This document shows, one piece after another, positions 1-64,000 of a DNA stretch of 64,000 nt. Both the position numbers and the translations under genes were made by a program. The notes below the pieces were generated by a model that did not search any database, was not told the origin of the DNA, and saw only the letters and a list, made by a program, of their open reading frames with translations. The first letter of the stretch is position 1, and the number at the start of each line of letters is the position of its first letter. Source of the DNA: Candidatus Nanopelagicales bacterium (GTDB lineage: Bacteria; Actinomycetota; Actinomycetes; S36-B12; UBA10799); contig JAWKJM010000007.1 in assembly GCA_041393775.1 (NCBI GenBank), positions 3,279 to 67,278 on the forward strand, read 5' to 3'.

Positions 1-106
1 GCGCGGTCCTGGTCCGGCTGGAGGGCTACCGCACCGTTGAGTTGCCCCTGCCGCTGCCCGATGATGTTCAGGCACCCATCCGTGCGGTGATGGCGGACTG
101 ACACAG

Positions 107-3100
107 ATGAGGGCACCGCGTGGGGGCAAGCAGGCACCGGAGGCAGAACGGATGGCGGTCGTGAACGTCGAAGTACCGGTGATGGTCGGGGCCTCCGGAC
201 TTGCGTGGGCACTGCCGGCCTGCCGAACGATCACCGGCGCCGGCCTGGCACCCGGATCCCTCGTGGAGAGCCCCGCGCTCGATGCCGCCTCGGGTGATGT
301 GGCCTCCCGGACGGCCCGGGCGACCGCACTGAAGCTCGGTCAAGGCCGCCACAATGTCGGCCTTGAAGTGACAGTGGACCCGACCCCGGCGGCGTCCCCC
401 GTCGATGCAGTGGTCGGCGCACGTATGGATGGGTGGGCGCTGGCCGACGAACTGCTGGGCGTCGACCTGACACGGTTGGGTGACGCTGAGCCCCCGGCCG
501 CCTCGGGGCACGCCATCGAGGCGCGGCTGTTCGCGGCCGATGCGTCCGACGGGGCACAGCTGCTGCACCTGCGACCGCCGCAGGGTCCGGGGGTCCGAGT
601 CGTCGAGCGCGCCGAGGTGGGCGCTGCCGTCGGATCGGGCGTCGTCCTGCGCATCGTCGCCCACGGCCATGACCGGACCACCGCGCTGGCCCGACTGCAC
701 CGTGCCCTGACCAGTTGTGCGGTCGTGGTCGCAAACAGCGCAACGAACCGCCCGGCGCTGCTCGCCGCCGTCGCCGCAGAGATAGCGGGCGCTCCTGGGC
801 GCCCGCCAGCGTCCGATCCGGTCGCCGTCCTGGTCGCGGCAGTACGCGCCAGCGACTCCAAGCGCGACACCCAGCGGGCGGCCTTCCACGCGCGTGCCGC
901 ACGGGGCCGTCCGGAACCGGTGGACGCGGCCGGAGTGTCCGCCAACCTCAACTACGACGGCCAGCGGTACGCCCTGCAGGTGTTCCACACCGGGCCGCGC
1001 ACTTACCGCATCGACGCGGGGGACGCCCTGGCCGAGGTGGCCATCGACAGGGTCAACGACTTCGAGTGGACGGTCACGGCCGCGGGCCGCGATCGCCAAG
1101 TCGTGATCACCTCACATGCAACCGGCTGCCTGCTCGAGCTCGACGGGATCGCCCACCGGGTCGACCGCGACGAGGGCACCGCCGTGCGCGCGCAGTGGCC
1201 GGGCCTCATCGTTTCGGTCGCCGTCTCACCAGGACAGGACGTGGCCGAGGGTGATCCCCTCGTCGTCAGCGAGGCGATGAAGATGGAGTCCACGCTGCGG
1301 GCGCCGTTCGCAGGGACGATCACGTCTGTGGAAGTGCTGCCCAATGAGCAGGTGCACTCCGGCGCCCCGCTGGTCTTGATCCGCCCGGCATCGAACGGGG
1401 AGGCGGCGAGTAACGTCGGACCGACCAAAGGCTCGCGGGTCAGCTTTGCCGGCATGGCCCTATCGGACACGTCTGGCCGCCCGCCCTTCGAGCGGGTCTA
1501 CGCCGCCCTCAGTGGCTACCTGCTCGGCTACGAGCTCGACCCTGCGGCACTCTCAGCACTTCTGGACGAGCAGCGTTCGTTCGCCAACCGCACCAGCGCC
1601 GGCGACACCCGGCTGTTGGCGTCCGAGGACGAGTTCCTGGACTTGTTCGCCGACCTGGGCTTGCTCCGGCGGTCCGAGCGGGAGGGCGGTACCCCGTCCG
1701 AGATGGGTGTAACCACACCGCGCGAGCAGCTCCTGAGCTATATCCAGTGGCTGGACGCGGACCGCGCGGGCCTGCCGGTTCAGATGCGTCGCCGCCTGTC
1801 CAAGGTCCTGGCCCACTACGGCGTGTCCGACCTGCGTCGCAACCCGCAACTGGAGCAGGCCGTCGTCCTGCTGTTCGGATCCCAGGAGCGGCGCATGCAA
1901 CTGGCCCGTGTGGTGACCGGCATCCTCGAGCGACGCCTGCGCTACCGCGACCTCATCCTGCCGTTCGTCGACGCCTCGACGCGGACCCGCTACGACCGCC
2001 TGACCGCTTCGACCCATGAGCAACTCGAATACGTGGCCGACCTCGCCCTCGATGCCCGGTTCCGGTTCATCGACGAGCCGGTGGTGGAGGCCGGACGCGC
2101 TCAGACGCAGGCCCGCATGGAGGCACACCTCGACGCCCTTGCCGAGGACCCCAACCGCCCCGAGCGTGCCGAGCGAATCACGGCCCTGGTGGAGGCCCCC
2201 CAGCCCATGCGCCAACTGCTCTTGCGCCGGCGTATGGCTAGCGCCGACAAGGGTCTGCAGGCCACACTCCTGGAGATCCGCGCAAGGCGTTGGTACCGGA
2301 ACCGCCCGATCCGCGACCTGCAGGTCGTGGAGGTGGACGGGATCATGCTCTGCCACGCCGACTACGACTTCGAAGGGCGATCGATCCATCTGGTCCTGGC
2401 CTTCACGCCGCTGCAAGACGTCCGGACGGTGGGCGCGGCCGTCGCCCGCCACTTCGCCGACGTGGCCCCCGGCCGCCATCCGATCGTCGACCTCATGACG
2501 TGGCGGGCTGAGGGCCAGCCGAACGGCGATGACCTCTGCGCAGTGGTCGCCGACATGGTCTGCGACTGGGACGTGGGCCGACCGATCTGGCGCCTCGACG
2601 TGACCGTAACCAGTACTGCGGCCGACGTCGACCCGGAGAACCAGACCCAGTACTTCACGTTCCGCGCTGGTGAGGACGGCACGCTGGCCGAGGACCACTT
2701 CTACCGCAACCTCCACCCGATGCTGGCCAAGCGCCTCGAACTGTGGCGCCTGGGCAATTTCGACCTGACTCGCCTGCCGTCGCTGGAGGACGTGTACCTG
2801 TTCCACGGCGTGGCACGCGACAACCCCAAGGACCATCGCCTGTTCGCCCTGGCCGAGGTCCGCGACATGACCGTCGTTCCGGATCCGCGAGGCGGCGCCC
2901 CGGGCTACCCCAACCTGTGGCGGATGGGCCTCCAGGCGATCATCGCCATGCGCCAGGCCCGGGCCACGTTCCCGGAGACTGGCCGCCCGAAGGCCAACCG
3001 GATCACCCTGTTCGTGCGGCCACCCTGGACCGTGCCCCGGGAACACTGGTCGGACCTCGCCGAGATGATGATCCCGCTTGCTGGCGGCGCCGGCCTGGAG

Positions 3101-4981
3101 TTGGTGGTCCTGCGCACATCGATCCCGCAGCCCGACGGGACCCTGAAGCCCACCGTGCTCAATGTCGATGGCATCATCACTCGGGACATCACGATCTCCG
3201 AGGAGCCCGTCCGCGACGACATCGTGCGCCCGCTGACCCGCTACCGGCAGAAGGTGCTCACCGCGCAGCGGTTCGGGGTGCCCTACCCCTTCGAGATCCT
3301 GCGGATGTTCGCGCCGCGGCCCGGCATCGTGGGCAAGTTCCTTCCGGGGCATTTCGTGGAGCACGACCTTGACGAGACGGGCGAGGTCTTGGTCCCGGTC
3401 ACGCGGGAGCCAGGCCTGAACACCTCCAATCTGGTCGTCGGGTTGCTCACCACCTACACCGTGACCTATCCCGAGGGCATGACTCGGGTGATCCTGCTGT
3501 CCGACCCCACCCGCGGGTTGGGCAACCTCGCCGAGCCGGAGTGCCGGATCGTGAACGCGGCGCTGGCCATGGCCGCCGACATGGGCATACCCGTCGAGTG
3601 GTTCGCGGTCTCCTCCGGTGCCCTGATCTCGATGGAGTCCGGCACGGAGAACATGGACTGGATCGCGCTCACCCTGCGCCGGATCATCGAGTTCACCCAG
3701 GGGGGCGGCGAGATCAACATCGTCGTGACAGGCATCAACGTCGGCGGCCAGCCCTACTGGAACGCCGAGGCCACGATGCTCATGCACACTCGCGGCATCC
3801 TCATCATGACCCCCGGCAGTTCGATGGTGCTCACCGGCAAGCAGGCGCTGGACTTCTCCGGTGGCGTTTCCGCCGACGATAACTTCGGCATCGGCGGCTA
3901 CGAGCGGGTGATGGGGCCCAACGGCCAGGCGCAGTACTGGGCGCCGTCGCTGGCCGACGCCTGTGAGTTGCTGCTGCATCACTACGAGCACACGTACGTC
4001 ATGCCCGGCGAGCGATTCCCGCGCAGGATCCTGACGTCCGACCCGCCCGACCGTGACGTGCGGCCCTTCCCGCATGCTGCGGTCCCGGACTGCGACTTCA
4101 CCGTCGTGGGGGACGTCTTCTCCGCTGAGCACAACCCGGAGCGCAAGAAGCCCTTCGACGTGCGGTCGGTGATGCGGTCGGTGACCGATCAGGACAGCGA
4201 GCCACTGGAGCGCTGGGAGAACTGGCGCGGGGGCGAGAACTCCGTTGTCTGGGATGCCCGCGTCGGCGGGATCAGTGTCTGCATGCTCGGCGTGGAGTCA
4301 CGGCCGATCGCGCGACGCGGGTTCGTGTCCGCCGACGGCCCACTGTCATGGACGTCGGGCACGCTCTTCCCGCAGGCGTCGCGAAAGACCGCCCGGGCGG
4401 TGACCGCCGCGAGCGGCAACCGCCCACTGGTCGTGCTGGCGAACCTGTCGGGCTTCGACGGGTCACCTGAGTCGATGCGGCACTGGCAACTGGAGTACGG
4501 CGCGGAGATCGGCCGGGCGGTGACCAACTTCAAGGGCCCGATCGTGTTCGTCGTGATCTCGCGATACCACGGTGGTGCGTTCGTCGTGTTCTCCAAGGCC
4601 CTGAACCCCCAGATGGAGGTGGCGGCGGTCGAGGGCTCGTATGCGTCGGTGATCGGGGGCGCCCCGGCCGCGGCGACGGTGTTCGCCCGCGAAGTCCGCG
4701 GACGTGTGAACTCCGATCCCCGCGTGGTCGCGGCCAAGAAGCGGCTGGCCGAGTCCTCCGGTGCCGGGGCGACCGAGCGGCGCGCGCGGTTGGCCGAGAT
4801 CACCGAACAGGTGCGCTCGGAGAAGCTCGGCGAGGCCGCGGCCGAGTTCGACGCCGTGCACACGATCGACCGGGCCTTGGCCATGGGCTCGGTGGACCGG
4901 ATCATCCCTGCGGCAGATCTTCGCCCCTACGTCATCGACGCCCTCGAGCGCGGGATGGCCAAGGAGCAGACCCTGGAGTAG
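107..4981 (+). CDS. Large multidomain acyl-CoA carboxylase-like protein: vestigial biotin-carboxylase C-terminal region, biotinyl (BCCP) domain, long central region, fused carboxyltransferase
   Basis: 1624-aa ORF. BC C-terminal motif GHAIEARL lies near nt 506. The biotin attachment motif EAMKMES has its Lys codon at 1280-1282. The C-terminal half reads as a fused carboxyltransferase (GINVGGQPYWNAEATMLMH, ANLSGFDGSPESMRHWQLEYGAEIG). The 5' limit is uncertain because there are in-frame stops at 38-40 and 62-64. Confidence 0.85.
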   Translation: MRAPRGGKQAPEAERMAVVNVEVPVMVGASGLAWALPACRTITGAGLAPGSLVESPALDAASGDVASRTARATALKLGQGRHNVGLEVTVDPTPAASPVDAVVGARMDGWALADELLGVDLTRLGDAEPPAASGHAIEARLFAADASDGAQLLHLRPPQGPGVRVVERAEVGAAVGSGVVLRIVAHGHDRTTALARLHRALTSCAVVVANSATNRPALLAAVAAEIAGAPGRPPASDPVAVLVAAVRASDSKRDTQRAAFHARAARGRPEPVDAAGVSANLNYDGQRYALQVFHTGPRTYRIDAGDALAEVAIDRVNDFEWTVTAAGRDRQVVITSHATGCLLELDGIAHRVDRDEGTAVRAQWPGLIVSVAVSPGQDVAEGDPLVVSEAMKMESTLRAPFAGTITSVEVLPNEQVHSGAPLVLIRPASNGEAASNVGPTKGSRVSFAGMALSDTSGRPPFERVYAALSGYLLGYELDPAALSALLDEQRSFANRTSAGDTRLLASEDEFLDLFADLGLLRRSEREGGTPSEMGVTTPREQLLSYIQWLDADRAGLPVQMRRRLSKVLAHYGVSDLRRNPQLEQAVVLLFGSQERRMQLARVVTGILERRLRYRDLILPFVDASTRTRYDRLTASTHEQLEYVADLALDARFRFIDEPVVEAGRAQTQARMEAHLDALAEDPNRPERAERITALVEAPQPMRQLLLRRRMASADKGLQATLLEIRARRWYRNRPIRDLQVVEVDGIMLCHADYDFEGRSIHLVLAFTPLQDVRTVGAAVARHFADVAPGRHPIVDLMTWRAEGQPNGDDLCAVVADMVCDWDVGRPIWRLDVTVTSTAADVDPENQTQYFTFRAGEDGTLAEDHFYRNLHPMLAKRLELWRLGNFDLTRLPSLEDVYLFHGVARDNPKDHRLFALAEVRDMTVVPDPRGGAPGYPNLWRMGLQAIIAMRQARATFPETGRPKANRITLFVRPPWTVPREHWSDLAEMMIPLAGGAGLELVVLRTSIPQPDGTLKPTVLNVDGIITRDITISEEPVRDDIVRPLTRYRQKVLTAQRFGVPYPFEILRMFAPRPGIVGKFLPGHFVEHDLDETGEVLVPVTREPGLNTSNLVVGLLTTYTVTYPEGMTRVILLSDPTRGLGNLAEPECRIVNAALAMAADMGIPVEWFAVSSGALISMESGTENMDWIALTLRRIIEFTQGGGEINIVVTGINVGGQPYWNAEATMLMHTRGILIMTPGSSMVLTGKQALDFSGGVSADDNFGIGGYERVMGPNGQAQYWAPSLADACELLLHHYEHTYVMPGERFPRRILTSDPPDRDVRPFPHAAVPDCDFTVVGDVFSAEHNPERKKPFDVRSVMRSVTDQDSEPLERWENWRGGENSVVWDARVGGISVCMLGVESRPIARRGFVSADGPLSWTSGTLFPQASRKTARAVTAASGNRPLVVLANLSGFDGSPESMRHWQLEYGAEIGRAVTNFKGPIVFVVISRYHGGAFVVFSKALNPQMEVAAVEGSYASVIGGAPAAATVFAREVRGRVNSDPRVVAAKKRLAESSGAGATERRARLAEITEQVRSEKLGEAAAEFDAVHTIDRALAMGSVDRIIPAADLRPYVIDALERGMAKEQTLE

Positions 4982-5000
4982 TGCGGCACCGGCCGGGGCC

Positions 5001-5753
5001 CTACTCGACCAAGGGCCGACTCACCCACGAGTGGATGGGTTCGGCCTGCGCGAGGTCAGCTGAACCAGGCAGCACCTGCGGCGGCTCCGCCATGCCGGTG
5101 GCCGCCACGACGGTGAGCAGGAAGACGCCATCCCGGCGCCACCATCCCGGGAACCGTCCGGCCCCCGATGCCACGCTCAGGCGCTGCCAGCCCCCGTCGG
5201 CGCCGATGCTCGACGGTTCCTCCAGCACCACCTCGACCGTGCGGGTGTCCGCGCGCAGGCCGGTGCGCAGGACCTTCAGGGCGCTCTCTTTTGCCGACCA
5301 GATCAGGTTCGCTGCCGCATCGTGGCTGTCGGAGCCAGAGAAGGTCGCGACGATGTCGCGCTCAGCGGTCGTCAGAAAATCGCGGACGAACCCGTCGCTG
5401 CGCGGTTCGACGATCTCGAGGTCGACCCCGACGGCAGCGAGGTCCGGCCCAACGAGGCACACCGACCAGCCGGCCCGGTCGGTCAACGAGATGTCCAGAC
5501 CGAGGGTCCGGCCGTCGACCTCCACGTAGGGCGCACCGGTCATCCGGTTGAGGACACCGATACGGCCAAGGTTGACCGGGTCGGCGGGCAGCCCGACCGC
5601 CGCTGCCACCGCGCATTTTCCGGCGTATCGGCGAAGCAGGTACTCGCTGCGGCGCTTGGTGAATCGCATCGCGGAGGCCCGTGCGGCCTCGGTCCCGGTC
5701 AACCATTGCTGATCCTCCGGCACCTGCGACTCGCCGCGAACCAGCCACTGCAT
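5001..5753 (-). CDS. 4'-phosphopantetheinyl transferase, Sfp type
   Basis: These are the last 250 codons of ORF 5001..6074. Motifs GVDLEIV and WSAKESALK are present. I moved the start to the internal Met (MQWLVRGES) because the upstream 107 codons are Pro/Arg/Ser-rich and run into repeat B1. The start is accurate to within a few nt. The gene is convergent with the carboxylase, with a 19-bp gap. Confidence 0.8.
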   Translation of the reverse strand: MQWLVRGESQVPEDQQWLTGTEAARASAMRFTKRRSEYLLRRYAGKCAVAAAVGLPADPVNLGRIGVLNRMTGAPYVEVDGRTLGLDISLTDRAGWSVCLVGPDLAAVGVDLEIVEPRSDGFVRDFLTTAERDIVATFSGSDSHDAAANLIWSAKESALKVLRTGLRADTRTVEVVLEEPSSIGADGGWQRLSVASGAGRFPGWWRRDGVFLLTVVAATGMAEPPQVLPGSADLAQAEPIHSWVSRPLVE

Positions 5754-6057
5754 CTGGTCAGGGTAGCCGACAACCCCGACTTCAGCCGCGGCTCGGTGGT
5801 GAGCTCGGCGCCTGCCGATCGCACTGCTCGACGACACCGGAGGGGATCTACGCGCAGTCGGTGAGCGAGGCGGGACGGGCAGCGAGGGACGGTGTCTTCG
5901 GGGCGTCGCCGGATTCGGACGGATCGCCGCCGGGCAGAAGAAGCCCTGGTCAGAGGAGGTGCCTCTCACCACGGCTGCGTGCGTACGCCGTGGACTCCGC
6001 AGTGGAAGCACCACGTCTAGTGTCTTGCGATGTGGGATGCGCCCGTCCGCCGGACAG

Positions 6058-6084
6058 GCATGCACCTTCGTCACAAAGGCGGTC
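6058..6084. repeat. Family B repeat, B1: isolated single arm
   Basis: GCATGCACCTTCGTCACAAAGGCGGTC. Confidence 0.6.
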
Positions 6085-6140
6085 GGATCTAGGCTGGGCC
6101 TTCAGCACCACCGGGGCTCCAGCGCCCGTCGGCCCAAATG

Positions 6141-6220
6141 GGCGAGGTTAGAGAACGTGCACGAGGTTAGAGAAGCCACGCGTGCGTTCTCTAACCTCGT
6201 GCACGTTCTCTAACCTCGCC
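6141..6220. repeat. Family A repeat, copy A1: minimal 80-bp near-perfect palindrome
   Basis: The arm GGCGAGGTTAGAGAACGTGCACGAGGTTAGAGAA (34 nt) is followed by the centre GCCACGCGTGCG and then the exact reverse complement of the arm. Confidence 0.95.
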
Positions 6221-6361
6221 GCAATGTCACGTTGGAGTCACCCCGGCGGTTTGGCCAGCGGTGCCCCAACCTCGCTCCCGTGGCTCTAATCAACTGCGGC
6301 CGGCGCGAGAGGTCGAGCCTGTTCCCATGGCGTGCCGCCCCGCGTCGGGGAGAATCGGGAC

Positions 6362-7771
6362 ATGGGCGACCCGGCCGCAGTGGTTCCCGATCCGCGACGA
6401 TGGCGCATCCTCGGGGTCACGCTGGTCGTGGGGTTCATGACGCTGCTCGACGTCACGATCGTGAACGTCGCGCTTCCCTCGATCCAGGAAGGCCTGGACG
6501 CCTCCGCCGGCGCGGTGCAGTGGGTGGTGTCGGGGTACGCGCTCACGTTCGGGCTCACGCTGGTGATCGGTGGTCGGCTCGGGGACGTCCTAGGTCGCCG
6601 CCGGATCATGTCGATCGGGCTCATCGGCTTCGTCCTCGGATCGGCCGCGGTCGGATTCGCTCCGACCGCTGAGGTCGCCGTTGCGGCTCGCCTGCTGCAG
6701 GGGGCGGCAGCCGGACTGCTCACGCCGCAGAACTCGGGTCTGATCCAGGAGCTGTTCACCGGCCCGGAAAGGGGCCGTGCCTTCGGCGCCTTCGGTTTCA
6801 TCGTCGGCGTCTCGTCCGCGATCGGGCCCGTCCTGGGTGGTCTGATCATCGCTGCTTTCGGGGCGGAGCACGGTTGGCGCTACATCTTCCTGATCAACGT
6901 GCCGATCGGGTTGGTCGCCCTGTTCTTCATCGTCCGGACGGTCCCTGGCCGCCGGGAGCCGCACAGAGATCAGCCGCTGGACCTCGACATCGGTGGGGCC
7001 GTCCTGCTCGGGCTTGCCGTGCTGGCGCTGCTGTATCCACTGATCGGGACCATCGGGCACTCGGAGTGGGTCTTCCTGCTCTACCTCTTGGTCCCCGTCC
7101 TGGCCTGGGCCTTCATCCGCAGGGAATTCACCGTCGCCGCGCGAGGTGGCGCCCCCTTGCTCGAGGTGGATCTGCTCCGGGGGACCCCGGGGTACGCGAG
7201 CGGACTCACGATCGGGCTCATCTACTTCACGGGCTTCACAGGAATGCTGCTGGTGATCAGTGTCTGCCTGCAGGAGCAGTTCGGGTTGTCACCCTTGACC
7301 GCCGGGCTGCTGGTCACACCATTCGCAGCGGGCTCGGCGGTGGCAGCGCCGGTGGCCGGGCGCATGGTCACAGGTGTCGGACGCCGCCTCACGGTGGGTG
7401 CTCTGACCGTGATGCTGGTCGGCACGGTGTTGCTGCTGATGGTCGTTCCAGCGCCCGGCTCGGCCAGGTGGGTTCCATTTGCCGTCGCGCTTCTCATAGC
7501 TGGTCTGGGTGGTGGGGCGGTGATCTCGCCGAACTTCACGCTCACGCTGGAGAACGTTCCCACCCGGATGGCCGGGGCCGCCGGTGGAGCGCTGCAGACC
7601 GGTCAGCGGATCGGGACTGCCATCGGAACCGCCCTGCTTGCCTCGGTCTACCGTGAGGCGCTGGACCGAGGGGCTTCCGCGCAACTGGCCCTGCGGATCT
7701 CCCTGGTGGTGGCTTTCGTGCTGCTGTCGGCCGCACTGTTCGTGGCGGTCCGTGACTCACGCAGCGACTGA
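6362..7771 (+). CDS. MFS transporter (DHA2/EmrB-like, ~14 TM)
   Basis: The ORF is hydrophobic throughout. N-terminus RRWRILGVTLVVGFMTLLDVTIVNVALPSI and motif GGRLGDVLGRRR are present. Start taken at ATG 6362 (MGDPAAV). Confidence 0.85.
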   Translation: MGDPAAVVPDPRRWRILGVTLVVGFMTLLDVTIVNVALPSIQEGLDASAGAVQWVVSGYALTFGLTLVIGGRLGDVLGRRRIMSIGLIGFVLGSAAVGFAPTAEVAVAARLLQGAAAGLLTPQNSGLIQELFTGPERGRAFGAFGFIVGVSSAIGPVLGGLIIAAFGAEHGWRYIFLINVPIGLVALFFIVRTVPGRREPHRDQPLDLDIGGAVLLGLAVLALLYPLIGTIGHSEWVFLLYLLVPVLAWAFIRREFTVAARGGAPLLEVDLLRGTPGYASGLTIGLIYFTGFTGMLLVISVCLQEQFGLSPLTAGLLVTPFAAGSAVAAPVAGRMVTGVGRRLTVGALTVMLVGTVLLLMVVPAPGSARWVPFAVALLIAGLGGGAVISPNFTLTLENVPTRMAGAAGGALQTGQRIGTAIGTALLASVYREALDRGASAQLALRISLVVAFVLLSAALFVAVRDSRSD

Positions 7772-7859
7772 GGCCGGCACGGGTCACCAGCACCGCCAAT
7801 AAGGGGAGTCCCCGACCATACCGACCTCTGATCGCGGGCTCCTCCGTCTCGGCCGGGGC

Positions 7860-8765
7860 CTACCCATGAACGGTCGGCAATGAACCCGGCCCCCCGGTGG
7901 GTCTCACGCGCGCGTCAGCGGCTGTCGCCGAGATTCGCCGTGTTGGTTCAACCTTGAAGGTCGTGGTTTCCTGGCGAGCCGGCTCTTCCGGCAGCGCCGT
8001 CGGGTGTTGAGATTCGGTGGGTGGCGATGCGAGGGTGCGAGCGACGGCCGCGATTGCACGCGGGTTGCTCGCCAAGCCGTTGTGGGATCCGCTGATCCGG
8101 ATGTGGCCCGCCCCGCGCTGCAAACTGTATCTCCAGTAGACGACCCCGTCGCCGAGCGAGACCACCGATGTCAGCGGAACGGCCGCGGGCAACGGCTCCG
8201 CGAGGGCGGCCTCGACGCGGCTGGCGCAGTCACCGCGCAAGCAGTCGTCGTCGAGCAGATTCGGGGAGTCCCTGCGAGCGAGCGCCTCGGCTATCCGCAG
8301 GACGTGCGTGCTGGCCCCGAACTGGTGGCTCAGCGGACTACCCAGAGTGATCACCTGGCTCACCAGTTCCGGATGGCGGGCGGCGACCAGGCGGGCGAGC
8401 GTGCCTCCCCTGCTGTGCCCGACGATGGCTACCGGTCCGGTCACCGATGCGATGTCGACCAGGCGCCGCTCAAGCAGCTCGATCATCTCGGTCGTGCAGC
8501 CGACGTTGGCGCGGATCCCGCTCGGGAACGTCCGGAACCCAAGCCGGCGCAGGTGCCGGGCCATCGGTCGAAGGGACCAGTCCCCGGCCATGAATCCGGG
8601 GACGAGCAGCACCGGCACGCCCGCCGGCGGTTGCTCGCGTGGCGACGGCGCGGACAGGACCACCCGCCACAAGGCCGCCCACTCGCGCATCGCCAGGAAC
8701 GGGCGCGGCGTCCAAGGGGGCAGGGCGTCGATCGAGCCCGCCGCTTTCGCGGTAGCCGTGTTCAT
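7860..8765 (-). CDS. alpha/beta hydrolase (lipase/esterase-like)
   Basis: 301-aa ORF. Nucleophile elbow VGHSRGG and upstream LLVPGFMAGDWS are present. An AAGGAG SD lies 6 nt upstream of the ATG at 8765. Confidence 0.75.
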   Translation of the reverse strand: MNTATAKAAGSIDALPPWTPRPFLAMREWAALWRVVLSAPSPREQPPAGVPVLLVPGFMAGDWSLRPMARHLRRLGFRTFPSGIRANVGCTTEMIELLERRLVDIASVTGPVAIVGHSRGGTLARLVAARHPELVSQVITLGSPLSHQFGASTHVLRIAEALARRDSPNLLDDDCLRGDCASRVEAALAEPLPAAVPLTSVVSLGDGVVYWRYSLQRGAGHIRISGSHNGLASNPRAIAAVARTLASPPTESQHPTALPEEPARQETTTFKVEPTRRISATAADARVRPTGGPGSLPTVHG

Positions 8766-9042
8766 CGTGGACTCCTTTCCGTGCTCGTGGGTCCAACACG
8801 ATGCACGAACTCTCCCCGCGTACTGCGCAACCCGTCGGTGCGGCGACCGTCGACCGTAGCCGGTGCGCAGACGTTGGTCACTGTACTTCCGTCCCCGGAC
8901 GCGAAGAAGGAGGAGTCGGTATGGTGAGGCCGCGCATTCGGGGTGGGGTTCTTATCTGGAGGTAAGACAAAGCAGGTCGTGCCGCCCACCACGATGTGTG
9001 ATGGGCGGCACGACGCCGGACAACCGGCAGCTTGAACTGCGG

Positions 9043-10125
9043 TCAGGCGGACGGGTCGATGAGGACCTTGGCGTCCGTCGGGTTGGTGCCGAGGCGGGCG
9101 AAGGCATCGGCGACGCCGTCGAATCCGACCCTGCCGGTGATGAGCTCGTTCGCCTGGAGCTCACCGGATGCCAGATGTTGCAGTGTCTCGGCGAACTCCT
9201 GCGGGGAGTAGTAGAGACTGAACCGGATGTCCAGCTCCTTCAGCACCCCGTGTGCCGGCTCGATGGTGTCGGGGTCCAGGTTGATCCCTGCCACCGAGAT
9301 GCGCGAGCCCGCCGGGGCCCCCGCGATCATCTGCTGCAGCAGCCCGGGTGCGCCAGTGCACTCGAAGCCCACCGTCGGACGCAGGGGGAGTTGCCCGAAC
9401 ACCGCCGTTGGAGCGGCCATCCGCGCAGGGTCGTCGGTGGCCGCTGCCTGCATCCAGGCGGCGTACGGCGACTCCACAGCCGGGTCGACGACTACGTCGG
9501 CTCCCATCCGCTTGGCGAAGTCCCGACGCTCCTTCGACAGGTCGGCCGCGACGATCGGGCCGACTCCGCGCATCTTGAGCACGGCGATCACCGCCAGGCC
9601 GATCGGGCCGCAACCCATCACCAGCGGGACGTCGTCCCCCTCGGTGTCCACCCGGTTCACCGAGCGCAGCGCAACGGCCATCGGCTCGGTGAGTGCCGCG
9701 ATGTCGGTCGGCAGTTCGTCCGGAACCGGGATCAGCAGCGCCTCGGACAGAATCATCCGCTCTGCGTAGGCGCCCGGCGTGTCGGTGCCGCCGAAGCCGA
9801 TGAGTACCGGCTGCTGGCGCAGCAGCATCGGCATCGCGACCACGCGGGTGCCGACAGGGATCTGCTGCTGGGTCTCCGGTCCGTAGGACTCGACCTCGGC
9901 CACGTACTCATGTCCGAAGACGATCGGGCTGTTGAGGTCGATCATGTCGACGCCCAGCAGCGCCTGCGAGGCCCTGTTGAAGCCGTCACCGTGGGTGGCG
10001 CAGCTCTTGTCCGAGCCGCAGATGCCCGCGGCCAAAACCTTCACCACGACCTCCCCCGGGCCCGCGACGGGCTCGGGGATCTCCTGGACGCCGAGCGTGC
10101 CGTCCTGGAGGACGACCGCCCTCAC
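9043..10125 (-). CDS. Zn-dependent alcohol dehydrogenase (MDR family)
   Basis: Motifs MRAVVLQDG...PGEVVVKVLAAGICGSD and GHEYVAEV are present. The GTG start overlaps the stop of the upstream cupin gene (GTGA). Confidence 0.85.
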   Translation of the reverse strand: MRAVVLQDGTLGVQEIPEPVAGPGEVVVKVLAAGICGSDKSCATHGDGFNRASQALLGVDMIDLNSPIVFGHEYVAEVESYGPETQQQIPVGTRVVAMPMLLRQQPVLIGFGGTDTPGAYAERMILSEALLIPVPDELPTDIAALTEPMAVALRSVNRVDTEGDDVPLVMGCGPIGLAVIAVLKMRGVGPIVAADLSKERRDFAKRMGADVVVDPAVESPYAAWMQAAATDDPARMAAPTAVFGQLPLRPTVGFECTGAPGLLQQMIAGAPAGSRISVAGINLDPDTIEPAHGVLKELDIRFSLYYSPQEFAETLQHLASGELQANELITGRVGFDGVADAFARLGTNPTDAKVLIDPSA

Positions 10126-10685
10126 TTGCCAGCCTTGTCGGTGAAGTCAGCAGCTCCGCCACCGATGTAGCAGACCTCGCCCAGACCCTGTGCCTCGCTC
10201 AGCGCGCTGGTCAGGTGGGCGATGAGTGCCGCGTCGAGGATGGAGTGGAAGGTGCCGTCCTCGTTGAAGTTGACGTTGGCTCCGGTGACGCGGAACAGTA
10301 CGACGGTGTCCTCGGTGTTGTCGTCCGGAACCTTGAGCGTGTGCACGGACGCGCCGGGCTCGTAGAGGTAGGAGCCGGCGGTCTGCATCTGCTCGGGGTA
10401 CTCCACGTAGTGCCAGGCGCCACTCATCGTGAATGCGTCGACCGCGCCGGTGTGGTAGTGCAACGGCAGTTGCACGCCCGGGGCGAAGGTGGCCAGGATG
10501 ACCCACTCGCCGAGCTCGAGGTCGAGGCGCAGCGGCTTGTAGTGCACGCCCGGTCCGAGGGCGTCAGTGATCAGGGGGGAGTCGGTGGTGTCCACCGTCA
10601 ACAGCTCGCCCTGGGGCAGGGCGATCACCGGCAGAACGGTACCCGAAAGCGTGGAGGCCTGGGTGGGGTGGATGGCGAGGGTCAT
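10122..10685 (-). CDS. cupin-fold dioxygenase, 2,4'-dihydroxyacetophenone dioxygenase-like
   Basis: Cupin core HYHTGAVDAFTMSGAWHY...YEPGASVHTL. A GAAGGA SD precedes ATG 10685. The family assignment is by recall only. Confidence 0.7.
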   Translation of the reverse strand: MTLAIHPTQASTLSGTVLPVIALPQGELLTVDTTDSPLITDALGPGVHYKPLRLDLELGEWVILATFAPGVQLPLHYHTGAVDAFTMSGAWHYVEYPEQMQTAGSYLYEPGASVHTLKVPDDNTEDTVVLFRVTGANVNFNEDGTFHSILDAALIAHLTSALSEAQGLGEVCYIGGGAADFTDKAGK

Positions 10686-10809
10686 CTTGAAGTCCTTCTT
10701 GGGGTTCGTTGAACTGGAAGTTGATCGATGCCCGGCGGGGCAGTCATGCGATGCGGGGTGATCATCTCCGCAACGCCTCTGATGTTGTCAGCGCCCGGGC
10801 AGTGAAGTC

Positions 10810-10847
10810 TTGACACTTCTGGACATCTGTTTGACACTTCGGGACAT
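10810..10847 (+). promoter_or_regulatory. 17-bp direct repeat pair with 21-bp period (candidate AraC-family operator)
   Basis: TTGACACTTCTGGACAT (10810-10826) and TTGACACTTCGGGACAT (10831-10847) differ at 1 position and are separated by a 4-bp spacer. The second copy overlaps the regulator's ATG. Confidence 0.5.
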
Positions 10848-11892
10848 GGGAGTCATCCGGGCATCGGGACTGCTCGGATACCGCGAACTCGTGATGGAAC
10901 TCGGCGCGAACCCGGACCCGTTGCTACGCGCCGCCGGCGTGCGGCCTCAGGATGCGGGCGACCATGAGGTGTTCATCAGCTATCGAAGTCTCGTCCAGGT
11001 CGTCGAGAGGGGCGCGGAGGTCACCGGCTGCCCCGACTTCGGCCGCCGACTGGGGGCGCGGCAGGGGATCGAGATCCTCGGTCCGGTGGGGGTCGCGGCC
11101 CGGACGGCAGCGACCATGGGGGAGGCGATGGAGATCTTCACCCGCTACCTGTCGGCGTACAGCCCGTCGATCGAGGTCGGGACTGAATCCCTGCCCGATG
11201 CGAGGCGGACCTTCTTCCATTTCCGGATAGTGGAGGCGGGGATTCCGAACCACAAGCAGACGGTCGAGCTCTCACTGGGGGTCGCGCTGGAGGTGTTCCG
11301 GTTCCTGCGCGGAGACGACTATTCCCCTCTGCTGGTGCACTTCACACATGCCCCGCTGACCGAGGAGCGGTCGTACCGGACCTACTTCGGGTGTAAACCG
11401 GTCTTCGGGCAGCGCCGTGCCGGATTCACGATGCGGACTTCTGATCTGGCGAAGCCGTTGGCGGGGGACAGTCAGGCCAATGAGGTGATCCGGCGGTACC
11501 TCGATGGGCTCATATCCTCCGAAGAAATCACCCTGGTGGCGCGGGTACGACGGCTGGTTCGCGAGTTGCTCCCCACCGGATCGGTCACCCTGAACTTCGT
11601 GGCGCGGCAACTCGCACTTCACGTCAAGACCTTTCAACGCCGGCTCGCTGCCGAAGGGACCACATTCGGGCAGGTCGTGGAGGACCTGCGTCGTGAGATG
11701 ACCGAGCACTATCTGCGCGACACGGAACTCGGGCTGTCGCAGGTGGCACGCGAACTCGGCTACGCGGAACAGAGCGTTCTGTCCCGCTCCTGCCACCGGT
11801 GGTACGGGATGGCACCGACACGTCTTCGGGCACAACTGAGGGCCGGGCTGATCGCTGGGCGTACAACTGCGACTGCGGCAGTGAGCGGATAG
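10846..11892 (+). CDS. AraC family transcriptional regulator
   Basis: The C-terminal HTH reads LSQVARELGYAEQSVLSRSCHRWYGMAPTRLR. The N-terminal effector domain begins MGVIRASGLLGYRELV. Start moved from TTG 10810 to ATG 10846. Confidence 0.85.
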   Translation: MGVIRASGLLGYRELVMELGANPDPLLRAAGVRPQDAGDHEVFISYRSLVQVVERGAEVTGCPDFGRRLGARQGIEILGPVGVAARTAATMGEAMEIFTRYLSAYSPSIEVGTESLPDARRTFFHFRIVEAGIPNHKQTVELSLGVALEVFRFLRGDDYSPLLVHFTHAPLTEERSYRTYFGCKPVFGQRRAGFTMRTSDLAKPLAGDSQANEVIRRYLDGLISSEEITLVARVRRLVRELLPTGSVTLNFVARQLALHVKTFQRRLAAEGTTFGQVVEDLRREMTEHYLRDTELGLSQVARELGYAEQSVLSRSCHRWYGMAPTRLRAQLRAGLIAGRTTATAAVSG

Positions 11893-11921
11893 TAGACGCG
11901 CCTGGGTGTAGTCGGGCTTGC

Positions 11922-12218
11922 CTACGCCAACACGCTGCGGGTGACGTCGAAGTTCCGATAGGTGAGTGGGCCGTCGCACAGCGCAGTCATCCTGGCGGCG
12001 AACTGCCCCGTCTCCGACCGGTCCGAATTCGCCATCGCCTCCTCATACGAGGGGAACTCGACGATCTGAATGTAGGAGTCGGGATGGTCGCGGTCCTGCG
12101 CCTGGATGTTGCGTGTCGAGGTCCGCACGCCTTCGGTATCGGCCAGCCACTGGTCGATCAGTGCGTTCATCTCGTCGATGCGACTGGTCTGGAACTCGAT
12201 GATCTGGATGAAGGCCAT
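11922..12218 (-). CDS. small ABM-like (dimeric alpha+beta barrel) protein, function unknown
   Basis: 98 aa, beginning MAFIQIIEFQTSRIDEMNALIDQW and containing YIQIVEFPSYEEAM. A GGAGAGGAG SD precedes ATG 12218. The longer ORF extension overlaps repeat B2. Confidence 0.55.
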   Translation of the reverse strand: MAFIQIIEFQTSRIDEMNALIDQWLADTEGVRTSTRNIQAQDRDHPDSYIQIVEFPSYEEAMANSDRSETGQFAARMTALCDGPLTYRNFDVTRSVLA

Positions 12219-12324
12219 GTCGTCTCCTCTCCGACTGCCCCCGGTTGAACAAACTACCACTGATCGGCCGTGAATGCTCGAACGCGTGTTCGAGGGAGGT
12301 TCGGATCGAGATCCGGGTGGCCGT

Positions 12325-12412
12325 GCCTTTGTCACGAAGTAGCGGGGGCCGGAAGGCGTGTCGCACGCACCTTCAGTACAGAACCCCGTGTGAACGGGCA
12401 ACTTCATCACAC
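12325..12412. repeat. Family B repeat, B2 (three arms)
   Basis: Arms CTTTGTCACGAAGTAGCG, CGCACCTTCAGTACA and CAACTTCATCACA. Confidence 0.8.
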
Positions 12413-12586
12413 TGACCAGGAAGCATCATGACTCGTCCGCCCGCACCTTCGGCATTCGGTCGCTTTCGCGCCCGTCCTCGCGTGCCCCGTGCTCCGACGG
12501 CGGGAGATGAAACCCGCGACGACCACAGACACCGTTTCCCGATGATGCGATGGCAGTGAGTCTTCTACCGGTCTGGCCACCGGGTG

Positions 12587-13243
12587 CTAGCGGCTCGATA
12601 TCCGGCCCACTGCTCGGTCACGGATTCCCCTCATCATCTTCTGGGTCATGACGAAACTGACCACAGCAACCACTTCGACCATGGGCCGGGCGGCGGCGGT
12701 GTGGTACCAGTAGCGCTCACGCACGAGGAGTCGAGTGCGGTGCGAGGACTGCTGGACGAGCACGAAGGCCCAGGTGAAGTCGTAGGGAGCGGTGGGGTCG
12801 TCAGTTGTGACCTGGCCCGAGGCGGAGATTCCCCCTTGGACGACCAGCGCGTGTGGCGGTTCGACCACCGCGACGGTGAGCGCCACGTCGGGGTGCAGGC
12901 GGAAGTCATCGCCCAATGCGACGTCCTGCCACTCGGGCACGACCTCGTCGGTGCTCTGCATCCGGCAGCCCACGAGGTTCTCCAACCAGTCGTAGCTGTA
13001 CAGCCCACCACGGCCCTGACCCATCTGGGCCAGCCAGGGCCATACCTGTTCGATCCCGGCTGGGATCGTGATGGCCCGAGTCGCCGTCAGGTCGGTCCGT
13101 GCCAGCAGTCCGTCCCCCGGCAGTTGGGCGGTCACCTCATCGGAGGTGGAGCCCCATCGCAGCTGCCGACGCCGCAGGACCAGTGCGTAGAAGGCGATCG
13201 AGGCCAGAGCGGACCCAGCGGCACCGACCACGACTCGTTTCAC
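12587..13243 (-). CDS. SRPBCC (START/polyketide-cyclase-like) family protein with N-terminal TM helix
   Basis: Start taken at GTG 13243 (VKRVVVGAAGSALASIAFYALVL). The core contains WPWLAQMGQGRGGLYSYDWLEN, which is typical of SRPBCC proteins. Confidence 0.6.
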   Translation of the reverse strand: MKRVVVGAAGSALASIAFYALVLRRRQLRWGSTSDEVTAQLPGDGLLARTDLTATRAITIPAGIEQVWPWLAQMGQGRGGLYSYDWLENLVGCRMQSTDEVVPEWQDVALGDDFRLHPDVALTVAVVEPPHALVVQGGISASGQVTTDDPTAPYDFTWAFVLVQQSSHRTRLLVRERYWYHTAAARPMVEVVAVVSFVMTQKMMRGIRDRAVGRISSR

Positions 13244-13527
13244 TTGTCCAGCCTGGCACAGTCCGGTCGCTCCCGGACGGCCACGGGACGGCGCCTGTCC
13301 CCGGCTTTCACACAGACTTTGGGCGGATTCGGTCACGTACTGACCGGATTTGACCAAAGTCCCCCAAGGGAGACTCGAGGGCGAGCGTTCCACACCCTCC
13401 GGGTCCGCAGTCGCGGTGTCCCGTGGCAGCCATGCTCGGTCAGCACAAATCGAGCCTGCGAAGGACGGCGTGGGTTCGGTAGACTCGAACCGGCGGTGGA
13501 GGGCAAGGAGGTCCGTCCATCAAGGTA

Positions 13528-14253
13528 GTGGTCATCTACAAATGGGCACGCGATGCATCCGCGGCGATGGTGCGCACGGACGGCGTGGTCGATTGGCGTG
13601 GCGCCAAGATGACTCCTGGTGAGGATGATCCAGCGGCGCTGGCTGTGGCCAAGTCCCTGGCTCAGACCTCTGGCGGAGAGGTCGTCGGGCTGACGATCGG
13701 TGACGGCGATGCCAGTTGGGTGCTGGCCCGAGGAGTGGTGCAGGCGTTCTCCGTCACCGATGCCGCAGACCTGCCCGACAATGCGACCACGGCCGCCATC
13801 CTTGCCCGGGCGGTGGGCCGGATCGGCGATGTGGACGCGGTCGTGATTGGAGACTCGAAGCAGGAATCCGGCGTCGCACCGGTCCTCGCTGGCCTGCTCG
13901 GCTGGACCGCAGTCCTGGCGGTCGTCAGCGCCACCGCGAGCGACGGGCGCCTGAGTGCGATCCGCCGCAGCGGGAGCGAGCAGGAGACGTTCAGTGTCGC
14001 ACCGCCGGCGGTGATCGGGGTGGCGGCCGAGTCCGAGATGGCCACCGTCCCCGGGATGAAGGAACTCCTGGCGGCCCGCAAGCGGCCGCTGACCCAGTGG
14101 ACCGTCGCCGACCTCGGGGTCGACGTTGCCGAAGCAGTGACTGTCCGCGACTCGCAGAAGCCCGATGTCACGTCGGCCCGGGTCTTTGAGGGTGGATCCG
14201 CGCAGGTGGCCGCACAGTTGCTCGCCGCTCTGCGCGCCGAGGGAGTGCTGTGA
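13528..14253 (+). CDS. fixA: electron transfer flavoprotein beta subunit (FixA/EtfB)
   Basis: 241-aa ORF with an ETF-beta-like N-terminus (VVIYKWARD...). It lies immediately upstream of an EtfA/FixB homologue and in a cluster with fixCX. Confidence 0.8.
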   Translation: MVIYKWARDASAAMVRTDGVVDWRGAKMTPGEDDPAALAVAKSLAQTSGGEVVGLTIGDGDASWVLARGVVQAFSVTDAADLPDNATTAAILARAVGRIGDVDAVVIGDSKQESGVAPVLAGLLGWTAVLAVVSATASDGRLSAIRRSGSEQETFSVAPPAVIGVAAESEMATVPGMKELLAARKRPLTQWTVADLGVDVAEAVTVRDSQKPDVTSARVFEGGSAQVAAQLLAALRAEGVL

Positions 14254-14272
14254 TGCCTGAAGAACCAGGACG

Positions 14273-15211
14273 ATGAGGATCGACTGCTGGGTCTTCGTGA
14301 CCGAACACAGAGGTTGGGGCGGCATGCTGGCCGCCGTTCGCGGTCTGGGTGCCCGGCTCACGGCGGTCGTGGTAGGCCCGGACGACCTGGCCCGTGCGGT
14401 GGCGGCGACAGGACCCGACGAACTCCGCTGGGTCGGGCCCGGGGACGAAGTCCCCGCGGAGGCATTCGCGCCCGCGCTTGCTGCGGCAGCCGAACTCGCC
14501 CACCCCCGTGTCCTGGTGAGTACCACCGACCCGGCTGCCCGTGTCTTGCTGGGGGCCGCGTGCGCGCGACTCGGATCCGCCCTGATTCCCGGGATGATCG
14601 GTCTGGCGGCTGAAGGGGACGAGGTGGTCGTCCGGCGCTCGGCCATCGGCGGGGAGGTCATCGAGAGCTATGCGGCGGGTGGCTCGATAGCAGCGGTCTT
14701 CGTCGGTGACGACGTCGAGACCGTCACGAGCAACGCTATCGCGGCGACGACCAATGACCTGCCCGCCGCGGATATCTCGGTCGTGCGCGGGGCGTCCAGC
14801 GTGGTCGCCACCGGCGTGAACGACGCACCGCGAGTGGTGGCCTTCGGGCGCGGCGTGAAAGCAAGGAGCGACGTGGCGCTGATCGAGCAGTTGGCTGCGG
14901 CGCTCGACGCCGAGATCGCCTGTTCGATGCCCATCGCCGAGGACGTGCACTGGCTGGACAAGGCCCGGTACATCGGTCGTTCCGGTCAGCACATCGCCCC
15001 TCAGCTCTACCTCGCCGTCGGAATCGCGGGTTCTCCCCAGCACATGGAAGGCGTGCGCGACGCCAAGATCGTGGCCGCCATCAACATCGACCCCGGCGCG
15101 CCGGTCTTCCGGGTCGCCGACTACGGCGTGGTCGGTGACCTGTACGAAGTGGTCCCCGCCATCGTCGAAGAACTCGAGCACGGACAACCGTCAGGAGGAA
15201 GTCATGAGTGA
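14273..15211 (+). CDS. fixB: electron transfer flavoprotein alpha subunit (FixB/EtfA)
   Basis: The C-terminal FAD-binding signature PQLYLAVGIAGSPQHMEGVRDAKIVAAINIDPGAPVF is present. Confidence 0.85.
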   Translation: MRIDCWVFVTEHRGWGGMLAAVRGLGARLTAVVVGPDDLARAVAATGPDELRWVGPGDEVPAEAFAPALAAAAELAHPRVLVSTTDPAARVLLGAACARLGSALIPGMIGLAAEGDEVVVRRSAIGGEVIESYAAGGSIAAVFVGDDVETVTSNAIAATTNDLPAADISVVRGASSVVATGVNDAPRVVAFGRGVKARSDVALIEQLAAALDAEIACSMPIAEDVHWLDKARYIGRSGQHIAPQLYLAVGIAGSPQHMEGVRDAKIVAAINIDPGAPVFRVADYGVVGDLYEVVPAIVEELEHGQPSGGSHE

Positions 15212-16673
15212 ACAATTCGATGCCCAGTACGACGTCGTGGTGATCGGTGGTGGCGGTTCCGGGTTGTCCGCCGCTGTGCAGGCGGCCAAGGACGGTCTGA
15301 CCTGCGCGGTCCTGGAGAAGGAGGCCAAGACTGGAGGTAGTTCTTCGTTCGCGGAGGGCCATGCCGCTTTCGAGTCGGACGAACAGAGCAAGCGGGGGAT
15401 CGAGGTCACCAAGGACCAGGCTTTCAACACCTATCTCGAGTACTCCCACTGGCGAGCCGATCCCGCGATCGTCTCGCGCTTCGTGGAGAACGCCGCGACC
15501 ACGATCCAGAAACTGCGCGACGAGCACGGTGTCGTCTATGAAGATGTCACCATCACGGCGCCCGACCAGCCCGGTGAACTCGTCACGTGGCACCTGCCCG
15601 AGGGCGAGGTAGCACGAGTGATCGAGTTGCTGGAGGCCGACGCCCGCCAGCGCGGGGTCGACGTGTTCATGCAGACCTCCGCCACGGGAATCCTGCAGGG
15701 TGAGGGCGGGAAGGTCACCGGCGTGGTCGCGAAGGACAGCGACGGCCAAGAGGTCCGGTTGGGCGCGAAGGCTGTGGTAGTCGCCACCGGGGGCTTTGCC
15801 GGCAACCCGGACATGCTGGACAAGTACACCCGCTACGGCATCGGCAAGAAACTCATCAACATCGGGGGTCCGGGCAACACCGGCGACGGTGTCAGGATGA
15901 TCCTGGAGGCCGGCGGGGTGGAGAATGCCTCGATCGGGACGCTGCTGCTTTTCCCGCTGATGCGTGACAAGGCGATCACCAGCCACACGAACGCGGCCGG
16001 GTTCCAGCCCTACTTCTGGGTCAACGCGGACGGCAAGCGGTTCACCAACGAGGTCGTCGGACTCAATTTCGGCCATGCCGGTGACCTAGAGGCGCGACAG
16101 CCCGGCGCCTTCTTCTGGTGCATTCTCGACCAGGCGCAGATCCGCCACCTCGTCGAGGACGGCAACGAGGTCGGTCTGGGGATCTACGTCCGTAACCACG
16201 AGAAGATGGTCAGGCTCCCCGCCGAACTTGAGGAGGACGTCGCCGCGCGCCGAGAGGACGTCGTCAAGGGCGACACCATCGAGGAGCTCGCCGGGAAGAT
16301 GGGCGTCGAGCCGGCCGTTCTGGGGGCGGAGGTTGATGCGTACAACGCGTTGTGCGGCCAAGGTGTGGATACGCGTTTCCATAAGCCGGCGAAGTACCTG
16401 TTCGCGGTCGAGGAGGGCCCGTTCTTCGCCATCAGGATGGAGACCGGGATCATGATCACGATGGGGGCGATGAAGATCGATGACCGGATGCGTTGCCTCG
16501 ACGAGAACCGCAATCCCATCCCCGGGCTTTACGCAGTCGGGTGCGATGCAGGTGGTCTGTGGGGCGAGTCTTACAGCCTGACCGTGCCTGGAACCGGCAA
16601 CGGCTTCGCACTTACATCCGGTTGGCTGGCCGCGGACGAGATCGCGGAACAGATCAAGGCCGGCTCCCTGTAG
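15204..16673 (+). CDS. soluble FAD-dependent oxidoreductase, fumarate-reductase/KstD-like flavoprotein family
   Basis: Rossmann motif YDVVVIGGGGSGLSAAVQAAKDG. An AGGAGGA SD lies at 15193-15199. ATG 15204 overlaps the fixB stop by 8 nt. Confidence 0.8.
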   Translation: MSEQFDAQYDVVVIGGGGSGLSAAVQAAKDGLTCAVLEKEAKTGGSSSFAEGHAAFESDEQSKRGIEVTKDQAFNTYLEYSHWRADPAIVSRFVENAATTIQKLRDEHGVVYEDVTITAPDQPGELVTWHLPEGEVARVIELLEADARQRGVDVFMQTSATGILQGEGGKVTGVVAKDSDGQEVRLGAKAVVVATGGFAGNPDMLDKYTRYGIGKKLINIGGPGNTGDGVRMILEAGGVENASIGTLLLFPLMRDKAITSHTNAAGFQPYFWVNADGKRFTNEVVGLNFGHAGDLEARQPGAFFWCILDQAQIRHLVEDGNEVGLGIYVRNHEKMVRLPAELEEDVAARREDVVKGDTIEELAGKMGVEPAVLGAEVDAYNALCGQGVDTRFHKPAKYLFAVEEGPFFAIRMETGIMITMGAMKIDDRMRCLDENRNPIPGLYAVGCDAGGLWGESYSLTVPGTGNGFALTSGWLAADEIAEQIKAGSL

Positions 16674-16693
16674 TCGTGCTGTTGAGTGAACAG

Positions 16694-16822
16694 GGCGGTC
16701 TTTGTGACAAAGGTGCGTGCCTGCCCGGAGAGTGTGTCACGAAGTTGCGGGGTGGAGGCACCTGGCGACCCGCACCTTCGTCACAGACCGCCCTGCGCAG
16801 CCTCAACTTCGTCACAGACGCC
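16694..16822. repeat. Family B repeat, B3 (four arms, interleaved complementarity)
   Basis: Arms TTTGTGACAAAGGTGCG, TGTGTCACGAAGTTGCG, CGCACCTTCGTCACA and CAACTTCGTCACA. It lies between the FRD-like flavoprotein gene and fixC. Confidence 0.9.
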
Positions 16823-16935
16823 CCGGGCCGGCCCACTGCCGACGGGTCGCGACCTCCCGGGGCCCGGCCGGTCCCAACCTCAGATCATGAACCCGTCTGG
16901 AAACGGGTAATGCCAAACGGACGGGCGCGCATGCC

Positions 16936-18237
16936 ATGAGTGAGAACGAGGTCGACTTCGACGTCATCGTCATCGGCGCTGGGGTCGCCGGATCGGTGTG
17001 CGCGTACCAGTTGGCGCGGGCCGGCCATGAGGTGCTGCTGGTGGAACGGGGCGCCGAGGCGGGGTCGAAGAACCTCTCGGGCGGCGTGTTCTACTGCCGG
17101 GTGATGGAGCAGGTGTTCCCCGGATTCGTGGATCTGGCGCCGGTGGAAAGGCGGATCACCCGCAACTGCCTGAGCTTCCTCAACCCGACATCGTTTGTGA
17201 ACCTGGACTACTGGGACACCCGACTGGCCGAGCCCGTCAACGCGGTCACGGTGCTGAGGGCCAAACTGGACGCCTGGCTGGCGGCGCGCTGCGAGGATGC
17301 CGGCGCGATCGTGATGCCGGGAGTCCGGGTCGACTCGCTGCTGCGCGAGGGCGAGCGGGTGGTGGGCATACGCGCCGGTGACGACGAGTTGCGCTCCCAC
17401 GTGGTCGTCGCGGCCGACGGCGTCAATTCCTTCATCGCGCAGGGCGCCGGCATCCGCCCCAAGGAGCCGGCGAAGCACTTGGCTGTGGGAGTGAAGTCGG
17501 TGATCGGTCTGCCGCGAGCCGTGATCGAGGATCGTTTCCACCTGTCTGGGGACGAAGGCGCGGCGTACGCCTTCGTCGGCGATTGCACCGAGTCGGTGGC
17601 AGGTGGTGGCTTCCTCTATACCAACGTCGAATCCGTCTCGGTGGGCGTCGTGCTGCGGCTCGACGATCTCGCTGCCAAGGGTAAGAGCGCATCCCAGGTG
17701 CACAACCACTTCCTCGACCACCCGGCGATCGCCGCCCTGCTGAAGGGCGGGGAGTTGCTCGAGTACGGCACGCACCTCACCATCGAGGACGGACCGCGGA
17801 TGGTCACCCATGATCTCGCCAGGCCCGGACTGTTGCTTGTCGGGGACGCCGCCGGATTCGCACTCAACACCGGCATGACGATCCGGGGGATGGACCTCGC
17901 CGCCGGCTCTGCCATCGCCGCCGCCACCACCGTCAAGCGGGCTCTGGCCCGCGGCGACTACTCCCAGGAGGTGATGGACGGCTACCGGGCCGAACTCGGT
18001 GCGGGCTTCGTCGGTGCCGACATGAGGACGTACGCGAGGGCGCCGGCATTCATGGAGGTCCCGCGGTTGTACGGCGACTACGGACCGCTGCTGGCAGAGG
18101 TTCTCCACGGCGTCTATGACCTCGATCTGACGCCGCGCAAGCACCTGCTGCGCACCGCGCGGGAAGCGTTCAGACGGTCGGAACTGCGGCTTCACCAGAT
18201 CGTGCGAGACGGTGTGGCCGCCATGCGGGCATTGTGA
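16936..18237 (+). CDS. fixC: FixC-type FAD-dependent ETF-quinone oxidoreductase-like protein
   Basis: Motifs FDVIVIGAGVAGSVCAYQLA and SKNLSGGVFY are present. The gene is followed by fixX. Confidence 0.85.
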   Translation: MSENEVDFDVIVIGAGVAGSVCAYQLARAGHEVLLVERGAEAGSKNLSGGVFYCRVMEQVFPGFVDLAPVERRITRNCLSFLNPTSFVNLDYWDTRLAEPVNAVTVLRAKLDAWLAARCEDAGAIVMPGVRVDSLLREGERVVGIRAGDDELRSHVVVAADGVNSFIAQGAGIRPKEPAKHLAVGVKSVIGLPRAVIEDRFHLSGDEGAAYAFVGDCTESVAGGGFLYTNVESVSVGVVLRLDDLAAKGKSASQVHNHFLDHPAIAALLKGGELLEYGTHLTIEDGPRMVTHDLARPGLLLVGDAAGFALNTGMTIRGMDLAAGSAIAAATTVKRALARGDYSQEVMDGYRAELGAGFVGADMRTYARAPAFMEVPRLYGDYGPLLAEVLHGVYDLDLTPRKHLLRTAREAFRRSELRLHQIVRDGVAAMRAL

Positions 18238-18248
18238 CGGAGGCTGAC

Positions 18249-18539
18249 ATGACCGAGTACGGAAGCGTCGCCGAACGGCTGGCGCTCAACGCCTATCTGT
18301 TGGACGAGGAGCGCAGCCATATCGAGGTGAACCAGGAGATCGCCCGCCGAACGGGCACAGCGGAGCTGCTAGTGCGGATCTGCCCTGCGCACGTTTACGC
18401 GGAGGAACCTGACGGAACGATCTCCGTGGCCTACGCGGCCTGCATGGAGTGTGGTACCTGCCTGGCCGTGGCGGCTCCCGGATCTCTGACCTGGCACTAT
18501 CCCCGGGGTGGATTCGGAGTCGCCTTCCGGGAAGGCTGA
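18249..18539 (+). CDS. fixX: FixX ferredoxin-like protein
   Basis: Motif CPAHVY...CMECGTCLAV...WHYPRGGFGV. A GGAGG lies 5-6 nt upstream of ATG 18249. An alternative GTG at 18234 overlaps the fixC stop. Confidence 0.8.
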   Translation: MTEYGSVAERLALNAYLLDEERSHIEVNQEIARRTGTAELLVRICPAHVYAEEPDGTISVAYAACMECGTCLAVAAPGSLTWHYPRGGFGVAFREG

Positions 18540-18645
18540 TCACCGGGGGGTCAGGAGGAACGGGCGGGGTTGGGCCAAACCTGAACAGTCAATTCCGTCC
18601 TGTCCCACTGGACCTGGGTGTGGGCTTCGCGTTCTGCCTCGATGT

Positions 18646-18998
18646 GGCAAGAAAGTCTAGGGCGAGAACGGCTCGTGTACTCGGTCGCGGTAGAAGTGGG
18701 CTCTAGTCCGAAAATGGTTGGTGTACTCGGTCGCCGCAGAAGTGGGCCGCGGGGTTAGAGATTGGTCGCGAGGTTAGAGATTGTGCACGAGGTTAGTGAA
18801 TGCACGTGTGGCTTCTCTAACGTCGTGCACGTTCTCTAACGCGAGCGGTTTCGCCAGGCATCTTCCCGCCTGAACCATGGCCCGGGACGACTAACGCGAG
18901 CGGTTTCGCCAGGCATCTTCCCGCCTGAACCATGGCCCGGGACGACTAACGCGAGCGGTTTCCGCTCGGCATCTTCCCGCCTGCACGCCACTGCCGCG
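18646..18998 (-). repeat. Family A repeat, copy A2: 2 T-units + core + 3 S-units
   Basis: T-units lie at 18646-18741. The core with 5 copies of the 13-mer lies at 18743-18830. S-units lie at 18831-18998. Confidence 0.9.
18831..18940. repeat. Perfect 2 x 55-bp tandem duplication (S-units) inside A2
   Basis: GCGAGCGGTTTCGCCAGGCATCTTCCCGCCTGAACCATGGCCCGGGACGACTAAC occurs twice with no mismatch. A diverged third unit follows. Confidence 0.95.
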
Positions 18999-19199
18999 GA
19001 TGACTAATCGGAACCCTGTCCCGAGATCAGCTCATGAGCGCGCCTGGCTGGTGCCACCGCACCCTCCGGGGGTAGGCTGCCACCTACCCGCCGATCATTG
19101 GCCCGGCATTGCTGCCGCCCGCCCGTCGCCAGCACCGGGAAGGCGCCCACTGAGCGTCGGGCAGGCAGAAGTACTCGGGTGCCGCGAGAGAGGCAGCAC

Positions 19200-19895
19200 A
19201 TGGACAAGACGCTCTACATCGACAAGGACGGCAGGCCGCAACTCGGAAGGGTCGCACGGCCTGGAACAATGTGGCGGACCCTCACGCGGCTGCTGAGCGG
19301 AGTCTGCGTGGGTGTCGTAGGGGTTGGGGTGCTTGCCGTTCCCTCGCAGGGCAGGGACACCGCAGGCGGCGATGGGGCGCTGACCGCGCGCCGAGCCGCT
19401 TTCAAGCCTCCCAAGCCGGGCCCGTGGCACTTCATAGATCCCTTCAAGGACTCCAGCGGCACCTTCAAGGTGAAGGCAGGCAAGCGCGGGAAGCCGTCCA
19501 AGGTGACGAACGTGCGCTTCGACATACTCGCGCAGGACAACGGCTACTTCTGCCCGGCTCCGGGCCAGACGGTGAAGATCAAGGGCAGGTTCAAACTGCG
19601 CAAGGCGATCAAGTACAACAAAGGCGACCTCTCCGGATCACCGTGGATGCTGGCTGCCAAGGACGCCCCGTACAGTACCGACCATCCGAACCTCGTGGGG
19701 ATGCGGCCGGTGGAGACCACGGCCAAGGTCGGGTCCGACACGCGCTTCGTTCAGCTCGCGATGTACTTCGTTCAGGACCGGCGGAACAAGCCGCACTCCG
19801 TGAGCGTCGGGATGCGGTTGGCGCCACCCGGGAGCAAGGACCTCTCGGATGGCTGGTGCATCTTCGAAGGCGACGGCAAGCCCGGCAAGGCGTAG
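19200..19895 (+). CDS. secreted hypothetical protein (Lys-rich)
   Basis: A signal-peptide-like stretch MWRTLTRLLSGVCVGVVGVGVLAVPSQG begins at ATG 19269. ATG 19200 has the better SD (GAGAGAGG). The start is therefore ambiguous. No family recognised. Confidence 0.55.
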   Translation: MDKTLYIDKDGRPQLGRVARPGTMWRTLTRLLSGVCVGVVGVGVLAVPSQGRDTAGGDGALTARRAAFKPPKPGPWHFIDPFKDSSGTFKVKAGKRGKPSKVTNVRFDILAQDNGYFCPAPGQTVKIKGRFKLRKAIKYNKGDLSGSPWMLAAKDAPYSTDHPNLVGMRPVETTAKVGSDTRFVQLAMYFVQDRRNKPHSVSVGMRLAPPGSKDLSDGWCIFEGDGKPGKA

Positions 19896-19933
19896 CCAGC
19901 GGTTCAGCCCGGGAGGTGGGACAGGGAAGCGCG

Positions 19934-20278
19934 ATGAGGGACGCAGAGGTACAACCTGAGACCAAAGGTGTCACGGTGGAGTTGGTCGCATCGGTTGACC
20001 TCGGTCCCGAGATCGAGGGGATGGCGGGTCTGCAACTCCGAACCCGAAAGGTGACCATCGAGCCCGGAGGCGTCTTCGGCCCAGTCCACGATCACAAGGG
20101 CAGACCGGGCACCGTCTACATACTGCAGGGAACGATCACTGACCATCGCGATGGAGTCGCGACCGATTATGGCCCCGGACTGGGCTGGCCTGAGGACAGG
20201 AACACCACCCACTGGTTGGAGAACCGGGGAACGATCCCCGCTGTGGAGATCTCGGTCGACATTGTCAAGCAGGCATAG
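19934..20278 (+). CDS. small cupin-domain protein
   Basis: 114 aa. It contains TIEPGGVFGPVHDHKGRPGTVYILQGTI...THWLENRG. This is the in-frame tail of ORF 19271..20278. Confidence 0.6.
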   Translation: MRDAEVQPETKGVTVELVASVDLGPEIEGMAGLQLRTRKVTIEPGGVFGPVHDHKGRPGTVYILQGTITDHRDGVATDYGPGLGWPEDRNTTHWLENRGTIPAVEISVDIVKQA

Positions 20279-20413
20279 CCCCGGTCGGGCCTCTGGGAAT
20301 ACGTGCCATCGCAGATCGAACGCAAATGTGGTCAGGTGGGGGAGTGGCCGCGCACCCACCCAGCGGTTGTCACAAGTGACAGGAAGTGGTCCGGCGCGCT
20401 GGATCCGCTGTGC

Positions 20414-20823
20414 TCAACTTGCTGGGGCGTTCATCTGCGCCATCGCAGCGGCCATGTCCATGACGCCCCAATGGGCAACGGCCTTGTCGTCGCGGAACTC
20501 AATGATGTCGATGACGCTCCACTCCACTCGGTTGCCGCTCGCAGGCAACCTCATGAACTCGCCCTGCTGGGTACCGCTGAACGTCACGCGGGCCACAACC
20601 ATGTCGCCGTCCTGCAGGAGCTCGTGCACCGCGGCCCTGAAGTTAGGGAAGGCCGCGATCATGATCTTGAACAACCGCCGGGGCGTGTCCCGGGTGTTGT
20701 CCATCCCAGGGATGGCCTCGTGCTCGACGAAATTGCCATAACGCGGTCGATCAGGGCGTCGACGTCTGCGTCGCCGGTCATGGAGTCGAACATGTCTTGC
20801 GCTAGGGCCTTGTTGTCGGACAT
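20414..20823 (-). pseudogene. SnoaL-like/ester-cyclase family gene with an apparent 1-nt frameshift
   Basis: ATG 20823 has a GAAGGGA SD and opens MSDNKALAQDMFDSMTGDADVDALIDR. The rest of the domain (YGNFVEHEAIPG...VIDIIEFRDDKAVAHWGVMD) continues in another frame from about 20745. The 410-nt span is not a multiple of 3. Confidence 0.6.
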
Positions 20824-20849
20824 CGCGCTGTCCCTTCGATTGTTTGATG

Positions 20850-20895
20850 CACGTGTACCTAAGGGTTAGGTTCACCTAACCCTTAGGTACACGTG
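20850..20895. promoter_or_regulatory. Perfect 22-bp inverted repeat (operator or terminator)
   Basis: CACGTGTACCTAAGGGTTAGGT, then tc, then ACCTAACCCTTAGGTACACGTG. It lies 27-72 bp upstream of the SnoaL-like ATG and 88 bp downstream of the membrane-protein stop. Confidence 0.5.
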
Positions 20896-20982
20896 ACCCC
20901 GTGCCCGAACAAGGGTGCGACGAGGAGGACTTACCAGGTGCGACTCGACGCCGGTGATCGCCGGACCTGCCCGCCCCGGACC

Positions 20983-22194
20983 TCACGACGACTCGGTCTG
21001 CACGGCGGAGTCCGCAGTGGAACCGTGCGCGGAATCCCTACCGCCGGACAATGCGCCCGCGAGCACCGTCACGATCAAGCCCAGCAGCGCAGGCCAGCCG
21101 AACTCGAGGTCTCTTGTGACGATCAACGCGATGATGGCCACCACGGCGACCGCCAGTCCGATGACCGCCCGGGCAGGCTCGCGGCCCATCATCAACGCAC
21201 CCGCCGGCCCTGCCACCAGAAGAGCCAGCACGACCGCGGTCCGTTCGCTGCCAGGAGCCAGTGCGGCGATGACCACCGCGATGGCCACCCCACCGACCGG
21301 GAGTGACCACCGCGGGCTCGCCACATCATCGGGGTCTGCTGCCAGGGTGGCGACGAGGTTGCCGATCGGGGCGGCCATCATCATTGAGATCACCAGCATC
21401 GCCAAGAACAGTCCGCCTGGGATCAAATCGACGTTGGCGGGCAGGACGAAGAACTGCAGGGACGGCGCGAAGAAGGAGCCGCCGTAGAACAGCGCCATCC
21501 CCGCGAGCAGGACGACCACGAGACCGGCGGTGACGATCACCCCGACCACCCGGGAGCGTGGAGATGCCTCGGAGGCGAAGACGCGAGTCGCCGGGTCATT
21601 GAGCCCGATCACGAGTGCGCCTGCGGCGAGGAACAGCAGGCCGACCCCAGGAATGCCAGGACTGGAGACCACGGGGGAGGCAAGGTCGCTAAGGGTGCCA
21701 AGGAACAGCGCCAACGCCACTACGATCACCGTCACGACCACCAGGGCCCAGAACAGCCACGCACCGAGACGACCGGCTCCACGCAGCCCGCCGATCAGCC
21801 CGATCAGCAGACCGGCAAGTCCCACCGCCACGATCGCCATCACCTGGTTCACCCGGCCGAGCAGTGACAGTGTCTGGCCGGCCGCGATCAGCAGCAAGGT
21901 GGTCAGGCCGAGGGCCGCCACCATGCTCGGCCAACCGCGCGGGGTGACAGGCCTGGAGGTAGCCGTGACAGCCAGGAGCGGGACCACCGTGATCAGGGCC
22001 AGCAACGCGGCGCCCAGCAGATTCACCCCGCCCAGGGTGGCCCACGCCGATGCCACGATCGCGTAGGGGACGGTGGTACTGAACAGCGCCAGAGGTCCGA
22101 TCCGAAGCGGGCGGTCGGGTCGCGCCGCACTCGCGGCCACAACCGCGCCCAGCATGAAGCCCGCTGAGATCCCGAGGGTTACTTGCACGATCAT
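20983..22194 (-). CDS. polytopic integral membrane protein, unknown function
   Basis: 403 aa, almost entirely hydrophobic helices. ATG 22194 lies 5 nt after the stop of the upstream lipase gene, which suggests an operon. Confidence 0.6.
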   Translation of the reverse strand: MIVQVTLGISAGFMLGAVVAASAARPDRPLRIGPLALFSTTVPYAIVASAWATLGGVNLLGAALLALITVVPLLAVTATSRPVTPRGWPSMVAALGLTTLLLIAAGQTLSLLGRVNQVMAIVAVGLAGLLIGLIGGLRGAGRLGAWLFWALVVVTVIVVALALFLGTLSDLASPVVSSPGIPGVGLLFLAAGALVIGLNDPATRVFASEASPRSRVVGVIVTAGLVVVLLAGMALFYGGSFFAPSLQFFVLPANVDLIPGGLFLAMLVISMMMAAPIGNLVATLAADPDDVASPRWSLPVGGVAIAVVIAALAPGSERTAVVLALLVAGPAGALMMGREPARAVIGLAVAVVAIIALIVTRDLEFGWPALLGLIVTVLAGALSGGRDSAHGSTADSAVQTESS

Positions 22195-22199
22195 GGCCG

Positions 22200-23507
22200 T
22201 CACCTGCTCTCGTTCGCGCAATTGGTCGGTGCCGGAATCCCGGCGAAGCGATCGTTCATCCATTGGAAGACGTGCGGGCTGGCCGTACGGGACGTAAGCA
22301 CCACCGTGTAGTGGGTGTCGTCGGGGTAGGTGGCGTAGTAGACCTGATCGCCCCACGCGCAACTGTTCATGACCTGGGCATGGGAGAACTGCGGGACGAT
22401 CGTGACGTCTTCGAGTCCCTGTGTGATGACCGCGGGCTGCGTGAACGGTGTGCCCCCGGGCATGCTCATGGCGAGGGCCTTGACGATGCCGGGGTCCAGG
22501 GGCTGCTGCAACATGTCGGCCAGCGGGATGTCCTCCACCCGCTTGGACAGATCATCGCCGCAGTACTGGTCGAGCAGTGGCAAGCGCTTCTTGCCCTCCT
22601 CGGTCAACACATTGTCGAGGTTCACAAGGTCGGGGTAGCTGTCGGCATAGGACTTCACGATCAGCAACAGGAACATGTTCTGCGCGGTACTGGTCGGATT
22701 CGAGGCGATGAGGTTGATGGCTCCGGGGATCGGGGCAACCACTCCCAACGCCATGGCGATGCCGCCCTTGATGTCGAGTTCGGGGGCGTATTCCGGGGCG
22801 AGTTCGAGGGTCGACAGTGCCGCGCTGCCCCCTTGCGAACTTCCATAAACCCCGACTTTGTTCGTGTCGATCGGGGTCGAGCCGGTCGTTGGATCCTGCA
22901 CGGCCACCGCGCGTATGGCGTCCAGTGCGCCGCGGGCCTCCAAGGGGCCGACGAGGTAGGAGTTCGGTCCTGGTGCCCCCATTCCTGAGTAGTCGGTGGC
23001 CACAACCGCCCAACCCTGCTCGGCCGTCGGCTTCAGGAACCGCGCGAAGTGCGAGTAACCGGGAGTGTTCGGTTCGAAGGGAGACTGACTCATTCCGCAG
23101 GCGCGCCCGATCCCGGTCGTCCCGTGTGTGTAACTGACAAGGGGCCAGCCACTTGGCGGGGGTGGCTTGTCCGGTACGACGTACAGACCGGTGACCGGTA
23201 TGTCGTTGCCCTGCAGATCGGTTGAGTGGTACATGATCCGATAAGTCTTCACCCCGTCGGGTCCACCCTGAACGGTCTCCGCCTTGATCAGGTCGCCCGG
23301 TTCGCCGTCGGGCAGGGAAGCGGCATCGACGTCGTAGAAGGGTGCGACCGCCGGGCTCTTCGTGATGAAGGTGTCGGCCGGCTCCGCATCCTCGATACTG
23401 GCCGCTGTCACGTCCACCAAGTAGGGCGGCGGCGCGGTGGCGAGCAACGCCGCGCCCAGGACGACGGGAACGGCGATGGCGGCTGCAAATCGGCTGCCGC
23501 GGTTCAT
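22200..23507 (-). CDS. secreted lipase (secretory-lipase LIP-like alpha/beta hydrolase)
   Basis: Signal peptide MNRGSRFAAAIAVPVVLGAALLATA. Nucleophile motif VYGSSQGGSA. An AAGGAGGG SD precedes ATG 23507. Confidence 0.8.
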   Translation of the reverse strand: MNRGSRFAAAIAVPVVLGAALLATAPPPYLVDVTAASIEDAEPADTFITKSPAVAPFYDVDAASLPDGEPGDLIKAETVQGGPDGVKTYRIMYHSTDLQGNDIPVTGLYVVPDKPPPPSGWPLVSYTHGTTGIGRACGMSQSPFEPNTPGYSHFARFLKPTAEQGWAVVATDYSGMGAPGPNSYLVGPLEARGALDAIRAVAVQDPTTGSTPIDTNKVGVYGSSQGGSAALSTLELAPEYAPELDIKGGIAMALGVVAPIPGAINLIASNPTSTAQNMFLLLIVKSYADSYPDLVNLDNVLTEEGKKRLPLLDQYCGDDLSKRVEDIPLADMLQQPLDPGIVKALAMSMPGGTPFTQPAVITQGLEDVTIVPQFSHAQVMNSCAWGDQVYYATYPDDTHYTVVLTSRTASPHVFQWMNDRFAGIPAPTNCANESR

Positions 23508-23792
23508 ATGACCCTCCTTGCCGGGTGGCGCTCACGGTAGTCGAGTGATCGAGCGGCATGCGCGTCGTGCGGATGTGGGTGATCTAGGTCTAGGTGACCC
23601 CCCTATCGGCGCACACGATCGTCCGTGACTTCGGCCTCGGAGGGTCAGTGCAGTCGTTGCCGGGTTTGGCGTAGCACTTACCGCGGCAGAGGACCGGGAG
23701 GGCCCATTTCGTCCCAACTGCCCAGTCCAGGCCCGGTCGCGGGGGCTGGTTGTAGTGCTCACCTGAGTTGTTGACGGCGTGGCGGCTTGAAC

Positions 23793-24082
23793 AGGTCGTG
23801 TACTTGGTGGCCGCAGGATTTGGCGGTTCTCTAGTCCGAAAATGGCTCGTGTGCTCGGTCGCCGCAGAAGTTGGCCGCGAGGTTAGAGAATGGTCGCGAG
23901 GTTAGAGATCGTGCACGAGGTTAGTGAACGCACGTGTGGCTTCTCTAACCTCGTGCACGTTCTCTAACCCGAGCGATCTCCGCCCGGCATTTCCCCGCAT
24001 GAACGCCGCGGCCGGCCACGGCCATGGACCACTAACGCCAGCGATCTCCGCCCGGCATTTTTCCGCTTGAACCGGCCGCCCA
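23793..24082 (-). repeat. Family A repeat, copy A3
   Basis: One partial and one full T-unit, a core at 23879-23968, and 1.5 S-units of the 68-bp variant. Confidence 0.9.
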
Positions 24083-24111
24083 GGCAACACCATCGTGGCT
24101 GCCGAGAACAC

Positions 24112-24657
24112 CTAGTTCCGGGTCTTGATGTAGGCGTACTTGTTCGCGAGGGTGCCGTCCCAGCCGGTGTCGTCGAAGTAGTTCCCGCCGGGTGCGATGT
24201 CGACGGCTCCCTCACCGCAGGTCACCGCCTGGAAGCCGACCTTCTTCGGCTTGCCGATCTTCTTCAGTGGCACCTGCCACTCGAGAGCCTTCTTCCGATC
24301 CTTCACCTTGGTCTTCGCAACGTCAGGTGTGTACGAGTTGTTGGCCGTCTTGGAGAGTCCTCCGGATTCGTCGAGGCGGTACTCGGGATCGGACCTCTTG
24401 CTGCCCTTGGTGTTGAGGCGCAGGGTGGTGTTAGGCACTTCCGTCTTGCCGCGGTGTGTCACCTTGATGACCAGCGTGTTGCCCTGGACGGTCGCTTCCA
24501 CCGCTCTGATGTCACAGCGCTTGTAGACCTCGGCCGGGTAGAGCGACCCCTTGTCCTTGGGGTCCTTGACCGTCTTGGTCGCGGCGTCCGCAGTGCCGGC
24601 GCTCGCGATGAGGGCGAAACCCGCCAGAACGGCGGTGAGTGCGTACTTGCTTGACAT
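24112..24657 (-). CDS. secreted hypothetical protein (Lys-rich)
   Basis: 181 aa. Signal peptide MSSKYALTAVLAGFALIASAGTADA. A GGGAGA SD precedes ATG 24657. No family recognised. Confidence 0.6.
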   Translation of the reverse strand: MSSKYALTAVLAGFALIASAGTADAATKTVKDPKDKGSLYPAEVYKRCDIRAVEATVQGNTLVIKVTHRGKTEVPNTTLRLNTKGSKRSDPEYRLDESGGLSKTANNSYTPDVAKTKVKDRKKALEWQVPLKKIGKPKKVGFQAVTCGEGAVDIAPGGNYFDDTGWDGTLANKYAYIKTRN

Positions 24658-25068
24658 GTCAGTCTCCCTGTCCGCGGCAATTGGGGGCCAGTCAACCAGG
24701 ACGGACAGGCTGGCACAAGGGACGAACAGTCGAGATGACGAGATCTGGGCATGCTGGTGCATGCAATCTCGCCGCGCTGCACAGGCAGTTCGCCGCCAGG
24801 GCCCAACAGCCCGTACTGCGCGAAGGGGTAGTCGGAGGCGGCGTACCCGAGACCGCATCCCAGGTCGCGCTCACGCAGTCGGGACTGGAGTGGGAGTGCA
24901 TGCAGGTCTCATTGTCATCGACCGCGGGATCACTCGGACGTTCACCACAGCCGGCGGCAAGGGCTTTCCGCTTACCATCCTCACGAGGCCCGGCAGCTGC
25001 TGACAGCACGACGGGAGAAGCGGCTCATGGGTCCGTCGGGTCGCCCCGGGCGACTCAGCAGGATCGGG

Positions 25069-26511
<1,443 letters not shown>

Positions 26512-26636
26512 TCAACTCTCGGTCGGCGCGACGGTGCCGGTCGACCGTTGGACGAGGTGGCGGTCGACCATTCTGCTGTGCGACGAGGGGATGCCGCAAG
26601 CCCTCATTGCTCCCTGTGGCGGGGGTGCTTCACCGC

Positions 26637-26764
26637 GGCGGTCTTTGTGACGAAGGTGCGTGGATGTCCCGGGCTTCGTGACGAAGTCGCGGGGTCTGAA
26701 GGCCGTGGAGCCCCCAACTTCGTAACAGACCGCCCTGTGGACCCTCAACGTCGTCACAAACGCC
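26637..26764. repeat. Family B repeat, B4
   Basis: Arms TTTGTGACGAAGGTGCG, TTCGTGACGAAGTCGCG, CAACTTCGTAACA and CAACGTCGTCACA. Flanked by GGCGGTC/GACCGCC. Confidence 0.9.
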
Positions 26765-27286
26765 GCGTACAGCACCGATGAGTCGTCGTCCGACCAGCGG
26801 GGTCCATACCGCAGCTGAGGCCCAGCATGTGACGGTTGTCGAAGATCCGTACTCGCAGGACGGACCTGCGAGTCCGAAAGGCGAGTACTCGAACTCGACT
26901 TCGAAGCGGTGGTCCTTGACGGTGGCGGAGAAGTCACGAATCCCGGACCCGAATGGAAGGTCCTGGACCGTGAAGCCTGCCGCCGGACTGCGTGTCGACC
27001 GTGATCCGTGGCCTTTCCGGCGAGTACGCCCCCAAGACAATCCCCGGATCGTGGAGCTGGACCAAACCAACGATGCGATCGCGACGAGCGTCCCGGTCAG
27101 CGCCGCAGCGACAACGCCGTTTGACAATTCGTGGGCAATCGCGTGACCGGGCCCAAGACAGCACTAGCCCTGTTCTCAGGCTGAACGACACAGTTGTCGA
27201 CACTGTCTCCCGGACCAGCGACACCCGCGGAACGAACTCCTTCAGGGTCCGCCTGTGGTCGGGAGAAGGCCGGGTCACACGATGGG

Positions 27287-28132
27287 TCAGTTTTGGGGTA
27301 GCGGGTCGACAGTAGGTGTCCAGCCCGGGTGCCGGAAGAGGTAGCCGGCCCGGTGCCGCCAGGTCCGGGCCCCGCCCAGGTCGCGTCCTATGGCAGCCCA
27401 CTCGTGCAGGGCCACCCGCACCGGGTGAAAGGTGTTGATGTTCTTGGTCAAGCCGTAGCGCACCCGCTCGTCCTCGGCCTCGAACGTGTTCAGCAGGCGG
27501 TCCCAGATGATCAGGATGCCGCCGTAGTTCTTGTCGAGGTATGCGGCGTTGGAGCCGTGATGAACCCGGTGGTGCGAGGGTGTGTTGAACACGAACTCGA
27601 TCGGCGCCCAGAGCTTGTCGACTCGCTCTGTGTGGATGAAGAACTGGTACAGCAGGCTGATGGACTGCTGCAGGATGATCATCCAGGGCGAGAATCCGAG
27701 GACTGCCAGTGGCAGCCAGTACGGCAAGGCCGTCATCGGTACCCATGGCTGCCGCAAAGCCGTGGACAGGTTGAAGTACTCGCTCGAGTGATGCACAACG
27801 TGGCTGGCCCAGAAAACGCGGATCGTGTGATGGGTGCGGTGGTACCAGTAGAAGGCCAAGTCGTCGAGGAAGAAGAGTGCCAGCCAGGTGAGCGGGTTGT
27901 TCGCCGGAAGGTGGATCGGCGAGACGGAGTAGAGTGCGGCGTACACTGCGATCACGACGAGTTTCCACCCGAGGTTGATCGCCACGTTGCCCAGTCCCAT
28001 CGAGATGCTGGTCGCCGAGTCGCGGAGTTCATATCCCAACTCGTCGTCATCCGGTCGCAGGTAGTACGACGCCGCCTCGATGGCGAGCAGCAGGACGAAT
28101 ACGGGGATCGCTGCCTGGATGAGGTCGAACAT
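27287..28132 (-). CDS. fatty-acid hydroxylase / sterol desaturase family membrane protein
   Basis: His boxes HRTHH, HVVHH and HHRVHH are present. An AGGAG SD is present. Confidence 0.85.
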   Translation of the reverse strand: MFDLIQAAIPVFVLLLAIEAASYYLRPDDDELGYELRDSATSISMGLGNVAINLGWKLVVIAVYAALYSVSPIHLPANNPLTWLALFFLDDLAFYWYHRTHHTIRVFWASHVVHHSSEYFNLSTALRQPWVPMTALPYWLPLAVLGFSPWMIILQQSISLLYQFFIHTERVDKLWAPIEFVFNTPSHHRVHHGSNAAYLDKNYGGILIIWDRLLNTFEAEDERVRYGLTKNINTFHPVRVALHEWAAIGRDLGGARTWRHRAGYLFRHPGWTPTVDPLPQN

Positions 28133-28160
28133 GTGGGGCTCCTGCGGTGTCTCGACTGGC

Positions 28161-28841
28161 TCAGCGGTGGGCCAGTAGTTGCTCTGCTAGATGGCGGGCG
28201 GTGTCGGGATCGCGGTCCGCGATCGCGCGGGCCAGTGTCTGGTGGGCGTCGCGATCCGCGAATTCTTCGAGCAGACCTGCGAGATGCTCGTGGCCGATGG
28301 CGAAGATCCCGGCACTCAGGGTGTTGAGCCCGAGCCGGTAGCCCAGGTTGTCGGCACCATCGACCACGGCGGTCCAGAAGACCAGGTCGACGGCCGTGAG
28401 TTCGGGGACGGGGGACTGCTGCGCCGGGTAGGCCTCCGCGGCGGCTAGCACCTTGGCCACCTGGTCGGGCTTGGCCCGGATCGCGCAAAGGCGAGCAGCG
28501 TCCGCACCCACCGACGCCCTCATTTCCAGCAGGTCGTCGAGCACTTTGGTCGACGGCACCGCCCCGCTGGTCGCAAGCGCCACGAGGGCATCCAGCCCGG
28601 CGTGTTGATGCCAGTCGAGAACCCGCGTGCGCCCGCCCTGCGAGATCGACACCAGGCCCGTCTGCTGGAGCCTTTTGAGCGCCTCCCGGACCGCGTGCCG
28701 ATTGACTGCGAACGCCTCGGCCAGTTCACGCTCCGAAGGCAGGGCCTGCTCAGCAGCGAGCCGGCCACTGAGAATTTCGTCGGTGAGAGCGGCGAACACG
28801 GCCTCACTGACCGCGGCCCGGGCGATCGGCGTGAACGGCAT
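28161..28841 (-). CDS. GntR family transcriptional regulator (FadR/FCD subfamily)
   Basis: The N-terminal wHTH reads LPSERELAEAFAVNRHAVREALKRLQQTGLVSISQGGRTRV. The C-terminal domain is all-helical. Its stop lies 28 nt upstream of the desaturase start. Confidence 0.85.
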   Translation of the reverse strand: MPFTPIARAAVSEAVFAALTDEILSGRLAAEQALPSERELAEAFAVNRHAVREALKRLQQTGLVSISQGGRTRVLDWHQHAGLDALVALATSGAVPSTKVLDDLLEMRASVGADAARLCAIRAKPDQVAKVLAAAEAYPAQQSPVPELTAVDLVFWTAVVDGADNLGYRLGLNTLSAGIFAIGHEHLAGLLEEFADRDAHQTLARAIADRDPDTARHLAEQLLAHR

Positions 28842-28906
28842 GTGAAGAACCTAGGAGGCTTCACGGCACTTGTCAACTTGTTGGACCAGTAGTGCCACCG
28901 CGTCTT

Positions 28907-28960
28907 CGACTTTGGTCGGATGTGGTCACCCAATGACCGGATGTGACCAAGGTCCCCGTG
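28907..28960. promoter_or_regulatory. Four-half-site GGTCA/TGACC palindrome, copy 1 (candidate GntR operator)
   Basis: CGACTTTGGTCGGATGTGGTCACCCAATGACCGGATGTGACCAAGGTCCCCGTG. The half-sites are phased at exactly 10 bp. It lies in the divergent gap between the GntR gene and the beta-lactamase-family operon. Confidence 0.55.
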
Positions 28961-29174
28961 GTTGCGCCTGGGTGTCCCGCGCGTTCCGGGTGGCACAATC
29001 CAGAAGGCCGTCGGACAGCGCCCTGGGGCGGTGGTCGACGAGTGGATCCGTGACTCCCACGTTGATAACGTCGAACCTGGGTCTTCCCAAACCGAGCGCA
29101 GACGGCGTGACTGGAGGGACGGTCAGCCGGATCGCCTCCCCGGATGCACGTCGGGGAAGGAAGCCGTGAGGTCT

Positions 29175-30623
29175 ATGGCGGTCGAGCTGGATCTGGGGCA
29201 CGTCGTCGACGAGATCCGGCATCACCATCCCTGTGTGGCAATGGCCATCGGGGTGGTGACTCCCGAGGGTTCGCAAGTGGCGGTGAGTGGTCCTGCAGAC
29301 ATCGGGAGCCGTGAAGCGGCAACTGCGCAGACCGCATTCCGCGTGGCTTCGATCACCAAGACCTTCACCGCGGTCGGGCTGATCCAGCTCTGGGAGCAAG
29401 GGCTGGTGGACCTCGATGCTCCGGCGGAGAACTACCTGCAAACCATCCGCCTGGGCGGGAAGATGTCGAACCCGGTGACCGTTCGGCAACTGTTGACCCA
29501 TACGTCGGGCCTGCCCGAGACCCTTTCGGTCCGCGGCCTCGTGCGGCCCGATTTCGGGGAGAGCTGCGCGCCCACCGAGGCGGCGCCGACTCTGGCTGAG
29601 TTCTACGGGCGACGCCTGGACACGGTGACCGACCCTGGGACCACGTTCTGCTACACGAATCACGGACCGGCCCTGATAGGGCAGATCCTCGAAGACGTCA
29701 CCGGGCAGGCGCTGGAGGACTACCTGGTCGCCCACGTGTTCGCGCCGTGGGGCATGACCGGCAGCGACCTTTCCCAATCCCGCAGGCCACGGGCAGGCAG
29801 AGCCACGGGGTACCGGCTGACCTCTCGGGGGCCCAAAGCTGTGGCCGTGCGTGACATGGTCACGGCCGGTGCGGCGGCGGCGTGGTCCACCCCCGCCGAC
29901 ATGGTCCACTATCTGGAGGCTCTGCTCGGCGGAGGGCGGAATGAGCACGGCGCGGCCCTCCACCCGGACACGCTCGACTTCATGTTCGCCCCGCACTACC
30001 AACCCGATCCCCGGATCCCCGGCATGGGACTCGGCTTCATGCGGGGCGAGGTCGATGGCCACAAGGTGGTGGAACATCAAGGGATCATTCCTGGTTTCGA
30101 CTCCCATCTGATCCTGGCCCCAGATGACGGAGCCGGTGTCTTCGCCGTGACGACCGGGGCACGGCTCGCGATGTTCTGGCTACAGGCTGAGACCTCCCGG
30201 TTGTTGCGCCGCCTGATCGGGGCTGGCCCGGACATCGTCCCCACCGATGTTCCCCAACGCCCAGACGTGTGGCCGGAGCTCTGCGGGCGCTATTGGGTGC
30301 CAGGCACATTTCGCGACCTCCGGTTGCGCTCCATCGTGGGTGCAGGCGTGCAGGTCCGCGTTCGCGGCGGGCGCCTCGTGCTCGGTACCCTCAACCCCGT
30401 CCCCACGTTGTTCAAGGGCGTCGAACTGCTTCCCGGCAGCACCGAAGATCCGTACTGCTTGCGATTCGATCTCACGGGCTTGGGGTTGGGGACCGGTGGA
30501 GTGGTCTTCGATCCCGACTCCAGTTCGGGTGACACCGCGATGCACCTGGAGTTGATGCCACTGACCGCGTACCGGCGGTCCCGGCGTGAGCTGCGGAAGC
30601 GGTGGCCGGGGGGTGCCAGGTGA
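29175..30623 (+). CDS. serine hydrolase, beta-lactamase (class C/esterase) family
   Basis: S-x-x-K motif (FRVASITKTF) and Y-x-N motif (YTNHG) are present. Start moved to ATG 29175 (MAVELDLGHVV). Confidence 0.8.
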   Translation: MAVELDLGHVVDEIRHHHPCVAMAIGVVTPEGSQVAVSGPADIGSREAATAQTAFRVASITKTFTAVGLIQLWEQGLVDLDAPAENYLQTIRLGGKMSNPVTVRQLLTHTSGLPETLSVRGLVRPDFGESCAPTEAAPTLAEFYGRRLDTVTDPGTTFCYTNHGPALIGQILEDVTGQALEDYLVAHVFAPWGMTGSDLSQSRRPRAGRATGYRLTSRGPKAVAVRDMVTAGAAAAWSTPADMVHYLEALLGGGRNEHGAALHPDTLDFMFAPHYQPDPRIPGMGLGFMRGEVDGHKVVEHQGIIPGFDSHLILAPDDGAGVFAVTTGARLAMFWLQAETSRLLRRLIGAGPDIVPTDVPQRPDVWPELCGRYWVPGTFRDLRLRSIVGAGVQVRVRGGRLVLGTLNPVPTLFKGVELLPGSTEDPYCLRFDLTGLGLGTGGVVFDPDSSSGDTAMHLELMPLTAYRRSRRELRKRWPGGAR

Positions 30624-30928
30624 ACGATTCCAGTGGCCGTTGTCTGGGGTTGGGGGTGTTGTGCGGAGAGTCGATATTCACCTCGGCATCCGATCGCGCC
30701 GGGGTGTCAGCGATCGCGGTGACGGTGCTAGGCGCCGGAGCCGAGAGGTCGCGGTCGCTGTGGCGCCGCCTGGGTCCACCGGCCGGGCCCCTGACCGGGA
30801 ACTGCGGTCTCATTCGCCAACCACATGGCGTCGATCGCGCGGTCAACCTGTCGCATGGGCAGGTTGACCCACTGGTGAGGATGAGGAACTCGGCCGGGGT
30901 CGCCTATGAGGGTGGGGCATCGGCGTGA
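30620..30928 (+). CDS. hypothetical protein (weak call)
   Basis: The ORF is bounded by GTGA overlaps at both ends (30620-30623 and 30925-28), consistent with translational coupling. Third-position GC is only moderate, rare codons are present, and there is no family signal. Confidence 0.3.
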   Translation: MNDSSGRCLGLGVLCGESIFTSASDRAGVSAIAVTVLGAGAERSRSLWRRLGPPAGPLTGNCGLIRQPHGVDRAVNLSHGQVDPLVRMRNSAGVAYEGGASA

Positions 30929-31434
30929 AGACCCTTCGGCAGTTGCTGCCTGCCGCCACCGGGGTGGCCATCGTTGCCGGTCTGACGCTCTTCCTGCTCG
31001 ATCGTGGCTCGGCCCTGGGGCCGTGGCTGCTCGCGGTGCTGCTGTTCGCGCACGGGTGGGTGCATTTGATGTTCTTCTTCCCGGCTCCCGACCCGTCGCG
31101 ACGGGAGCCCGGGTCCCCGCGCTACCCCTTCGTGATGGCCGACTCCTGGCTCATCGGCCGAGCCGGTCTCGAGGAAGCGCGTGTGCGTGTTGCGGGCTTC
31201 ATGTTCGTTGGCGTTACCTTCGCAGGGTTCGTGCTGGCGGCGCTCGCCACGGTGGGCTGGCTGGTGCCCGCCGGGTGGTGGGGCACCTTGGTCCTGGGAG
31301 CGTCGGTCCTGTCGACCTGCACGCTGCTGATGTTCGTCTCGCCACTGCTGCTGCTCGGGTTCGGGATCAACGCGGCTCTGGCATGGCTGGTCCTGTCCTC
31401 GGCGTGGGCGCCCGGGGGAGGTGGCGGCGCATGA
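30925..31434 (+). CDS. small integral membrane protein, unknown function
   Basis: 169 aa with about 4 TM helices. The GTG start overlaps the upstream stop. Its own stop overlaps the next ATG (ATGA). Confidence 0.6.
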   Translation: MKTLRQLLPAATGVAIVAGLTLFLLDRGSALGPWLLAVLLFAHGWVHLMFFFPAPDPSRREPGSPRYPFVMADSWLIGRAGLEEARVRVAGFMFVGVTFAGFVLAALATVGWLVPAGWWGTLVLGASVLSTCTLLMFVSPLLLLGFGINAALAWLVLSSAWAPGGGGGA

Positions 31435-31665
31435 CTCCGACTGGCAGCAGCATCGCCGTGCTGGCGACCAGGCGCGGACCCCCCGACGTTCTCGAGGTGC
31501 GGTCGCGGGGGGTGCCGCGACCGGCCCTTGGGACGTCGTAGTGCGGGTTCTGACGTGCACCGTCGTTCTCCCTGATGTGCAGGCCAGGTACGGCAAGACG
31601 CGATTCCCGCCCAAAGTGCCGTTCGTGCCCGGCTACTCCGTGGTCGGTGACGTGACGGACGTTAG
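31431..31665 (+). pseudogene. 5' remnant of an MDR (quinone oxidoreductase/ADH-like) gene, frameshifted and truncated
   Basis: It opens MTPTGSSIAVLATRRGPPDVLEVRSRG. After a run of six G (31509-31514) the homologous sequence continues in another frame (GPWDVVVRVLTCTVVLPDVQARYGKTRFPPKVPFVPGYSVVGDVTDV). It then stops being MDR-like exactly where repeat A4 begins (GTTAGTC at 31661). Confidence 0.6.
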
Positions 31666-32003
31666 TCATCCAAGGCCGCGGCCGTTCGGCGGGAAGATGC
31701 CGGCCCGGGATCGCTCGCGTTGGTCATCCATGGCCGTGGCCGGCCCCCTTTCAGGCGGGGAAATGCCGGGCGAAATCGCTCGGGTTAGAGAACGTGCACG
31801 AGGTTAGAGAAGCCACACGTGCGTTCACTAACCTGGTGCACATTCTCTAACCTCGCGGCCAACTCCTGCCGCTACCGAGTACACCAGCCATTTTCGGACC
31901 AGAGAGGGTGCACGAGGTTGGAGAAGTCACACGTGCGTTATCTAACCTCGCGGCCCACTTCTGCGGCGACCGAGCGCACGAGTCGATTTCGGACTGGCTC
32001 GGC
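31661..32003 (+). repeat. Family A repeat, copy A4: 2 S-units + core + T-unit + second partial core + T-unit
   Basis: It starts with GTTAGTCATCC directly at the truncation point of the MDR remnant. Six 13-mer copies are present. Confidence 0.9.
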
Positions 32004-32362
32004 GGCGTAGGGACCCGGGCTAGGCCTTGACCATGGTCGGAGGATACGCGGAACATGTGCGGGTGCCGGCACGCCGACTGGTCCCAGTACCGTCCAAGGT
32101 TGATCCTGCCTAGGCGGTCCTCACGACGATCGTCCCGACCGTTCGGACGACTCACGTGTGACAAGCCGTGGGCCCCCGGCTGGAGCGGCCGCCTTGTTCG
32201 GTGTGAACTGGCCGACGAAGGCGCTGGCCTTCCGAACTCACGCTTTGCTCGGGTGGTCCCGGCGGTACTAGGGTGAAGGGAGCCGTTGACTGGAGACACC
32301 GTGTCACCGAACGAGCAGAACACGCCGGAGGCGCCGGCGAGGCGTCGCGCTCGAGTGGTCCG

Positions 32363-33331
32363 ATGAAGGCGATCGTTCACCACCGCTACGGGCCCCCGCG
32401 AGAGGTGCTCGGGCTCGAAGACGTGGCGGTCCCCGCGGTCGGGGAGCACGACGTGCTCGTGCGTGTGCGGGCCGCAGCGGTCAACTGGGCGGACTGGGCA
32501 CTCACGCTGGGTCTGCCGTACATGTTGCGCCTGCCATACGGCCTGCGCGCGCCACGCGAGGGCATCCGGGGCACCGATGTGGCTGGCACGGTGGAGCAGG
32601 TCGGTGCGGCCGTGTCCGACCTTCGCCCCGGCGACGATGTCTTCGGCTGGTGCACCGGCGCCTTCGCGCAGTACGCCGTGACCGCTGCCGACCACCTCGT
32701 GACCAAGCCCTCGACGCTGGCCTTCGGGGCCGCCGCAGGCGTGCCTATGGCAGGGATGGTGGCGCTTCAAGCGATGCGCGACATCGCGGACGTGCAGCCC
32801 GGCACGCGGGTGCTTGTCAACGGCGCATCGGGCGGCATCGGCACGTTCACGGTTCAGATCGCCAAGGCCATGGGCGCCGACGTGACCGGAGTGTCCCGCA
32901 CCGACCACCTGGGTTTGGTCAGGTCTATAGGCGCCGACCACGTGATCGACTACAAGCGGGCAGACTTCACCGAGTCCGGCGAACGCTACGACGTCATCCT
33001 CGACATAGCGGACAACAAGACCCTGTCCGCCCGCCGTCGGGCACTCACGGAGCACGGCACCCTGATCCCGAACAACGGCACCGGAAACCGTTGGACCGCC
33101 AGTCTCGGCCGCATCCTCAAGGCGCGGGCTGTCTCCCCGTTCGTGAGCCAGACCCTGCGGCCGTTCCTGTCCTTGCCCAAGCGCACCGACCTGATGGTTC
33201 TCAGAGAACTGATCGAGGCAGGCGACGTCACACCGGTCTTGGACCGGACCTATCCGTTGGCTGAGACCGCGGACGCCGTGGACTACGTCGGAGGGGGTCA
33301 CACGTGCGGCAAGGTCACCATCGCGGTCTAG
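32363..33331 (+). CDS. NADPH:quinone oxidoreductase-like MDR family protein
   Basis: It begins MKAIVHHRYGPPREVLGLEDVAVPAVGEHDVLVRVRAAAVN and contains VLVNGASGGIGTFTVQIAK. Start moved to ATG 32363. Confidence 0.85.
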   Translation: MKAIVHHRYGPPREVLGLEDVAVPAVGEHDVLVRVRAAAVNWADWALTLGLPYMLRLPYGLRAPREGIRGTDVAGTVEQVGAAVSDLRPGDDVFGWCTGAFAQYAVTAADHLVTKPSTLAFGAAAGVPMAGMVALQAMRDIADVQPGTRVLVNGASGGIGTFTVQIAKAMGADVTGVSRTDHLGLVRSIGADHVIDYKRADFTESGERYDVILDIADNKTLSARRRALTEHGTLIPNNGTGNRWTASLGRILKARAVSPFVSQTLRPFLSLPKRTDLMVLRELIEAGDVTPVLDRTYPLAETADAVDYVGGGHTCGKVTIAV

Positions 33332-33371
33332 GAGGTCGGCGATGCACTGACTGCCGAGCCAAGGAGCGAAC

Positions 33372-33737
33372 GTGGAGCCAGTGAGGATCATCCTGTCTGG
33401 GCTGTGGGTCGCGCTGATGCTCACATACTTGCTCGGCGACGTTCTGCGTGTCTTCGCCGGCGATTTCACCGCAGGGAAGATGGACGGCCGGGAAGGGGCC
33501 TGGTGGGTGTGGGTCCTAGCGGCCGTGGTCATGCTGGTGCCCATCGCCATGGTGGTGCTCTCCCTGACGCTGCCGTACCCGTCGGTCCGATGGGTGGGCA
33601 TAGTCGCGGCAGTCTTCCTCGTGATCTTTAACCTGGTCGGTCTGCCGTACCCGTCGGTGTACGACAACTTCCTCATCGTCGTCGGATTCGTGTTCAACGC
33701 GTTGATCGTCTGGTACTCGTGGACCTGGACGCCATGA
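33372..33737 (+). CDS. small 4-TM membrane protein
   Basis: 121 aa, hydrophobic, with an internal LPYPSV repeat. GTG start. Confidence 0.6.
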   Translation: MEPVRIILSGLWVALMLTYLLGDVLRVFAGDFTAGKMDGREGAWWVWVLAAVVMLVPIAMVVLSLTLPYPSVRWVGIVAAVFLVIFNLVGLPYPSVYDNFLIVVGFVFNALIVWYSWTWTP

Positions 33738-33903
33738 GTTCCGCAGACAAGCCTTTGCGCCCTGTTCGAGTCTTTCGAACGTCTCCAGCCCATCCCTTGG
33801 GACACTGGGCGATCTTGTCGGGCCGGCTTGAGCGGCGGATTGTCCGGTCTCGTCGCCGGATATGGTGTCGGGGAGCCTAGCCCTTGCGCCCCGGAGGTCG
33901 ACG

Positions 33904-34689
33904 ATGAGTGAAGAGTCCGTGCCGAGCATGCGCCGGCTTCCGGTCTGGGGCTATGTCCTGCTGGTCGTCGGCTACCTCGCGGTCATCCAGACGATTCCGA
34001 GGTTCTTCAAGCCCGCGGACGCCGACTACGCGAAGTTCGACACCATCGAGGCCATCACTCATGGACTGTGGGTCACCGTCGGGCTCGGTGCACTAGTGGT
34101 CCTGGTCGCCCTCGCTGTGCTTCGCTGGTGGCGGCCGGTGTTCGTGGAGCCCGTCCAGTCGAGGCTGCCGCGGTGGACGTGGGTGTTCCCCGGCGTCATG
34201 TTGTTCGCCGTCTTCGCGGGCACGGCGTACTCGCGTCTAGCTGACAAAGGTGCGGCGTTCACGATCGCGCTGCTGGTAGGGGCGCTTTTCGTCGGAGTGA
34301 GTGAGGAGGGCATCTTCCGTGGCATCGGCGTGGTCACCTTCCGCCAAGCCGGTTATAGCGAGGGCATGGTCGCGCTGTGGACTTGCGTGTTGTTCGGGCT
34401 GGCGCACGCCACCAACATCTTCTCCGAGGGCGTGGGCGCTCTCCCGCAGGTACTGGTCACGTCGCTCGCGGGGTACTTCTTCTACGTGACCCGTCGGGTT
34501 TCTGGCGGGCTGTGGGTGCCGATCGTCCTTCACGGACTGTGGGACTTCGGCATCTTCACGGGCCTGATCGGTGACGAGATCTATGTCGGCGCCGCCGTTT
34601 TCATGCTCGCGGACATCGTGCTGGCCATCGTGGCGATAGTGACCATCCGCAAGGTTTTTCCGCGTCGTAGCGCGCCCGTGCCTTCGTGA
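33904..34689 (+). CDS. CPBP family intramembrane glutamic endopeptidase (CAAX-protease-like)
   Basis: Motifs EEGIFRG, FGLAHATN and HGLWDF are present within a polytopic protein. Confidence 0.8.
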   Translation: MSEESVPSMRRLPVWGYVLLVVGYLAVIQTIPRFFKPADADYAKFDTIEAITHGLWVTVGLGALVVLVALAVLRWWRPVFVEPVQSRLPRWTWVFPGVMLFAVFAGTAYSRLADKGAAFTIALLVGALFVGVSEEGIFRGIGVVTFRQAGYSEGMVALWTCVLFGLAHATNIFSEGVGALPQVLVTSLAGYFFYVTRRVSGGLWVPIVLHGLWDFGIFTGLIGDEIYVGAAVFMLADIVLAIVAIVTIRKVFPRRSAPVPS

Positions 34690-34703
34690 CCCGGGGTTCA
34701 CAG

Positions 34704-34757
34704 CGACTTTGGTCAGATCTGGTCACCCACTGACCATATGTGACCAAAGTCCCCGTC
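34704..34757. promoter_or_regulatory. Four-half-site GGTCA/TGACC palindrome, copy 2
   Basis: CGACTTTGGTCAGATCTGGTCACCCACTGACCATATGTGACCAAAGTCCCCGTC. It is about 88% identical to copy 1 and lies 54 bp upstream of the metallopeptidase start. Confidence 0.55.
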
Positions 34758-34810
34758 GGGCCACCAGCGGAGACCGCACATCAGACGATCTCGAAGACTA
34801 GGGTGTGGGG

Positions 34811-35653
34811 ATGACTCGCGGCCTCCACCTCAAGCGCACCGGCACAGCGGTTGCCCTGCTGGCGGCGAGCCTGCTTCTTGCCTCGTGCGCAGGCGCATCA
34901 ACCACCACGCAGTCAGCGGGCGCAAGTCCCTCGGAGTCATTCTCGGCACCCCCGGGTGGGGAGCGCACCGGGGCGGTCGCGACGAGCGCCCCGAGCGGCC
35001 AGTCGTTCTCGTTCAAGGCGCAGGCCGGCGATGACGGCGGGGTCGACTTCGCGGCATATGACGAGTCCATGGACTTCGCGCTCGGTGCGATCAGTGAGTA
35101 CTGGATCGAGACGCTCCCCGATGAGTTCGGGGCCGATTGGGTGCAACCGGACGAATTCATCGCCTACTACCCTCCGGAGGAACAGGGGCCGGACTGCGGC
35201 GGTGAACCGGTCGGCGCCGAGAACGCTGTGTACTGCTACCAGGGTGACAGCGACTACATCGCCTGGGACGAGCCCGGCCTGATGCTCCCCTTCTACGAAC
35301 AGTTCGGCGACATGGCCGACGCGGTCATCCTCGCCCACGAGTTCGGTCACGGCGCGCAGGCCCGGCTCGGACTCAGCGACCAGTTCCCCCTGACCATCGA
35401 GTCCGAACTGCAAGCCGACTGCTTCGCAGGCGCCTGGGCTGCCTGGGCCGACGAACAGGGCCTGCTCGGTCAGGACGCCGCGAACCAGGCAGCGGATGCG
35501 GTGGTCTCCGTGGCCGACCCGGAGGGCGTGCCGTGGAACGATCCGCAAGCGCACGGCACTGCCGACGAACGTCTCACAGCGTTCGCCGATGGCGTCGACG
35601 GTGGGGCCACTGGGTGCTATGACTACTACGCTCCGGGGTTCTCGGACAGCTGA
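34811..35653 (+). CDS. putative neutral zinc metallopeptidase lipoprotein
   Basis: Lipobox LLLASC follows the signal sequence. Zincin motif ILAHEFGHGAQ is present. Confidence 0.75.
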   Translation: MTRGLHLKRTGTAVALLAASLLLASCAGASTTTQSAGASPSESFSAPPGGERTGAVATSAPSGQSFSFKAQAGDDGGVDFAAYDESMDFALGAISEYWIETLPDEFGADWVQPDEFIAYYPPEEQGPDCGGEPVGAENAVYCYQGDSDYIAWDEPGLMLPFYEQFGDMADAVILAHEFGHGAQARLGLSDQFPLTIESELQADCFAGAWAAWADEQGLLGQDAANQAADAVVSVADPEGVPWNDPQAHGTADERLTAFADGVDGGATGCYDYYAPGFSDS

Positions 35654-35766
35654 GCGCCGGGCTGCGGGCCTGAACACAGTCACGGGGTCTTCGGGAAGCC
35701 TGCGGCGTTACATGCGTCGTTCGGGTCTGCCAGTGTGGTGTTCATACCTCAAAGTTGGGGGTCGCC

Positions 35767-38757
35767 ATGCCTGAGCCATTGGTCCCAGGGGTGCTGGAGT
35801 TGCGGGTCCACGGCGTGTCCGGAACCCCGCCGCACGAGATGCTGGGCGTCCCTGCCTCGGACGTGGGTCAAGTGGCCGGTGACCGGCTCACCGGCTTGTA
35901 CCGATGCCGAAAAGGCACTCCGTACGGCGTGACCTTGCCATCCTTCGCAGCCGTCGAAGCGTACTCGTGGGGAGCGCTGACGTCAGGGGCCGCAGGATTC
36001 CTCGGGTGGGTGCGACGAGCAGCCTGGCTGACGCTGTTGCCTTTCGCCCTCGGAAATCTCTCGTACTGGGCCCGGCCGGAGCTCGATGTCGATACCGGGA
36101 CCCGCAAGGCCACCGCCATGGTCGTGCGAGTCGCGTGTCTGCTGCTGACCCTGCTGCTGATCGCCGGCTTGTGCCTGGTCGGCATCGACTTGGTGGCGTG
36201 GCAGTGCTTCCGGGGCGGGGCGATGGTGTGCCCTTCGCTGCCGTCAGTCCTGCAGTTCCTGGACCGACCCCCCTGGGACAGCACGACCCGGCGTGTGCTG
36301 GCCGGATCCTTGTTGCCGCTGTCGGCGCTGGGCGGGCTGTGGTTCCTGTCCCGGCAATCGATGGCCCGGTACGAGGAGGTGGTTCCGCAGCCGGTGGCGC
36401 AGCCCCAGAAGTCGCAGATTCTGAGCCGGCGCAGGATGTGGAACGGCAACGACCGGACCCATCGTCTGCAACGGCTACATCTTGCGGCCGGCGCAGCAGT
36501 CGTCGTGGTGTCGGGCTCTTTCCCGCTGGCCGATCTTGGCGGGACCTCCCACGAGCGGGGCTTGGCGCTGATCGGCCTGCTCGCGGCGCTGGTGGTGCTC
36601 CTGGCGACCGTCGCCGTCGCGATGAGCTATCAGGACGGGATCGACTTCCCAGGCAGGCTCGAGGAGGCAGGACGGGGAAGGAAGGCGGCCAGCCACGCGG
36701 CCCGGTTCGTGGGCTGGGGCGTTGTGGTGCTGCTTGCGGCATACGGCTATCTGCTCTTCACAGCCACCACGGACGAGAGTTCAGATCAAGCCGGCCCGCT
36801 ACGTGGCCACAACCTGATCGTCGGCGTGCTCCTGTTCGTGCTGCTGGCGTGCGTGGCTTGGCTGGTCTTCGCCTCAGACCGGCCGTGGGTCGCCCTGCTC
36901 ATCCCGCTCGCGCTACTCGGGATCTCGCTCGGGGTCTTCCGACGGTGGTGGTGGCCCGTGGCAGGGTTGACGCTCGCGGTGGTGGTGCTCGGCCTGTGGA
37001 TTCAGCATCGCCGTTCGGATCCCGAGGCGGACAAGCCACGGGCCTGGCATGGCGCGGGGGCGGCCGTGATCCTGGGGGCGGCGGTGTGGATCGCGGCGAT
37101 CTTCACCACCTCGACCACGGTGCTGGCCGCCGACTGGTTCAACGGCGGCGGGCAATCGGTGGCTGATCTGCAGGCAGGCTTCCGTGAGGATGCTTCGCCA
37201 GGTGCTCGTGCCGCGCAGTTGCAGACGGACCAGCCGCTGCTCGCCGCCAGCGGCCCGGTCGCGATCGAGCGCGCCGCGGTCAGTATCGACGCAAAGGGCG
37301 TGGTCACCGTGTGGTCGGGAACGCTGTCGGTGGACGCCCTGGCGGCGGCCCGTGCGGTCGAGGGAGTCAGTCATCAGGTGCCCGGTCTGGACCTGGCCGC
37401 GGGCAGGGTCCTCGTGATGGATCCGCCGGTGAGACTGCTCGACAGTTGCGTCAGCGCCGGCAGCGTCTCCGGGGAGACTCCGATTTGTTCCGACCGGGCC
37501 TTCGGGGGATCGGACACTGTTGGCACGTCCGGTGAGTATGTGGCTTCCGGGACGCTGACGCCGCAGGGACCCGTCCAAATCCGGGCGACCGAGCCGGGCG
37601 GTGTGCATGTCGGGGTGGTGAAGGTGCCACAGGAACCATTGATCGTGCCGCAAGTCCTCGTCTGGTTGGCACTGGCGATGCCAGCGTGGCTGCTGGCCAC
37701 CATCGTCACGTCGTTGTTGTGCTTCCTGTACTTCCGGCGCCGGGCCCGGGCTGCTGTTGTCGAGCAGACCATGTTCGATGCCGTCGTCGGAGTGTTTCGG
37801 CGGGGGAGCACGAAGGCGAGGCTCACAGCCGGATTCACCCATCGCGCGGAGCGTCTCCTCGGCCTCTTCGGTGCGATCACGTCGGTCACGGCGGTGGCGG
37901 TGATGATCGGCGCTTCGACCGGATCGCCGCCGTGGCAGGGGTACGAGCCACTGCGGAGTGTGGCGGTCATCGGTCTCTGGACGGCCCTCGGTGTGTCAGC
38001 CGGACTGATCGCGGTGGCGGCCCGGCTGCAGAAGTCGGAAGGTGCTCGACGGGCAGTCGGGGTGCTCTGGGACCTCAGCACGTTCTGGCCCCGGGTCGCC
38101 CACCCACTCGGTCCGCCCTGCTATGCGGAGAGGGTCGTGCCGGAGATCACCTCCAGGATCGGTTGGGCGTCCGGCCTGGGAGCGAACGTCGTCCTCTCAG
38201 GACACAGCCAGGGCTCACTGATCGCAGTGGCGGCGGTAGCGCAGTTGGGTGACGACGAGGTTGAGAAACTGCGTGTGGTGACCTACGGCTCGCAGTTGCG
38301 AACCTGGTATGGGCGCATCTTCCCGGGAGTCCTTGGACCCGCAGTCATCGGGAACCACCCATTGACCCACCGGGCAGGTTTCGGCAGTGCCGCCCCGGAC
38401 GCGCCGGATACCGGTGGGCCGGATGACCCCGCACCCCCAGGGTTCCCCGTCGCTCCAGGGAGTCTGGCCGCCCGGCTGGCCATCGGGTCGGTCGCACCGC
38501 ATTGGGTCAATCTCTTCCGGCGCACAGATCCGATCGGATTCCGCGTGTTCTCGGACCAGCAGTGTCGTGTCGACCGGTACGTCAGCGAGTACTCGCCCGG
38601 GTCCGCCGGTGACCCGGCTCCAAGCCTTCAGACCCACAGCCGCTACCAGTTCGCGGACGAATATCAGGGGGTCGTGGAGAACTGGTACCGGGAGCCCGGT
38701 TACTCGCACGGCGACGTGGGCAAGGTCTGCCGGATCGACTTCCTCGTTCCGGACTGA
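35767..38757 (+). CDS. 996-aa polytopic membrane protein with putative split alpha/beta-hydrolase (lipase-like) fold
   Basis: The N-terminus has LRVHGVSGTPP (35809-). At least 10 predicted TM helices follow, with a ~150-aa soluble insert. The C-terminus has VVLSGHSQGSLIAV (Ser codon 38206-38208), RRTDPIG and QTHSRY. Confidence 0.7.
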   Translation: MPEPLVPGVLELRVHGVSGTPPHEMLGVPASDVGQVAGDRLTGLYRCRKGTPYGVTLPSFAAVEAYSWGALTSGAAGFLGWVRRAAWLTLLPFALGNLSYWARPELDVDTGTRKATAMVVRVACLLLTLLLIAGLCLVGIDLVAWQCFRGGAMVCPSLPSVLQFLDRPPWDSTTRRVLAGSLLPLSALGGLWFLSRQSMARYEEVVPQPVAQPQKSQILSRRRMWNGNDRTHRLQRLHLAAGAAVVVVSGSFPLADLGGTSHERGLALIGLLAALVVLLATVAVAMSYQDGIDFPGRLEEAGRGRKAASHAARFVGWGVVVLLAAYGYLLFTATTDESSDQAGPLRGHNLIVGVLLFVLLACVAWLVFASDRPWVALLIPLALLGISLGVFRRWWWPVAGLTLAVVVLGLWIQHRRSDPEADKPRAWHGAGAAVILGAAVWIAAIFTTSTTVLAADWFNGGGQSVADLQAGFREDASPGARAAQLQTDQPLLAASGPVAIERAAVSIDAKGVVTVWSGTLSVDALAAARAVEGVSHQVPGLDLAAGRVLVMDPPVRLLDSCVSAGSVSGETPICSDRAFGGSDTVGTSGEYVASGTLTPQGPVQIRATEPGGVHVGVVKVPQEPLIVPQVLVWLALAMPAWLLATIVTSLLCFLYFRRRARAAVVEQTMFDAVVGVFRRGSTKARLTAGFTHRAERLLGLFGAITSVTAVAVMIGASTGSPPWQGYEPLRSVAVIGLWTALGVSAGLIAVAARLQKSEGARRAVGVLWDLSTFWPRVAHPLGPPCYAERVVPEITSRIGWASGLGANVVLSGHSQGSLIAVAAVAQLGDDEVEKLRVVTYGSQLRTWYGRIFPGVLGPAVIGNHPLTHRAGFGSAAPDAPDTGGPDDPAPPGFPVAPGSLAARLAIGSVAPHWVNLFRRTDPIGFRVFSDQQCRVDRYVSEYSPGSAGDPAPSLQTHSRYQFADEYQGVVENWYREPGYSHGDVGKVCRIDFLVPD

Positions 38758-39091
38758 GGCTGGCTGCCGATCTACCGGCGTGCCGCCCGATCCAGTCGCA
38801 GGAGTTGCCAAGAAGCAACCGCCGCTGGCGTCCAGCACGGGCAGGACGAGAACTTGGAACAGTTCCCGGTGCGGGTGCTTGGACAACTGGGGCCGACCGG
38901 CCGGTGGCGGAGGAATGAGGGCATGGGAAGTCCTTCACTGTGGTTGCGCCGCCCTCCGTCCACACGCCAAGGGCATGGAGACGGGCTACTGCTTGTCCGG
39001 AGGGTCGATGCGCAACGAATCCGCAATCCGCCGGTGACCGCCTGGAGTTCTATACGATCGAACTGTCAGTTACGGCCCACAGGAGGCGAGG

Positions 39092-39748
39092 ATGGACACT
39101 CAGGACCAAACCTACGCAGCACGGCTGGACATCGACTACCCGGAGAAACTCGATCGCGTATCCAGCGTCTTCCGCTTCATATGGATCATCCCGATCGCGA
39201 TAGTGATCGCCGCGCTGATGTCCAACGCCACGTCGACGTGGACAGTCGTCAACGAGTCCGGCGACACCGTGTCTCAGGTGACTCAAACCGGCGGTGGGAT
39301 CGTTGGGGGGCTGTTCGCGGCCACCCTGCTCATGATCCTGTTCCGGCAGCGCTATCCGCGCTGGTGGTTCGACTTCGCCCGGGAGTTGTACCGGTTCTCG
39401 ACGCGGGTGGGCGCCTACGCGGCGTTGGTCACCGATCAGTACCCGTCCACTGAGGACGAGCAGGCCGTCCACCTGGAACTGGACTACCCCGACGCCAAGC
39501 AGGACCTCAACCGATGGCTGCCGCTGGTGAAGTGGTTCCTGGCCATCCCGCACTACTTCGTCCTCTTCTTCCTGGGGATCGCCGCGTTGTTCTCCGTTGT
39601 GATCGCCTGGTTCGCCATCCTGTTCACCGGTAGGTACCCGAAGGGTCTCTTCGACTTCGTGGTGGGTGTGATGCGCTGGAGCCTGCGCGTCCAGGCCTAC
39701 GTCGGACTGCTCCTGACCGACAAGTACCCGCCATTCAGCCTGCGGTAG
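39092..39748 (+). CDS. DUF4389-like membrane protein
   Basis: Duplicated motif RYPRWWFDF / RYPKGLFDF, with IPHYFVLFFLGIAALF. An AGGAGG SD is present. Confidence 0.75.
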   Translation: MDTQDQTYAARLDIDYPEKLDRVSSVFRFIWIIPIAIVIAALMSNATSTWTVVNESGDTVSQVTQTGGGIVGGLFAATLLMILFRQRYPRWWFDFARELYRFSTRVGAYAALVTDQYPSTEDEQAVHLELDYPDAKQDLNRWLPLVKWFLAIPHYFVLFFLGIAALFSVVIAWFAILFTGRYPKGLFDFVVGVMRWSLRVQAYVGLLLTDKYPPFSLR

Positions 39749-39817
39749 CGCGCGACTGCGGAAGTTCGGGGCGCCGGCCGACTTCTCGCGAGCGAGACGG
39801 GCTTCACCGGGGTGTCG

Positions 39818-39945
39818 GGCGGCCTTTGTGACGATGTTGCGGCGCTGTCGGGCCGGGTTGTAACGAAGGTGCGCGCTCAGACCGACCTGCGGGGCCATCT
39901 TCGTAGCAAACCGCCTGGTGGGCTCGCAACTTCGTCACAAGAAGG
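39818..39945. repeat. Family B repeat, B5
   Basis: Arms TTTGTGACGATGTTGCG, TTGTAACGAAGGTGCG, CCATCTTCGTAGCA and CGCAACTTCGTCACA. Confidence 0.9.
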
Positions 39946-40094
39946 GCCCGACTAGGCCGGGGCCTGAGCCTGCGGGGCGGCCGGTCGCACCTGCAAGCAG
40001 GTCCCGGCGCCCGATGCGGTGGATCGCTTCGTCCGTCCGCGAATCCAGCGCTGCACCGGACCGTGAGTGATTGCCTTCGTCATGAGATCGCATC

Positions 40095-41600
40095 TCACTC
40101 CGGCTCGTTATCGTGGTCGCCGCCGATCACGAACGGGGTGACGACACCCTCGTACATGAGGTGCGCGACCAGTCCCTGGGTGGCGTGCGGGAGGTTGTGG
40201 CAATGGTCCATCCATATCCCGGGGTTGTCTGCGAGGAACGCGAGCTCAAACGTCTGGCCGTGGCCGACCTCGAGCGAGTCGACCCACCAGGGACTGCCCG
40301 TGGCCGCCACGCCGTCGCGTGACAGCACCAGCATGTGGTGGCCGTGCAGATGCATGGGGTGGACTTGTCCGCTGTTGTTCGTGATGGTGAACACGGCGAC
40401 ATCGCCCTCGCTGACCATGTACATCGGCACGTCCGGGTACATCTTGCCGTTGATGGTCCACCACAGGCCGGGCTTGCCGTCCAGGAGTCCCGGGCGCCGG
40501 CCGATGTCGTAGCGGAAGTGCCGGGAGGCCGATTGCGGGTCGAAGCCGATCTTCGGTGCGGGGACGCCGTAGGAAAGGAAGTCGACCTGCTGCTGCGGTG
40601 CGGGCGCGGTGGGCGCCTGGTCGTCGCCGATGGCCAGCGAGGCACCCGCGACCTGGACCCGCACGCCGCCCTTCTCGGGGACGCGCACCCGGAGGTCGGC
40701 CCGGCCCCCCGCGGTGACGAGCACGGACTGGTCCCTGATGAGGCCTGGCTCGTTGAGGTCACGCCCGTCGACGGCCACGACCCGGAACGGTGCTCCGGAC
40801 ACCCAGACCGGAATGGCCCCGTTGTCGGTGTTGATGACCCGCACCCGCACCGTCTCGCCGGGGCGTGCCGAGACGGGACTGTCCCCAGCCCGGCCGTTGA
40901 TCGTGCGGACCCCGTCGTACGTGTGCACAGCCGCAATGGCGTCGATTCCGTCATGCGTAACCGCCGGCTTCACGACCAGCACGCCGAACAAGCCCCCGAG
41001 GACCTGCTCGTGGGACACCTGATGCGAGTGGTACCAATACGTGCCGACGTCCTGCGCCACGAACCGATAGGTGTAGTCGCCGCCCGGTGGGATGGCGTCC
41101 TGGGTCACGCCGGCCACCCCGTCGGCCGCATTGGGGACGTCCACCCCGTGCCAGTGGACGGTCATCCCATCCGTCACGTTCTGGTTGTGGACGCGGACTT
41201 CGACCAGTTGCCCGACAGTGGCCTCCAGGGCGGGTCCCGGCGAGGTGCCGTTGAAGGCGTAGCCCGTGATCTGCCGGCCGTCGGCGAGTTGCACTGTGCC
41301 CTGGCTTGCGGTCAGTTCGAAGACCACGTCTGCCGCCCGCTCCGAGTCGGCGACCAGGCTGGTGACGCTGACCGACGGCCCGTCGTTCATGTGGTGGGTC
41401 ATCGGCGCCCCGCCGGTGTCGATGGTCCCCATCGACGTGACTGCGTACGCGGAGGACAGCCGACTGGTGAACCAGTAGCCCGCGACGACTGCCAGGAGAA
41501 CCAGTGCCAGCGCCAGCGGCACGACCTTGCGCCAGGACGGCAACGGGCCCTGGAAAGCCTCGTCCGGTTCCTCGGTGTCCTGCAGCTGCGGAGTCGTCAC
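40095..41600 (-). CDS. multicopper oxidase (laccase-like), N-terminal membrane anchor/signal
   Basis: Copper ligand motifs HWHG, YHSH, HPMHLHGH and HCHNLPHATQGL are present. Confidence 0.85.
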   Translation of the reverse strand: MTTPQLQDTEEPDEAFQGPLPSWRKVVPLALALVLLAVVAGYWFTSRLSSAYAVTSMGTIDTGGAPMTHHMNDGPSVSVTSLVADSERAADVVFELTASQGTVQLADGRQITGYAFNGTSPGPALEATVGQLVEVRVHNQNVTDGMTVHWHGVDVPNAADGVAGVTQDAIPPGGDYTYRFVAQDVGTYWYHSHQVSHEQVLGGLFGVLVVKPAVTHDGIDAIAAVHTYDGVRTINGRAGDSPVSARPGETVRVRVINTDNGAIPVWVSGAPFRVVAVDGRDLNEPGLIRDQSVLVTAGGRADLRVRVPEKGGVRVQVAGASLAIGDDQAPTAPAPQQQVDFLSYGVPAPKIGFDPQSASRHFRYDIGRRPGLLDGKPGLWWTINGKMYPDVPMYMVSEGDVAVFTITNNSGQVHPMHLHGHHMLVLSRDGVAATGSPWWVDSLEVGHGQTFELAFLADNPGIWMDHCHNLPHATQGLVAHLMYEGVVTPFVIGGDHDNEPE

Positions 41601-42141
41601 TGATTCGTCGATCGACTACGCGAACAGGGTCTGGGTGGGAGCAGTCCGCGCGGTCACGGCCGGCCCTCGCGCCAGGTGGGCGGCGACCACCCAAACAAGC
41701 ACCTCGTACGCCTTGCGCATGATCGAAACCCCTCTCGGCAAGGGCGCCGCTTGCGGCATCGGCCACCCATCTGACACGAGGCTCACGCGTCCATGTCCCG
41801 GGTGTCATGGGCGGTGTCCCGGGTGATTCCGGGAAATCACACCGCGGCCTTCCCCTTCGTGAATTCGCTTCGCCACCGCTGAGTGACACCGAGTCTCGCG
41901 ACGGCCGGGTTCAAAGGGTCTTGGAGCCGATCTGCAGGACCGCTGCGAGCGAGGTGTCGTCGCGACTTGCGGACGTGGGGCGTCCGGTGGCCGCGTCACG
42001 ACGGACAGGATTCCCGTCACCAGCAGGTCTGGCCCCGACCTGGCGACCGGCCCAAGGCCCTCGCGTCCACGGGTGCTCTGGTCCATGGTCTCGAGGTCGC
42101 CGTTCTACAGTGGGACATCTTCGCGTACCGATGGGAGCACC

Positions 42142-43194
42142 ATGCCAGAGAAGATGAATGCCCAGCAACACGCGATCCGCGGGGTGATCCGGGGTCTTGG
42201 GATGCTCCCCGAACGTGCCCAGCGCCTGATCGCCGGCAAGCCGGTGGAGATCGACGGGCAGCGGTTGCTCACCGAGGTGCAGATGGCTCTGAGGCTGGTC
42301 AACGCGATACCGGGTTCGAGTTTTGAAGACCTGCCCTTGGACCAGGCTCGTGCACAGATCGATGAGGAGGCGTTGATCTTCGGCGCCTCCGAGACGGTGG
42401 ATGTCGTCGAGGACATCCGGATCCCCACCCGGGATGGATCGATCCCGGGGCGTGTCTACATCGGCTCCGCCAACCACGAGCCCCGCGGTTCGGTGGTGTA
42501 CTTCCACGGCGGCGGCTGGGTCGTCGGGAGTCTGGTCTCCGTGGATTCGGTGTGCCGTTTCCTGGCGGCATCCACGGACCTGGTGATCGTGGCGGCCGAC
42601 TACCGGCTGGCGCCCGAGCACCCGTTCCCGGCCGCGGTGGACGACGCCGTGGACTCCTATCGCTGGCTGCGGTCGCACCCGGAATGGGGAGCAACGGTGG
42701 CGGTGGCAGGGGACAGCGCGGGTGGCAATCTCTCTGCCGTCGTATGTGCCGAGACGCTCGCCGATGAGGCCGGCCCTCCGGACTTCCAGTTGCTGTTCTT
42801 CCCCGTCACCGACACGAGCACCAAGCACCGTTCGTACGAACTGTTCTCCGATGGCTTCTTCCTCACCGAGAAGCAGATGGACTGGTACATCGGTCACTAT
42901 CTGCCCGATCCGGCGGACAGGCTGGACCCCCGGGCCTCACCGTTGCTCGGGGATCCGACCGGTCATCCGCCGGCCCACGTTGCGGTCTCGGGCTTCGACG
43001 TCCTGCGTGACGAGGGCCTCGCCTACGCGCAGAGACTGCGCGCCGCAGGCGTTCCCACGACTGTGCAGTTCGTGGAGGGCCACGTCCACGCGTTCGTCAA
43101 CGCCACGGGGGTCGGCAAGTGGAGCAAGCGGGCCTTGGCTGAAGCGGTCCGGGCGCTGTCGGACGGAATGCGACGCGCCCGCGAAGACTCGTGA
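42142..43194 (+). CDS. alpha/beta hydrolase, hormone-sensitive-lipase-like esterase
   Basis: Motifs HGGGW and GDSAGGNL are present. A GGGAG SD precedes ATG 42142. Confidence 0.85.
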   Translation: MPEKMNAQQHAIRGVIRGLGMLPERAQRLIAGKPVEIDGQRLLTEVQMALRLVNAIPGSSFEDLPLDQARAQIDEEALIFGASETVDVVEDIRIPTRDGSIPGRVYIGSANHEPRGSVVYFHGGGWVVGSLVSVDSVCRFLAASTDLVIVAADYRLAPEHPFPAAVDDAVDSYRWLRSHPEWGATVAVAGDSAGGNLSAVVCAETLADEAGPPDFQLLFFPVTDTSTKHRSYELFSDGFFLTEKQMDWYIGHYLPDPADRLDPRASPLLGDPTGHPPAHVAVSGFDVLRDEGLAYAQRLRAAGVPTTVQFVEGHVHAFVNATGVGKWSKRALAEAVRALSDGMRRAREDS

Positions 43195-43249
43195 ACGGTG
43201 TGGACCCGGGGTCGGGCGAGGTAGCGGCCACTTGTTCGTGCACCGGGCC

Positions 43250-43385
43250 GCCACGATTGTGACGAAGCTGGCGGCCGCGCCCGTGTCGTGTTACGAAGGT
43301 GCGGGGTCTGGCCGGTCGCGACCGCGCACCTTCGCAACAATCCAGGGTTGGGCCCCGCAGCTTCGTCACACAAGGTGCGCGCGGG
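43250..43385. repeat. Family B repeat, B6 (nested complementarity)
   Basis: Arms ATTGTGACGAAGCTG, TGTTACGAAGGTGCG, CGCACCTTCGCAACA and CAGCTTCGTCACA. Confidence 0.9.
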
Positions 43386-43431
43386 TCGCCAGAACCACGA
43401 GTGTCCGACCAGGGAGGCCAACCCGCCCTGG

Positions 43432-43551
43432 CTAGCCCCCGGCGACCTGCTGGAACATCCAGATCCCCAGGCCGATTCCCACAAGGATCGCGATCAGTTG
43501 CACGATGGCCAACGCGGCTTTCCAGGTGGCCGTGGATGGCGGTTGACTCAT
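43432..43551 (-). CDS. 39-aa single-TM peptide (not in the ORF track)
   Basis: It reads MSQPPSTATWKAALAIVQLIAILVGIGLGIWMFQQVAGG. Its ATG overlaps the TGA of the upstream SHOCT gene (ATGA at 43548-43551). Confidence 0.4.
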   Translation of the reverse strand: MSQPPSTATWKAALAIVQLIAILVGIGLGIWMFQQVAGG

Positions 43552-44189
43552 GACCGATCCTCCAGAACCCGTTGCTTGGCGACCCGGAATTCCTCGTCGC
43601 TGAGCGCGCCGGTCCGGTGTAGGAGGCTCAAGCGCTCCAATGCCTCCGGAAGCGAGTCGTCGGGCTGTGGAGCCGGCGGCCCCGTGGCTGCTGGCCCGAC
43701 CGAAAGGATTGGCGGCCGGGCCGATCTGTCAGGGGCGTCCGCCCAGAACAGCTGCCTCGCGACACCGGAACTGGCTAGTGCCAACAGCGGCAGTCCGCCC
43801 ATTGCGACGAACACCACTCCGCAGATGATCCAGCCCCAGACCAAGCCCTGCGATCCGTCCGGCGGATTGAGCCCATACTCCCAGAAGTTCCAGCCAAGAC
43901 TGAGGAACAACGCCGACCAGGCCAGCAGGGTCAACCGTGGCCCCGGGAGTTTCGACGAGGTGACGGCGTACATCCAAAGCCCGATGAGCCCACCGATGAT
44001 CCCGAGCGGTAGAAGTGCTGCCGTGCCTTCCGGACATGGCTGCGCGATGACGTAGGGACCGCCGGAGGCGCACGAGCCGCCGATGTCCATCACTGCCCGC
44101 ATGCTCAAGAAGACCAGGGTGAGGCCGGTGGACACGATGATCAGACCGAGGAACATCACCAGGATTCGGCGCAGGCTCACGGCATCCAT
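43548..44189 (-). CDS. membrane protein with C-terminal SHOCT domain
   Basis: About 5 TM helices, followed by LERLSLLHRTGALSDEEFRVAKQRVLE. Confidence 0.7.
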   Translation of the reverse strand: MDAVSLRRILVMFLGLIIVSTGLTLVFLSMRAVMDIGGSCASGGPYVIAQPCPEGTAALLPLGIIGGLIGLWMYAVTSSKLPGPRLTLLAWSALFLSLGWNFWEYGLNPPDGSQGLVWGWIICGVVFVAMGGLPLLALASSGVARQLFWADAPDRSARPPILSVGPAATGPPAPQPDDSLPEALERLSLLHRTGALSDEEFRVAKQRVLEDRS

Positions 44190-44340
44190 GGGTCACATGA
44201 TGCCCTGAGTGGATCGCGTCATATCTTGCGCAACGCCAGCGAGATCCAACTCCGCGTCCTGCCTGCCGGCTCACAACCCCGCTGGCGCGAAGTTGACGCG
44301 ACCAGGCGGGCGGCTCGCGGGACTGCACCAGTTCGCACAC

Positions 44341-44575
44341 GGTTCGTGTGCTGCGGAGTTGGCTGTTCTCTAGTCCGAAGATGGCTGGTGCACTCGGTCG
44401 CCGCAGAAGTGGGCCGCGAGGTTAGAGAATGGTCGCGAGGTTAGAGAACGTGCACGAGGTTAGTGAACGCACGTGTGGCTTCTCTAACCTCGTGCACGTT
44501 CTCTAACGCGAGCGATTTCCGCCCGGCATTTTCCCGCCTGAACGGGTGGCCGGCCACGGCCCGGGACGGCCACCT
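44341..44575 (-). repeat. Family A repeat, copy A5
   Basis: Partial and full T-units, a core at 44417-44508, and one S-unit. Confidence 0.9.
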
Positions 44576-44655
44576 GCGCCTGCGCGTAGAAGAAGGGATC
44601 GGACGCAGACTGCGGATCCCGGGCTGCTTTGATGCGCGCCAGCCACAGGTCGCAG

Positions 44656-45401
44656 TCACCGCAGGCGGGCCCGAACGTCCGTTTGGCTCCCACCCCGGAA
44701 GTCGAACTGGCCGGTGCTCAGGATGACCTCCTCGCCGTCAGCGAGCATCAGGACCTCCACCGTGTGACGGCCAACCTTCTGGTTGCATTGGATGTATGCG
44801 TACGACGCGGTGAAGTTCTCGGAGTAGATCCGGCCCCACATCCAGTAGTCGATCACGCTCTGGAACGGGAAGTCCAGCCAGTTGTGGTCGTGATAGCCGA
44901 TGCCCGTGACCCGGTGGGTCTGCGCACCATCCCGGATCGTCCCCTCGACGGCGGCGCGTGCGAACGGGATCACCCAGCCGAAGGAGCCCAGATCGCCGAA
45001 ATGCGAAAGACCCGTCCCGGGTTTCCAGCCGTTGACCTGTGCCCGATAGGTGAGTCGGCAGGCGAGATCCGGCTCTTCCACGACGATCTCGTATCCGGGA
45101 AGCTCACCCGGCTTGTGCTCGACCCGCAGTGTGTTGCCGCCGATGGTGACTTCGGCTTTGTCCCGGGCGGCCGAGAAACTCGACGTGGGGTGGGGAAGGA
45201 TTTCTGGACCCCGTGGCCGTCCGGCCTGAGCAGCACCACCTCGATGCCCGTCTTCCCCTTCCGTCCCGGATTGGTGTTGGAGGCGTGGAAGAAGACCACG
45301 ATCGTATGCCCGCTGTCCAGGTGAGCGTCGAAATGCCACCATTCGTAGAGACCCCGCTTGCCCATGTCGATAGGGAGTCCGTCGTCAGCCGGCTGCAGCA
45401 C
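44656..45401 (-). pseudogene. CrtC/AttH-like (hydroxyneurosporene-synthase-family) gene with an apparent frameshift
   Basis: The N-terminal part (LYEWWHFDAHLDSGHTIVVFFHASN...) is in the frame of ORF 44970..45401. The remainder (AEVTIGGNTLRVEHK...GYHDHNWLDFPF...YWMWGRIY) is in the frame of ORF 44656..45342. The switch lies near TTCCCCACCCCA (~45195), which contains C-runs. Confidence 0.55.
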
Positions 45402-45663
45402 TTCGATGTGGGACCCCTGCCGGCCGGGCCGGTCCGACCTTCGATGACCGCAGTCAGATCGGCCATGCGCGACTCGTCAAGTGGAGGCAGTCTCCGGCCT
45501 CCGTTGCACTCAAAAGCCTGTTTGAGGGCTTGATCGAATTCTCCCACTTCCGGGACTCTCGGGTCAGCGTCACGCGCACGTGGCTGCAGGGAGGGCAGCC
45601 GTCTGACGAGTGTGTCCGGGGCCGGCACTTAGTGTCAGCGCCGGCACCCGCACGTGCTACTGG

Positions 45664-46359
45664 TCAGTCCGGCCACACCCCTGTCCCGAACAGGTGGTAC
45701 GTCGGGTCGAAGCCGACCCGGCTGTTGAGTTCGAGGATGATGGCCGGGACCATCGCCTGGACGATGTACTCGTAGTCGTCGGGCGTGCCGACTAGTCGTT
45801 GGAGGGCGAGGATCCTGCTGTCTCCTTGGCGCTCGATCTTCAAGGTCAGAAGGTCGCTGCCGCCGGGGTCCTGAACACGGGCTGTCCCGCTGCCCAGTTC
45901 ATGCTGCTTGGCCCGCATCCAGGCGCGCACCCTGCCCGCCAGTTCCAGGGAGATGTCGACGGTGGACATCGCGCCGATCCCATGCCAACCGATCCGGGCG
46001 ACCTGCTGGTTCTCGCGCAGCACCATCGTGCCGTGCAGGCTCTGCTTGATGCTCAGCCACATGGACTGCAAATCCCAGACCTGGGCGCTGCGTCCCCCCG
46101 GCGCCCAGGAGCCCTGAACGACCCAGCCGACCTGCGTGCCGGCCCCATCTAGCACCGGCCAGTGGTTGCCGGCTTGTACGACATAGCGCAGGAGTCCGGA
46201 CCGCAGGCCCAGGCCGTCCGCCGCCGGTGGTTCCGGCCACGTGGGCGCGTCTTCAGCGGCCTGCCCTGCGTCGGCGACAGCTTCGGTCCACCGCTGGCCG
46301 TCCCAGTAGCGCAACTCGTGCCGACCGCTGGGATCGGGCAGCCAGGAAGCGTCAACCAT
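45664..46359 (-). CDS. DUF2510-domain protein with beta-rich C-terminal domain
   Basis: The N-terminus WLPDPSGRHELRYWDGQRWTE matches the DUF2510 signature. Confidence 0.7.
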   Translation of the reverse strand: MVDASWLPDPSGRHELRYWDGQRWTEAVADAGQAAEDAPTWPEPPAADGLGLRSGLLRYVVQAGNHWPVLDGAGTQVGWVVQGSWAPGGRSAQVWDLQSMWLSIKQSLHGTMVLRENQQVARIGWHGIGAMSTVDISLELAGRVRAWMRAKQHELGSGTARVQDPGGSDLLTLKIERQGDSRILALQRLVGTPDDYEYIVQAMVPAIILELNSRVGFDPTYHLFGTGVWPD

Positions 46360-46444
46360 GGATGCACCTTACGATGTCGCGCGCGTCTTCACTCCTCCCC
46401 GGAGTGGGGGAACGCCGGGTGAAGATCCACCGGGTTCGCGTCGG

Positions 46445-46686
46445 GCATCCGCGTCCGGGGCCGATCGCGGCGTTCAGGAGGGAGAATGCCGGGCGGAAAC
46501 CGCTCGGGTTAGAGATCGTGCACGAGGTTAGAGAAGCCACACGTGCGTTCTCTAACCTCGTGCACGATCTCTAACCTCGCGACCATTCTCTAACCTCGCA
46601 GCCCACTTCTGCGGCGACCGAGTACACGAGCCATGATCTCTAACCTCGCGGCCAACTCCCGTGGCCACCGAGGACACGAGCCATCG
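46445..46686 (+). repeat. Family A repeat, copy A6
   Basis: One S-unit and a core. Four TCTCTAACCTCG copies lie on the right side, followed by two T-like units. Confidence 0.9.
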
Positions 46687-46716
46687 ACGGTCTGGGCCCG
46701 CAGGTCGGCGCCGGGA

Positions 46717-47748
46717 TCACGCTGGAAGGTATGCGGCCAGTGCCTCGAGTAGGGCGGGACGATCCCCGAACGGCAGCGCGATCAGAGTGTCGACGCCGCA
46801 GTCCGCGTAGGCGGTCAACTGACCCTCCAGCGTGGCTGGCGTGGCGGGGATGGCCGCCAGGTCGATCAACTCGGGGGTCAGCGCGGCGGCCGCGGCCAGT
46901 TTGTCGCCAGCCAGGAAGGCCTGCTGGCAGGCGCTGGCCGCGTCACCAAGTCCGTACCGGCCTGCAAGCTCGACGTAGAAGTTCTTGTCCTTCGCGCCCA
47001 TCGCCCCGAAGTAGAAGGTCAGGATCGGGCGGAGCAGGTCGCGTGCGGCTTCGGTGGTTTCAGCCAGTGCGATGGGGACGTTGGGTGCGATGTTGACGTC
47101 CTCCCGCCGGCGTCCGGCAGCGGCGATGCCGTCCAGGAGGGGCCGGTTGAGCATGTCGGCGTACTGCGGGCTGTAGAAGGCCGGCAGCCAGCCGTCGGCG
47201 ATCTGCCCGCATTGATGGACGGTCTTCTCGCCCATCACACCGAGGTAGATGGGGATGGTGTCCTGCACCGGGCGGCCGATCATCTTCAGGGGCTTACCGA
47301 GGCCGAGCCCGCCGGCCAGGTTGGGCAACTGCCAGTGCTTTCCCTCGTACTGCACCGGCGCATGGGACCACGCGAGCCGCACGATATCGATGTACTCCCG
47401 AGTGCGTCCCAGCGGCGAGACGAAGGGGACGCCGTACCATCCCTCGGAGACCTGTGGCCCGGACAGGCCCAGGCCCAGCATCACACGGCCGCCTGAGAGT
47501 TGATCGAGGGTCGAGGCCGCCGATGCCGCTGTCGTCGGCTGGCGTGCGGGTATCTGCATGATCGCGGCTCCCAGCCGGATGCGCTGCGTCGCGCCGGCCA
47601 GCATCCCCAGCACTGCGGTGGCGTCCTGGCCCCAGGTCTCCGCGACCCACGCGCTGTGGAAGCCGAGGTCGTCGGCCAACTGCGCGAGGCGGATCTGCTC
47701 GTCGAGCCGAATCCAGGGTGCATATGCCAATGAAACGGCCAGGTCCAT
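46717..47748 (-). CDS. LLM-class (luciferase-like) F420-dependent oxidoreductase
   Basis: Sequence LAQLADDLGFHSAWVAETWGQDA...GGRVMLGLGLSGPQVSEGWYG. A GGAGG SD precedes ATG 47748. Confidence 0.85.
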   Translation of the reverse strand: MDLAVSLAYAPWIRLDEQIRLAQLADDLGFHSAWVAETWGQDATAVLGMLAGATQRIRLGAAIMQIPARQPTTAASAASTLDQLSGGRVMLGLGLSGPQVSEGWYGVPFVSPLGRTREYIDIVRLAWSHAPVQYEGKHWQLPNLAGGLGLGKPLKMIGRPVQDTIPIYLGVMGEKTVHQCGQIADGWLPAFYSPQYADMLNRPLLDGIAAAGRRREDVNIAPNVPIALAETTEAARDLLRPILTFYFGAMGAKDKNFYVELAGRYGLGDAASACQQAFLAGDKLAAAAALTPELIDLAAIPATPATLEGQLTAYADCGVDTLIALPFGDRPALLEALAAYLPA

Positions 47749-47908
47749 CGCTACCTCCAACTGTCCGACCCGCCGGAGGTCCGGCGAGGTGTGATAACCC
47801 GAGTCTGTCAGGCCAGCCGTGCTCGCCGCCGCGATTCCGGGCTCCGGCTTCGATTACCCGCAGGTACGCCTGACGCCTGGCCCTCAACGCGCGCGGCTCT
47901 GCCGTTGT

Positions 47909-48262
47909 TCAGTCGCGGTGCTGAATGACGTTGACGACGTTGCCGTCCGGAGCCCGCACCAAGAACCTGCGCACGCCCCAGCTCTCCGTGGTGAGCGGGT
48001 GCACGATCTCGTAGCCGGATTCGCGCGCTTCCTGGTAGGCGCCCTCGACGTCATCGGTGTGGATAGAAATGACGGAGTCTTCGCGTGCGGTCGCGTCGCC
48101 GGTGACCAATTGTACCCGCGCGCCTGTGTCCGGTGAGGTGTAGCGCGCCACCCAGCCCATGTTGAACTCCTCGGTCGTCAGCCCCAAGTAGCGGGTGTAG
48201 AAGTCCTTGGCCCGATCGACGTCATCCACATGGAGATTGGGCATTATTCGCAGGGCCCGCAT
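47909..48262 (-). CDS. VOC/glyoxalase-bleomycin-resistance family protein
   Basis: 117 aa. It contains PNLHVDDVDRAKDFYTRYLGL and ends RFLVRAPDGNVVNVIQH. Confidence 0.8.
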   Translation of the reverse strand: MRALRIMPNLHVDDVDRAKDFYTRYLGLTTEEFNMGWVARYTSPDTGARVQLVTGDATAREDSVISIHTDDVEGAYQEARESGYEIVHPLTTESWGVRRFLVRAPDGNVVNVIQHRD

Positions 48263-48301
48263 GTCGTTCTCCTATCTGTTCGACCGACGCCGAGTCGCCA
48301 A

Positions 48302-48438
48302 GGGCGGCGTCCGGTGTCTTTGTCACGAAGGTGCGCCGTCCAGATGGTGGTTTGTGACGAAGGTGCTGGGTCCACCGGGCGTTGCGCCCGCACCTTCGAT
48401 ACAAAAGGCCCGGCGCCGCCCGCACCTTCGTAACACAG
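48302..48438. repeat. Family B repeat, B7
   Basis: Arms TTTGTCACGAAGGTGCG, TTTGTGACGAAGGTGC, CGCACCTTCGATACA and CGCACCTTCGTAACA. Confidence 0.9.
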
Positions 48439-48517
48439 GTGGCTCCATCGTGCGACTGGTGCGCGGGGCGCGGCACCGCCGACGAGCCGGATCGACTCCG
48501 GGCAGCCCGTTGCCGAT

Positions 48518-49171
48518 TCATGTCATGGAGTCTTCCTGATGCCCGCCGTTGATCGAGTCCCACCGGAGCGTCGGTGCGGGCAGTTCGAACTGCAGGTCCG
48601 GTGCGGGAACTGCTTCACCCTGACTGATCCCCAGCGGCACAACGCCGGCCCACACCGGCTCGTCGAGATCCTCGGGGTCATCCTCCGGAGGGCTGTCGCT
48701 GACCTTCACGGACCACTCGGACAGCGGCAGGGCGACCACGAGTGTGGCGGCGAGTTCCTTGCGGGTCGGCGCACGCAGCACCTCCCAGCGGCCGGGCAGC
48801 AGATGCTCGGTGAGAAGCCGGAGACCTTCGGCGGCGTCGGGTACCGGTTGCGCCGAACCAAGGACCATGGCGCTGCGGTAGTGCATCGAGGAGTTGAATG
48901 CGCTGCGGGCCAGAACCATGCCGTCCAGCAGTGTCACGGTCGCACAAACCTGTGCACCCGCGGCCATGAGCCGCATGAGCCGGCTGCCCGTCGACCCGTG
49001 CAGCAGTAGTTGATCTTCGTGCCTCGCACACGCCATTGGCACGACGTACGGCTGGTCATCGTCGACGATGCCGACGTGGGCCACGAACGCCGCATCGAGG
49101 ATGGCGTGCAGGGTTGCGACATCGGTGCGCGCCTTCTCCGGCAGTCGACGGACCCGGGTGCGTTCGGTCAT
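48518..49171 (-). CDS. pyridoxamine 5'-phosphate oxidase family (FMN/F420 split-barrel) protein
   Basis: It reads RVRRLPEKARTDVATLHAILDAAFVAHVGIVDDDQPYVVPMACARHEDQLLLHGS. Confidence 0.8.
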   Translation of the reverse strand: MTERTRVRRLPEKARTDVATLHAILDAAFVAHVGIVDDDQPYVVPMACARHEDQLLLHGSTGSRLMRLMAAGAQVCATVTLLDGMVLARSAFNSSMHYRSAMVLGSAQPVPDAAEGLRLLTEHLLPGRWEVLRAPTRKELAATLVVALPLSEWSVKVSDSPPEDDPEDLDEPVWAGVVPLGISQGEAVPAPDLQFELPAPTLRWDSINGGHQEDSMT

Positions 49172-49368
49172 GTCTGGAGACTACGAGGCGAGCCAGTCCA
49201 TGCGCAGCGCCGTGTGGGATGCCCGTCGCAAGTGATCGGCGGCCCGATTGCAGCCCGGCCCAGACGTGAGGACCCGGTGAGTTATGGGCGCCACCCGGGG
49301 ACGGGCAAGCGGTGCCGGTGACACGACTCGACAAACCAGACGTGGGTCGCTGCCCAGGCCGATGACCG

Positions 49369-50130
49369 ATGGTGATGACCGGGGGGACGCCTTCCGACGG
49401 CACCCTGGTGCTGACACAGGGATGCCCAGCAGCCCAGAATCGACTCGTGCGCCATGAGGATGAGGCCAGGGCCTCGGTTGTCAGCGCCTTGAGGTCGACG
49501 CTGTTCGTCACTCTGCAGACCGACGTGGTGCAGCCGGTGTCGGGGGCGTTGGCGGTCCAGGACTACACCGCCACCGTGAACGTGGCATGGTCGCCCGACG
49601 AGGGGCCGGACGTCGATCTGGCCGCGCTGTCAGCGTTGGCCGACACTGATGTCCAGGGGTACTTGCCGGAACTGGACCACCTGCTGCCCGACACATTGGT
49701 GTTGCCGGTCGGCGAGGGTACTTTCACGACGGCGGATCTGTGGGCACCGACGTGCTGGGACGAGCTTGCGGGTAGGGGCCACGATGCCGCCCTGGTCGGC
49801 GGGGCGCTGCTGGGAGAGGCGTTCAACCTGGCGGAACTGCAGGCCGCGTTCGAGATCGGGCTCGGACGAGCCGTCATCGTCAACAGTATGGAAGTCGTCC
49901 CAGAGTGGCGCGGGGCCAAGTACGGCCTGCTCGCCCTGGAACTGGGCGTCCGGGAGCTGGGGAAGTGCGCAGATGTGGCCGCCCTCTTCCCGATGGAGCC
50001 GAATCTCGAGGATCTGGAGGCGCGAGAGGCTGCGGCCCGGGGCTTGTCGGATTACTGGGGGCAGGCAGGTTTTGTCGACTTCAACGGGATCATGGTCAAG
50101 CCGCTAACGTCCGGGGAGTCGGCCGTCTGA
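49369..50130 (+). CDS. hypothetical protein (possible GNAT-like C-terminal region)
   Basis: 253-aa ORF with good coding appearance. SMEVVPEWRGAKYGLLALELGV loosely resembles acetyltransferase motif A. No confident family. Confidence 0.45.
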   Translation: MVMTGGTPSDGTLVLTQGCPAAQNRLVRHEDEARASVVSALRSTLFVTLQTDVVQPVSGALAVQDYTATVNVAWSPDEGPDVDLAALSALADTDVQGYLPELDHLLPDTLVLPVGEGTFTTADLWAPTCWDELAGRGHDAALVGGALLGEAFNLAELQAAFEIGLGRAVIVNSMEVVPEWRGAKYGLLALELGVRELGKCADVAALFPMEPNLEDLEAREAAARGLSDYWGQAGFVDFNGIMVKPLTSGESAV

Positions 50131-50239
50131 GTCCGGTCGCCGGAAGCATCCCGGTGCTTGGGCATCTGTCCATTCACCTGTGACGACTGGCGTCCTAGTG
50201 TCACAATGGGTCGGGGCCCTTAATCCGGGAGGAAGTGTG

Positions 50240-51943
50240 ATGGCACGCAAGAAGACACGCACGCCGGCATGGCGCGAGACGGGGGCCCGGAAAGGCACCT
50301 ACCGATCGGTCTTCGTCTTCGACCCGGAGCGCATCAAGCATCCGAGCAGCGGCTGGGTGGACATGTTCAAGGCGGAGTTCGGCATGACCGACGCCGACTT
50401 CGCCACACCGCTTACGCAGGGCGACGGCCCGGTGAAGTTGCCCGCCCGCTCCGAGTTCGACCCGGAGCACCGGGCGGCCATCGAGGCGATCGTGGGCGCC
50501 GAGAACGTCGCCGACGACGACTACAGCCGCGTTCGCTACGGGCATGGCAAGACCTTGGACGAGAACCTGGCGCTTCGGCACGGCACCATCACCGCTGTGC
50601 CGGATCTGGTCGTGCATCCGCGCGACAAGGACGACGTCGTCGCGATCGTCGGGTACTGCGCGTCTGAGAAGATCCCGCTGGTTCCCTACGGCGCCGGCTC
50701 CGGGGTCGTGCTCGGCACCCGGGCGGATCGCGGCGGGATCGTGCTGGTCATGCGTACACACATGAACAAGGTGCTCGCCGTGAGTGAACTCAACCAGACG
50801 GCCGTCGTCCAACCGGGTCTGCTGGGTCCCGCCTTCGAGGACCAGCTCAACCACGCTCCGGAGCGCTTCGGGACCAGCCGGGCCTACACGTGCGGCTACT
50901 TCCCGCAGTCGTTCGAACTGGCATCGGTGGGCGGTTGGATCGCGGCCCTGGGGACCGGACAGGCGTCCACGTACTACGGTGACGCCTACGACCTCGTCAT
51001 CAGCCAGGAGTACGTCACGCCGGCCGGAGTGATCAAGACCAAGGACTTCCCGGCCTCCGCGACCGGACCGAAGGTCAACGACATCCTCAAGGGCAGCGAG
51101 GGGACGTTCGGCGTCCTGGTCGAGCTCACACTGAAGATCTTCCGCTACCAGCCGGAGAACACACAGCGCTTCGCCTTCATGCTGCCGAGCTGGGAGGCGT
51201 CCGTGGCCATGACCCGCGACATCGTGCAAGGCGAGTTCGGGATGCCGGCGGTCCTGCGCATTTCGGATCCGGAAGAGACCGAGCGGGGCCTTGCGCTCAA
51301 GGGGTTCGACGCCGGTCCCGCGAACGCCTTCCTCAATGCGCGCGGGTTCAAGGCCGGCAAGCGTTGCCTGTTCGTGGGGACCGCCGAGGGCGAGCAGGGA
51401 TTCGCCAAACACGTGGCCTCGCAGGTCAAGAAGATCGCCCGCGAGCACGGCGGGATGACCTTGACCAGCTTCGCCACCAAGCAGTGGGAACATGGCCGCT
51501 ACTCCGACGCCTACATCCGTGAGGACATCCTCGACTTCGGGATGATCATCGACACCCTGGAGACCTCGGTCACGTGGGAGAACATCGATGAGGTCTACGC
51601 CGGTGTGCGCAACTTCGTGAAGAGCCGGCCGGGAACGGTGTGTATGACACACGCGTCGCACTTCTACCCGCAGGGGACGAACCTCTACTTCATCCTCGTG
51701 TTGCGCCCCAGGGACGCCGACGAGTACTTCGCCTTCCGCAAGGGGATCATCGACAAGATCGTGGCGAGCGGCGGCTCGACCAGTCATCACCACGGAGTGG
51801 GCAATCTCTTCGCGCCGTGGCTCGAGGGCTACCTCGGCAGGACCGAGATGGATGTCCTCAGGGCGCTCAAGGCGCACTTCGATCCCGACGGGATCATGAA
51901 CCCGGGCAACACGCTGGGGCTGTCAGGGGATGGTGCCAGATGA
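50240..51943 (+). CDS. FAD-linked oxidase (VAO/PCMH type, alkyl-DHAP-synthase-like)
   Basis: A GGGAGGAAG SD precedes ATG 50240. An FAD-binding region contains PLVPYGAGSGVV. The C-terminus reads HHHGVG...LKAHFDPDGIMNPG. Confidence 0.85.
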   Translation: MARKKTRTPAWRETGARKGTYRSVFVFDPERIKHPSSGWVDMFKAEFGMTDADFATPLTQGDGPVKLPARSEFDPEHRAAIEAIVGAENVADDDYSRVRYGHGKTLDENLALRHGTITAVPDLVVHPRDKDDVVAIVGYCASEKIPLVPYGAGSGVVLGTRADRGGIVLVMRTHMNKVLAVSELNQTAVVQPGLLGPAFEDQLNHAPERFGTSRAYTCGYFPQSFELASVGGWIAALGTGQASTYYGDAYDLVISQEYVTPAGVIKTKDFPASATGPKVNDILKGSEGTFGVLVELTLKIFRYQPENTQRFAFMLPSWEASVAMTRDIVQGEFGMPAVLRISDPEETERGLALKGFDAGPANAFLNARGFKAGKRCLFVGTAEGEQGFAKHVASQVKKIAREHGGMTLTSFATKQWEHGRYSDAYIREDILDFGMIIDTLETSVTWENIDEVYAGVRNFVKSRPGTVCMTHASHFYPQGTNLYFILVLRPRDADEYFAFRKGIIDKIVASGGSTSHHHGVGNLFAPWLEGYLGRTEMDVLRALKAHFDPDGIMNPGNTLGLSGDGAR

Positions 51944-53499
51944 ACCGTGATGGCCTGATCCTGGCCATCGACGCCGGGACCCAATCGATCCGCGCGGCAC
52001 TGGTCGACCTCACCGGGAACATCCACCACCTGGTCAAGACCCCGATCGAGCCCTACTTCTCCGATCAGCCGGGATGGGCCGAGCAGCAGCCGGACTACTA
52101 CTGGCAGATGCTGTGTGAGACCACACGGCAACTGCTCGCCCTCGACGGTGTCGCACCCGACGAGATCTTCGGCGTCACACTGACCACGCAGAGAGTGACG
52201 ATGATCAATCTGGACAGGGACGGACAACCCTTGCGGCCGGCCATCGTCTGGCTCGACCAGCGCAAGGCCGATATGGGCCGGGTCCTGCCGAGTTTCTCGA
52301 CACCTCTGCTCAAGGCCAGTCGGTTGTACCCGTTGGTCGAGTACGCGACCCAGTACTGCCGCTCCAACTGGATCCAGCAGAACCAGCCCGAGATCTGGGA
52401 GCGCACCCATAAGTTCGTCTTCCTGTCCGGCTATTTCACTTACAGACTCACCGGAGAGTTCCGCGACTCCGCAGGCAACATCGTCGGGACCATTCCGTTC
52501 GACGTGAAGAAGTCGGACTGGGCCGGACGATTCGACCCGAAGTGGTTGATGTTCCCCATGGAGCGCGAGAAACTGCCCGATCTTGTCAAGCCCACCGAAT
52601 CGCTGGGCCACATCACTGAGGAGGCCGCCGAACAGACCGGCATCCCGAGCGGGTTGCCGTTCATCGCGGCGTCGAACGACAAGGCCTGCGACATCATCGG
52701 GTCCGGCTGCTTGACCCCGGAAACCGCCTGCATCAGTTTCGGCACTACGGCCACGATCAACACTCAGAACGAGAAGTACGTCGAACTGCGCACGATGCTG
52801 CCGCCCTATCCGTCGGCGATTCCGGATGAGTACTACAGCGAGGTTGCCGTCGTGCGCGGACTCTGGATGGTGTCGTGGTTCAAGGAGGAGTTCGGCCTGC
52901 AAGAACGGCTGATGGCGGCGGAGTCCGGAGAGGCTCCCGAGGACCTGCTCGAGGAACTCGTGCGGGACGTCCCGGCAGGCTCCGCGGGCTTGGTATGCCA
53001 GCCCTACTGGACCCCCGGCCCCGATCTGGAACCGTATGCGAAGGGGGCCGTGTTCGGCTTCGGTGACATCCACACCCGGGCGTATCTATATCGTGCGATC
53101 CTGGAGGGAATCGTCTTCGCTCTCAAACAGGGGGCGGGGCTCACCGAGCGGAAGAACGGTGTGCCCATCACCGAAGTGCGCGCCACCGGCGGCGGCTCGC
53201 GCAGCGACTCCATCATGCAGATGACCGCGGACATCTTCGACCTGCCGTCGTGCCGTCCCCACACGCCCGAGACCTCGGTCGTCGGGGCCGCGATGGACGC
53301 GGCCGTCGGCCTGGGAGCCTTCCCGGACGTGGCTGCTGCCGCCAAGGACATGACCAGGATCGGTGACGAGTTCACGCCCGACCCCGTCAACCGGGACCTC
53401 TACCACGAACTGTACGAGCGCGTTTACGCCAAGACCTACGGTCAGTTGCGGCCGCTGTACGAGGAGATCCAGAAGATCACCGGGTACCCGAAGTTGTGA
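51940..53499 (+). CDS. FGGY-family carbohydrate kinase (xylulokinase/glycerol-kinase-like)
   Basis: The ATG overlaps the upstream stop (ATGA). Motifs LAIDAGTQSIRAALVD and ATGGGSRSD are present. Confidence 0.85.
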   Translation: MNRDGLILAIDAGTQSIRAALVDLTGNIHHLVKTPIEPYFSDQPGWAEQQPDYYWQMLCETTRQLLALDGVAPDEIFGVTLTTQRVTMINLDRDGQPLRPAIVWLDQRKADMGRVLPSFSTPLLKASRLYPLVEYATQYCRSNWIQQNQPEIWERTHKFVFLSGYFTYRLTGEFRDSAGNIVGTIPFDVKKSDWAGRFDPKWLMFPMEREKLPDLVKPTESLGHITEEAAEQTGIPSGLPFIAASNDKACDIIGSGCLTPETACISFGTTATINTQNEKYVELRTMLPPYPSAIPDEYYSEVAVVRGLWMVSWFKEEFGLQERLMAAESGEAPEDLLEELVRDVPAGSAGLVCQPYWTPGPDLEPYAKGAVFGFGDIHTRAYLYRAILEGIVFALKQGAGLTERKNGVPITEVRATGGGSRSDSIMQMTADIFDLPSCRPHTPETSVVGAAMDAAVGLGAFPDVAAAAKDMTRIGDEFTPDPVNRDLYHELYERVYAKTYGQLRPLYEEIQKITGYPKL

Positions 53500-53506
53500 C
53501 AGGGAT

Positions 53507-53540
53507 TCCCGGCCCGGTCTTGCGCAGTGTTCGGCCGGGA
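53507..53540 (+). terminator. Hairpin downstream of the FGGY kinase gene
   Basis: TCCCGGCC and GGCCGGGA form an 8-bp GC stem with an 18-nt loop. There is no U-tract. Confidence 0.3.
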
Positions 53541-53787
53541 GTGACCCGCCGACCGTCATGAGACGTCGCCGTGGTCCCGGTCACCGGACGCCTGCCTCCA
53601 TCTGCTGGCCGAGGCAGCCACGCACGGCCCGCACATGGAGGCGAGAATCACCCAATAGCGGCAAATCGGGCGGGTCTTCCTCCATCTCGTGGCCGCTCGG
53701 GGGCAGGGCAAGGGAATCCGGCCACCAGATGGAGGCGGGCAGTGGTTGACGCTGAGCACTCGACCAGCGCCGGAGCCAGTCGGGGGA

Positions 53788-54180
53788 CTACTCCTGGGCG
53801 GTCATCGTGACGCTGTTCGCTGCCTTGCAGCCGGGAACCTTGGTCGCGCGCGCGTAGTAGTGATTGCCTGGTTCGAGTCCCGGGTTTCCCATGTTCCACT
53901 GGTAGCCGTCGTTGTTGGCCTGGGCGATGTCCGACGCGACGCGCTGGTCGGTGCGAGGTTGAGGCGAGGAGCCCAACTGCTGGAAGAGCACGATCTTGCG
54001 CCCGTCCTTGCACCGGAGCTTGCGGCTCTTGACGTACCCGTAGAAACTACGCGACTCGGGCAGGATGACCACCTTGGTCTTGGCCGGCTTGGCCGCATTG
54101 GCTGCCGGTGCGAAGCCGACGAGCGCGGTGACAGACACTGCGAGAATGGCGATGGAGGAGTGGATTGTGGTGGCCTTCAT
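53788..54180 (-). CDS. small secreted hypothetical protein
   Basis: Signal peptide MKATTIHSSIAILAVSVTALVGFAPAANA. An AGGGAG SD is present. Confidence 0.6.
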   Translation of the reverse strand: MKATTIHSSIAILAVSVTALVGFAPAANAAKPAKTKVVILPESRSFYGYVKSRKLRCKDGRKIVLFQQLGSSPQPRTDQRVASDIAQANNDGYQWNMGNPGLEPGNHYYARATKVPGCKAANSVTMTAQE

Positions 54181-54362
54181 GAGTGGCTCCCTGATTGGTA
54201 AGGCATACCTACGCAGTTATGCTGCGTCCACCCCGGGGATCTGTCTACGGCCCGATGGTGCCGGATCCGCGACACCCCGGCAGGACCGCCATTTGATTGG
54301 CGTGTCGGGCGGATCGACGACAGGTGTGACCCGCCCGATAGTGTCGGTCGCAGGGAGGGAAC

Positions 54363-55052
54363 ATGAGCGATCTGATGAGTTACGAACTCAACGACGGCGT
54401 TGCCACGTTGACCCTGGACAACGGGAAGGTCAACGCGGTCTCGCCGGATGTGATCACGGCCTTCCACTCGGCGCTCGACCGGGCCGAGGCGGACCAGGCC
54501 ATCGTGGTCATCACGGGAAAGCCCGGCATCCTGTCCGGAGGCTACGACCTCAAGGTCATGCAGTCCGGTGTACAGAACGCGATCGACCTGGTGACCGCCG
54601 GGTCCCAGTTGGCCCGTCGGATGCTGTCCCACCCGTTCCCGATCATCGTGGCCTGCCCCGGGCATGCGGTCGCTGAGGGGGCGTTCCTGCTCCTGTCCGC
54701 CGACTACCGGATCGGCGTGGACGGCCCGTACCGGATCGGCCTGAACGAGGTTCAGATCGGGATGACCATGCACCATGTGGGTATCGAAGTCGCCCGCGAC
54801 CGCCTGCGGAAGTCGTACTTCAACCGTGCAGTGATCAACGCCGAGATCTTCGCGCCGCATGAGGCGTTGCGGGCCGGTTTCCTCGACACGGTTGTCGCGG
54901 AGGACCAACTCATGCCGGCAGCCAAAGCCACTGCCGAGCAGATGAAGAAGTTGAACATGACTGCACATGCGAACACAAAATTGAAGGCGAGGGCACAGTT
55001 GCTGACCACCCTCGAAGCGTCCATCGAATTGGACAAGAAGCCACTCTGGTAG
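54363..55052 (+). CDS. enoyl-CoA hydratase/isomerase (crotonase) family protein
   Basis: It reads LNDGVATLTLDNGKVNAVS...VVITGKPGILSGGYDLK. A GGGAGGG SD is present. Confidence 0.85.
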   Translation: MSDLMSYELNDGVATLTLDNGKVNAVSPDVITAFHSALDRAEADQAIVVITGKPGILSGGYDLKVMQSGVQNAIDLVTAGSQLARRMLSHPFPIIVACPGHAVAEGAFLLLSADYRIGVDGPYRIGLNEVQIGMTMHHVGIEVARDRLRKSYFNRAVINAEIFAPHEALRAGFLDTVVAEDQLMPAAKATAEQMKKLNMTAHANTKLKARAQLLTTLEASIELDKKPLW

Positions 55053-55065
55053 GCCCCCCGCGCGG

Positions 55066-55140
55066 CCACGATTGTGACGACGTCGGCGCCCGTCCTGGCG
55101 CTGTGCTACGGGTTTGGCCCCCGCGACTCTGTCACACGAG
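55066..55140. repeat. Family B repeat, B8 (shortened/degenerate)
   Basis: Arms ATTGTGACGACGTCG, TGTGCTACGGGTTTG and CGACTCTGTCACA. It shares its left flank GCCACGATTGTGACGA with B6. Confidence 0.75.
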
Positions 55141-55185
55141 GGCGACCCCGCAAGGCGTTGTCATCACACGTCCCCGGGGCCGTAG

Positions 55186-56604
55186 TCACGGCGTCCGAAG
55201 CGGTAGCACGGCATGCCCCGCACCCTCACCGGCGACAGCGAGCACCTCGTCGAAACCCTCGCGCATGCAGTCCATCATCTCGTCGGGGTCGGGCACGGCG
55301 CCGGTGTCGATGTTGTAGCTGACGTAGCACCTGCCGCAGTAGGACATCAAAGTGATGTTCAGGGCCGCGCCGATCGTGGGGCCGAATCCGTAGAAGTGCG
55401 TGACCCTCGCGCCGGTGAGGTACAGGGGAACCGGCAGCCCCGGCACATTGCTGGCCAGGAAGTCGATGTGCTTGAGCATGCCTCCGATGTAGGCACGCGG
55501 GAACAGGTTGAGGGTGCCGGCGATCGCGTTGGTGAACGGCAGCGATCGGTCGTGCTTCACCGCCTCGGTGCGGCGGTGGGTCTGCGCCATGCGCTCTCGG
55601 GGGTCGGGGATGCCGGCCGGGAGTTTGAAGCGCATGAGGGTGATGCGGTTGCCGCCGATGGGGTCGTCGCTCTTGCGGATGCTGACCGGCATGGTCACCC
55701 GCAACTCATCGACTTCGGACCCGTGGCGTTCATGATAGATACGCAGTCCGGCGGTGACGGCGGACAGGAAAGCGTCGTTGTGGGTCGCATCCGCGGCGTG
55801 CGCGGCGAGCAGGAAGTCCGCGAGCTGGAATTCGAGTACGTCGTAGTGCCACCCCAGATGCCGCTCGGTCATCACGGGCGAGAGCGTGTCGGACACCGGT
55901 TCCACGAACTTGGCGATCGACTGACCGGTCGCCAGCGTTTCGGAGACCACCTTGCGGGGGTGACGCAGTGCCTGTGCGACATCTCCAGCCGCGGACGTCA
56001 CCCGGCGCTTGGAGAAGTCGTACAGCCGTGACCAGTTGTGGCCTAGTGCGTCCCGGGCAAGGTCCAGGGCACCCAGCGTCTCGCCTTGGGGCGCCTCCGG
56101 CATGGGTCCCAGATCCCCCGGATCCGGTTCGGTGTCGAACAGCAACCGGGCTATGTCCATGCCTCCCACGCCGTCAGTCAACGAATGATGCAGTTTCATG
56201 ACCAGGGCCGACTGCCCGTCCTCCAGGCCCTCGATGAGGGTGAACTCCCACAGCGGTCGGTCGCGGTCGAACCCGGCCATTCCGGTCTTGCGGGCGAACT
56301 CCAGCACCGACGCCAGTGTCTTCGGCTCGGCCGCTTCGAAACGCCGCATGTGCCACGTCAGATCGAAATCCGGATCGACGACCCATCGCGGCGTGGCAAG
56401 GCGCAAAGGCGGGATCACGACCCGGTGCCGGAAGCCGGGTGTCTGCCTGGTGCTGCGTTCAAGGCGTTCCGGCAGGGCCTCCCAGTCGGGGCTGCCGTCG
56501 AGGAGCAAAACCACCACGACCGTCGATCGCAGCAGCGGGTCCTCCTCCATGTACCAGGAGAAAGCGTCCGTGTCCTTCATGTGGACTTCGACTCGGTCAT
56601 TCAT
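55186..56604 (-). CDS. wax ester synthase/diacylglycerol acyltransferase (WS/DGAT)
   Basis: Active-site motif HHSLTDGVGG. A GGAGGTG SD precedes ATG 56604. Confidence 0.85.
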   Translation of the reverse strand: MNDRVEVHMKDTDAFSWYMEEDPLLRSTVVVVLLLDGSPDWEALPERLERSTRQTPGFRHRVVIPPLRLATPRWVVDPDFDLTWHMRRFEAAEPKTLASVLEFARKTGMAGFDRDRPLWEFTLIEGLEDGQSALVMKLHHSLTDGVGGMDIARLLFDTEPDPGDLGPMPEAPQGETLGALDLARDALGHNWSRLYDFSKRRVTSAAGDVAQALRHPRKVVSETLATGQSIAKFVEPVSDTLSPVMTERHLGWHYDVLEFQLADFLLAAHAADATHNDAFLSAVTAGLRIYHERHGSEVDELRVTMPVSIRKSDDPIGGNRITLMRFKLPAGIPDPRERMAQTHRRTEAVKHDRSLPFTNAIAGTLNLFPRAYIGGMLKHIDFLASNVPGLPVPLYLTGARVTHFYGFGPTIGAALNITLMSYCGRCYVSYNIDTGAVPDPDEMMDCMREGFDEVLAVAGEGAGHAVLPLRTP

Positions 56605-56762
56605 GGCGAACACCTCCATTGTCGACGCTGCCCCTCGGGGGAGAGGCTTGTCAACCCGGGCGGTCCACGGGGGCCGAAGCGGCCCACGGTGCGTCAGGTT
56701 GCGCCTGTTCGTGTGCCCCGGGTAGACGTCCGCACCGGGTTCGGTCGAACCCCCGGCGAAGG

Positions 56763-56882
56763 TCAGTGTGACGAAGTTGATGGCCGTCCGATCGTCGTGT
56801 TACGAAGGTGCGCGGTCTGAGCCGGTGCGACCGCGCACCTTCGTAACAATCCGGGCTGGCGCCCCGCAACTTCTTCACAGAG
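56763..56882. repeat. Family B repeat, B9 (nested complementarity)
   Basis: Arms GTGTGACGAAGTTG, TGTTACGAAGGTGCG, CGCACCTTCGTAACA and CAACTTCTTCACA. Confidence 0.9.
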
Positions 56883-56910
56883 GGTCGGACGGGACATCAG
56901 TGCGGAATCC

Positions 56911-58614
56911 TCACGTGCGCTTCTTCTTGTGCCGGGGCTTGCGTTGACCGCCCTGGACGGACAACTCAATCAGCTTCCCGGAGATCCGGGTCTTGCGAAG
57001 CCGCGACCAGGTATCGGCCGGCAACTCAGCTGGCAGTTCCACCAGAGAATGGTCGCCGCGGATGTCGATGTGGCCGAAGTCCTGCCGGTTCAGTCCACCC
57101 TCGTTGGCCAGAGCCCCGACGATCTGCCGCGGTTCGACCTTCTGGCGGCGTCCGACGTTTATCCGGTAGGTCGCCATGGGGACGTCGGTGCGCCCGCGCG
57201 GTCGGCGGGGTGATTGCGCCTCACCGCGCGGCGAGACCCGGTCGGAACGGGACGAGCGCTGAGGCGGTCGCTCCGGCTCGGGGTCCAACAGGAGCGGAGT
57301 GCCACCCTGCAGGATCACCGCCAAGGCCGCGGCGACGTCCCCCTCGGCAACGTCGTTCTCTCGCACGTAGTGCCCCACGACGTCCCGGAAGAATCCCACT
57401 TCGTCGGAACCCAGCGCCTGCGTGATCGAGTCGTCGAAACGGGCCAGCCGGGTGCTGTTGATGTCTTCGGCGGTCGGCAACTGCATCGCGGTCAGCGGTT
57501 GCCGGGTCGCCTTCTCGATGGCCTTGAGCAGGTATCGTTCCCGCGGGGTCACGAACGAGATCGCCTCGCCGCTGCGCCCCGCGCGCCCGGTACGGCCGAT
57601 GCGGTGGACATACGACTCGGTATCGGTGGGGATGTCGAAGTTGACGACGTGGCTGATCCGGTCGACATCGAGGCCACGGGCCGCCACGTCCGTGGCCACC
57701 AGGATGTCGAGTTCCCCTGACTTGAGTTGGTTCACCGTGCGTTCGCGCTGCACCTGCGGGACGTCGCCGTTGATGGCCCTCGCGGAGAAGCCGCGAGCGC
57801 GCAACTTCTCCGCGAGGGTCTCCGTCTCGTTCTTCGTGCGGACGAACACGATCATGCCCTCGAAGTTCTCGACCTCCAGAATGCGTGTCAGTGCATCGAC
57901 CTTCTGCGGGTACGAGACCACGAGATAGCGCTGGGTGGTGTTTGCCGAGGTCGTGGTCTTGTTCGTGACCGTGATCTCAGCCGGGTCGTTGAGGTACTTC
58001 TTGGACAGGCGCCGGATCGGAGCCGGCATGGTTGCCGAGAACAGGGCCACCTGCTTGTCTGCGGGCGTTTCGGCCAGGATGGTCTCGACATCATCCGCGA
58101 AGCCCATGTTGAGCATCTCGTCGGCCTCATCGAGCACCAGAAACCGCAGTTCCGACAGATCGAGAGTCCCCTTGTCCAGGTGATCCATGATCCGCCCCGG
58201 TGTGCCGACCACGACGTGCACGCCCCGCCGCAGAGCGCTGAGTTGGACCCCGTATCCCTGGCCGCCGTACACGGGCAGCAGTCTGACGCCGTGCATCCGG
58301 GCGGCATAGCGCTCGAACGCTTCGGACACCTGCAGTGCGAGTTCGCGGGTCGGCGCCAGCACCAGAGCTTGGGGATTCCGCTGGGCCAACGTCAGCCGAT
58401 CCAGAATGGGTAGGGCGAAGGCCGCGGTCTTCCCGGTTCCGGTCTGGGCCAGCCCGACCACATCGCGGCCGTCCAGAAGCAGCGGGATGGTGGCCGCTTG
58501 GATTGGTGATGGTGTTTCATAGCCGACTTCGTTCAGCGTCCTCAAGAGAGCATCGCTGAGCCCCAAGTCGATGAATGCTGGAACCGGCTGCTCGGTCTGC
58601 TCGTCGTGGGTCAC
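56911..58614 (-). CDS. deaD: DEAD-box ATP-dependent RNA helicase with C-terminal RNA-binding extension
   Basis: Motifs AQTGTGKT, VLDEADEML, SAT and HRIGRTGRAG are present. The tail is basic. Confidence 0.9.
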   Translation of the reverse strand: MTHDEQTEQPVPAFIDLGLSDALLRTLNEVGYETPSPIQAATIPLLLDGRDVVGLAQTGTGKTAAFALPILDRLTLAQRNPQALVLAPTRELALQVSEAFERYAARMHGVRLLPVYGGQGYGVQLSALRRGVHVVVGTPGRIMDHLDKGTLDLSELRFLVLDEADEMLNMGFADDVETILAETPADKQVALFSATMPAPIRRLSKKYLNDPAEITVTNKTTTSANTTQRYLVVSYPQKVDALTRILEVENFEGMIVFVRTKNETETLAEKLRARGFSARAINGDVPQVQRERTVNQLKSGELDILVATDVAARGLDVDRISHVVNFDIPTDTESYVHRIGRTGRAGRSGEAISFVTPRERYLLKAIEKATRQPLTAMQLPTAEDINSTRLARFDDSITQALGSDEVGFFRDVVGHYVRENDVAEGDVAAALAVILQGGTPLLLDPEPERPPQRSSRSDRVSPRGEAQSPRRPRGRTDVPMATYRINVGRRQKVEPRQIVGALANEGGLNRQDFGHIDIRGDHSLVELPAELPADTWSRLRKTRISGKLIELSVQGGQRKPRHKKKRT

Positions 58615-58735
58615 AGGATGCCTCTCTGGTCGGTGCCTGGATCGAGGGGCGATCTGGCGCGGCGACCCCGGCGCGGCGCTGCTCGAGCGTCCTCTCGACC
58701 CTACTCTCCGGCCTGGTCGGTCGTCCCACGCGTCG

Positions 58736-59980
58736 TCAGCCGGATCCTGCCTGGACGAGTGCGGCGAGGGGTGTGTGCAGATCGGCCAGGGCTTGGAGGT
58801 CGACCTCCCGGCCGGACTCCACCAGTGCCTTGATGTCGTCGATCACGTCCCAGATGTTGACCGCCATGCCGGCCAGCACACGGCCCTGCCCCACCCAGAA
58901 TGCAACGAACTCGCCGCTGTCCGGGTCACCCCGGAAGACCACTTGGTCGTATCCTCCGGGCTCGACATGACCCGCGTACTCCATTCCGAGGTCGTACTGA
59001 TCGGTGTAGAAGTAGGGAGTCCGGTCGTAGACCGCCTCGATGCCGAGCATGGACCGGGCAGCCACCGTCGGCTGGTTGAGCGCATTCGCCCAGTGCTCCA
59101 CCCGGATGCGCTTGTTCAGTCGGGGGTGGAACGCGCTGGCGACGTCACCGGCGGCGAAGATGTCCGGGTCGGATGTCCGGAGGTGCTCGTCGACCACGAT
59201 GCCGTTGTCCACCGGGAGACCGGCCGACTCGGCCAGTTGCACGTTCGGGGTGATGCCTACGCCGATCAGCACGAGGTCCGCGGGGATGATGCTGTTGTCG
59301 GAGAGGCGCACACCGGTCACCGTGCCGTTCTCGCCGACCAGTTCCGCCACATTGACACCCAGGCGCAGGTCCACGCCGTTGCGGGTGTGTAGATCGGCGA
59401 ACACCTGCGCGACCTCGTCGCCCAGCACCCGCTGCAGGGGCAAGTCCGCCGACTCCAGGACTGTGACATCGACACCTGCGTGGCGGGCGGCCGCGGCTAC
59501 TTCCAGACCGATCCAGCCGCCGCCGATGATAGCGACGCGCCCGCCGCGTTCCAAGGCTGCGCGAATGCGCTCACTGTCTGGCAGCCGGCGCAGGTACGCG
59601 ATCCCGTCGAGGTCACTTCCGGGGATGGCCAGGGTCCGTGGTGATGAGCCGGTGGCCAGGAGTAGTTTGTCGTACCCGACGCGGGCGCCACCGGACAACA
59701 CAACCTCGTGGGCGGCACGATCGATGGCGGAGGCCGTGGCCCCCAGCCGCAGGTCCACGTTGTGCTCGGAGTACCAGTCATCATTGTGGACGAAGACCTT
59801 CTCGCGTTCGCTCTCCCCGCGGAGGAACTCCTTGGACAGCGGCGGTCTCTCGTAGGGTCGGTCTGCCTCGTCGCCGATGAGCGTGATCGCTGCGTCGAAC
59901 CCCTCCGCGCGCAGCGCCTCAGCCGCCTTTGCACCGGCGAGGCCGGCTCCCACGATGACCATGCGCGACGGGTTGCTCAT
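58736..59980 (-). CDS. FAD/NAD(P)-dependent ferredoxin reductase-like oxidoreductase
   Basis: Motifs MVIVGAGLAGAKAAE, VAIIGGGWIGLEVAA and FAAGDVA are present. A GAGGAG SD precedes ATG 59980. Confidence 0.8.
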   Translation of the reverse strand: MSNPSRMVIVGAGLAGAKAAEALRAEGFDAAITLIGDEADRPYERPPLSKEFLRGESEREKVFVHNDDWYSEHNVDLRLGATASAIDRAAHEVVLSGGARVGYDKLLLATGSSPRTLAIPGSDLDGIAYLRRLPDSERIRAALERGGRVAIIGGGWIGLEVAAAARHAGVDVTVLESADLPLQRVLGDEVAQVFADLHTRNGVDLRLGVNVAELVGENGTVTGVRLSDNSIIPADLVLIGVGITPNVQLAESAGLPVDNGIVVDEHLRTSDPDIFAAGDVASAFHPRLNKRIRVEHWANALNQPTVAARSMLGIEAVYDRTPYFYTDQYDLGMEYAGHVEPGGYDQVVFRGDPDSGEFVAFWVGQGRVLAGMAVNIWDVIDDIKALVESGREVDLQALADLHTPLAALVQAGSG

Positions 59981-60102
59981 TCTCACGACTCCTCGATTGG
60001 TCCAGAGGTTGATGGTTTCACGGGTCGGCTGTCCGCGCCACGGTCGCCCGGCGTTGATGTCCGAACGACTGGGGTCCGTCCCCTCGAGCCGCACGAAGCC
60101 CG

Positions 60103-60217
60103 GTGTGACGACGTTGTGGGGGTCCGGACCGGACTGTTACGAAGGTGCGGGGTCGCGCCGGCTCGGACCACCCACCTTCGTAACGCGACGGAGTAGTGGC
60201 AAGCACCTTCGTCACAA
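60103..60217. repeat. Family B repeat, B10
   Basis: Arms GTGTGACGACGTTG, TGTTACGAAGGTGCG, CCACCTTCGTAACG and GCACCTTCGTCACA. Confidence 0.9.
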
Positions 60218-60308
60218 TCGTGTCCACCGTCGGCTTCAACGGGTGGTCGTCAGCCCTGTGGATTGACACGAACAAGGGCTCGGCGGAAACCGGTTCCCCA
60301 GCGGCCGG

Positions 60309-60788
60309 CTAGTCCGTCTGAGAGGCGCGCCCGCCGTCAGGCGTTCCGGCCTCGCCGTGTTCATAGATGGACACGGCCTGGTCCACAGCGTCCAGCAACT
60401 CCAGGCCCGCTTCGGCGGCAGTGCGTGCCTGTGAGATCCGTTCGGCCCAGGTGGCCGTGTACGTCGGCCCCACCTTGACCATTTGGTGCACGACGGTGTT
60501 GCGGCGCTCGGCCCACTCGAGGACGCGCTGCGCGAGCTCGCTGAAGGTGTCCGGATCCATCGACCGCGAGAGTTGTGCCAGTTGCCCGAGGCTGTTCATC
60601 GCCACCTGGTCCTTGTGCATCCCCAGCAAGTCCTCGAGGCGATCGCTGATCATCGAATCCAGCACGGCCACCGCTTCGATGTAGTAGCCGGCCGCCATTG
60701 CCGTCGCAACATGCTCCCGGGCGGCTCTGTGCAACTGCGCCCGCAGTTCCTGATCGTCGCGACGGGGGGAGCGGATGGACTTCGGCAC
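60309..60788 (-). CDS. all-helical hypothetical protein with RNxxxH motif (possible HEPN fold)
   Basis: 159-aa ORF with a GTG start and no SD (possibly leaderless). WAERRNTVVHQM contains R-N-x3-H. The HEPN assignment rests on this single motif plus the helical character. Confidence 0.5.
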   Translation of the reverse strand: MPKSIRSPRRDDQELRAQLHRAAREHVATAMAAGYYIEAVAVLDSMISDRLEDLLGMHKDQVAMNSLGQLAQLSRSMDPDTFSELAQRVLEWAERRNTVVHQMVKVGPTYTATWAERISQARTAAEAGLELLDAVDQAVSIYEHGEAGTPDGGRASQTD

Positions 60789-60888
60789 TGTTGCAGGCTA
60801 AACCCGGGTGCGGCTGGGGAACGGACGGGGCCGACAGGGACCGCTTCAAGGGCGCACAATGGTTATGTGGCACTCGGTGGGAGTGGAC

Positions 60889-61284
60889 ATGGCCTTGGAG
60901 AGAGAGGTCGCGATGAATGAGAACCCCGACACGCGCAGGCAACGGGCGGCGGAAGCCCTGGCGGCGCTGGGAATGCACCGATCCGATCACCAACGACTCA
61001 GCGTCCAGTGCGCTCGCAGTCACCACCTGGCGGGCGTGTATGAGACCGACGCCGGTTTGGTCTATGCCGCGATCGAAGGCCCACACGCGCACGGGTCCCG
61101 GGACCGGGTGGACACCGCACACCATGGAGGTCCGCGCGGCACCGAATATGCAGACATGCTCGCGGGGGATGCGATGAGTGATGACGGTCTGCCTGCCTGG
61201 TGCGACTGCGGATCGCACACCCTGTCCCGGGCAGGTTTGCTCAGCGAGGTGGAGTCCGGGTCGCGAACGGTCCACATCCCCTAG
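60889..61284 (+). CDS. Cys/His-rich hypothetical protein
   Basis: QCARSHH ... WCDCGSH could form a Zn site. A GGGAG SD precedes ATG 60889; an alternative is ATG 60913. Its stop lies 7 nt upstream of the PRTase start. Confidence 0.55.
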   Translation: MALEREVAMNENPDTRRQRAAEALAALGMHRSDHQRLSVQCARSHHLAGVYETDAGLVYAAIEGPHAHGSRDRVDTAHHGGPRGTEYADMLAGDAMSDDGLPAWCDCGSHTLSRAGLLSEVESGSRTVHIP

Positions 61285-61291
61285 GCGACCC

Positions 61292-61924
61292 ATGGGATTC
61301 ACGAATCGCGACGATGCGGGCAATCGCCTCGCCGTTGCCGTAGAGCGGTTCCGCGGGGCGGACGTCGTTGTGCTCGGGCTGCCGCGAGGCGGTGTCCCTG
61401 TGGCGGCCCGAGTCGCGGCGGCTTTGGACGCTCCGCTGGACGTGATCGTGGTGCGCAAACTCGGTATGCCGGGTCAGCCCGAACTGGCGATGGGGGCCGT
61501 CGGCGAGGACGGCGTGATGGTGCTCAACGATGATGTCCTCTCGCGCGGCCGGGTCAACGCCGCGCAGTTGTCCGCAGTGCAGGCGCGGGAACGCGAGGAG
61601 GTCATCCAACGGGCACGACGGTTCCGCGGCGAGAACCGGCGGATTCCGCTCGAGGGTCGCACCGCAGTGATCGTGGACGACGGACTCGCCACAGGTGCCA
61701 CCGCCCGGGCCGCCTGCGCGGTCGCCCGGGCCCACGGGGCGGCCAGGGTGATCCTGGCAGTTCCGGTCGGGGCTGCGGACACGGTCGCCGCGCTGCAGGA
61801 TGTGGCCGACGAGGTCGTATGTCTTAGCACGCCCGCGCACTTCTGGGCGGTGGGGCAGGAGTACGAGGACTTCAGCCAGGTCCCGGACGCCGACGTAGTG
61901 CGCCTTCTGGCAGGTGGGGCCTGA
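61292..61924 (+). CDS. phosphoribosyltransferase-fold protein
   Basis: PRPP-binding loop VIVDDGLATGATARAA. The N-terminus reads FTNRDDAGNRLA...VVVLGLPRGGVPVA. Confidence 0.8.
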   Translation: MGFTNRDDAGNRLAVAVERFRGADVVVLGLPRGGVPVAARVAAALDAPLDVIVVRKLGMPGQPELAMGAVGEDGVMVLNDDVLSRGRVNAAQLSAVQAREREEVIQRARRFRGENRRIPLEGRTAVIVDDGLATGATARAACAVARAHGAARVILAVPVGAADTVAALQDVADEVVCLSTPAHFWAVGQEYEDFSQVPDADVVRLLAGGA

Positions 61925-62020
61925 TCGATTCTCGGTCGCGCCTACCAGGGCTGCTTTGTGCGGCGCCGGCGTTTGGTGGTGAGCAGGGCCCTTCAGTGTC
62001 GGTCAGGTGCCCACGTAACG

Positions 62021-62263
62021 GTCAGACATCCGCGGCGTTCAGGGCGGGCGGCTCAGGCGCGGAAGTGCCGGGCGGAGATCGCTCGCGTTAGTCCTCCTGG
62101 GCCGTGGCCTGCCGCCCGTTCAGGCGGGGAAATGCCGGGCGGAAATCGCTCGGGTTAGAGAACGTGCACGAGGTTAGAGAAGCCACACGTGCGTTCACTA
62201 ACCTCGTGCACGATCTCTAACCTCGCCGCCAACCCCTGCGGCTACCGAGTCTTCGGACTAGAC
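62021..62263 (+). repeat. Family A repeat, copy A7
   Basis: Two S-units, a core at 62154-62224, and a shortened T-unit ending CGGACTAGAC. Confidence 0.9.
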
Positions 62264-62280
62264 CCCCGGGGTACCCGGGG
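62264..62280. terminator. Short GC hairpin between convergent PRTase and cytochrome b genes
   Basis: CCCCGGG, then gta, then CCCGGGG. It lies immediately after repeat A7. Confidence 0.3.
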
Positions 62281-62310
62281 TTGGACTATCAGGGCACGGG
62301 CGCGGGGCAT

Positions 62311-62937
62311 TCAGCGCTCCTCCGGGGCCGGTGCGATCTCCGCGGCCCAGGCGCCGTGTTCGGCGTCGGCCCAGCGCCGATCGACGAATCCCGTGCGCAG
62401 ACCCCCCCTTGCTCCAGGGTCCATCCAGGCCATCCACATGTGTCCGGCGGCAACCACCGCCACTGCAGCGGCTTGCATGTCGTGGACGAAGGTTGCCCCC
62501 GTGCGCACGGTGTCGGTGAAGAATCCGAAGAAGTGCAGCATCAGTCCGGTGCCGAACAGGATCAGCACCGCACCCGCCACGAAGGCTGAGTTGAGTTTCT
62601 GCCCGGCGTTGAACTTCCCTACCGGAATCCGGCCAGTGCGCCGGTCCCGCGAACGCAGCCAGTTCCAGTCGTCGGGCACGAAACGGTTGAGCCGTCGGAC
62701 ATCATCGCGGAATGGCTGCGAGACAAACGCCCCGAGCAGCAGCGGGAGCGGCAGCAGCAGGCCAGTGATGAAGTGGATCCGGGCGACCAGGTCGCGATGT
62801 CCGACCAAGGTGCTGAGGGTGGCGAAGTAGAGCATCGCCGCGGTCAGCATGCATATCCCGAACAGCGTCGCGAGGCTGAAGTGGATCCATCGTTCGCCCT
62901 GGCTGAACCGCCGCAGGGCATCAGGCGGTCGGGGCAT
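62311..62937 (-). CDS. cytochrome b561/Ni-hydrogenase-type b cytochrome membrane subunit
   Basis: Four TM helices with RWIHF, GKFNAGQK and HDMQAA...GHMWMA. ATG 62937 overlaps the upstream Moco gene by 17 nt. Confidence 0.75.
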   Translation of the reverse strand: MPRPPDALRRFSQGERWIHFSLATLFGICMLTAAMLYFATLSTLVGHRDLVARIHFITGLLLPLPLLLGAFVSQPFRDDVRRLNRFVPDDWNWLRSRDRRTGRIPVGKFNAGQKLNSAFVAGAVLILFGTGLMLHFFGFFTDTVRTGATFVHDMQAAAVAVVAAGHMWMAWMDPGARGGLRTGFVDRRWADAEHGAWAAEIAPAPEER

Positions 62938-63628
62938 CCGTCCTCCCGTTCGACTGTCCAACCCATGCATCGACGTCGTAGCCCCGCTGCTCCCAGAAGC
63001 CGGGCACGGCTGCATCAGTCACCGTGATGCTGTCGAGCCACTTGATGGATTTGTAGAAGTACATCGGGGCGACGTACAGCCGCACGGGTCCGCCGTGGCT
63101 GTCCGAGATCTCCGACCCGTCCATCGAGGTGGCGATCAGAACGTCTGAGCGCAGTGCCTGGTCGAGGCTGAGTGATTCGGTATAGACGCCGTCCCCGGAC
63201 CCGAACTGCACCGCGCGGGCACCGCCGTCGAGCCCGAAGTGGTGGAGGACGTCGCGAACAAGGACACCGGACCACCGCACATCGTTGACGCGCCACCCGG
63301 TGACACACTGCACGTCCTTCTGGAGTTGCGTCTGCGGCAGATCCTGCAAATCTGCGAAGGACAGGACTCCGGGGCGTCTCACCAAGCCGTCCACGCGAAG
63401 ACCGTACGCTTCCGGCGCAGTCGGGGGAACCTTGCCGGCCACGGAGTAGATCCGGAAGTGCCCACTGCCGGGGACCAGACCGGACAGACCGGTGGGATCG
63501 TTCTCAGCCAGCGTGCTCAGGGCGGTGTTCACCTTGCTGCCCACGGCGATTCCGAGGGCCGCCAGCCCCAACATGCCCAGCACGATCCGGCGTCCGACCG
63601 GGGATCCGACGGTGGGGCTGTCCGGCAT
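62921..63628 (-). CDS. molybdopterin-dependent oxidoreductase (sulfite-oxidase/YedY-like catalytic subunit)
   Basis: Tat-like signal VGRRIVLGMLGLAALG. Motifs QCVTGW and GGPVRLYVAPMYFYKSIKWL are present. Confidence 0.8.
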   Translation of the reverse strand: MPDSPTVGSPVGRRIVLGMLGLAALGIAVGSKVNTALSTLAENDPTGLSGLVPGSGHFRIYSVAGKVPPTAPEAYGLRVDGLVRRPGVLSFADLQDLPQTQLQKDVQCVTGWRVNDVRWSGVLVRDVLHHFGLDGGARAVQFGSGDGVYTESLSLDQALRSDVLIATSMDGSEISDSHGGPVRLYVAPMYFYKSIKWLDSITVTDAAVPGFWEQRGYDVDAWVGQSNGRTDAPTA

Positions 63629-63790
63629 GGGGCAACTGTAGATCTGATCGCGCGCGGTGCACAGCGGTCAGCCTCGCATCTCGTCCACGGGGGCCCCGAG
63701 TGGTCTTCGCTGCTGAACCGCGGCCGCGGACTCCACAGTCGCCTCGGGGGTCCTGGTCCTCGGACACGCCGGAAGTGAGCCAGAACACAG

Positions 63791-63840
63791 TTGTAGAGAT
63801 TGATTCGTGGGGTACATTAGGTGAACGAGAGGTGAACGAA
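63791..63840 (+). promoter_or_regulatory. Promoter-like element and leader with AGGTGAACGA direct repeat
   Basis: TTGTAG (63791-96) and TACATT (63813-18) are separated by 16 nt. AGGTGAACGA then occurs twice (63819-28 and 63830-39). The stretch is locally low in GC. Confidence 0.35.
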
Positions 63841-63870
63841 AGACTGGTCACCACGAGGAGGTACCACGCG

Positions 63871-63972
63871 ATGAAGTCGATTCGTAATTGCGCCGCCGCT
63901 TTGCTGTTCCTGGACTGCGTCCCCCGCGTCTACTGGGCAGAGGTGGTCAGCGAGCGCTCCAAGCACGCTTGA
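63871..63972 (+). CDS. 33-aa small ORF (not in the ORF track)
   Basis: It reads MKSIRNCAAALLFLDCVPRVYWAEVVSERSKHA. A GAGGAGG SD lies 9 nt upstream. Third-position GC is high, and a promoter-like low-GC leader precedes it. Confidence 0.35.
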   Translation: MKSIRNCAAALLFLDCVPRVYWAEVVSERSKHA

Positions 63973-64000
63973 TCGTCACCGAGACCTGCGCCCCCGTGTT

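Follow-up and report, generated by a model that had tools for sequence, protein, structure and literature searches.

A REP/REPIN-like family of four-arm palindromic repeats in intergenic DNA of uncultured actinobacteria

Results

Copies of the repeat in the window

The window analysed here is a stretch of 64,000 nt from a Candidatus Nanopelagicales bacterium (contig JAWKJM010000007.1), in which the arm sequence TGTGACGAAGGTGCG was found 36 times with up to 3 mismatches allowed (3.2 occurrences expected; none of 100 shuffles reached 36). Both strands were scanned with a covariance model trained on 29 copies of the repeat, here called family B, and exactly seven complete copies were recovered, with E ≤ 1e-16 on both strands. 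The window contains seven complete four-arm copies, two degenerate copies and one lone arm (Table 1). A first-pass annotation had listed ten copies; seven of these sites carry complete elements with arms in the order ++--, while those at 12320–12456 and 55063–55178 are degenerate and that at 6058 holds a single arm. All full copies were intergenic. The lone arm had no partner arms and gave no match to the covariance model; it adjoins a family-A element at 6120–6243.

Table 1. Family B copies and remnants in the window, with arm positions, covariance-model scores and neighbouring genes.
Copy	Type	Span	Arms	Model score	Context
B1	lone reverse arm, not an element	6061..6075 (-)	single match, 1 mismatch		
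B2	degenerate	12320..12456	arms 2, 3, 4 plus an extra reverse arm, without arm 1; pattern +--- at offsets 0, 36, 67, 112	21.4 bits, E 0.003	
B3	complete four-arm	16703..16816	16703-16717(+), 16735-16749(+), 16771-16785(-), 16802-16816(-)	91 bits, E 2e-20 (match 16693-16826)	29 nt past stop of + gene 15135-16673; 119 nt ahead of next + gene
B4	complete four-arm	26646..26758	starts 26646, 26677, 26713, 26744; right outer arm of variant type GACGACGTTG	90.8 bits	flanked by two - strand genes
B5	complete four-arm	39827..39939	starts 39827, 39859, 39894, 39925	90.1 bits	between convergent genes; 78 nt past stop of 39092-39748
B6	complete four-arm	43258..43370	starts 43258, 43289, 43325, 43356	91.9 bits	between convergent genes
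B7	complete four-arm	48321..48435	starts 48321, 48353, 48389, 48421	96.3 bits	flanked by two - strand genes
B8	deletion derivative without inner hairpin	55063..55178		20.1 bits, E 0.006	
B9	complete four-arm	56767..56879	starts 56767, 56798, 56834, 56865	98.2 bits	31 nt past stop of DeaD helicase gene 56911-58614(-)
B10	complete four-arm	60104..60216	starts 60104, 60135, 60171, 60202	88.7 bits	flanked by two - strand genes; 92 nt after end of 60309-60788

Subfamilies could be recognised among the copies. B6 and B9 belong to one subfamily, their variable parts being 70% identical, and the flank pair GGCGGTC...GACCGCC noted earlier in B3, B4 and B5 was present in the sequence and is a trait of one subfamily. 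The left 53 nt of B8 aligned with the left end of B6 (repeat family D11) and its right end corresponded to the part of B6 comprising spacer-34 and arm 4, with the ~50 nt between them gone; judged from this alignment, B8 is a derivative of the B6-type subfamily through internal deletion of the inner hairpin.

Anatomy of the unit

In complete copies, one 15-nt motif was present four times per element at fixed spacing, with arm starts at offsets 0, 31/32, 67/68 and 98–100. From the outside inwards, each half comprised an outer arm, a spacer of ~17 nt and an inner arm, and the two mirror-image halves were joined by ~21 nt; the whole unit measured ~115 bp between arm ends and ~130 bp including short palindromic extensions. 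The arms were separated by spacers as first described, but the lengths of 15–25 nt given for these narrowed to 16–17, 21 and 16–18 nt. The consensus of the outer arms differed from that of the inner arms in a position-specific manner. The outermost arm ends formed outward-facing 5'-TGT...ACA-3' and palindromic homology extended ~7 nt past these ends; AAAG followed the arms and TTT preceded them. An asymmetric outer-arm variant, GACG[A/T/G][T/C]GTTG, was proximal relative to transcription in two cases and distal in three, hence without bias. A CRP-like half-site, TGTGA, was set aside, the second half-site being missing.

Gene context

Downstream of a gene's 3' end lay 27 of the 29 copies, and at most two were in divergent regions; the distance past the stop codon was broad (10–150 nt, mostly 20–150 nt). 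As proposed, the element belongs with the REP/REPIN repeats: it is palindromic, occurs in many copies outside genes, and lies downstream of genes or where two genes converge. For the accompanying idea of a terminator, the U-tract that defines an intrinsic terminator was missing: a terminator scan placed no canonical intrinsic terminator at the elements, which had no U-tracts, and its 8 canonical terminators (8.1 expected) represented no excess.

Arm pairing and folding

Taken singly, copies were predicted to form stable hairpins, with z values from -2.4 to -8.6. The predicted RNA fold of B5 was nested (z -7.1), and the minimum-energy folds of B3 and B7 paired arm 1 with arm 3, in B7 as arm 1 and its flank with arm 3 and spacer. 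Since one extended consensus is common to all four arms, each forward arm can pair with either reverse arm. At the level of single copies the pairings described in the first-pass annotation were found again, with arm-specific bases of B6 and B9 matching between arms 1 and 4 and between arms 2 and 3, and position 11 of B3 matching between arms 1 and 3 and between arms 2 and 4. As a feature of the family, however, two different arm-pairing topologies did not hold up, since across the 29 copies neither the nested nor the interleaved arrangement exceeded column composition in a covariation test. Nested pairing occurred in 82.4% of cells versus 81.7% in composition-keeping shuffles, of which 92 of 500 were as high, and interleaved pairing in 78.6% of cells, which was equalled by shuffles keeping column composition. 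What looks like nesting in B6 and B9 reflects the way in which outer arms differ from inner arms throughout the family.

Variable positions were unpaired in 13–17 of the 29 copies, spacer complementarity (51.5% pairing) was no better than in shuffles, and the consensus fold, which predicted the inner stem, had a covariation term of +0.05, i.e. about 0. Similarity among the units within a copy equalled that between copies. For the 5' extensions, an interleaved-sense resemblance within copies (u1–u3) was weak (p = 0.01 uncorrected), inflated by relatedness and not robust. The covariance model scored both strands alike. The earlier suggestion of protein-recognised arms instead of one conserved RNA fold fits these data, the arms being conserved as sequence and neither arms nor spacers showing covariation; on the best reading, the arm sequence, and not merely its pairing, would be recognised by a putative protein.

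Conservation and copying

At two orthologous sites compared in three genomes (~85% nt identity), the arms were identical at 334 of 360 positions (93%), spacers and loop at 198 of 330 (60%) and flanks at 33%; the arm-specific conservation also held in copies that had not been picked by the search pattern (L038 at site A and L088 at site B). Across copies, mean arm identity was 85% versus 47% in the variable parts. In three unlinked copies (L002, L078a and L078b), spacers and loop were 78–85% identical, against a median of 47% over all pairs, and therefore the whole unit gets copied. Tandem arrays that included the flanks were found in L085 (two copies, 146-nt period) and L089 (two copies, 156-nt period), and L095 has one copy where L085 has two, the aligned stretches being 99.9–100% identical. 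No direct repeat of 3–9 nt rose above permuted controls when 13 × 13 boundary offsets were searched in 27 copies; absence of a target-site duplication is expected for HUH-type insertion. Filled and empty sites were compared with relatives L097–L099, in which the intergenic DNA does not align, and no clean pair was found.

Distribution

The same architecture was present in the MAGs HK-STAS-ACTI-17 and MFD00905.bin.1.260 and in 13 of 18 metagenome matches (contigs), and the element occurs in a Nocardioides-related lineage. The closest sampled relatives of the window (DeaD 88% aa) had no element in the sampled regions of 36–49 kb; the family was present in a more distant lineage (DeaD 80%). In the HK-STAS MAG an element (L044:4128-4242) lies 20 nt past the DeaD stop, likewise downstream of this gene as B9 is in the window, and in other DeaD contexts the element was absent. 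A ~6.5 kb extension of the window obtained via exact-protein look-ups (L100) contained no element and no transposase. Other four-arm families, unrelated but of the same architecture, coexist in the window's genome and were found only there.

Plasmids, phages and viral contigs gave no match to family B, nor did the searchable literature. A scan of the whole window against Rfam returned nothing at gathering thresholds; relaxing these brought up generic long hairpins (microRNA precursors) alone, all far below threshold. Simple hairpins carrying the same 11-mer in Streptomyces, Kitasatospora, Glutamicibacter and Bifidobacterium were rejected as single, terminator-like and pattern-driven, and are not family members. 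Family B is a real, previously unnamed REP/REPIN-like intergenic repeat family of ~115–130 bp in a few uncultured actinobacteria.

Discussion

The analysis demonstrates a multi-copy family of fixed geometry that is confined to certain lineages and conserved specifically in its arms. Its units are copied whole, have been duplicated in tandem and, in one derivative, have lost a hairpin by deletion. Whether it is, in addition, a REPIN-like, non-autonomous palindromic repeat that is mobilised in trans through protein-recognised arms appears to us evenly balanced, and this putative identity is the reading we adopt. The whole unit would be copied into new intergenic sites, mostly 20–150 nt after a stop codon, in a process dependent on a trans-acting protein that recognises the 15–20 nt arm sequence. 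By analogy with RAYT and REPINs, recognition would probably take place on a hairpin of inverted arms in single-stranded DNA, with inner and outer arms as distinct sites, which would account for the mirror symmetry of the element. Settled copies would persist for long periods with their arms kept intact and their spacers not, and a transcript running through the element in either direction would carry the same long hairpin, which may serve to mark 3' ends or to protect them. The parts of this scheme that we infer are the passage through single-stranded DNA, which enzyme acts, and whether transcripts are affected. The patchy, lineage-specific occurrence of such families was counted in favour of the REPIN-like reading, as turnover of this type is typical of repeat families. 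Further points in its favour are the rigid spacing, the copying of whole units, REPIN-type behaviour in spacers, tandem arrays and hairpin loss, the constraint on arms during long persistence, signs that sequence is recognised beyond pairing, the lack of a target-site duplication and the stable hairpins of single copies.

Several observations count against it. The 93% identity of arms at fixed orthologous sites points to constraint or conversion at the level of the site, beyond selection for replication alone; the 2+2 arm layout differs from the 1+1 layout of REPINs; no compensatory changes are detectable; and the comparison of filled with empty sites gave no clean pair that would prove insertion. 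The proposed search for a RAYT (Y1 HUH) or other transposase flanked by arms yielded none in the window or in ~330 kb of DNA from arm-bearing genomes. A weak tblastn match led to an Acidimicrobiaceae MAG (L075) with a genuine Y1_Tnp gene flanked by REP hairpins, the only Y1 transposase seen, which was rejected because these hairpins represent a different REP family, from another class and without relation to family B. The two families share only the 11–12 nt core that the search pattern enforced, and homologues of this Y1_Tnp form a broad family (~50% identity) with no tie to the arm-bearing genomes.

The conservation of arms over spacers and flanks at orthologous sites would suit a host cis-element, that is, a four-site module bound by a host protein on double-stranded DNA or a dsRNA stem and selected site by site, acting at gene 3' ends as an insulator or as a transcript-end signal that needs a factor but works in either direction. 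So would the strict 31/32-bp arm spacing (about three helical turns), the lack of covariation, which indicates that sequence and not pairing is kept, the location downstream of stop codons with hardly any divergent copies, a palindromic layout identical when read from either direction, the lack of an excess of canonical terminators and the precedent of TRIT, with 147 palindromic bidirectional copies at gene ends (PMC3152330). This alternative is nevertheless doubtful: absence from the closest sampled relatives and presence in a farther lineage would be odd for core regulation, spacer-sharing subfamilies at unlinked loci speak for proliferation by copying, the distance to the stop codon is broad, several unrelated families of the same architecture occur in one genome, and no candidate binding protein was identified. 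A more far-reaching version, which we regard as unlikely, would make family B a set of domesticated, genome-wide four-site modules under site selection, read by a dedicated host protein on DNA or a double-stranded RNA stem and serving as direction-independent transcript-end or insulator signals in a lineage without canonical terminators; if true, a repeat family would here have given rise to a system that terminates transcripts, or forms their 3' ends, with the help of a factor.

Whole-unit copying is also compatible with a MITE derived from a DDE transposon with two transposase-binding sites per end, the outer arms forming TG...CA termini. The ++-- layout with outward 5'-TGT...ACA-3' ends does have the form of terminal inverted repeats, the consensus of the outer sites is not that of the inner ones, and the 31/32-bp phasing would set the sites on one helix face. 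We consider this origin quite unlikely, because no 3–9 bp target-site duplication exceeded permuted controls at any boundary offset, the homology that continues ~7 nt outward means that the TGT/ACA ends are not the termini, and the DNA examined contained neither a transposase nor isolated ++ or -- arm pairs flanking a gene; arm conservation at old orthologous sites is, moreover, unexpected for decaying MITEs. It is highly improbable that the functional unit is a structured RNA gene or cis-RNA with a conserved nested or pseudoknotted fold. Stable folding of single copies and the inner stem predicted in the consensus fold are what such an RNA would show, but the covariation term was about zero, variable positions were unpaired in about half of the copies, spacers paired no better than shuffles, both strands scored alike, Rfam returned nothing beyond generic long hairpins far below threshold, and the asymmetric outer arm had no consistent orientation to transcription.

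Much is known about the REP/REPIN-type repeats of Proteobacteria, whereas those of Actinobacteria have received hardly any study. Family B stands out through its layout, an unusual and fixed 2+2 arrangement in which inner and outer sites differ, and through arms that hardly change at a given gene end between genomes in which neutral DNA has diverged beyond alignment. Because of this conservation, the family could show whether repeats persist through copying by an enzyme or through use by the host; a possible host use would be the ending or protection of transcripts in GC-rich bacteria devoid of ordinary terminators. In practical terms, uncultured actinobacteria of one group from sludge, soil and water can be recognised cleanly by family B, which is also a likely cause of assembly breaks.

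Comparison with known systems

BIMEs of E. coli are clusters of REP sequences that form intergenic arrays in both orientations with fixed linker lengths at the 3' ends of genes. Family B resembles them as a composite intergenic array of one motif in both orientations with fixed linkers at gene 3' ends, but in BIMEs the orientation alternates (+-+-), the linkers have names and the number of units varies, whereas the ++-- unit of family B is fixed. Ends with several binding sites and TG/CA termini characterise IS21, Tn7, Mu and Tn402, as well as the IR/DR ends of Tc1/Sleeping Beauty elements. The likeness to these lies in two direct sites per inverted end, slight differences between outer and inner sites, fixed spacing and TG...CA; family B differs in the lack of a target-site duplication, an autonomous partner that was not found, homology past TGT and a length of only ~115 bp. 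Folded integron attC sites have outer and inner protein-binding boxes, an unpaired central part, a variable loop cap and conserved mismatches, and family B when folded likewise has outer and inner boxes; the attC boxes are 7–8 bp long and stand in cassette arrays beside an integrase, whereas the arms of family B are 15–20 nt long and its copies are scattered among housekeeping genes.

The 147 copies described for TRIT ('Tuberculosis Rho-independent terminator') lie at gene ends and are palindromic, bidirectional and conserved in sequence, and its authors suggested a motif-binding factor; TRIT is a single hairpin centred near -8 with respect to the stop codon and was reported only in Mycobacterium (PMC3152330). 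Both are actinobacterial, palindromic, bidirectional, sequence-conserved motifs with many copies beside gene ends in one lineage. By description, family B is set apart from TRIT through its four arms, its position 10–150 nt past the stop codon and its Nocardioides-related host lineage.

The REPINs of Pseudomonas and Enterobacteria are mobilised by RAYTs; the RAYTs associated with REPs, groups 2 and 3, were characterised in Escherichia and Pseudomonas (PMC5581495). Compensatory changes in the REPIN hairpin are common (PMC3116915) and were not detected in family B, which has four motif copies (two direct and two inverted) instead of two, inner and outer sites that differ, no RAYT in the DNA examined and an actinobacterial host. 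In REPINs the spacers are less conserved than the motifs while their length is kept, and tandem arrays include the flanks (PMC3116915). Family B shares with them the extragenic location, the many copies, the inverted conserved short motif and, though for a unit of four arms and not two, the predicted hairpin (PMC3116915), and, further, the variable spacer of constant length, flank-including tandem arrays, deletion derivatives, lack of a target duplication, several families per genome and long persistence.

Identification and anatomy of family-B copies

The arm TGTGACGAAGGTGCG was matched 36 times in the window at up to three mismatches (3.2 expected; no shuffle as high). Seven complete family-B elements were found. 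Each consists of two forward arms followed by two reverse ones, and the arm starts lie at offsets 0, 31/32, 67/68 and 98–100. A covariance model trained on 29 copies returned the same seven elements and no others at E≤1e-16 on both strands, plus two weak matches to degenerate copies; in the one at 55063 an internal deletion of ~50 nt removed the inner hairpin, and its left end is homologous to the element at 43258 (repeat family D11). The ten copies counted in the first-pass annotation are actually seven full elements, two degenerate copies and one fragment. No Rfam family was matched at its gathering threshold, and the hits below threshold were confined to generic long hairpins; no relevant paper in the searchable literature contains the motif string. 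Family B is a real repeat family without an existing name, a variant of the REP/REPIN/MITE kind.

Positions of repeats and associated features (window coordinates unless a locus is named)
Feature	Position	Description
Family B, complete	16703, 26646, 39827, 43258, 48321, 56767, 60104 (starts)	four arms
Family B, degenerate	12320-12421	three arms and one stray; weak covariance-model match
Family B, degenerate	55063-55178	43258-type, inner hairpin gone; weak covariance-model match
Lone reverse arm	6058	adjoins family-A element
Family A	6143-6199, 18769-18825, 23897-23953, 31780-31836, 31894-31950, 44436-44492, 46504-46560, 62150-62206	GAGGTTAGAGAA forward twice, reverse twice, ~20-nt spacing
Composite repeat, ~190 nt	18688-18877, 23816-24005, 44355-44544	81–94% identical; family-A core between repeated modules D8 and D9
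Tandem duplication	18836-18945	exact, 55 nt
Palindrome, ~47 bp	13300-13364, 28893-28957, 34690-34754	GACTTTGGTCrGATnTGGTCAC..TGACCrkATkTGACCAArGTC
DeaD-to-WS/DGAT intergenic region	56620-56910; L098:4768-4859	291 nt with the element at 56767; 92 nt
Double palindrome	L098:1492-1634; L097:~8290-8440	CCTCCAACTTCGCGC...GCGGGCAGTTGGAGG; conserved between the two loci
Y1_Tnp gene	L075:3958-4935(-)	325 aa, RAYT-type (Pfam E 5e-10)
REP hairpin arrays	L075:1-360, 5000-5300	stem GACTAACGAAGGTGCGGCCCC; either side of Y1_Tnp
Tandem/single family-B copies	L085:1562-1852; L095:5424-5573	two copies; one copy

Element anatomy was read from an alignment (A3) of 29 distinct copies. The left half consists of a short extension (ggcctT), the outer arm, a 17-nt spacer and the inner arm followed by GGGT; after ~13 variable nt, the right half continues with ACCC and the inner arm', a 17-nt spacer, the outer arm' and AAGgc. 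Outer arms are consistently distinct from inner ones: in the outer-arm consensus TGTGACGaaGtTGcg position 4 is always G, positions 8–9 are variable and position 11 is mostly T, and in the inner-arm consensus TGTnACGAAGGTGCG position 4 is free, positions 8–9 never vary and G stands at position 11. The variant centre GACG[A/T/G][T/C]GTTG was present on exactly one outer arm in 17 of the 29 copies, and the arm carrying it has two or three mismatches to its partner. TTT precedes each forward arm and AAA follows each reverse arm.

Analysis of arm pairing

Single copies fold stably (z −2.4 to −8.6); 6/10 folded copies were cleanly nested (arm 1 with 4, arm 2 with 3), and two (16703 and 48321) paired arm 1 with arm 3. 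Over the whole family, paired cells amounted to 82.4% for the nested and 78.6% for the interleaved arrangement (arm 1 with 3, arm 2 with 4), neither above chance: of 500 shuffles keeping only column composition, 92 reached the nested figure and 46 the interleaved one. No covariation score of either arrangement exceeded the shuffles (29 copies), spacer pairing (51.5%) was no better than in shuffles, and unit-to-unit similarity was the same within as between copies. The variable positions were unpaired in 13–17 of the 29 copies, and the RNAalifold consensus kept the inner stem alone, with a covariation term of +0.05. The pairability of family B therefore follows from the near-identity of its four arms, and the difference between outer and inner arms accounts for the slight excess of the nested value; that the element serves as a structured RNA is highly improbable.

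The earlier argument from two pairing topologies fails, column composition accounting for both values. The nested matches it cited at 43258 and 56767 were seen again and reflect the outer/inner arm difference, not topology; the GGCGGTC...GACCGCC flank pair reported at 16703, 26646 and 39827 is likewise present, as a trait of one subfamily. In a gap-tolerant test the 10-nt 5' extensions showed weak within-copy likeness in the interleaved sense (units 1–3, p=0.01; units 2–4, p=0.05) and nothing significant for nested unit pairs; this signal was not relied on, given the relatedness of the copies and the total of six tests.

Copying and persistence

Variable parts were 78–85% identical among three copies on different contigs of one MAG (L002, L078a and L078b), and 70% identical between 43258 and 56767, against an all-pairs median of 47%. 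Unlinked copies thus have variable parts in common, and therefore the whole unit is what gets copied. Tandem copies lie 156 nt apart in locus L089 and 146 nt apart in L085, near-identical L095 having one; aligned stretches of the latter two, both metagenome contigs, are 99.9–100% identical, the difference being one versus two copies plus flank, which is either a recent duplication or an assembly collapse. Three syntenic loci of ~85% nucleotide identity (L038, L089 and L088) have both element sites filled in 3/3. Pairwise identity at these orthologous sites was 93% in the arms (334/360), 60% in spacers and loop (198/330) and 33% in 35-nt flanks, and the arm-specific conservation was also found in copies outside the search-pattern selection. 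Two L088 copies (809-923 and 1836-1950) have loops identical at 19/21 positions and their L038/L089 orthologues differ, a pattern suggestive of conversion over short patches between neighbouring copies, anchored by the arms. No target-site duplication was found at family-B copies.

Gene context and distribution

By rough gene calls made in this analysis, 11 of the 29 copies lie between convergent and 16 between co-directional genes, and at most two between divergent ones (binomial p~0.01, calculated by hand assuming that a quarter of intergenic regions are divergent). The placement described in the first-pass annotation, 3' of genes or between convergent genes, was borne out (27/29 convergent or co-directional). 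Elements start 10–150 nt past the upstream stop codon; they carry no U-tract, a terminator scan placed none at them, and the asymmetric outer arm has no orientation preference relative to transcription.

The window genes belong to ordinary metabolism. The window's DeaD helicase matches a protein of a MAG labelled Candidatus Nanopelagicales bacterium at 100% identity, and the closest named relatives are Nocardioides (76–80% amino acid identity). When a collection with a single genome for each species was searched with the inner-hairpin pattern, the four-arm element turned up in two MAGs, HK-STAS-ACTI-17 (seven loci) and MFD00905.bin.1.260 (two loci), the remaining matches being unrelated single hairpins. 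A stricter pattern gave 18 metagenome stretches, 13 of them with full four-arm copies; viral contigs, plasmids and phages gave no match. By DeaD the window genome is nearer to L097–L099 (88% amino acid identity) than to the HK-STAS-ACTI-17 locus (80%), and no copy was present in the L097–L099 loci or in nine further DeaD loci. In the relatives at 88% identity only 92 nt separate DeaD from WS/DGAT; the stretch nearest the promoter, CCCGGGTTGACA...GGGGCAGCGTC, is shared by window and relatives as a conserved sequence.

Other repeats

Family A has the same 2+2 layout. Among the loci compared, its motif was confined to contigs of the window genome (L100 and L101) plus a solitary match, with 1 mismatch, in L054 from an unrelated MAG, and was absent from other family-B genomes and from L097–L099. 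The ~190-nt repeats and the 55-nt duplication look like a larger composite element. The outer arm of the ~47-bp palindrome, TGTGACCAAAGTC, resembles the family-B arm, whereas the palindrome's arms point inwards; two of its three copies immediately precede gene starts (at 28962 and 34805) and so may serve as operators for a regulator. In L097 and L098 a double palindrome, known from this single locus, occupies the place of the element at 60104 upstream of a ferredoxin-reductase-like gene, and may be a 5'-leader structure since it includes GGAGG/CCTCC.

L075, a contig of an Acidimicrobiaceae MAG, clearly represents a REP-RAYT locus within the Actinomycetota. Its Y1 transposase, the single one encountered, was set aside as evidence on family B: it goes with a different REP family from another taxonomic class, and the likeness is limited to the pattern-enforced core.

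Comparison with known elements

The idea that the arms are recognised by a protein holds up. A MITE of the DDE type, carrying two binding sites at each end, would account for the four-arm layout; the target duplication is missing, however, homology continues past the TGT ends and old copies are still intact, which leaves this origin doubtful. Somewhat better placed, though still improbable, is a host cis-element with arms kept at fixed sites, which stays alive because arm-specific conservation there exceeds what selection on replication alone would give. It has a precedent in TRIT, a palindrome conserved in sequence at the ends of mycobacterial genes, which a factor was proposed to bind (PMC3152330). 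Interest would be greater if the arms turned out to be sites that the host uses.

The best fit to the facts is a REPIN-like repeat, a reading held with middling confidence. Three observations do not fit it: the elements have four arms, compensatory changes are lacking, and no RAYT turned up in the window or across ~330 kb of DNA that carries arms. The properties of family B otherwise match those described for REPINs (PMC3116915), namely conserved inverted motifs, spacers constrained in length and not in sequence, tandem arrays with flanks, derivatives formed by deletion, persistence over long times, absence of target duplication and the coexistence of several lineage-specific families in one genome.

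Follow-up and report, generated by a model that had tools for sequence, protein, structure and literature searches.

A lineage-specific modular palindromic repeat with fixed GTTAG spacing in an uncultured actinobacterium

What kind of element is the long palindromic repeat that recurs between ordinary genes in a genome labelled Candidatus Nanopelagicales? The host is an uncultured high-GC actinobacterium represented at NCBI by a metagenome-assembled genome (MAG), and the window analysed here was a 64-kb stretch of its DNA. A first-pass annotation had located seven intergenic loci in it; all of them were found in place when the sequences were retrieved, compared and aligned, and they represent one composite repeat (Table 1).

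Table 1. Elements of the repeat family in the 64-kb window. Orientation A is T, core, S; the strand given is the one on which the element shows it.
Element	Coordinates	Strand	Kernel	Make-up
e1	6141..6220	none	6147-6214	Core only, in the region from which the PPTase and MFS genes diverge; palindrome of 80 bp (arms 34 bp, perfect; centre 12 bp, GCCACGCGTGCG)
e2	18646..18998	+	18773-18840	2 T, sites a-b-c, centre, sites c'-b', 3 S (55, 55 and ~48 bp)
e3	23793..24082	+	23901-23968 (identical to e7 kernel)	Partial T and full T, sites a-b-c, centre, c'-b', 68-bp S and degenerate S
e4	31661..32003	-	31784-31851	On + strand: S, S, kernel, T, second partial core (31901-31956), T
e5	44341..44575	+	44440-44507	Degenerate T and full T, sites a-b-c, centre, sites c'-b', one S
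e6	46445..46686	-	46508-46575	On + strand: S, kernel, site a', 2 T of 50-bp period
e7	62021..62263	-	62154-62221	On + strand: S, S, kernel, shortened T

Anatomy and extent of the repeat

Full elements had the order (T)n, dyad-symmetric core, (S)n. The core contained a 68-nt kernel in which GTTAG and CTAAC motifs were spaced exactly 19, 25 and 19 bp, the innermost GTTAG-to-CTAAC distance being 25 bp in every copy. The facing arrays of the core comprised two to four sites each with a period of 19 bp, a value that replaces the 19-20 bp centre to centre given in the first-pass annotation. The 19-bp unit GAGGTTAGAGAACGTGCAC was not self-complementary, and only the core as a whole was palindromic. 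The kernel was predicted to fold into a hairpin of approximately 34 bp per arm; the stem appeared in each of the seven elements whichever strand was folded, with a predicted RNA folding energy of -72 kcal/mol for e1. Analysis with Tandem Repeats Finder confirmed the period-19 arrays and revealed, in e2, a 55-bp S array (2.7 copies, 96% identity) and, in e6, a T array with a period of 50 bp. Two tandem S units of e2 were 100% identical, which indicated a recent unit duplication. Unit boundaries carried GTTAGTC or CTAGTCC. These had been described as degenerate copies of the 13-mer at every boundary; they were weak matches to it, except at one T boundary of e6 where the 13-mer was nearly complete (one mismatch). 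The locus of e1, previously listed as a composite like the others, contained the core but neither S nor T. The outer ends of the elements shared only TAGTC(C/A), the S end reading GTTAGTCATCC and the T end TCTAGTCCGAA, and the strong inverted repeat of the element was internal.

The 13-mer CGAGGTTAGAGAA matched the window 27 times with at most one mismatch (0.02 expected by chance), always within the seven loci; the earlier count of about 35 iterations is reached only when degenerate copies are included. A 12-mer form with at most two mismatches gave 34 matches, 32 of them in the loci, and the two solitary matches elsewhere compare with 1.4 expected by chance. The S, T and core units were confined to the seven loci, and element DNA, which makes up 2.8% of the sequence, held 39 of the 44 GTTAG/CTAAC pentamers of the window. 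Kernels reached a density of eight per 64-kb window. The elements were dispersed among ordinary genes at intervals of 2-13 kb; their flanking gene pairs were divergent, co-directional or convergent, in unrelated contexts. Most full elements lay downstream of a gene end, with 30-230 bp between stop codon and element for e2, e3, e4, e6, e7 and a related metagenome contig (L057). On the + strand three elements had one orientation and three the other, and both orientations relative to transcription were present. GC skew was monotonic over the window, and the orientation of the elements was random with respect to replication and genes.

The DNA comes from a MAG, and the repeats are points at which short-read contigs break, as would be expected if these were artefacts of assembly or chimera formation. 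Logan contigs from SRR28338159, SRR32022410, SRR28338172 and SRR28338156 broke within e2, e5 and e6; e2 was also found in contigs L001 and L043, both of which break in its T unit, L059 ends in the e5 core, and L059 and L060 start in e6. However, the junctions between unique flank and repeat unit recurred in independent runs (L001, L043, L059 and L060), and the copies differed in unit number and had unique flanks and point substitutions of their own. An artefactual origin is extremely improbable.

Conservation in related sequences

Identity among the window copies was 95.7% for the kernel (range 91-100%), compared with 83.9% and 85.1% for the S and T units, and composites of 200-350 bp that included S and T were common to several loci at 84-96% identity. 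In related genomes, eight loci anchored on orthologues of FixC or PPTase (80-88% identical), 128 kb in total, held a single array (L064). The site downstream of FixX orthologous to that of e2 lacked the element in L044, where synteny also ended, and the DNA upstream of the PPTase gene differed among all relatives compared.

The 19/25/19 spacing was found again in two relatives, the metagenome contig L057 and L064, the full series in L064 being 19, 19, 19, 25, (19), 19. The sequence between the motifs differed greatly in both. In L064 the GTTAGTCC sites were conserved and the spacers within one array divergent, and its arms were only 72% complementary. The dyad symmetry of the kernel was maintained, with parallel change in both arms in L057: when this contig was included, four position pairs changed on both arms (for example GTGCAC/GTGCAC to GTCCAC/GTGGAC), a number reached by 2-3 of 500 shuffles. 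Substitutions in the arms within the window, such as those of e2 and e4, were mostly uncompensated. These comparisons established the repeat as a family of defined anatomy, restricted to a lineage, with conserved spacing and parallel change of its two arms.

Comparison with known repeats and binding sites

The first-pass annotation had not recognised the repeat as a described family and had seen no transposase, RAYT or integrase in the window, and both statements held. A search of Rfam, one of the checks it had proposed, gave no match in the window at gathering thresholds; by E-value, only miRNA-precursor hairpin models appeared (E 0.1-0.5), which were considered spurious. Searches of plasmids, phages and viral contigs yielded no match to the repeat, and none of its sequence strings was found in the literature search. 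Scanning of the approximately 50 proteins of the window detected no transposase, integrase or RAYT, and the window contained no DDE transposase, tnsB- or tniA-like gene.

BIME, REP and REPIN elements of E. coli, Pseudomonas and Stenotrophomonas are mobilised by RAYT tyrosine transposases. The present repeat resembles them in being abundant, extragenic, palindromic and mostly downstream of genes, in its modular clusters with variable unit number and in the inverted pairs that give a long hairpin. Lineage-specific abundance of REP-type repeats is typical for selfish DNA (PMC3733652), and that of the present repeat is likewise lineage-specific. That paper makes no mention of Actinobacteria. The REP is a single palindrome of 20-40 bp that carries an unpaired tag, GTAG or CGTC, at one end of its stem-loop (PMC3733652), whereas the unit here is a 19-bp non-palindromic site whose GTTAG pairs with CTAAC of the opposite arm. 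Membership in the REP/BIME/REPIN group was rejected, as the unit forms no stem-loop alone and no conserved GTAG or CGTC tag was present in the elements. Among the approximately 50 window proteins there was no RAYT. The element falls outside the definitions of both the REP and the classical MITE.

Other modular MITE-like repeats include Correia, ERIC, RUP and the BOX element of Streptococcus pneumoniae, organised as boxA-(boxB)n-boxC. Like these, the present repeat has three kinds of module, at least one of them variable in copy number, lies between genes, gives strong predicted hairpins and has no coding capacity. It differs in showing no sequence similarity, in having its invariant part at the centre instead of the ends, in lacking target-site duplications or clear terminal inverted repeats, and in a core that consists in turn of one short site reiterated at a constant interval.

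The ends of Tn7, Tn5090, Tn5053 and Tn552 are arrays of inverted sites of about 20 bp, and in these transposons such arrays constitute the transposase platform (PMC8649781). As at the ends of Tn7, Tn402 and Mu, the core is an array in which direct copies of a site of about 20 bp face inverted ones; however, the two arrays are 12 bp apart here instead of being separated by kilobases of cargo, and the 25 bp between their innermost sites do not vary. Around e1 there were neither 5'-TG...CA-3' termini nor a 5-bp duplication, the nearest TG and CA being 1 nt out of symmetry and the 5-mers on the two sides different.

Two further resemblances were discarded. The IdeR/DtxR iron box TTAGGTTAGGCTAACCTAA is a 19-bp site with half-sites AGGTTAG and CTAACCT. 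Its half-sites are adjacent, with GTTAG and CTAAC starting 6 bp apart, whereas those of the repeat are 25 bp apart and reiterated; the version in L064, CCCGTTAGTCC, does not fit the box, and the similarity was treated as coincidental. Regarding integron attC sites (GTTRRRY/RYYYAAC), GTTAGAG lacks the final Y, and the two orientations of the elements, their wide intervals among ordinary genes and the lack of an integrase in the window did not agree with an attC array, in which small cassettes of a single orientation adjoin an integrase gene.

Mobility, host function and RNA roles

The first-pass annotation had offered a mobile or BIME-like element, an array of binding sites and a structured RNA without ranking them; the first is now favoured, the second is compatible with mobility, and the third is the weakest. 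With modest confidence, we regard the repeat as a lineage-specific, non-coding, non-autonomous, dispersed modular palindromic repeat, in the sense of MITE, REPIN, BIME or BOX elements, that has multiplied in one actinobacterium. The family is probably selfish non-coding DNA, in which the spaced GTTAG sites probably serve as a platform for recognition by a protein. Eight kernels in 64 kb here versus one array in 128 kb of relatives were counted in favour of dispersal, as were the unrelated contexts of the copies and their 91-100% identical kernels. The element-free L044 site, the lack of orientation bias, the conserved spacing, the higher identity and maintained symmetry of the kernel, the recent S duplication in e2 and the arrayed ends of known transposons were also taken as support for this explanation.

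That the element moves, that a protein binds it and which kind of enzyme acts on it are inferred along the following lines. The functional heart would be the 68-80-bp dyad-symmetric kernel, with GTTAG-centred sites 19 bp apart in each arm and 25 bp between the innermost ones. This two-fold symmetric spaced array would serve as the recognition platform of a protein that copies or moves the element, probably bound as a multimer by analogy with the Tn7/Tn402/Mu group of transposases, which bind arrays of ~20-bp sites at their transposon ends. S and T are modules on its flanks that have a weaker GTTAGTC or GGACTAG site at their boundaries, and their numbers grow and shrink via tandem duplication; effects on the host, through transcript hairpins or DNA cruciforms, would be by-products. 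Several observations were counted against this explanation: a simple miniature transposon with two ends is free in its internal length and would not be expected to keep a fixed 25-bp inner distance, neutral decay from a master copy would not be expected to leave the kernel better conserved than S and T, and the conserved spacing has the support of just two relatives. Also against it stand the lack of a transposase gene in the window and, by inspection, of target-site duplications at the boundaries of e1, e2, e4, e6 and e7 and of convincing terminal inverted repeats at the outer ends; nor did the single comparison of orthologous sites, which stops where synteny breaks in L044, yield a clean pair of filled and empty sites.

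Alternatively, a chromosomal protein of the nucleoid-associated or global regulatory type could bind the GTTAG sites, which would be kept for their effect on DNA organisation or transcription, the spread being secondary. The spacing conserved in three diverged versions, with sites but not spacers kept in L064, would agree with this, as would the better conservation of the kernel, the position of e1 within a divergent promoter region and the near confinement of the pentamer to the elements. However, solitary sites did not exceed chance, arrays were almost absent from related genomes, and the genes flanking the elements had no common function among the window proteins scanned. Moreover, loci sharing whole composites, S and T included, at 84-96% identity bear a signature of copying and not of independent operator evolution. 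We consider such a host function unlikely.

RNA-level roles have been proposed for REP, BOX, ERIC and Correia elements, and the long kernel hairpin, alone or together with S and T, might once transcribed act as a terminator, mRNA 3'-end stabiliser or processing site, or belong to a small RNA gene. The very stable hairpin predicted for every element, the location downstream of gene ends and the paired arm changes relative to L057 point in this direction. Nevertheless, both orientations relative to transcription occur among the elements, a scan of 44200-46800 (which spans e5 and e6) revealed neither a sigma-70-like promoter nor a U-tract terminator, and Rfam gave no match. The uncompensated substitutions within the window and the low complementarity of the L064 arms also argue against it, and the dyad covariation fits symmetric protein binding to double-stranded DNA equally well. 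An RNA role seems quite unlikely.

We advance only tentatively a different reading, in which the conserved object is the GTTAG spacing itself (19 bp in the facing arrays, 25 bp at the dyad), serving as the platform on which a multimeric protein of an undescribed kind would bind or process DNA. At least three diverged high-GC actinobacterial lineages may retain this spacing although the intervening sequence turns over, and the extended site may co-vary across all units of a lineage. The protein may belong to a new clade-specific transposition or recombination system, or to a domesticated one that organises intergenic DNA.

To our knowledge, Proteobacteria and Firmicutes are where interspersed palindromic repeats have been studied well; they are little described in Actinobacteria, and we know of no description from the present freshwater/soil clade, known mostly from MAGs. 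The invariant 19/25/19 spacing is a searchable signature that could lead to the recognising protein and thereby possibly to a new mobilisation mechanism; if the family is another selfish hairpin repeat, its value would be mainly descriptive. With about one copy per 9 kb, the repeat causes short-read assemblies of the organism to shatter into contigs of ~2 kb, and since unit numbers vary between copies, the family is a ready marker for strain typing.

Composition of the repeat elements

Seven loci of the window share a composite repeat, in which a dyad-symmetric core is flanked by tandem S units on one side and by T units on the other. The first-pass annotation had linked these loci through a common 13-mer, and this was borne out: CGAGGTTAGAGAA, searched with up to one mismatch, gave 27 matches in the window, all of them within the seven loci, for an expectation of 0.02. 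At up to two mismatches the 12-mer gave 34 matches (32 within the loci), and the two solitary ones compare with a chance expectation of 1.4. The composite of S, T and core was likewise found to be confined to these loci, since blastn-short searches with each unit returned no other site in the window. Tandem Repeats Finder independently recovered the tandem structure that had been proposed, as period-19 arrays of 2.7–3 copies, and also an S array in e2 (55-bp period, 2.7 copies, 96% identity) and a T array in e6 (50-bp period).

Positions, particular features and gene context of the seven elements
Element	Positions	Structure	Context
e1	6141-6220	Core without S or T units; arms perfect over 34 bp; predicted RNA fold energy -72 kcal/mol	Between divergent PPTase (250 aa) and MFS genes
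e2	18646-18998		3' of fixX, ahead of a co-directional gene
e3	23793-24082		About 30 bp past the stop of a minus-strand gene
e4	31661-32003	Second, partial core placed between two T units	Flanked by co-directional plus-strand genes
e5	44341-44575
e6	46445-46686		About 30 bp past the stop of a minus-strand gene
e7	62021-62263		Between the genes of a convergent pair

An assembly artefact was ruled out by independent sequencing runs. The PPTase is 100% identical to an NCBI protein from a MAG labelled Candidatus Nanopelagicales bacterium. Logan runs SRR28338159, SRR28338172 and SRR28338156 contain proteins identical to those of the window, and SRR32022410 contains a FixC variant (99%). The Logan contigs of these runs are 1–4 kb long, and several terminate inside e2, e5 or e6. 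Ends of this kind in contigs from separate runs indicated that the repeats are real and that they fragment short-read assemblies. One such contig (L059, from SRR28338172; 1930-2076, aligned to window 44434-44580) was identical in unique sequence and only 95.9% identical in the S and core region of e5; either the repeat varies between strains or the short reads were assembled through a different copy.

In orientation A, a full element reads [T]n, a-b-c, centre, c'-b', [S]n, where the letters a, b and c denote 13-mers placed at 19-bp steps, and c' and b' their inverted copies. The centre is CGCACGTGTGGC, replaced in e1 by an ACGCGT variant. Distances between the GTTAG/CTAAC pentamers of the sites are exactly 19, 25 and 19 in all seven elements, with a further 19 wherever a third site exists. 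S units (55–68 bp) begin past a CTAAC and finish in GACTAAC, and T units open with CTCTAGTCC, a degenerate right-arm site; those of e6 open with 13-mers, one exact and one with 1 mismatch, which accounts for their 50-bp period. The spacings of S and T boundaries (48–68 bp) are off the 19-bp lattice, so an extension of this lattice to them was discarded. At the outer S-side end full elements read 5'-GTTAGTCATCC, at the outer T-side end 5'-TCTAGTCCGAA, and degeneracy is greatest in the outermost units. Since T shows patchy similarity to the reverse complement of S (TAGTCC...ATGGC.CGTG), the entire composite is a long, decayed palindrome.

Several smaller features were noted. The element e1 is a perfect palindrome in which both arms are of the T-side type (GCGAGGTTAGAG...), with 6–8 bp of T sequence (CGCCGC) kept at one flank; one arm is possibly a copy of the other. 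A small palindrome, CCCCGGGGTACCCGGGG, sits between GGACTAGA and GGACTATC at the outer end of e7 on its T side (62255-62290), and looks like a small insertion duplicating the terminal GGACTA motif of the element. The elements, 1,786 bp in all, hold 39 of the 44 GTTAG/CTAAC pentamers of the window. The remaining five lie in about 62 kb, where base composition alone predicts about one per kb, and related-genome loci (L044, L061, L063, L065, L066 and L068) contain 0–2 per 10–20 kb; the probable cause of this scarcity is that a high-GC genome avoids the codons TTA, CTA, TAG and TAA.

Genomic context and distribution

All seven elements are intergenic. Orientation A is found three times on each strand, and the elements occur in both orientations relative to transcription and without bias with respect to replication direction; the window has about 66% G+C and a monotonic cumulative GC skew. 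Scanning of 44200-46800 revealed neither a sigma-70-like promoter nor a U-tract terminator. The absence of mobility genes noted from the sequence also held: Pfam and NCBIfam searches of about 50 window proteins identified no transposase, integrase or Y1/HUH enzyme, and returned ordinary metabolic and regulatory genes (among them a fused acyl-CoA carboxylase, FixABCX, rifampin monooxygenase, WS/DGAT and a DEAD-box helicase). Unrelated to the repeats, a 1000-aa ORF at 35755-38757 has a weak TgpA_N domain match only and no NCBIfam match, and lies near genes for a DUF4389 protein and a multicopper oxidase.

Related-genome loci (L044, L061-L066 and L068; 128 kb) were anchored on FixC or PPTase orthologues 80–88% identical to those of the window, and contained no blastn match to the repeat family. 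The kernel, which is the 68-nt heart of the core, was misplaced by MAFFT in L064; an ungapped alignment on GTTAG positions was therefore used with hmmbuild and nhmmer, and this model found a single array in the 128 kb, in L064. In L044, from the closest other species (about 82–86% nucleotide identity across the etfA, flavoprotein, fixC and fixX genes), synteny extends as far as the stop codon of fixX and breaks off precisely where e2 starts (window 18539-18646 versus L044 4267), so that the repeat marks a rearrangement or indel boundary. When the surroundings of FixC and PPTase were compared in relatives, no clean pair of filled and empty sites emerged, synteny being broken at the relevant points.

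The family had not been recognised as a described one, and the searches agreed: it matched nothing in Rfam, plasmids, phages, viral contigs or the literature searched. Blastn with the repeat found nothing in plasmids and phages, the exact 24-mer core had no match in JGI metagenomes and viral contigs, and a spacing-only pattern had none in viral contigs. A query of concatenated repeat translations, for spurious ORFs over other copies, had no match in a set of 5.8 billion proteins. A looser inverted-pair pattern gave five metagenome matches, of which contig L057 was the sole true relative.

Two kinds of hairpin came up beside the family. Matches listed for GAGGTTAGAGA-N6-10-GAGGTTAGAGA in a genome collection were rejected as unrelated hairpins of 7-nt repeats, (AGAGGTT)n, from Bacteroidota, Planctomycetota and others. 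Such hairpins, with arms of AGAGGTT, TCAGAGG or TTAGAGG runs, occur in many unrelated genomes (L002-L042, L054, L055, L056 and L058; for instance L055 981-1016, L018 7213-7287 and L019 1901-1976), often directly 3' of a gene end, in Bacteroidota, Planctomycetota, Cyanobacteria, Acidobacteriota and one Methanosarcina. They have GGTTAGAGA in common with the 13-mer only because the search pattern required it. A different perfect hairpin, present in related genomes as two tandem copies in L061 (23-66 and 134-177) and in L064 (4486-4533), has a 20–22-bp stem, a 4-nt loop, the motif ...GGGA-NGCT-TCCC... and conserved flanks CAGCCCGAC...TTCG; its pattern was absent from the window.

Diverged relatives and dyad symmetry

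The array of L057 (metagenome contig WPCK01162680.1, 67% G+C) occupies 2230-2500, directly 3' of the stop codon of a gene for a small membrane protein. The arrangement is a T-like stretch, then GTTAGACGTTGTCCAC GAGGTTAGAGAA ACCACGTGTGTG TTCTCTAACCTC GTGGACAACCACTAAC, and an S-like unit ending in GATGACCAAC. Its innermost sites are identical to those of the window, and its outer sites and spacers are altered in parallel on both arms (GTGCAC/GTGCAC to GTCCAC/GTGGAC). L064, from GCA_964267805.1, carries a PPTase 85% identical to that of the window and, between cmk and the end of another gene (1205-1330), an array in which four direct GTTAGT(C/G)(C) sites stand opposite GGACTAAC, GGACTCAC and GGACTAAC, with spacings of 19, 19, 19, 25, (19) and 19. 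Its arms are just 72% complementary, its spacers vary from unit to unit, and its site GTTAGTCC is the motif of the S and T boundaries of the window. Comparison of these two relatives indicated that spacing and pentamer are conserved while everything else turns over. The extended site is common to all units of one lineage.

Among window copies the kernel has a mean identity of 95.7% (e3 and e7 are identical), against 83.9% for inner S units and 85.1% for inner T units. Covariation between arms had been raised earlier as a check on an RNA: arm changes within the window are mostly uncompensated (for example in e2 and e4), and four pairs change on both sides once L057 is included. At position pair 9/60, window copies show A-T and T-A states and A.A intermediates. 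In the paired-change test including L057, the observed values were reached by only 2–3 of 500 column shuffles, and sliding the partner columns by 1–3 gave far lower scores. Dyad symmetry is thus maintained; the paired changes fit a hairpin, in single-stranded DNA or RNA, and symmetric recognition of duplex DNA alike.

Action of the elements as RNA, whether as terminator, stabiliser or small RNA, would fit the hairpin and the frequent location past gene ends, but is at odds with the orientations observed, with the poorly complementary arms of L064 and with the lack of signals, and we consider it quite improbable.

Nature of the family

Among known sites, parS was rejected, having just CACGTG in common with the family, a motif absent in L064; a DnaA box was dismissed as a chance TTGTCCAC in L057, and identities with the IdeR iron box, DosR box, attC and CRISPR were weighed and rejected. 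The family also falls outside the definition of REPs, which are self-palindromic units of 20–40 bp bearing an unpaired tag, GTAG or CGTC (PMC3733652). BIME/REPIN clusters and BOX-type modular repeats are nearest to it in architecture, and Tn7/Tn402-type end arrays in the arrangement of sites.

We favour, with moderate confidence, a selfish dispersed repeat. This is preferred to operators or RNA genes because of the high local density and near absence in related genomes, the unrelated insertion contexts and random orientation, and the sharing of whole composites between loci together with recent tandem duplications of units. A binding array serving a host function would account for spacing and kernel conservation, yet it leaves both the copying of whole composites and the absence from relatives unexplained and seems unlikely. 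The family lies outside the classical MITE definition, since target-site duplication and clear terminal inverted repeats were not found; terminal similarity is only 5–6 bp, the inner distance is fixed, and the centre is more strongly conserved than the ends, all of which argue against a classical miniature transposon.

For the selfish repeat, a multimeric protein that would read the sites is indicated by the 19/25/19 spacing, by the contrast between sites and spacers in L064 and by the way the extended site co-varies throughout a lineage. Transposases of Tn7, Tn5090/Tn402, Tn5053 and Tn552 bind inverted sites of about 20 bp that are set in arrays (PMC8649781). Given this precedent and the conservation of spacing and sites, the kernel may be read as the putative recognition platform of a mobilising enzyme, whose class is a guess, and the S and T units would be expandable flanks bounded by weaker sites.

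What the first reader, a model, noticed from the sequence alone, without database searches (positions are those of the whole stretch)
31431..32003. Operon tail is cut off exactly at the edge of a family A element
The genes at 29175-30623, 30620-30928, 30925-31434 and 31431- are chained by 4-nt start/stop overlaps. The last one encodes only the first ~78 residues of an MDR oxidoreductase, ending ...PFVPGYSVVGDVTDV.

The homologous reading then ends at GAC|GTTAGTCATCC, which is the first base of the S-unit of copy A4. The missing ~250 codons are nowhere downstream. The next gene (32363-33331) is a complete but different MDR paralogue.

This is direct evidence that family A elements are associated with insertion or deletion events. 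Possible mechanisms are insertion followed by deletion, or recombination between two copies.

The remnant also changes frame after a run of six G (31509-31514). That may be slippage or a sequencing indel.
Basis: partly seen in the sequence, partly recalled or inferred. Interest (0 to 1): 0.6.

Follow-up and report, generated by a model that had tools for sequence, protein, structure and literature searches.

The report
Repeat element inserted in dead gene
A small, multi-copy, hairpin-forming repeat sits inside an already broken oxidoreductase gene at the end of an operon; pieces of the gene survive on both sides of it, so this is an ordinary repeat-in-pseudogene case and not a gene cut off at the repeat's edge.

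Summary
The operon chain (29175-31434, three 4-nt overlaps) and the MDR-like N-terminus starting at 31431 are real.

- **Gene continues past the repeat.** 26 nt beyond the right end of family A copy A4 (31661-31997), the same reading frame resumes with ALTMVGGYAEHVRVPARRLVPVPSKVDPA*AVLTT... (32024-32155). This matches residues 89-134 of full-length homologues.
- **A4 is an insertion.** At most about 16 nt of the gene were lost at the site.
- **The remnant has other lesions:**
  - a 1-nt frameshift, best placed at GGG 31530-31532 rather than the G6 run
  - two in-frame TAGs
  - small indels
  - loss of the C-terminal ~207 codons, whose left edge lies ~160 nt downstream of A4 in unique sequence
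- **Not an artefact.** Unitigs from six sequencing runs reproduce both junctions and the G runs.
- **Family A is lineage-restricted and modular.** It reads S(n)-core-T(n), occurs at 7 loci in 64 kb, and the other six copies lie between predicted genes. The source is a Candidatus Nanopelagicales MAG. The closest analogues are BOX, BIME and MITE repeats. No transposase or clear target duplication was found.

Verdict: observation partly confirmed, interpretation partly supported, low-to-moderate interest.

The parts
29175..30623 (+). First gene of the operon: a beta-lactamase/transpeptidase-family protein (482 aa).
   Evidence: Pfam PF00144, E 2.1e-53. Its stop overlaps the next start (GTGA at 30620-30623).
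30620..30928 (+). Small ORF (102 aa) with no Pfam family.
   Evidence: Called as a gene in the Logan unitigs. Relatives keep a small gene overlapping the membrane-protein gene by 4 nt.
30925..31434 (+). Conserved membrane protein (169 aa) with no Pfam family.
   Evidence: 192 homologues, best named-genome relative 63% identical. Its stop overlaps the MDR start (ATGA at 31431-31434).
31431..31532 (+). MDR pseudogene segment 1, in the frame of 31431: MTPTGSSIAVLATRRGPPDVLEVRSRGVPRPALG.
   Evidence: tblastn to P0003, P0010, P0012, P0015 and P0016, residues ~5-30. This frame runs into TAG at 31539-31541.
31530..31532 (+). Most likely frameshift site: GGG that was probably GGGG (loss of 1 nt).
   Evidence: Segment 1 HSPs end at 31523-31538 and segment 2 HSPs start at 31526-31541. 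The reading PALG|DVVVRV keeps the register of homologues. The sequence is identical in 3 independent unitigs.
31532..31660 (+). MDR pseudogene segment 2, in the frame of 31433: DVVVRVLTCTVVLPDVQARYGKTRFPPKVPFVPGYSVVGDVTD(V).
   Evidence: Pfam ADH_N profile positions 2-47. tblastn to homologue residues 29-74, 52-59% identity.
31661..31997 (+). Family A copy A4 (337 nt). Modules: S1 31661-31718, S2 31719-31783, core hairpin 31784-31852, T1 31853-31907, half-core 31908-31947, T2 31948-31997.
   Evidence: Module coordinates. Alignment with the six other copies. Core pairwise identity is 91-100%. As single-stranded DNA it folds to -83.3 kcal/mol, z = -5.0. Stops in all frames. CGGAC is present at 31656-31660 and at 31990-31994.
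31998..32023 (+). 26 nt of non-element, gene-derived sequence ending in an in-frame TAG (32021-32023). Homologues have 14 codons (42 nt) here.
   Evidence: This implies roughly 16 nt lost, or about 9 nt if GTT and GGACTGG at the junctions belong to the gene.
32024..32155 (+). MDR pseudogene segment 3, same frame as segment 2: ALTMVGGYAEHVRVPARRLVPVPSKVDPA*AVLTTIVPTVRTTH. It contains an in-frame TAG at 32111-32113.
   Evidence: tblastn to P0016 residues 89-134, P0012 (62.5% over 32 aa, E 1.5e-6) and P0018 (E 7.6e-7). PDB 4eye and 6iqd align it as the end of the GroES-like domain. It raises the Pfam score from 22 to 33.4 bits.
32156..32362 (+). Spacer with no MDR homology and no repeat match. 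It holds the junction of the deletion that removed ~207 C-terminal codons (the whole Rossmann domain).
   Evidence: No tblastn hit to homologue residues 135-341 anywhere in the window except the intact paralogues. Unique within the window. No promoter- or terminator-like site.
32363..33331 (+). Intact MDR paralogue (322 aa), NAD(P)-dependent alcohol dehydrogenase.
   Evidence: Pfam ADH_N + ADH_zinc_N/_2. MEZ5186198.1. Only 27-29% identical to full-length homologues of the pseudogene's subfamily (P0016, P0018), and its only significant match to the remnant is a 42-aa N-terminal stretch at 40% identity.
6120..6243 (+). Family A copy A1 (core only, perfect palindrome), between two divergent predicted genes.
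18656..19007 (-). Family A copy A2 (three S units, two of them 100% identical tandem 55-mers; core; two T units), between predicted genes.
23779..24093 (-). Family A copy A3, between predicted genes; starts within ~20 nt of a stop codon.
44355..44566 (-). Family A copy A5.
46448..46692 (+). Family A copy A6, between two predicted genes on the minus strand.
62042..62270 (+). Family A copy A7.

Best explanation
The stretch 31431-32155 is the wreck of a quinone-oxidoreductase-like MDR gene. It was once the fourth, translationally coupled gene of a beta-lactamase-like / small ORF / membrane-protein operon.

A 337-nt copy of a lineage-specific, non-coding, modular hairpin repeat (family A: S-S-core-T-half-core-T) lies inserted between codon ~76 and codon ~80-89 of that gene. 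At most about 16 nt of the gene were lost at the site.

The gene carries several further, independent lesions:
- a 1-nt deletion frameshift near 31530-31532
- two in-frame TAG codons
- small indels
- a deletion of the whole C-terminal NAD(P)-binding domain (~207 codons), whose left end lies ~160 nt to the right of the repeat in unique DNA

Shown: gene remnants on both sides of the repeat, collinear and in the same frame; the repeat's multi-copy, modular nature; both junctions in independent assemblies.

Inferred: the repeat arrived by insertion, either by transposition in trans or by capture during break repair. Whether the insertion killed the gene or landed in an already dead gene cannot be decided.
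For: - Three collinear tblastn segments match full-length homologues: residues 6-30, 29-74 and 89-134 of P0016, with similar results for P0012, P0015 and P0018.
- Segments 2 and 3 are in the same frame.
- Pfam ADH_N rises from 22.0 to 33.4 bits when segment 3 is added.
- PDB 4eye aligns both pieces with a 13-residue gap.
- Family A is present at 7 loci. Its core motif gives 8 matches against 0.01 expected by chance. All 28 GTTAGAGA 8-mers in the window lie in family A, at 19-nt spacing.
- The element's boundaries are defined by alignment of all copies.
- An independent copy with the same S-S-core-T-half-core-T layout occurs in another assembly, L136.
- Seven unitigs from six SRA runs (99.3-99.96% identical) reproduce the left junction (three unitigs, L007-L009), the right junction (four unitigs, L001-L004) and the G runs.
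- Homologue residues 135-341 are absent from the window. The sequence 32100-32362 is unique.
- Published precedent exists: modular BOX repeats insert into genes and pseudogenes (PMC3049150).
Against: - No empty (pre-insertion) allele was found. No relative has an MDR gene after the membrane-protein gene. No orthologue of the pseudogene closer than ~50-60% identity exists in the databases searched.
- No unitig spans the whole element, so its internal module order rests on the MAG assembly alone.
- No unambiguous target-site duplication. The CGGAC at the right junction is part of the T-unit consensus.
- No transposase was found next to any copy.
- The same frame on both sides would occur by chance one time in three.
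Confidence: 0.85

Rival explanations
1. The gene is truncated exactly at the left edge of the family A copy because insertion followed by deletion, or recombination between two family A copies, removed everything downstream.
For: Homology to MDR proteins does stop at 31660-31663, the first bases of the S-unit. About 207 codons are indeed missing from the window.
Against: 44 codons of the same gene follow the element in the same frame. The large deletion begins around 32156, ~160 nt past the element, in sequence with no repeat match. Recombination between two copies would have removed segment 3.
Confidence: 0.04
2. Break-repair capture, not transposition. The family A sequence was copied or ligated into a double-strand break in the (pseudo)gene by microhomology-mediated or non-homologous end joining, using another copy as donor.
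For: - A small loss of gene sequence at the site (about 9-16 nt) instead of a clean duplication.
- 5-nt identity (CGGAC) between the left flank and the element's right terminus.
- No transposase near any copy.
- Variable, tandemly duplicated modules suggest recombinational turnover. Two 55-nt S units in A2 are 100% identical.
Against: Seven loci in 64 kb with 91-100% identical cores and consistent termini are more typical of an actively spreading element. The missing nucleotides could have been lost later, since the gene is decaying anyway.
Confidence: 0.15
3. Assembly or sequencing artefact. The MAG contig is mis-joined at a repeat, and the frameshift is a homopolymer error.
For: The source is a metagenome-assembled genome. 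Short-read unitigs all break inside the repeat.
Against: Both flanks belong to one gene, in order and in frame. The left junction is present in 3 unitigs and the right junction in 4, from six runs in all, with SNP-level divergence from the window. The G runs are identical in all three unitigs that cover them.
Confidence: 0.03

Closest known systems
BOX elements of Streptococcus pneumoniae / S. suis (boxA-boxB(n)-boxC composite repeats)
   Same: Both are small, non-coding, multi-copy and strongly folding. Both are modular, with variable numbers of tandem internal or flanking units (family A here spans 124-352 nt; BOX spans 67-637 bp). Both lie mostly between genes, and both are known to sit inside disrupted genes and pseudogenes (PMC3049150).
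   Different: No sequence similarity. Family A is in a high-GC actinobacterial host. It has a 69-nt near-palindromic core built from a GGTTAGAGA motif repeated at 19-nt spacing in inverted arrays, with variable units on both sides of the core.
REP/BIME mosaic elements of enterobacteria
   Same: Palindromic units combined with other short motifs into mosaic clusters between genes, at high copy number (own knowledge; review PMC3184786 listed).
   Different: REPs are ~35-nt imperfect palindromes linked to RAYT transposases. No RAYT was looked for or found here. The family A core is twice as long and its orientation-specific mismatches are conserved between copies.
MITEs (e.g. Correia/NEMIS, ERIC, RUP)
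   Same: Short, non-autonomous, with inverted-repeat arms and strong secondary structure, multi-copy, able to land in genes (PMC10969869, PMC3049150).
   Different: The inverted repeat is internal (the core), not terminal. The S and T ends are not inverted copies of each other. The target-site duplication is ambiguous. No parent IS was identified.
Rickettsia palindromic elements (RPE)
   Same: Palindromic repeats found inside protein-coding genes (mentioned in PMC3049150).
   Different: RPEs insert in frame and the host gene stays functional. Here the element has stop codons in every frame and the gene is dead.

Membership tests
MDR superfamily gene (medium-chain dehydrogenase/reductase, QOR-like) | N-terminal GroES-like domain (Pfam ADH_N) above the gathering score. 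| tested here: met
   The N-piece alone scores 22.0 bits, below 23.5. The N-piece plus the piece at 32024-32113 scores 33.4 bits, E 5.5e-8. 33 PDB MDR chains match.
MDR superfamily gene (medium-chain dehydrogenase/reductase, QOR-like) | C-terminal Rossmann NAD(P)-binding domain (ADH_zinc_N, GxGxxG). | tested here: not met
   No tblastn match to homologue residues 135-341 apart from the intact paralogues. No such motif in six-frame translations of 32100-32365. The domain has been deleted.
MDR superfamily gene (medium-chain dehydrogenase/reductase, QOR-like) | Uninterrupted reading frame (a functional gene). | tested here: not met
   Frameshift near 31530, a 337-nt insertion, and TAG codons at 31539, 32021 and 32111. 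It is a pseudogene.
MITE | Terminal inverted repeats. | tested here: not met
   The long inverted repeat is the internal core. The S-side and T-side termini share at most the pentamer TAGTC in inverted orientation.
MITE | Target-site duplication flanking the element. | tested here: inconclusive
   CGGAC occurs at both A4 junctions, but the right copy is part of the T-unit consensus. No consistent duplication was seen at A2.
MITE | Short, non-coding, multi-copy. | tested here: met
   124-352 nt, stops in all frames, 7 loci in 64 kb.
MITE | A related autonomous element or transposase in the same genome. | not testable with these tools
   Only 64 kb of the genome is available. None of the ten neighbouring ORFs tested beside five of the other six copies (A1, A2, A3, A5, A6) is a transposase; the ORF tested nearest A7 is not immediately adjacent to it.
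BOX/BIME-type composite repeats located between genes | Built from distinct modules, with variable copy number of some modules. | tested here: met
   The copies carry 0-3 S units, 0-2 T units, an optional 19-nt extra motif and a half-core.
BOX/BIME-type composite repeats located between genes | Predominantly located between genes. | tested here: met
   Six of seven copies lie between GC3-supported ORFs. The seventh (A4) lies in a pseudogene.
BOX/BIME-type composite repeats located between genes | Sequence homology to BOX or REP consensus. | not tested
   No direct comparison with BOX or REP consensus sequences was made. Indirect checks found nothing: no Rfam family and no plasmid match. The similarity is in architecture only.

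The most novel reading that the evidence does not exclude
Family A, together with the look-alike elements seen in other high-GC metagenome contigs (L098; the L036 group), may represent an undescribed class of actinobacterial mobile repeats. Their core would be an array of 4-5 protein-binding sites (GGTTAGAGA at a strict 19-nt period, two direct plus two or three inverted). That layout resembles two multi-site transposon ends fused back to back. Such elements would be mobilised in trans by an unidentified enzyme and would be active enough to invade coding sequence.
Probability: 0.2. Interest if true: 0.5.

Novelty: new member of a known kind. Interest (0 to 1): 0.25.

Why it matters
It corrects the reading of this locus. 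The repeat did not amputate the operon tail. It is an insertion inside a gene that is decaying by several independent lesions.

It also provides one filled site with both gene flanks preserved. This is the only positional evidence in the window that family A DNA can enter a new site.

For annotators of this Candidatus Nanopelagicales MAG, it flags an MDR pseudogene: only two protein accessions fall between the GntR regulator and the MDR paralogue. It also flags a dense, lineage-specific repeat family, about one copy per 9 kb, which breaks every short-read unitig examined here that reaches this copy.

Beyond that, the phenomenon is well known from BOX, Correia, ERIC and RPE elements.

Tried and rejected
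- **Word-indexed protein search with the reconstructed remnant at E<=1e-5:** no hits.
- **Handing the reconstructed protein to the exhaustive search:** The raw frame translation was used instead.
- **Genome-collection scan with the beta-lactamase-like protein:** only two Isoptericola loci at 59-60% identity. The one examined (L006) lacks the downstream operon genes and any MDR gene, so no orthologous intact MDR locus was obtained.
- **Contexts of five membrane-protein homologues:** a conserved small-ORF + membrane-protein pair in three of the five, but never an MDR gene downstream.
- **Exact family A core in JGI metagenomes:** 0 hits.
- **Degenerate 19-nt-period pattern in JGI metagenomes:** 120 stretches, mostly chance matches. 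About 28 of them are one orthologous promoter region of a soil bacterium, unrelated to family A.
- **Family A against plasmids (blastn):** no match.
- **Rfam at gathering and E-value thresholds:** nothing but hairpin noise.
- **Promoter/terminator scan of 31300-32450:** nothing.
- **Search for C-terminal MDR remnants or repeats in 32100-32362:** none.
- **Remnant as a decayed tandem duplicate of the neighbouring paralogue:** considered and rejected. The two share only 40% identity over 42 aa, and the remnant belongs to a different MDR subfamily.
- **In-frame, RPE-like coding insertion:** considered and rejected, because the element has stops in all frames.

Full report
**Source and setting**

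The window comes from a 238,199-bp contig of an NCBI metagenome-assembled genome labelled Candidatus Nanopelagicales bacterium (proteins MEZ5186183-MEZ5186212). Its G+C content is 66.5%.

NCBI numbers the GntR regulator at 28161-28841 as MEZ5186195 and the MDR paralogue at 32363 as MEZ5186198. Only two proteins are therefore annotated between them.

**Checking the observation**

The three 4-nt start/stop overlaps are exactly as described: GTGA at 30620-30623, GTGA at 30925-30928 and ATGA at 31431-31434.

- The first gene is a beta-lactamase-family protein (PF00144, E 2e-53).
- The second and third genes have no Pfam family.
- The third is a conserved membrane protein with 192 database homologues.

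From 31431 the frame reads MTPTGSSIAVLATRRGPPDVLEVRSRGVPRPALGTS*. The frame of 31433 then reads ...GPWDVVVRVLTCTVVLPDVQARYGKTRFPPKVPFVPGYSVVGDVTDV and runs into the repeat.

This stretch is MDR-like on three lines of evidence:
- Pfam ADH_N scores 22.0 bits (E 1.9e-4) on this piece alone, just below the 23.5-bit cut-off.
- An exhaustive HMMER search of 1.84 billion representatives returned MDR proteins with 52-63% identity over ~41 residues.
- tblastn of those proteins back onto the window gives E-values of 1e-11 to 5e-17.

**The point that changes the reading**

The frame of 31433 also contains ALTMVGGYAEHVRVPARRLVPVPSKVDPA*AVLTTIVPTVRTTH at 32024-32155, downstream of the repeat. This is the next part of the same GroES-like domain.

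- It matches residues 89-134 of the full-length homologue P0016. It also matches P0012 (62.5% identity over 32 aa, E 1.5e-6), P0018 (E 7.6e-7) and P0015.
- Adding it lifts the Pfam ADH_N score to 33.4 bits (E 5.5e-8), above the cut-off.
- The solved structure 4eye aligns both pieces in one alignment with a 13-residue gap. 6iqd aligns them as two consecutive stretches.

The three segments are collinear with the homologues: residues 6-30, 29-74 and 89-134. The statement that the missing codons are nowhere downstream is therefore wrong for about 44 of them. Only homologue residues 135-341, the whole NAD(P)-binding domain, are absent from the window.

**Anatomy of the inserted element**

Copy A4 occupies 31661-31997 (337 nt). 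Its modules are:

| Module | Coordinates |
|---|---|
| S1 | 31661-31718 |
| S2 | 31719-31783 |
| Core (69 nt, near-palindromic) | 31784-31852 |
| T1 | 31853-31907 |
| Half-core | 31908-31947 |
| T2 | 31948-31997 |

The left boundary (GTTAGTCATCC) coincides with the start of copy A2 and with internal S-S junctions. The right boundary (...TTTCGGACTGG) matches the T-unit end seen in A2, A3, A5, A6 and A7, and in an independent copy.

Between the element and ALT lie 26 nt (31998-32023, ending in TAG). Homologues have 14 codons (42 nt) there. The gene therefore lost about 16 nt at the site, or about 9 nt if the junctional GTT and GGACTGG are counted as gene sequence.

CGGAC occurs at both junctions, at 31656-31660 and 31990-31994. 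The right copy belongs to the element consensus, so this is microhomology or coincidence rather than a demonstrable target-site duplication.

**Other lesions in the gene**

- **Frameshift.** Segment 1 alignments end at 31523-31538 and segment 2 alignments start at 31526-31541. Reading ...RPALG then DVVVRV keeps the homologues' P-x-x-G-E-V-R-V register. Shifting at the six-G run instead gives GGAATGPW, which does not fit. The simplest event is loss of one G from GGGG at 31530-31532.
- **Stop codons.** In-frame TAGs lie at 32021-32023 and 32111-32113.
- **Small gap.** A two-codon gap follows the second TAG.
- **3' deletion.** The remnant fades out at about 32155. The next 207 nt are unique in the window. 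They contain no MDR-like translation and no promoter- or terminator-like site. The large 3' deletion is thus ~160 nt away from the element and is not linked to any repeat.

**Is it an artefact?**

Seven Logan unitigs from six SRA runs are 99.3-99.96% identical to the window, with their own SNPs.
- Three (L007-L009) cover the left junction and the G runs.
- Four (L001-L004) cover the right junction.
- All agree with the window.

Two of them read GTTGGTCATCC rather than GTTAGTCATCC at the element's start. All unitigs stop inside the repeat, so the internal module order of A4 rests on the MAG assembly. However, an unrelated ENA contig (L136) carries a family A copy with the same S-S-core-T-half-core-T order.

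**What family A is**

The window holds seven loci:

| Copy | Coordinates | Strand |
|---|---|---|
| A1 | 6120-6243 | + |
| A2 | 18656-19007 | - |
| A3 | 23779-24093 | - |
| A4 | 31661-31997 | + |
| A5 | 44355-44566 | - |
| A6 | 46448-46692 | + |
| A7 | 62042-62270 | + |

- A 21-nt core probe finds 8 matches against 0.01 expected by chance.
- Cores are 91-100% identical pairwise, mean 95%.
- All 28 occurrences of GTTAGAGA in the window lie in family A, at a strict 19-nt period: two on one arm and two or three inverted on the other. The motif is absent from 96 kb of related or other high-GC loci, apart from the family-A-like core in L098.
- A4 folds as single-stranded DNA to -83.3 kcal/mol (z = -5.0).
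- Copies differ in the number of S units (0-3) and T units (0-2). A2 carries two 100% identical tandem S units.
- The other six copies lie between GC3-supported ORFs, in either orientation relative to their neighbours. The ten neighbouring ORFs tested encode ordinary proteins or have no Pfam family. None is a transposase.
- No Rfam family matches. There is no plasmid match. The exact core gives no hit in JGI metagenomes.
- A profile of conceptual translations across the core found a single protein in 5.8 billion.

The family is real, dense (about one copy per 9 kb) and narrowly distributed.

**Mechanism**

Shown: a family A copy is present as extra DNA inside a once-continuous coding sequence. 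The loss at the site is small, and the junctions are fixed across slightly diverged populations.

Inferred: it arrived by insertion. Two routes are compatible with the data:
- Mobilisation in trans by an unidentified transposase. The high copy number, near-identical cores and consistent termini favour this.
- Capture of a copy during double-strand-break repair. The small deletion, the 5-nt microhomology, the absence of a clean duplication and signs of recombinational turnover of modules favour this.

Whether the insertion inactivated the gene or landed in an already dead gene cannot be decided, because the lesions cannot be ordered in time.

Relatives do not help. The membrane-protein gene is paired with a small upstream ORF in three of the five related loci examined (L010, L133, L135), but none of the five has an MDR gene after it. 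The MDR gene was therefore a lineage-specific addition to the operon. No orthologue closer than ~50-60% identity was found.

**Comparison with known systems**

The best analogues are the modular BOX elements of streptococci. These have the form boxA-boxB(n)-boxC, span 67-637 bp, and are documented inside a disrupted DNA-repair gene and inside an acetyltransferase pseudogene (PMC3049150). The mosaic REP/BIME clusters of enterobacteria and MITEs in general are also comparable (PMC3184786, PMC10969869).

Family A shares with these its size, non-coding nature, strong folding, modularity and preference for sites between genes.

It fails the strict MITE definition because its inverted repeat is internal, not terminal, and its duplication test is inconclusive. 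It has no detectable sequence relationship to any curated family.

It is not RPE-like, because the insertion carries stops in all frames.

**Verdict**

This is a new member of a known kind: a small composite repeat inserted in a decaying gene. It is useful for annotation and as a lead for a repeat-family census, but not surprising.

Noticed in passing
window 12323-12420, 16694-16825, 26637-26767, 39818-39939, 43225-43379, 48314-48434, 55058-55110, 56752-56888, 60099-60249: A second interspersed repeat family, unrelated to family A. It is built on the inverted motif TGTGACGAAGGTG / CACCTTCGTCACA and is as dense as family A (families D4, D6, D7, D11-D13, D20).
   Followed up: no
window 13300-13364, 28893-28957, 34690-34754: A third, ~65-nt palindromic repeat (GACTTTGGTC.GAT.TGGTCAC...GTGACCAAAGTC), 69-80% identical between copies. 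One copy lies in the divergent region between the GntR regulator gene and the beta-lactamase-like operon, so it could be an operator or another small repeat (family D10).
   Followed up: no
L036 3343, L038 4465, L055 931, L056 5140, L125 815 (also L108, L128): High-GC metagenome contigs carry a different repeat with the same design as the family A core. It has three CCGGTTAGAGA motifs at 19-nt period, a short centre, then inverted CTCTAACC motifs. In at least L036 and L038/L108 it is followed by a decayed IS481-like transposase 3' remnant (..ILTDNG.. in L036 only..PTNGxVERFxRxLIH in both).
   Followed up: partly
L098 5549-5640: A family-A-like core (GTTAGAGAACGTTCACGTCGTTAGAGAAAACACGCGTGCAGTCTCTAAC...) lies about 60 nt after a gene's stop codon in an unrelated high-GC metagenome contig. 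This suggests the core architecture exists outside this lineage.
   Followed up: partly
L013-L131 subset (28 contigs, e.g. L015, L042, L074, L093): The pattern GTTAGAGA-N11-GTTAGAGAA also marks a conserved, syntenic promoter region upstream of a small gene (MGEIIRFVPKSERERARLIREA...) in soil bacteria of ~57% GC. It is an orthologous locus, not a repeat, and probably a two-site operator.
   Followed up: partly
window 18836-18945: Two perfectly identical tandem 55-nt S units in copy A2, pointing to very recent tandem duplication of a module (family D14).
   Followed up: no
window 30620-31434; L010 5345-6510, L133 3624-4513, L135 2171-2898: A small ORF and a ~170-aa membrane protein, neither with a Pfam family, form a conserved pair with a 4-nt overlap in three related actinobacterial-type metagenome contigs. 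The membrane protein also has a Chloroflexi-labelled homologue (P0052), whose context was not examined. This is an uncharacterised two-gene module.
   Followed up: partly
window 31637 and 31664: Population SNPs in two of the independent unitigs: T>G inside the pseudogene and A>G in the first S-unit (GTTAGTC to GTTGGTC). The insertion is therefore older than this strain-level divergence.
   Followed up: yes
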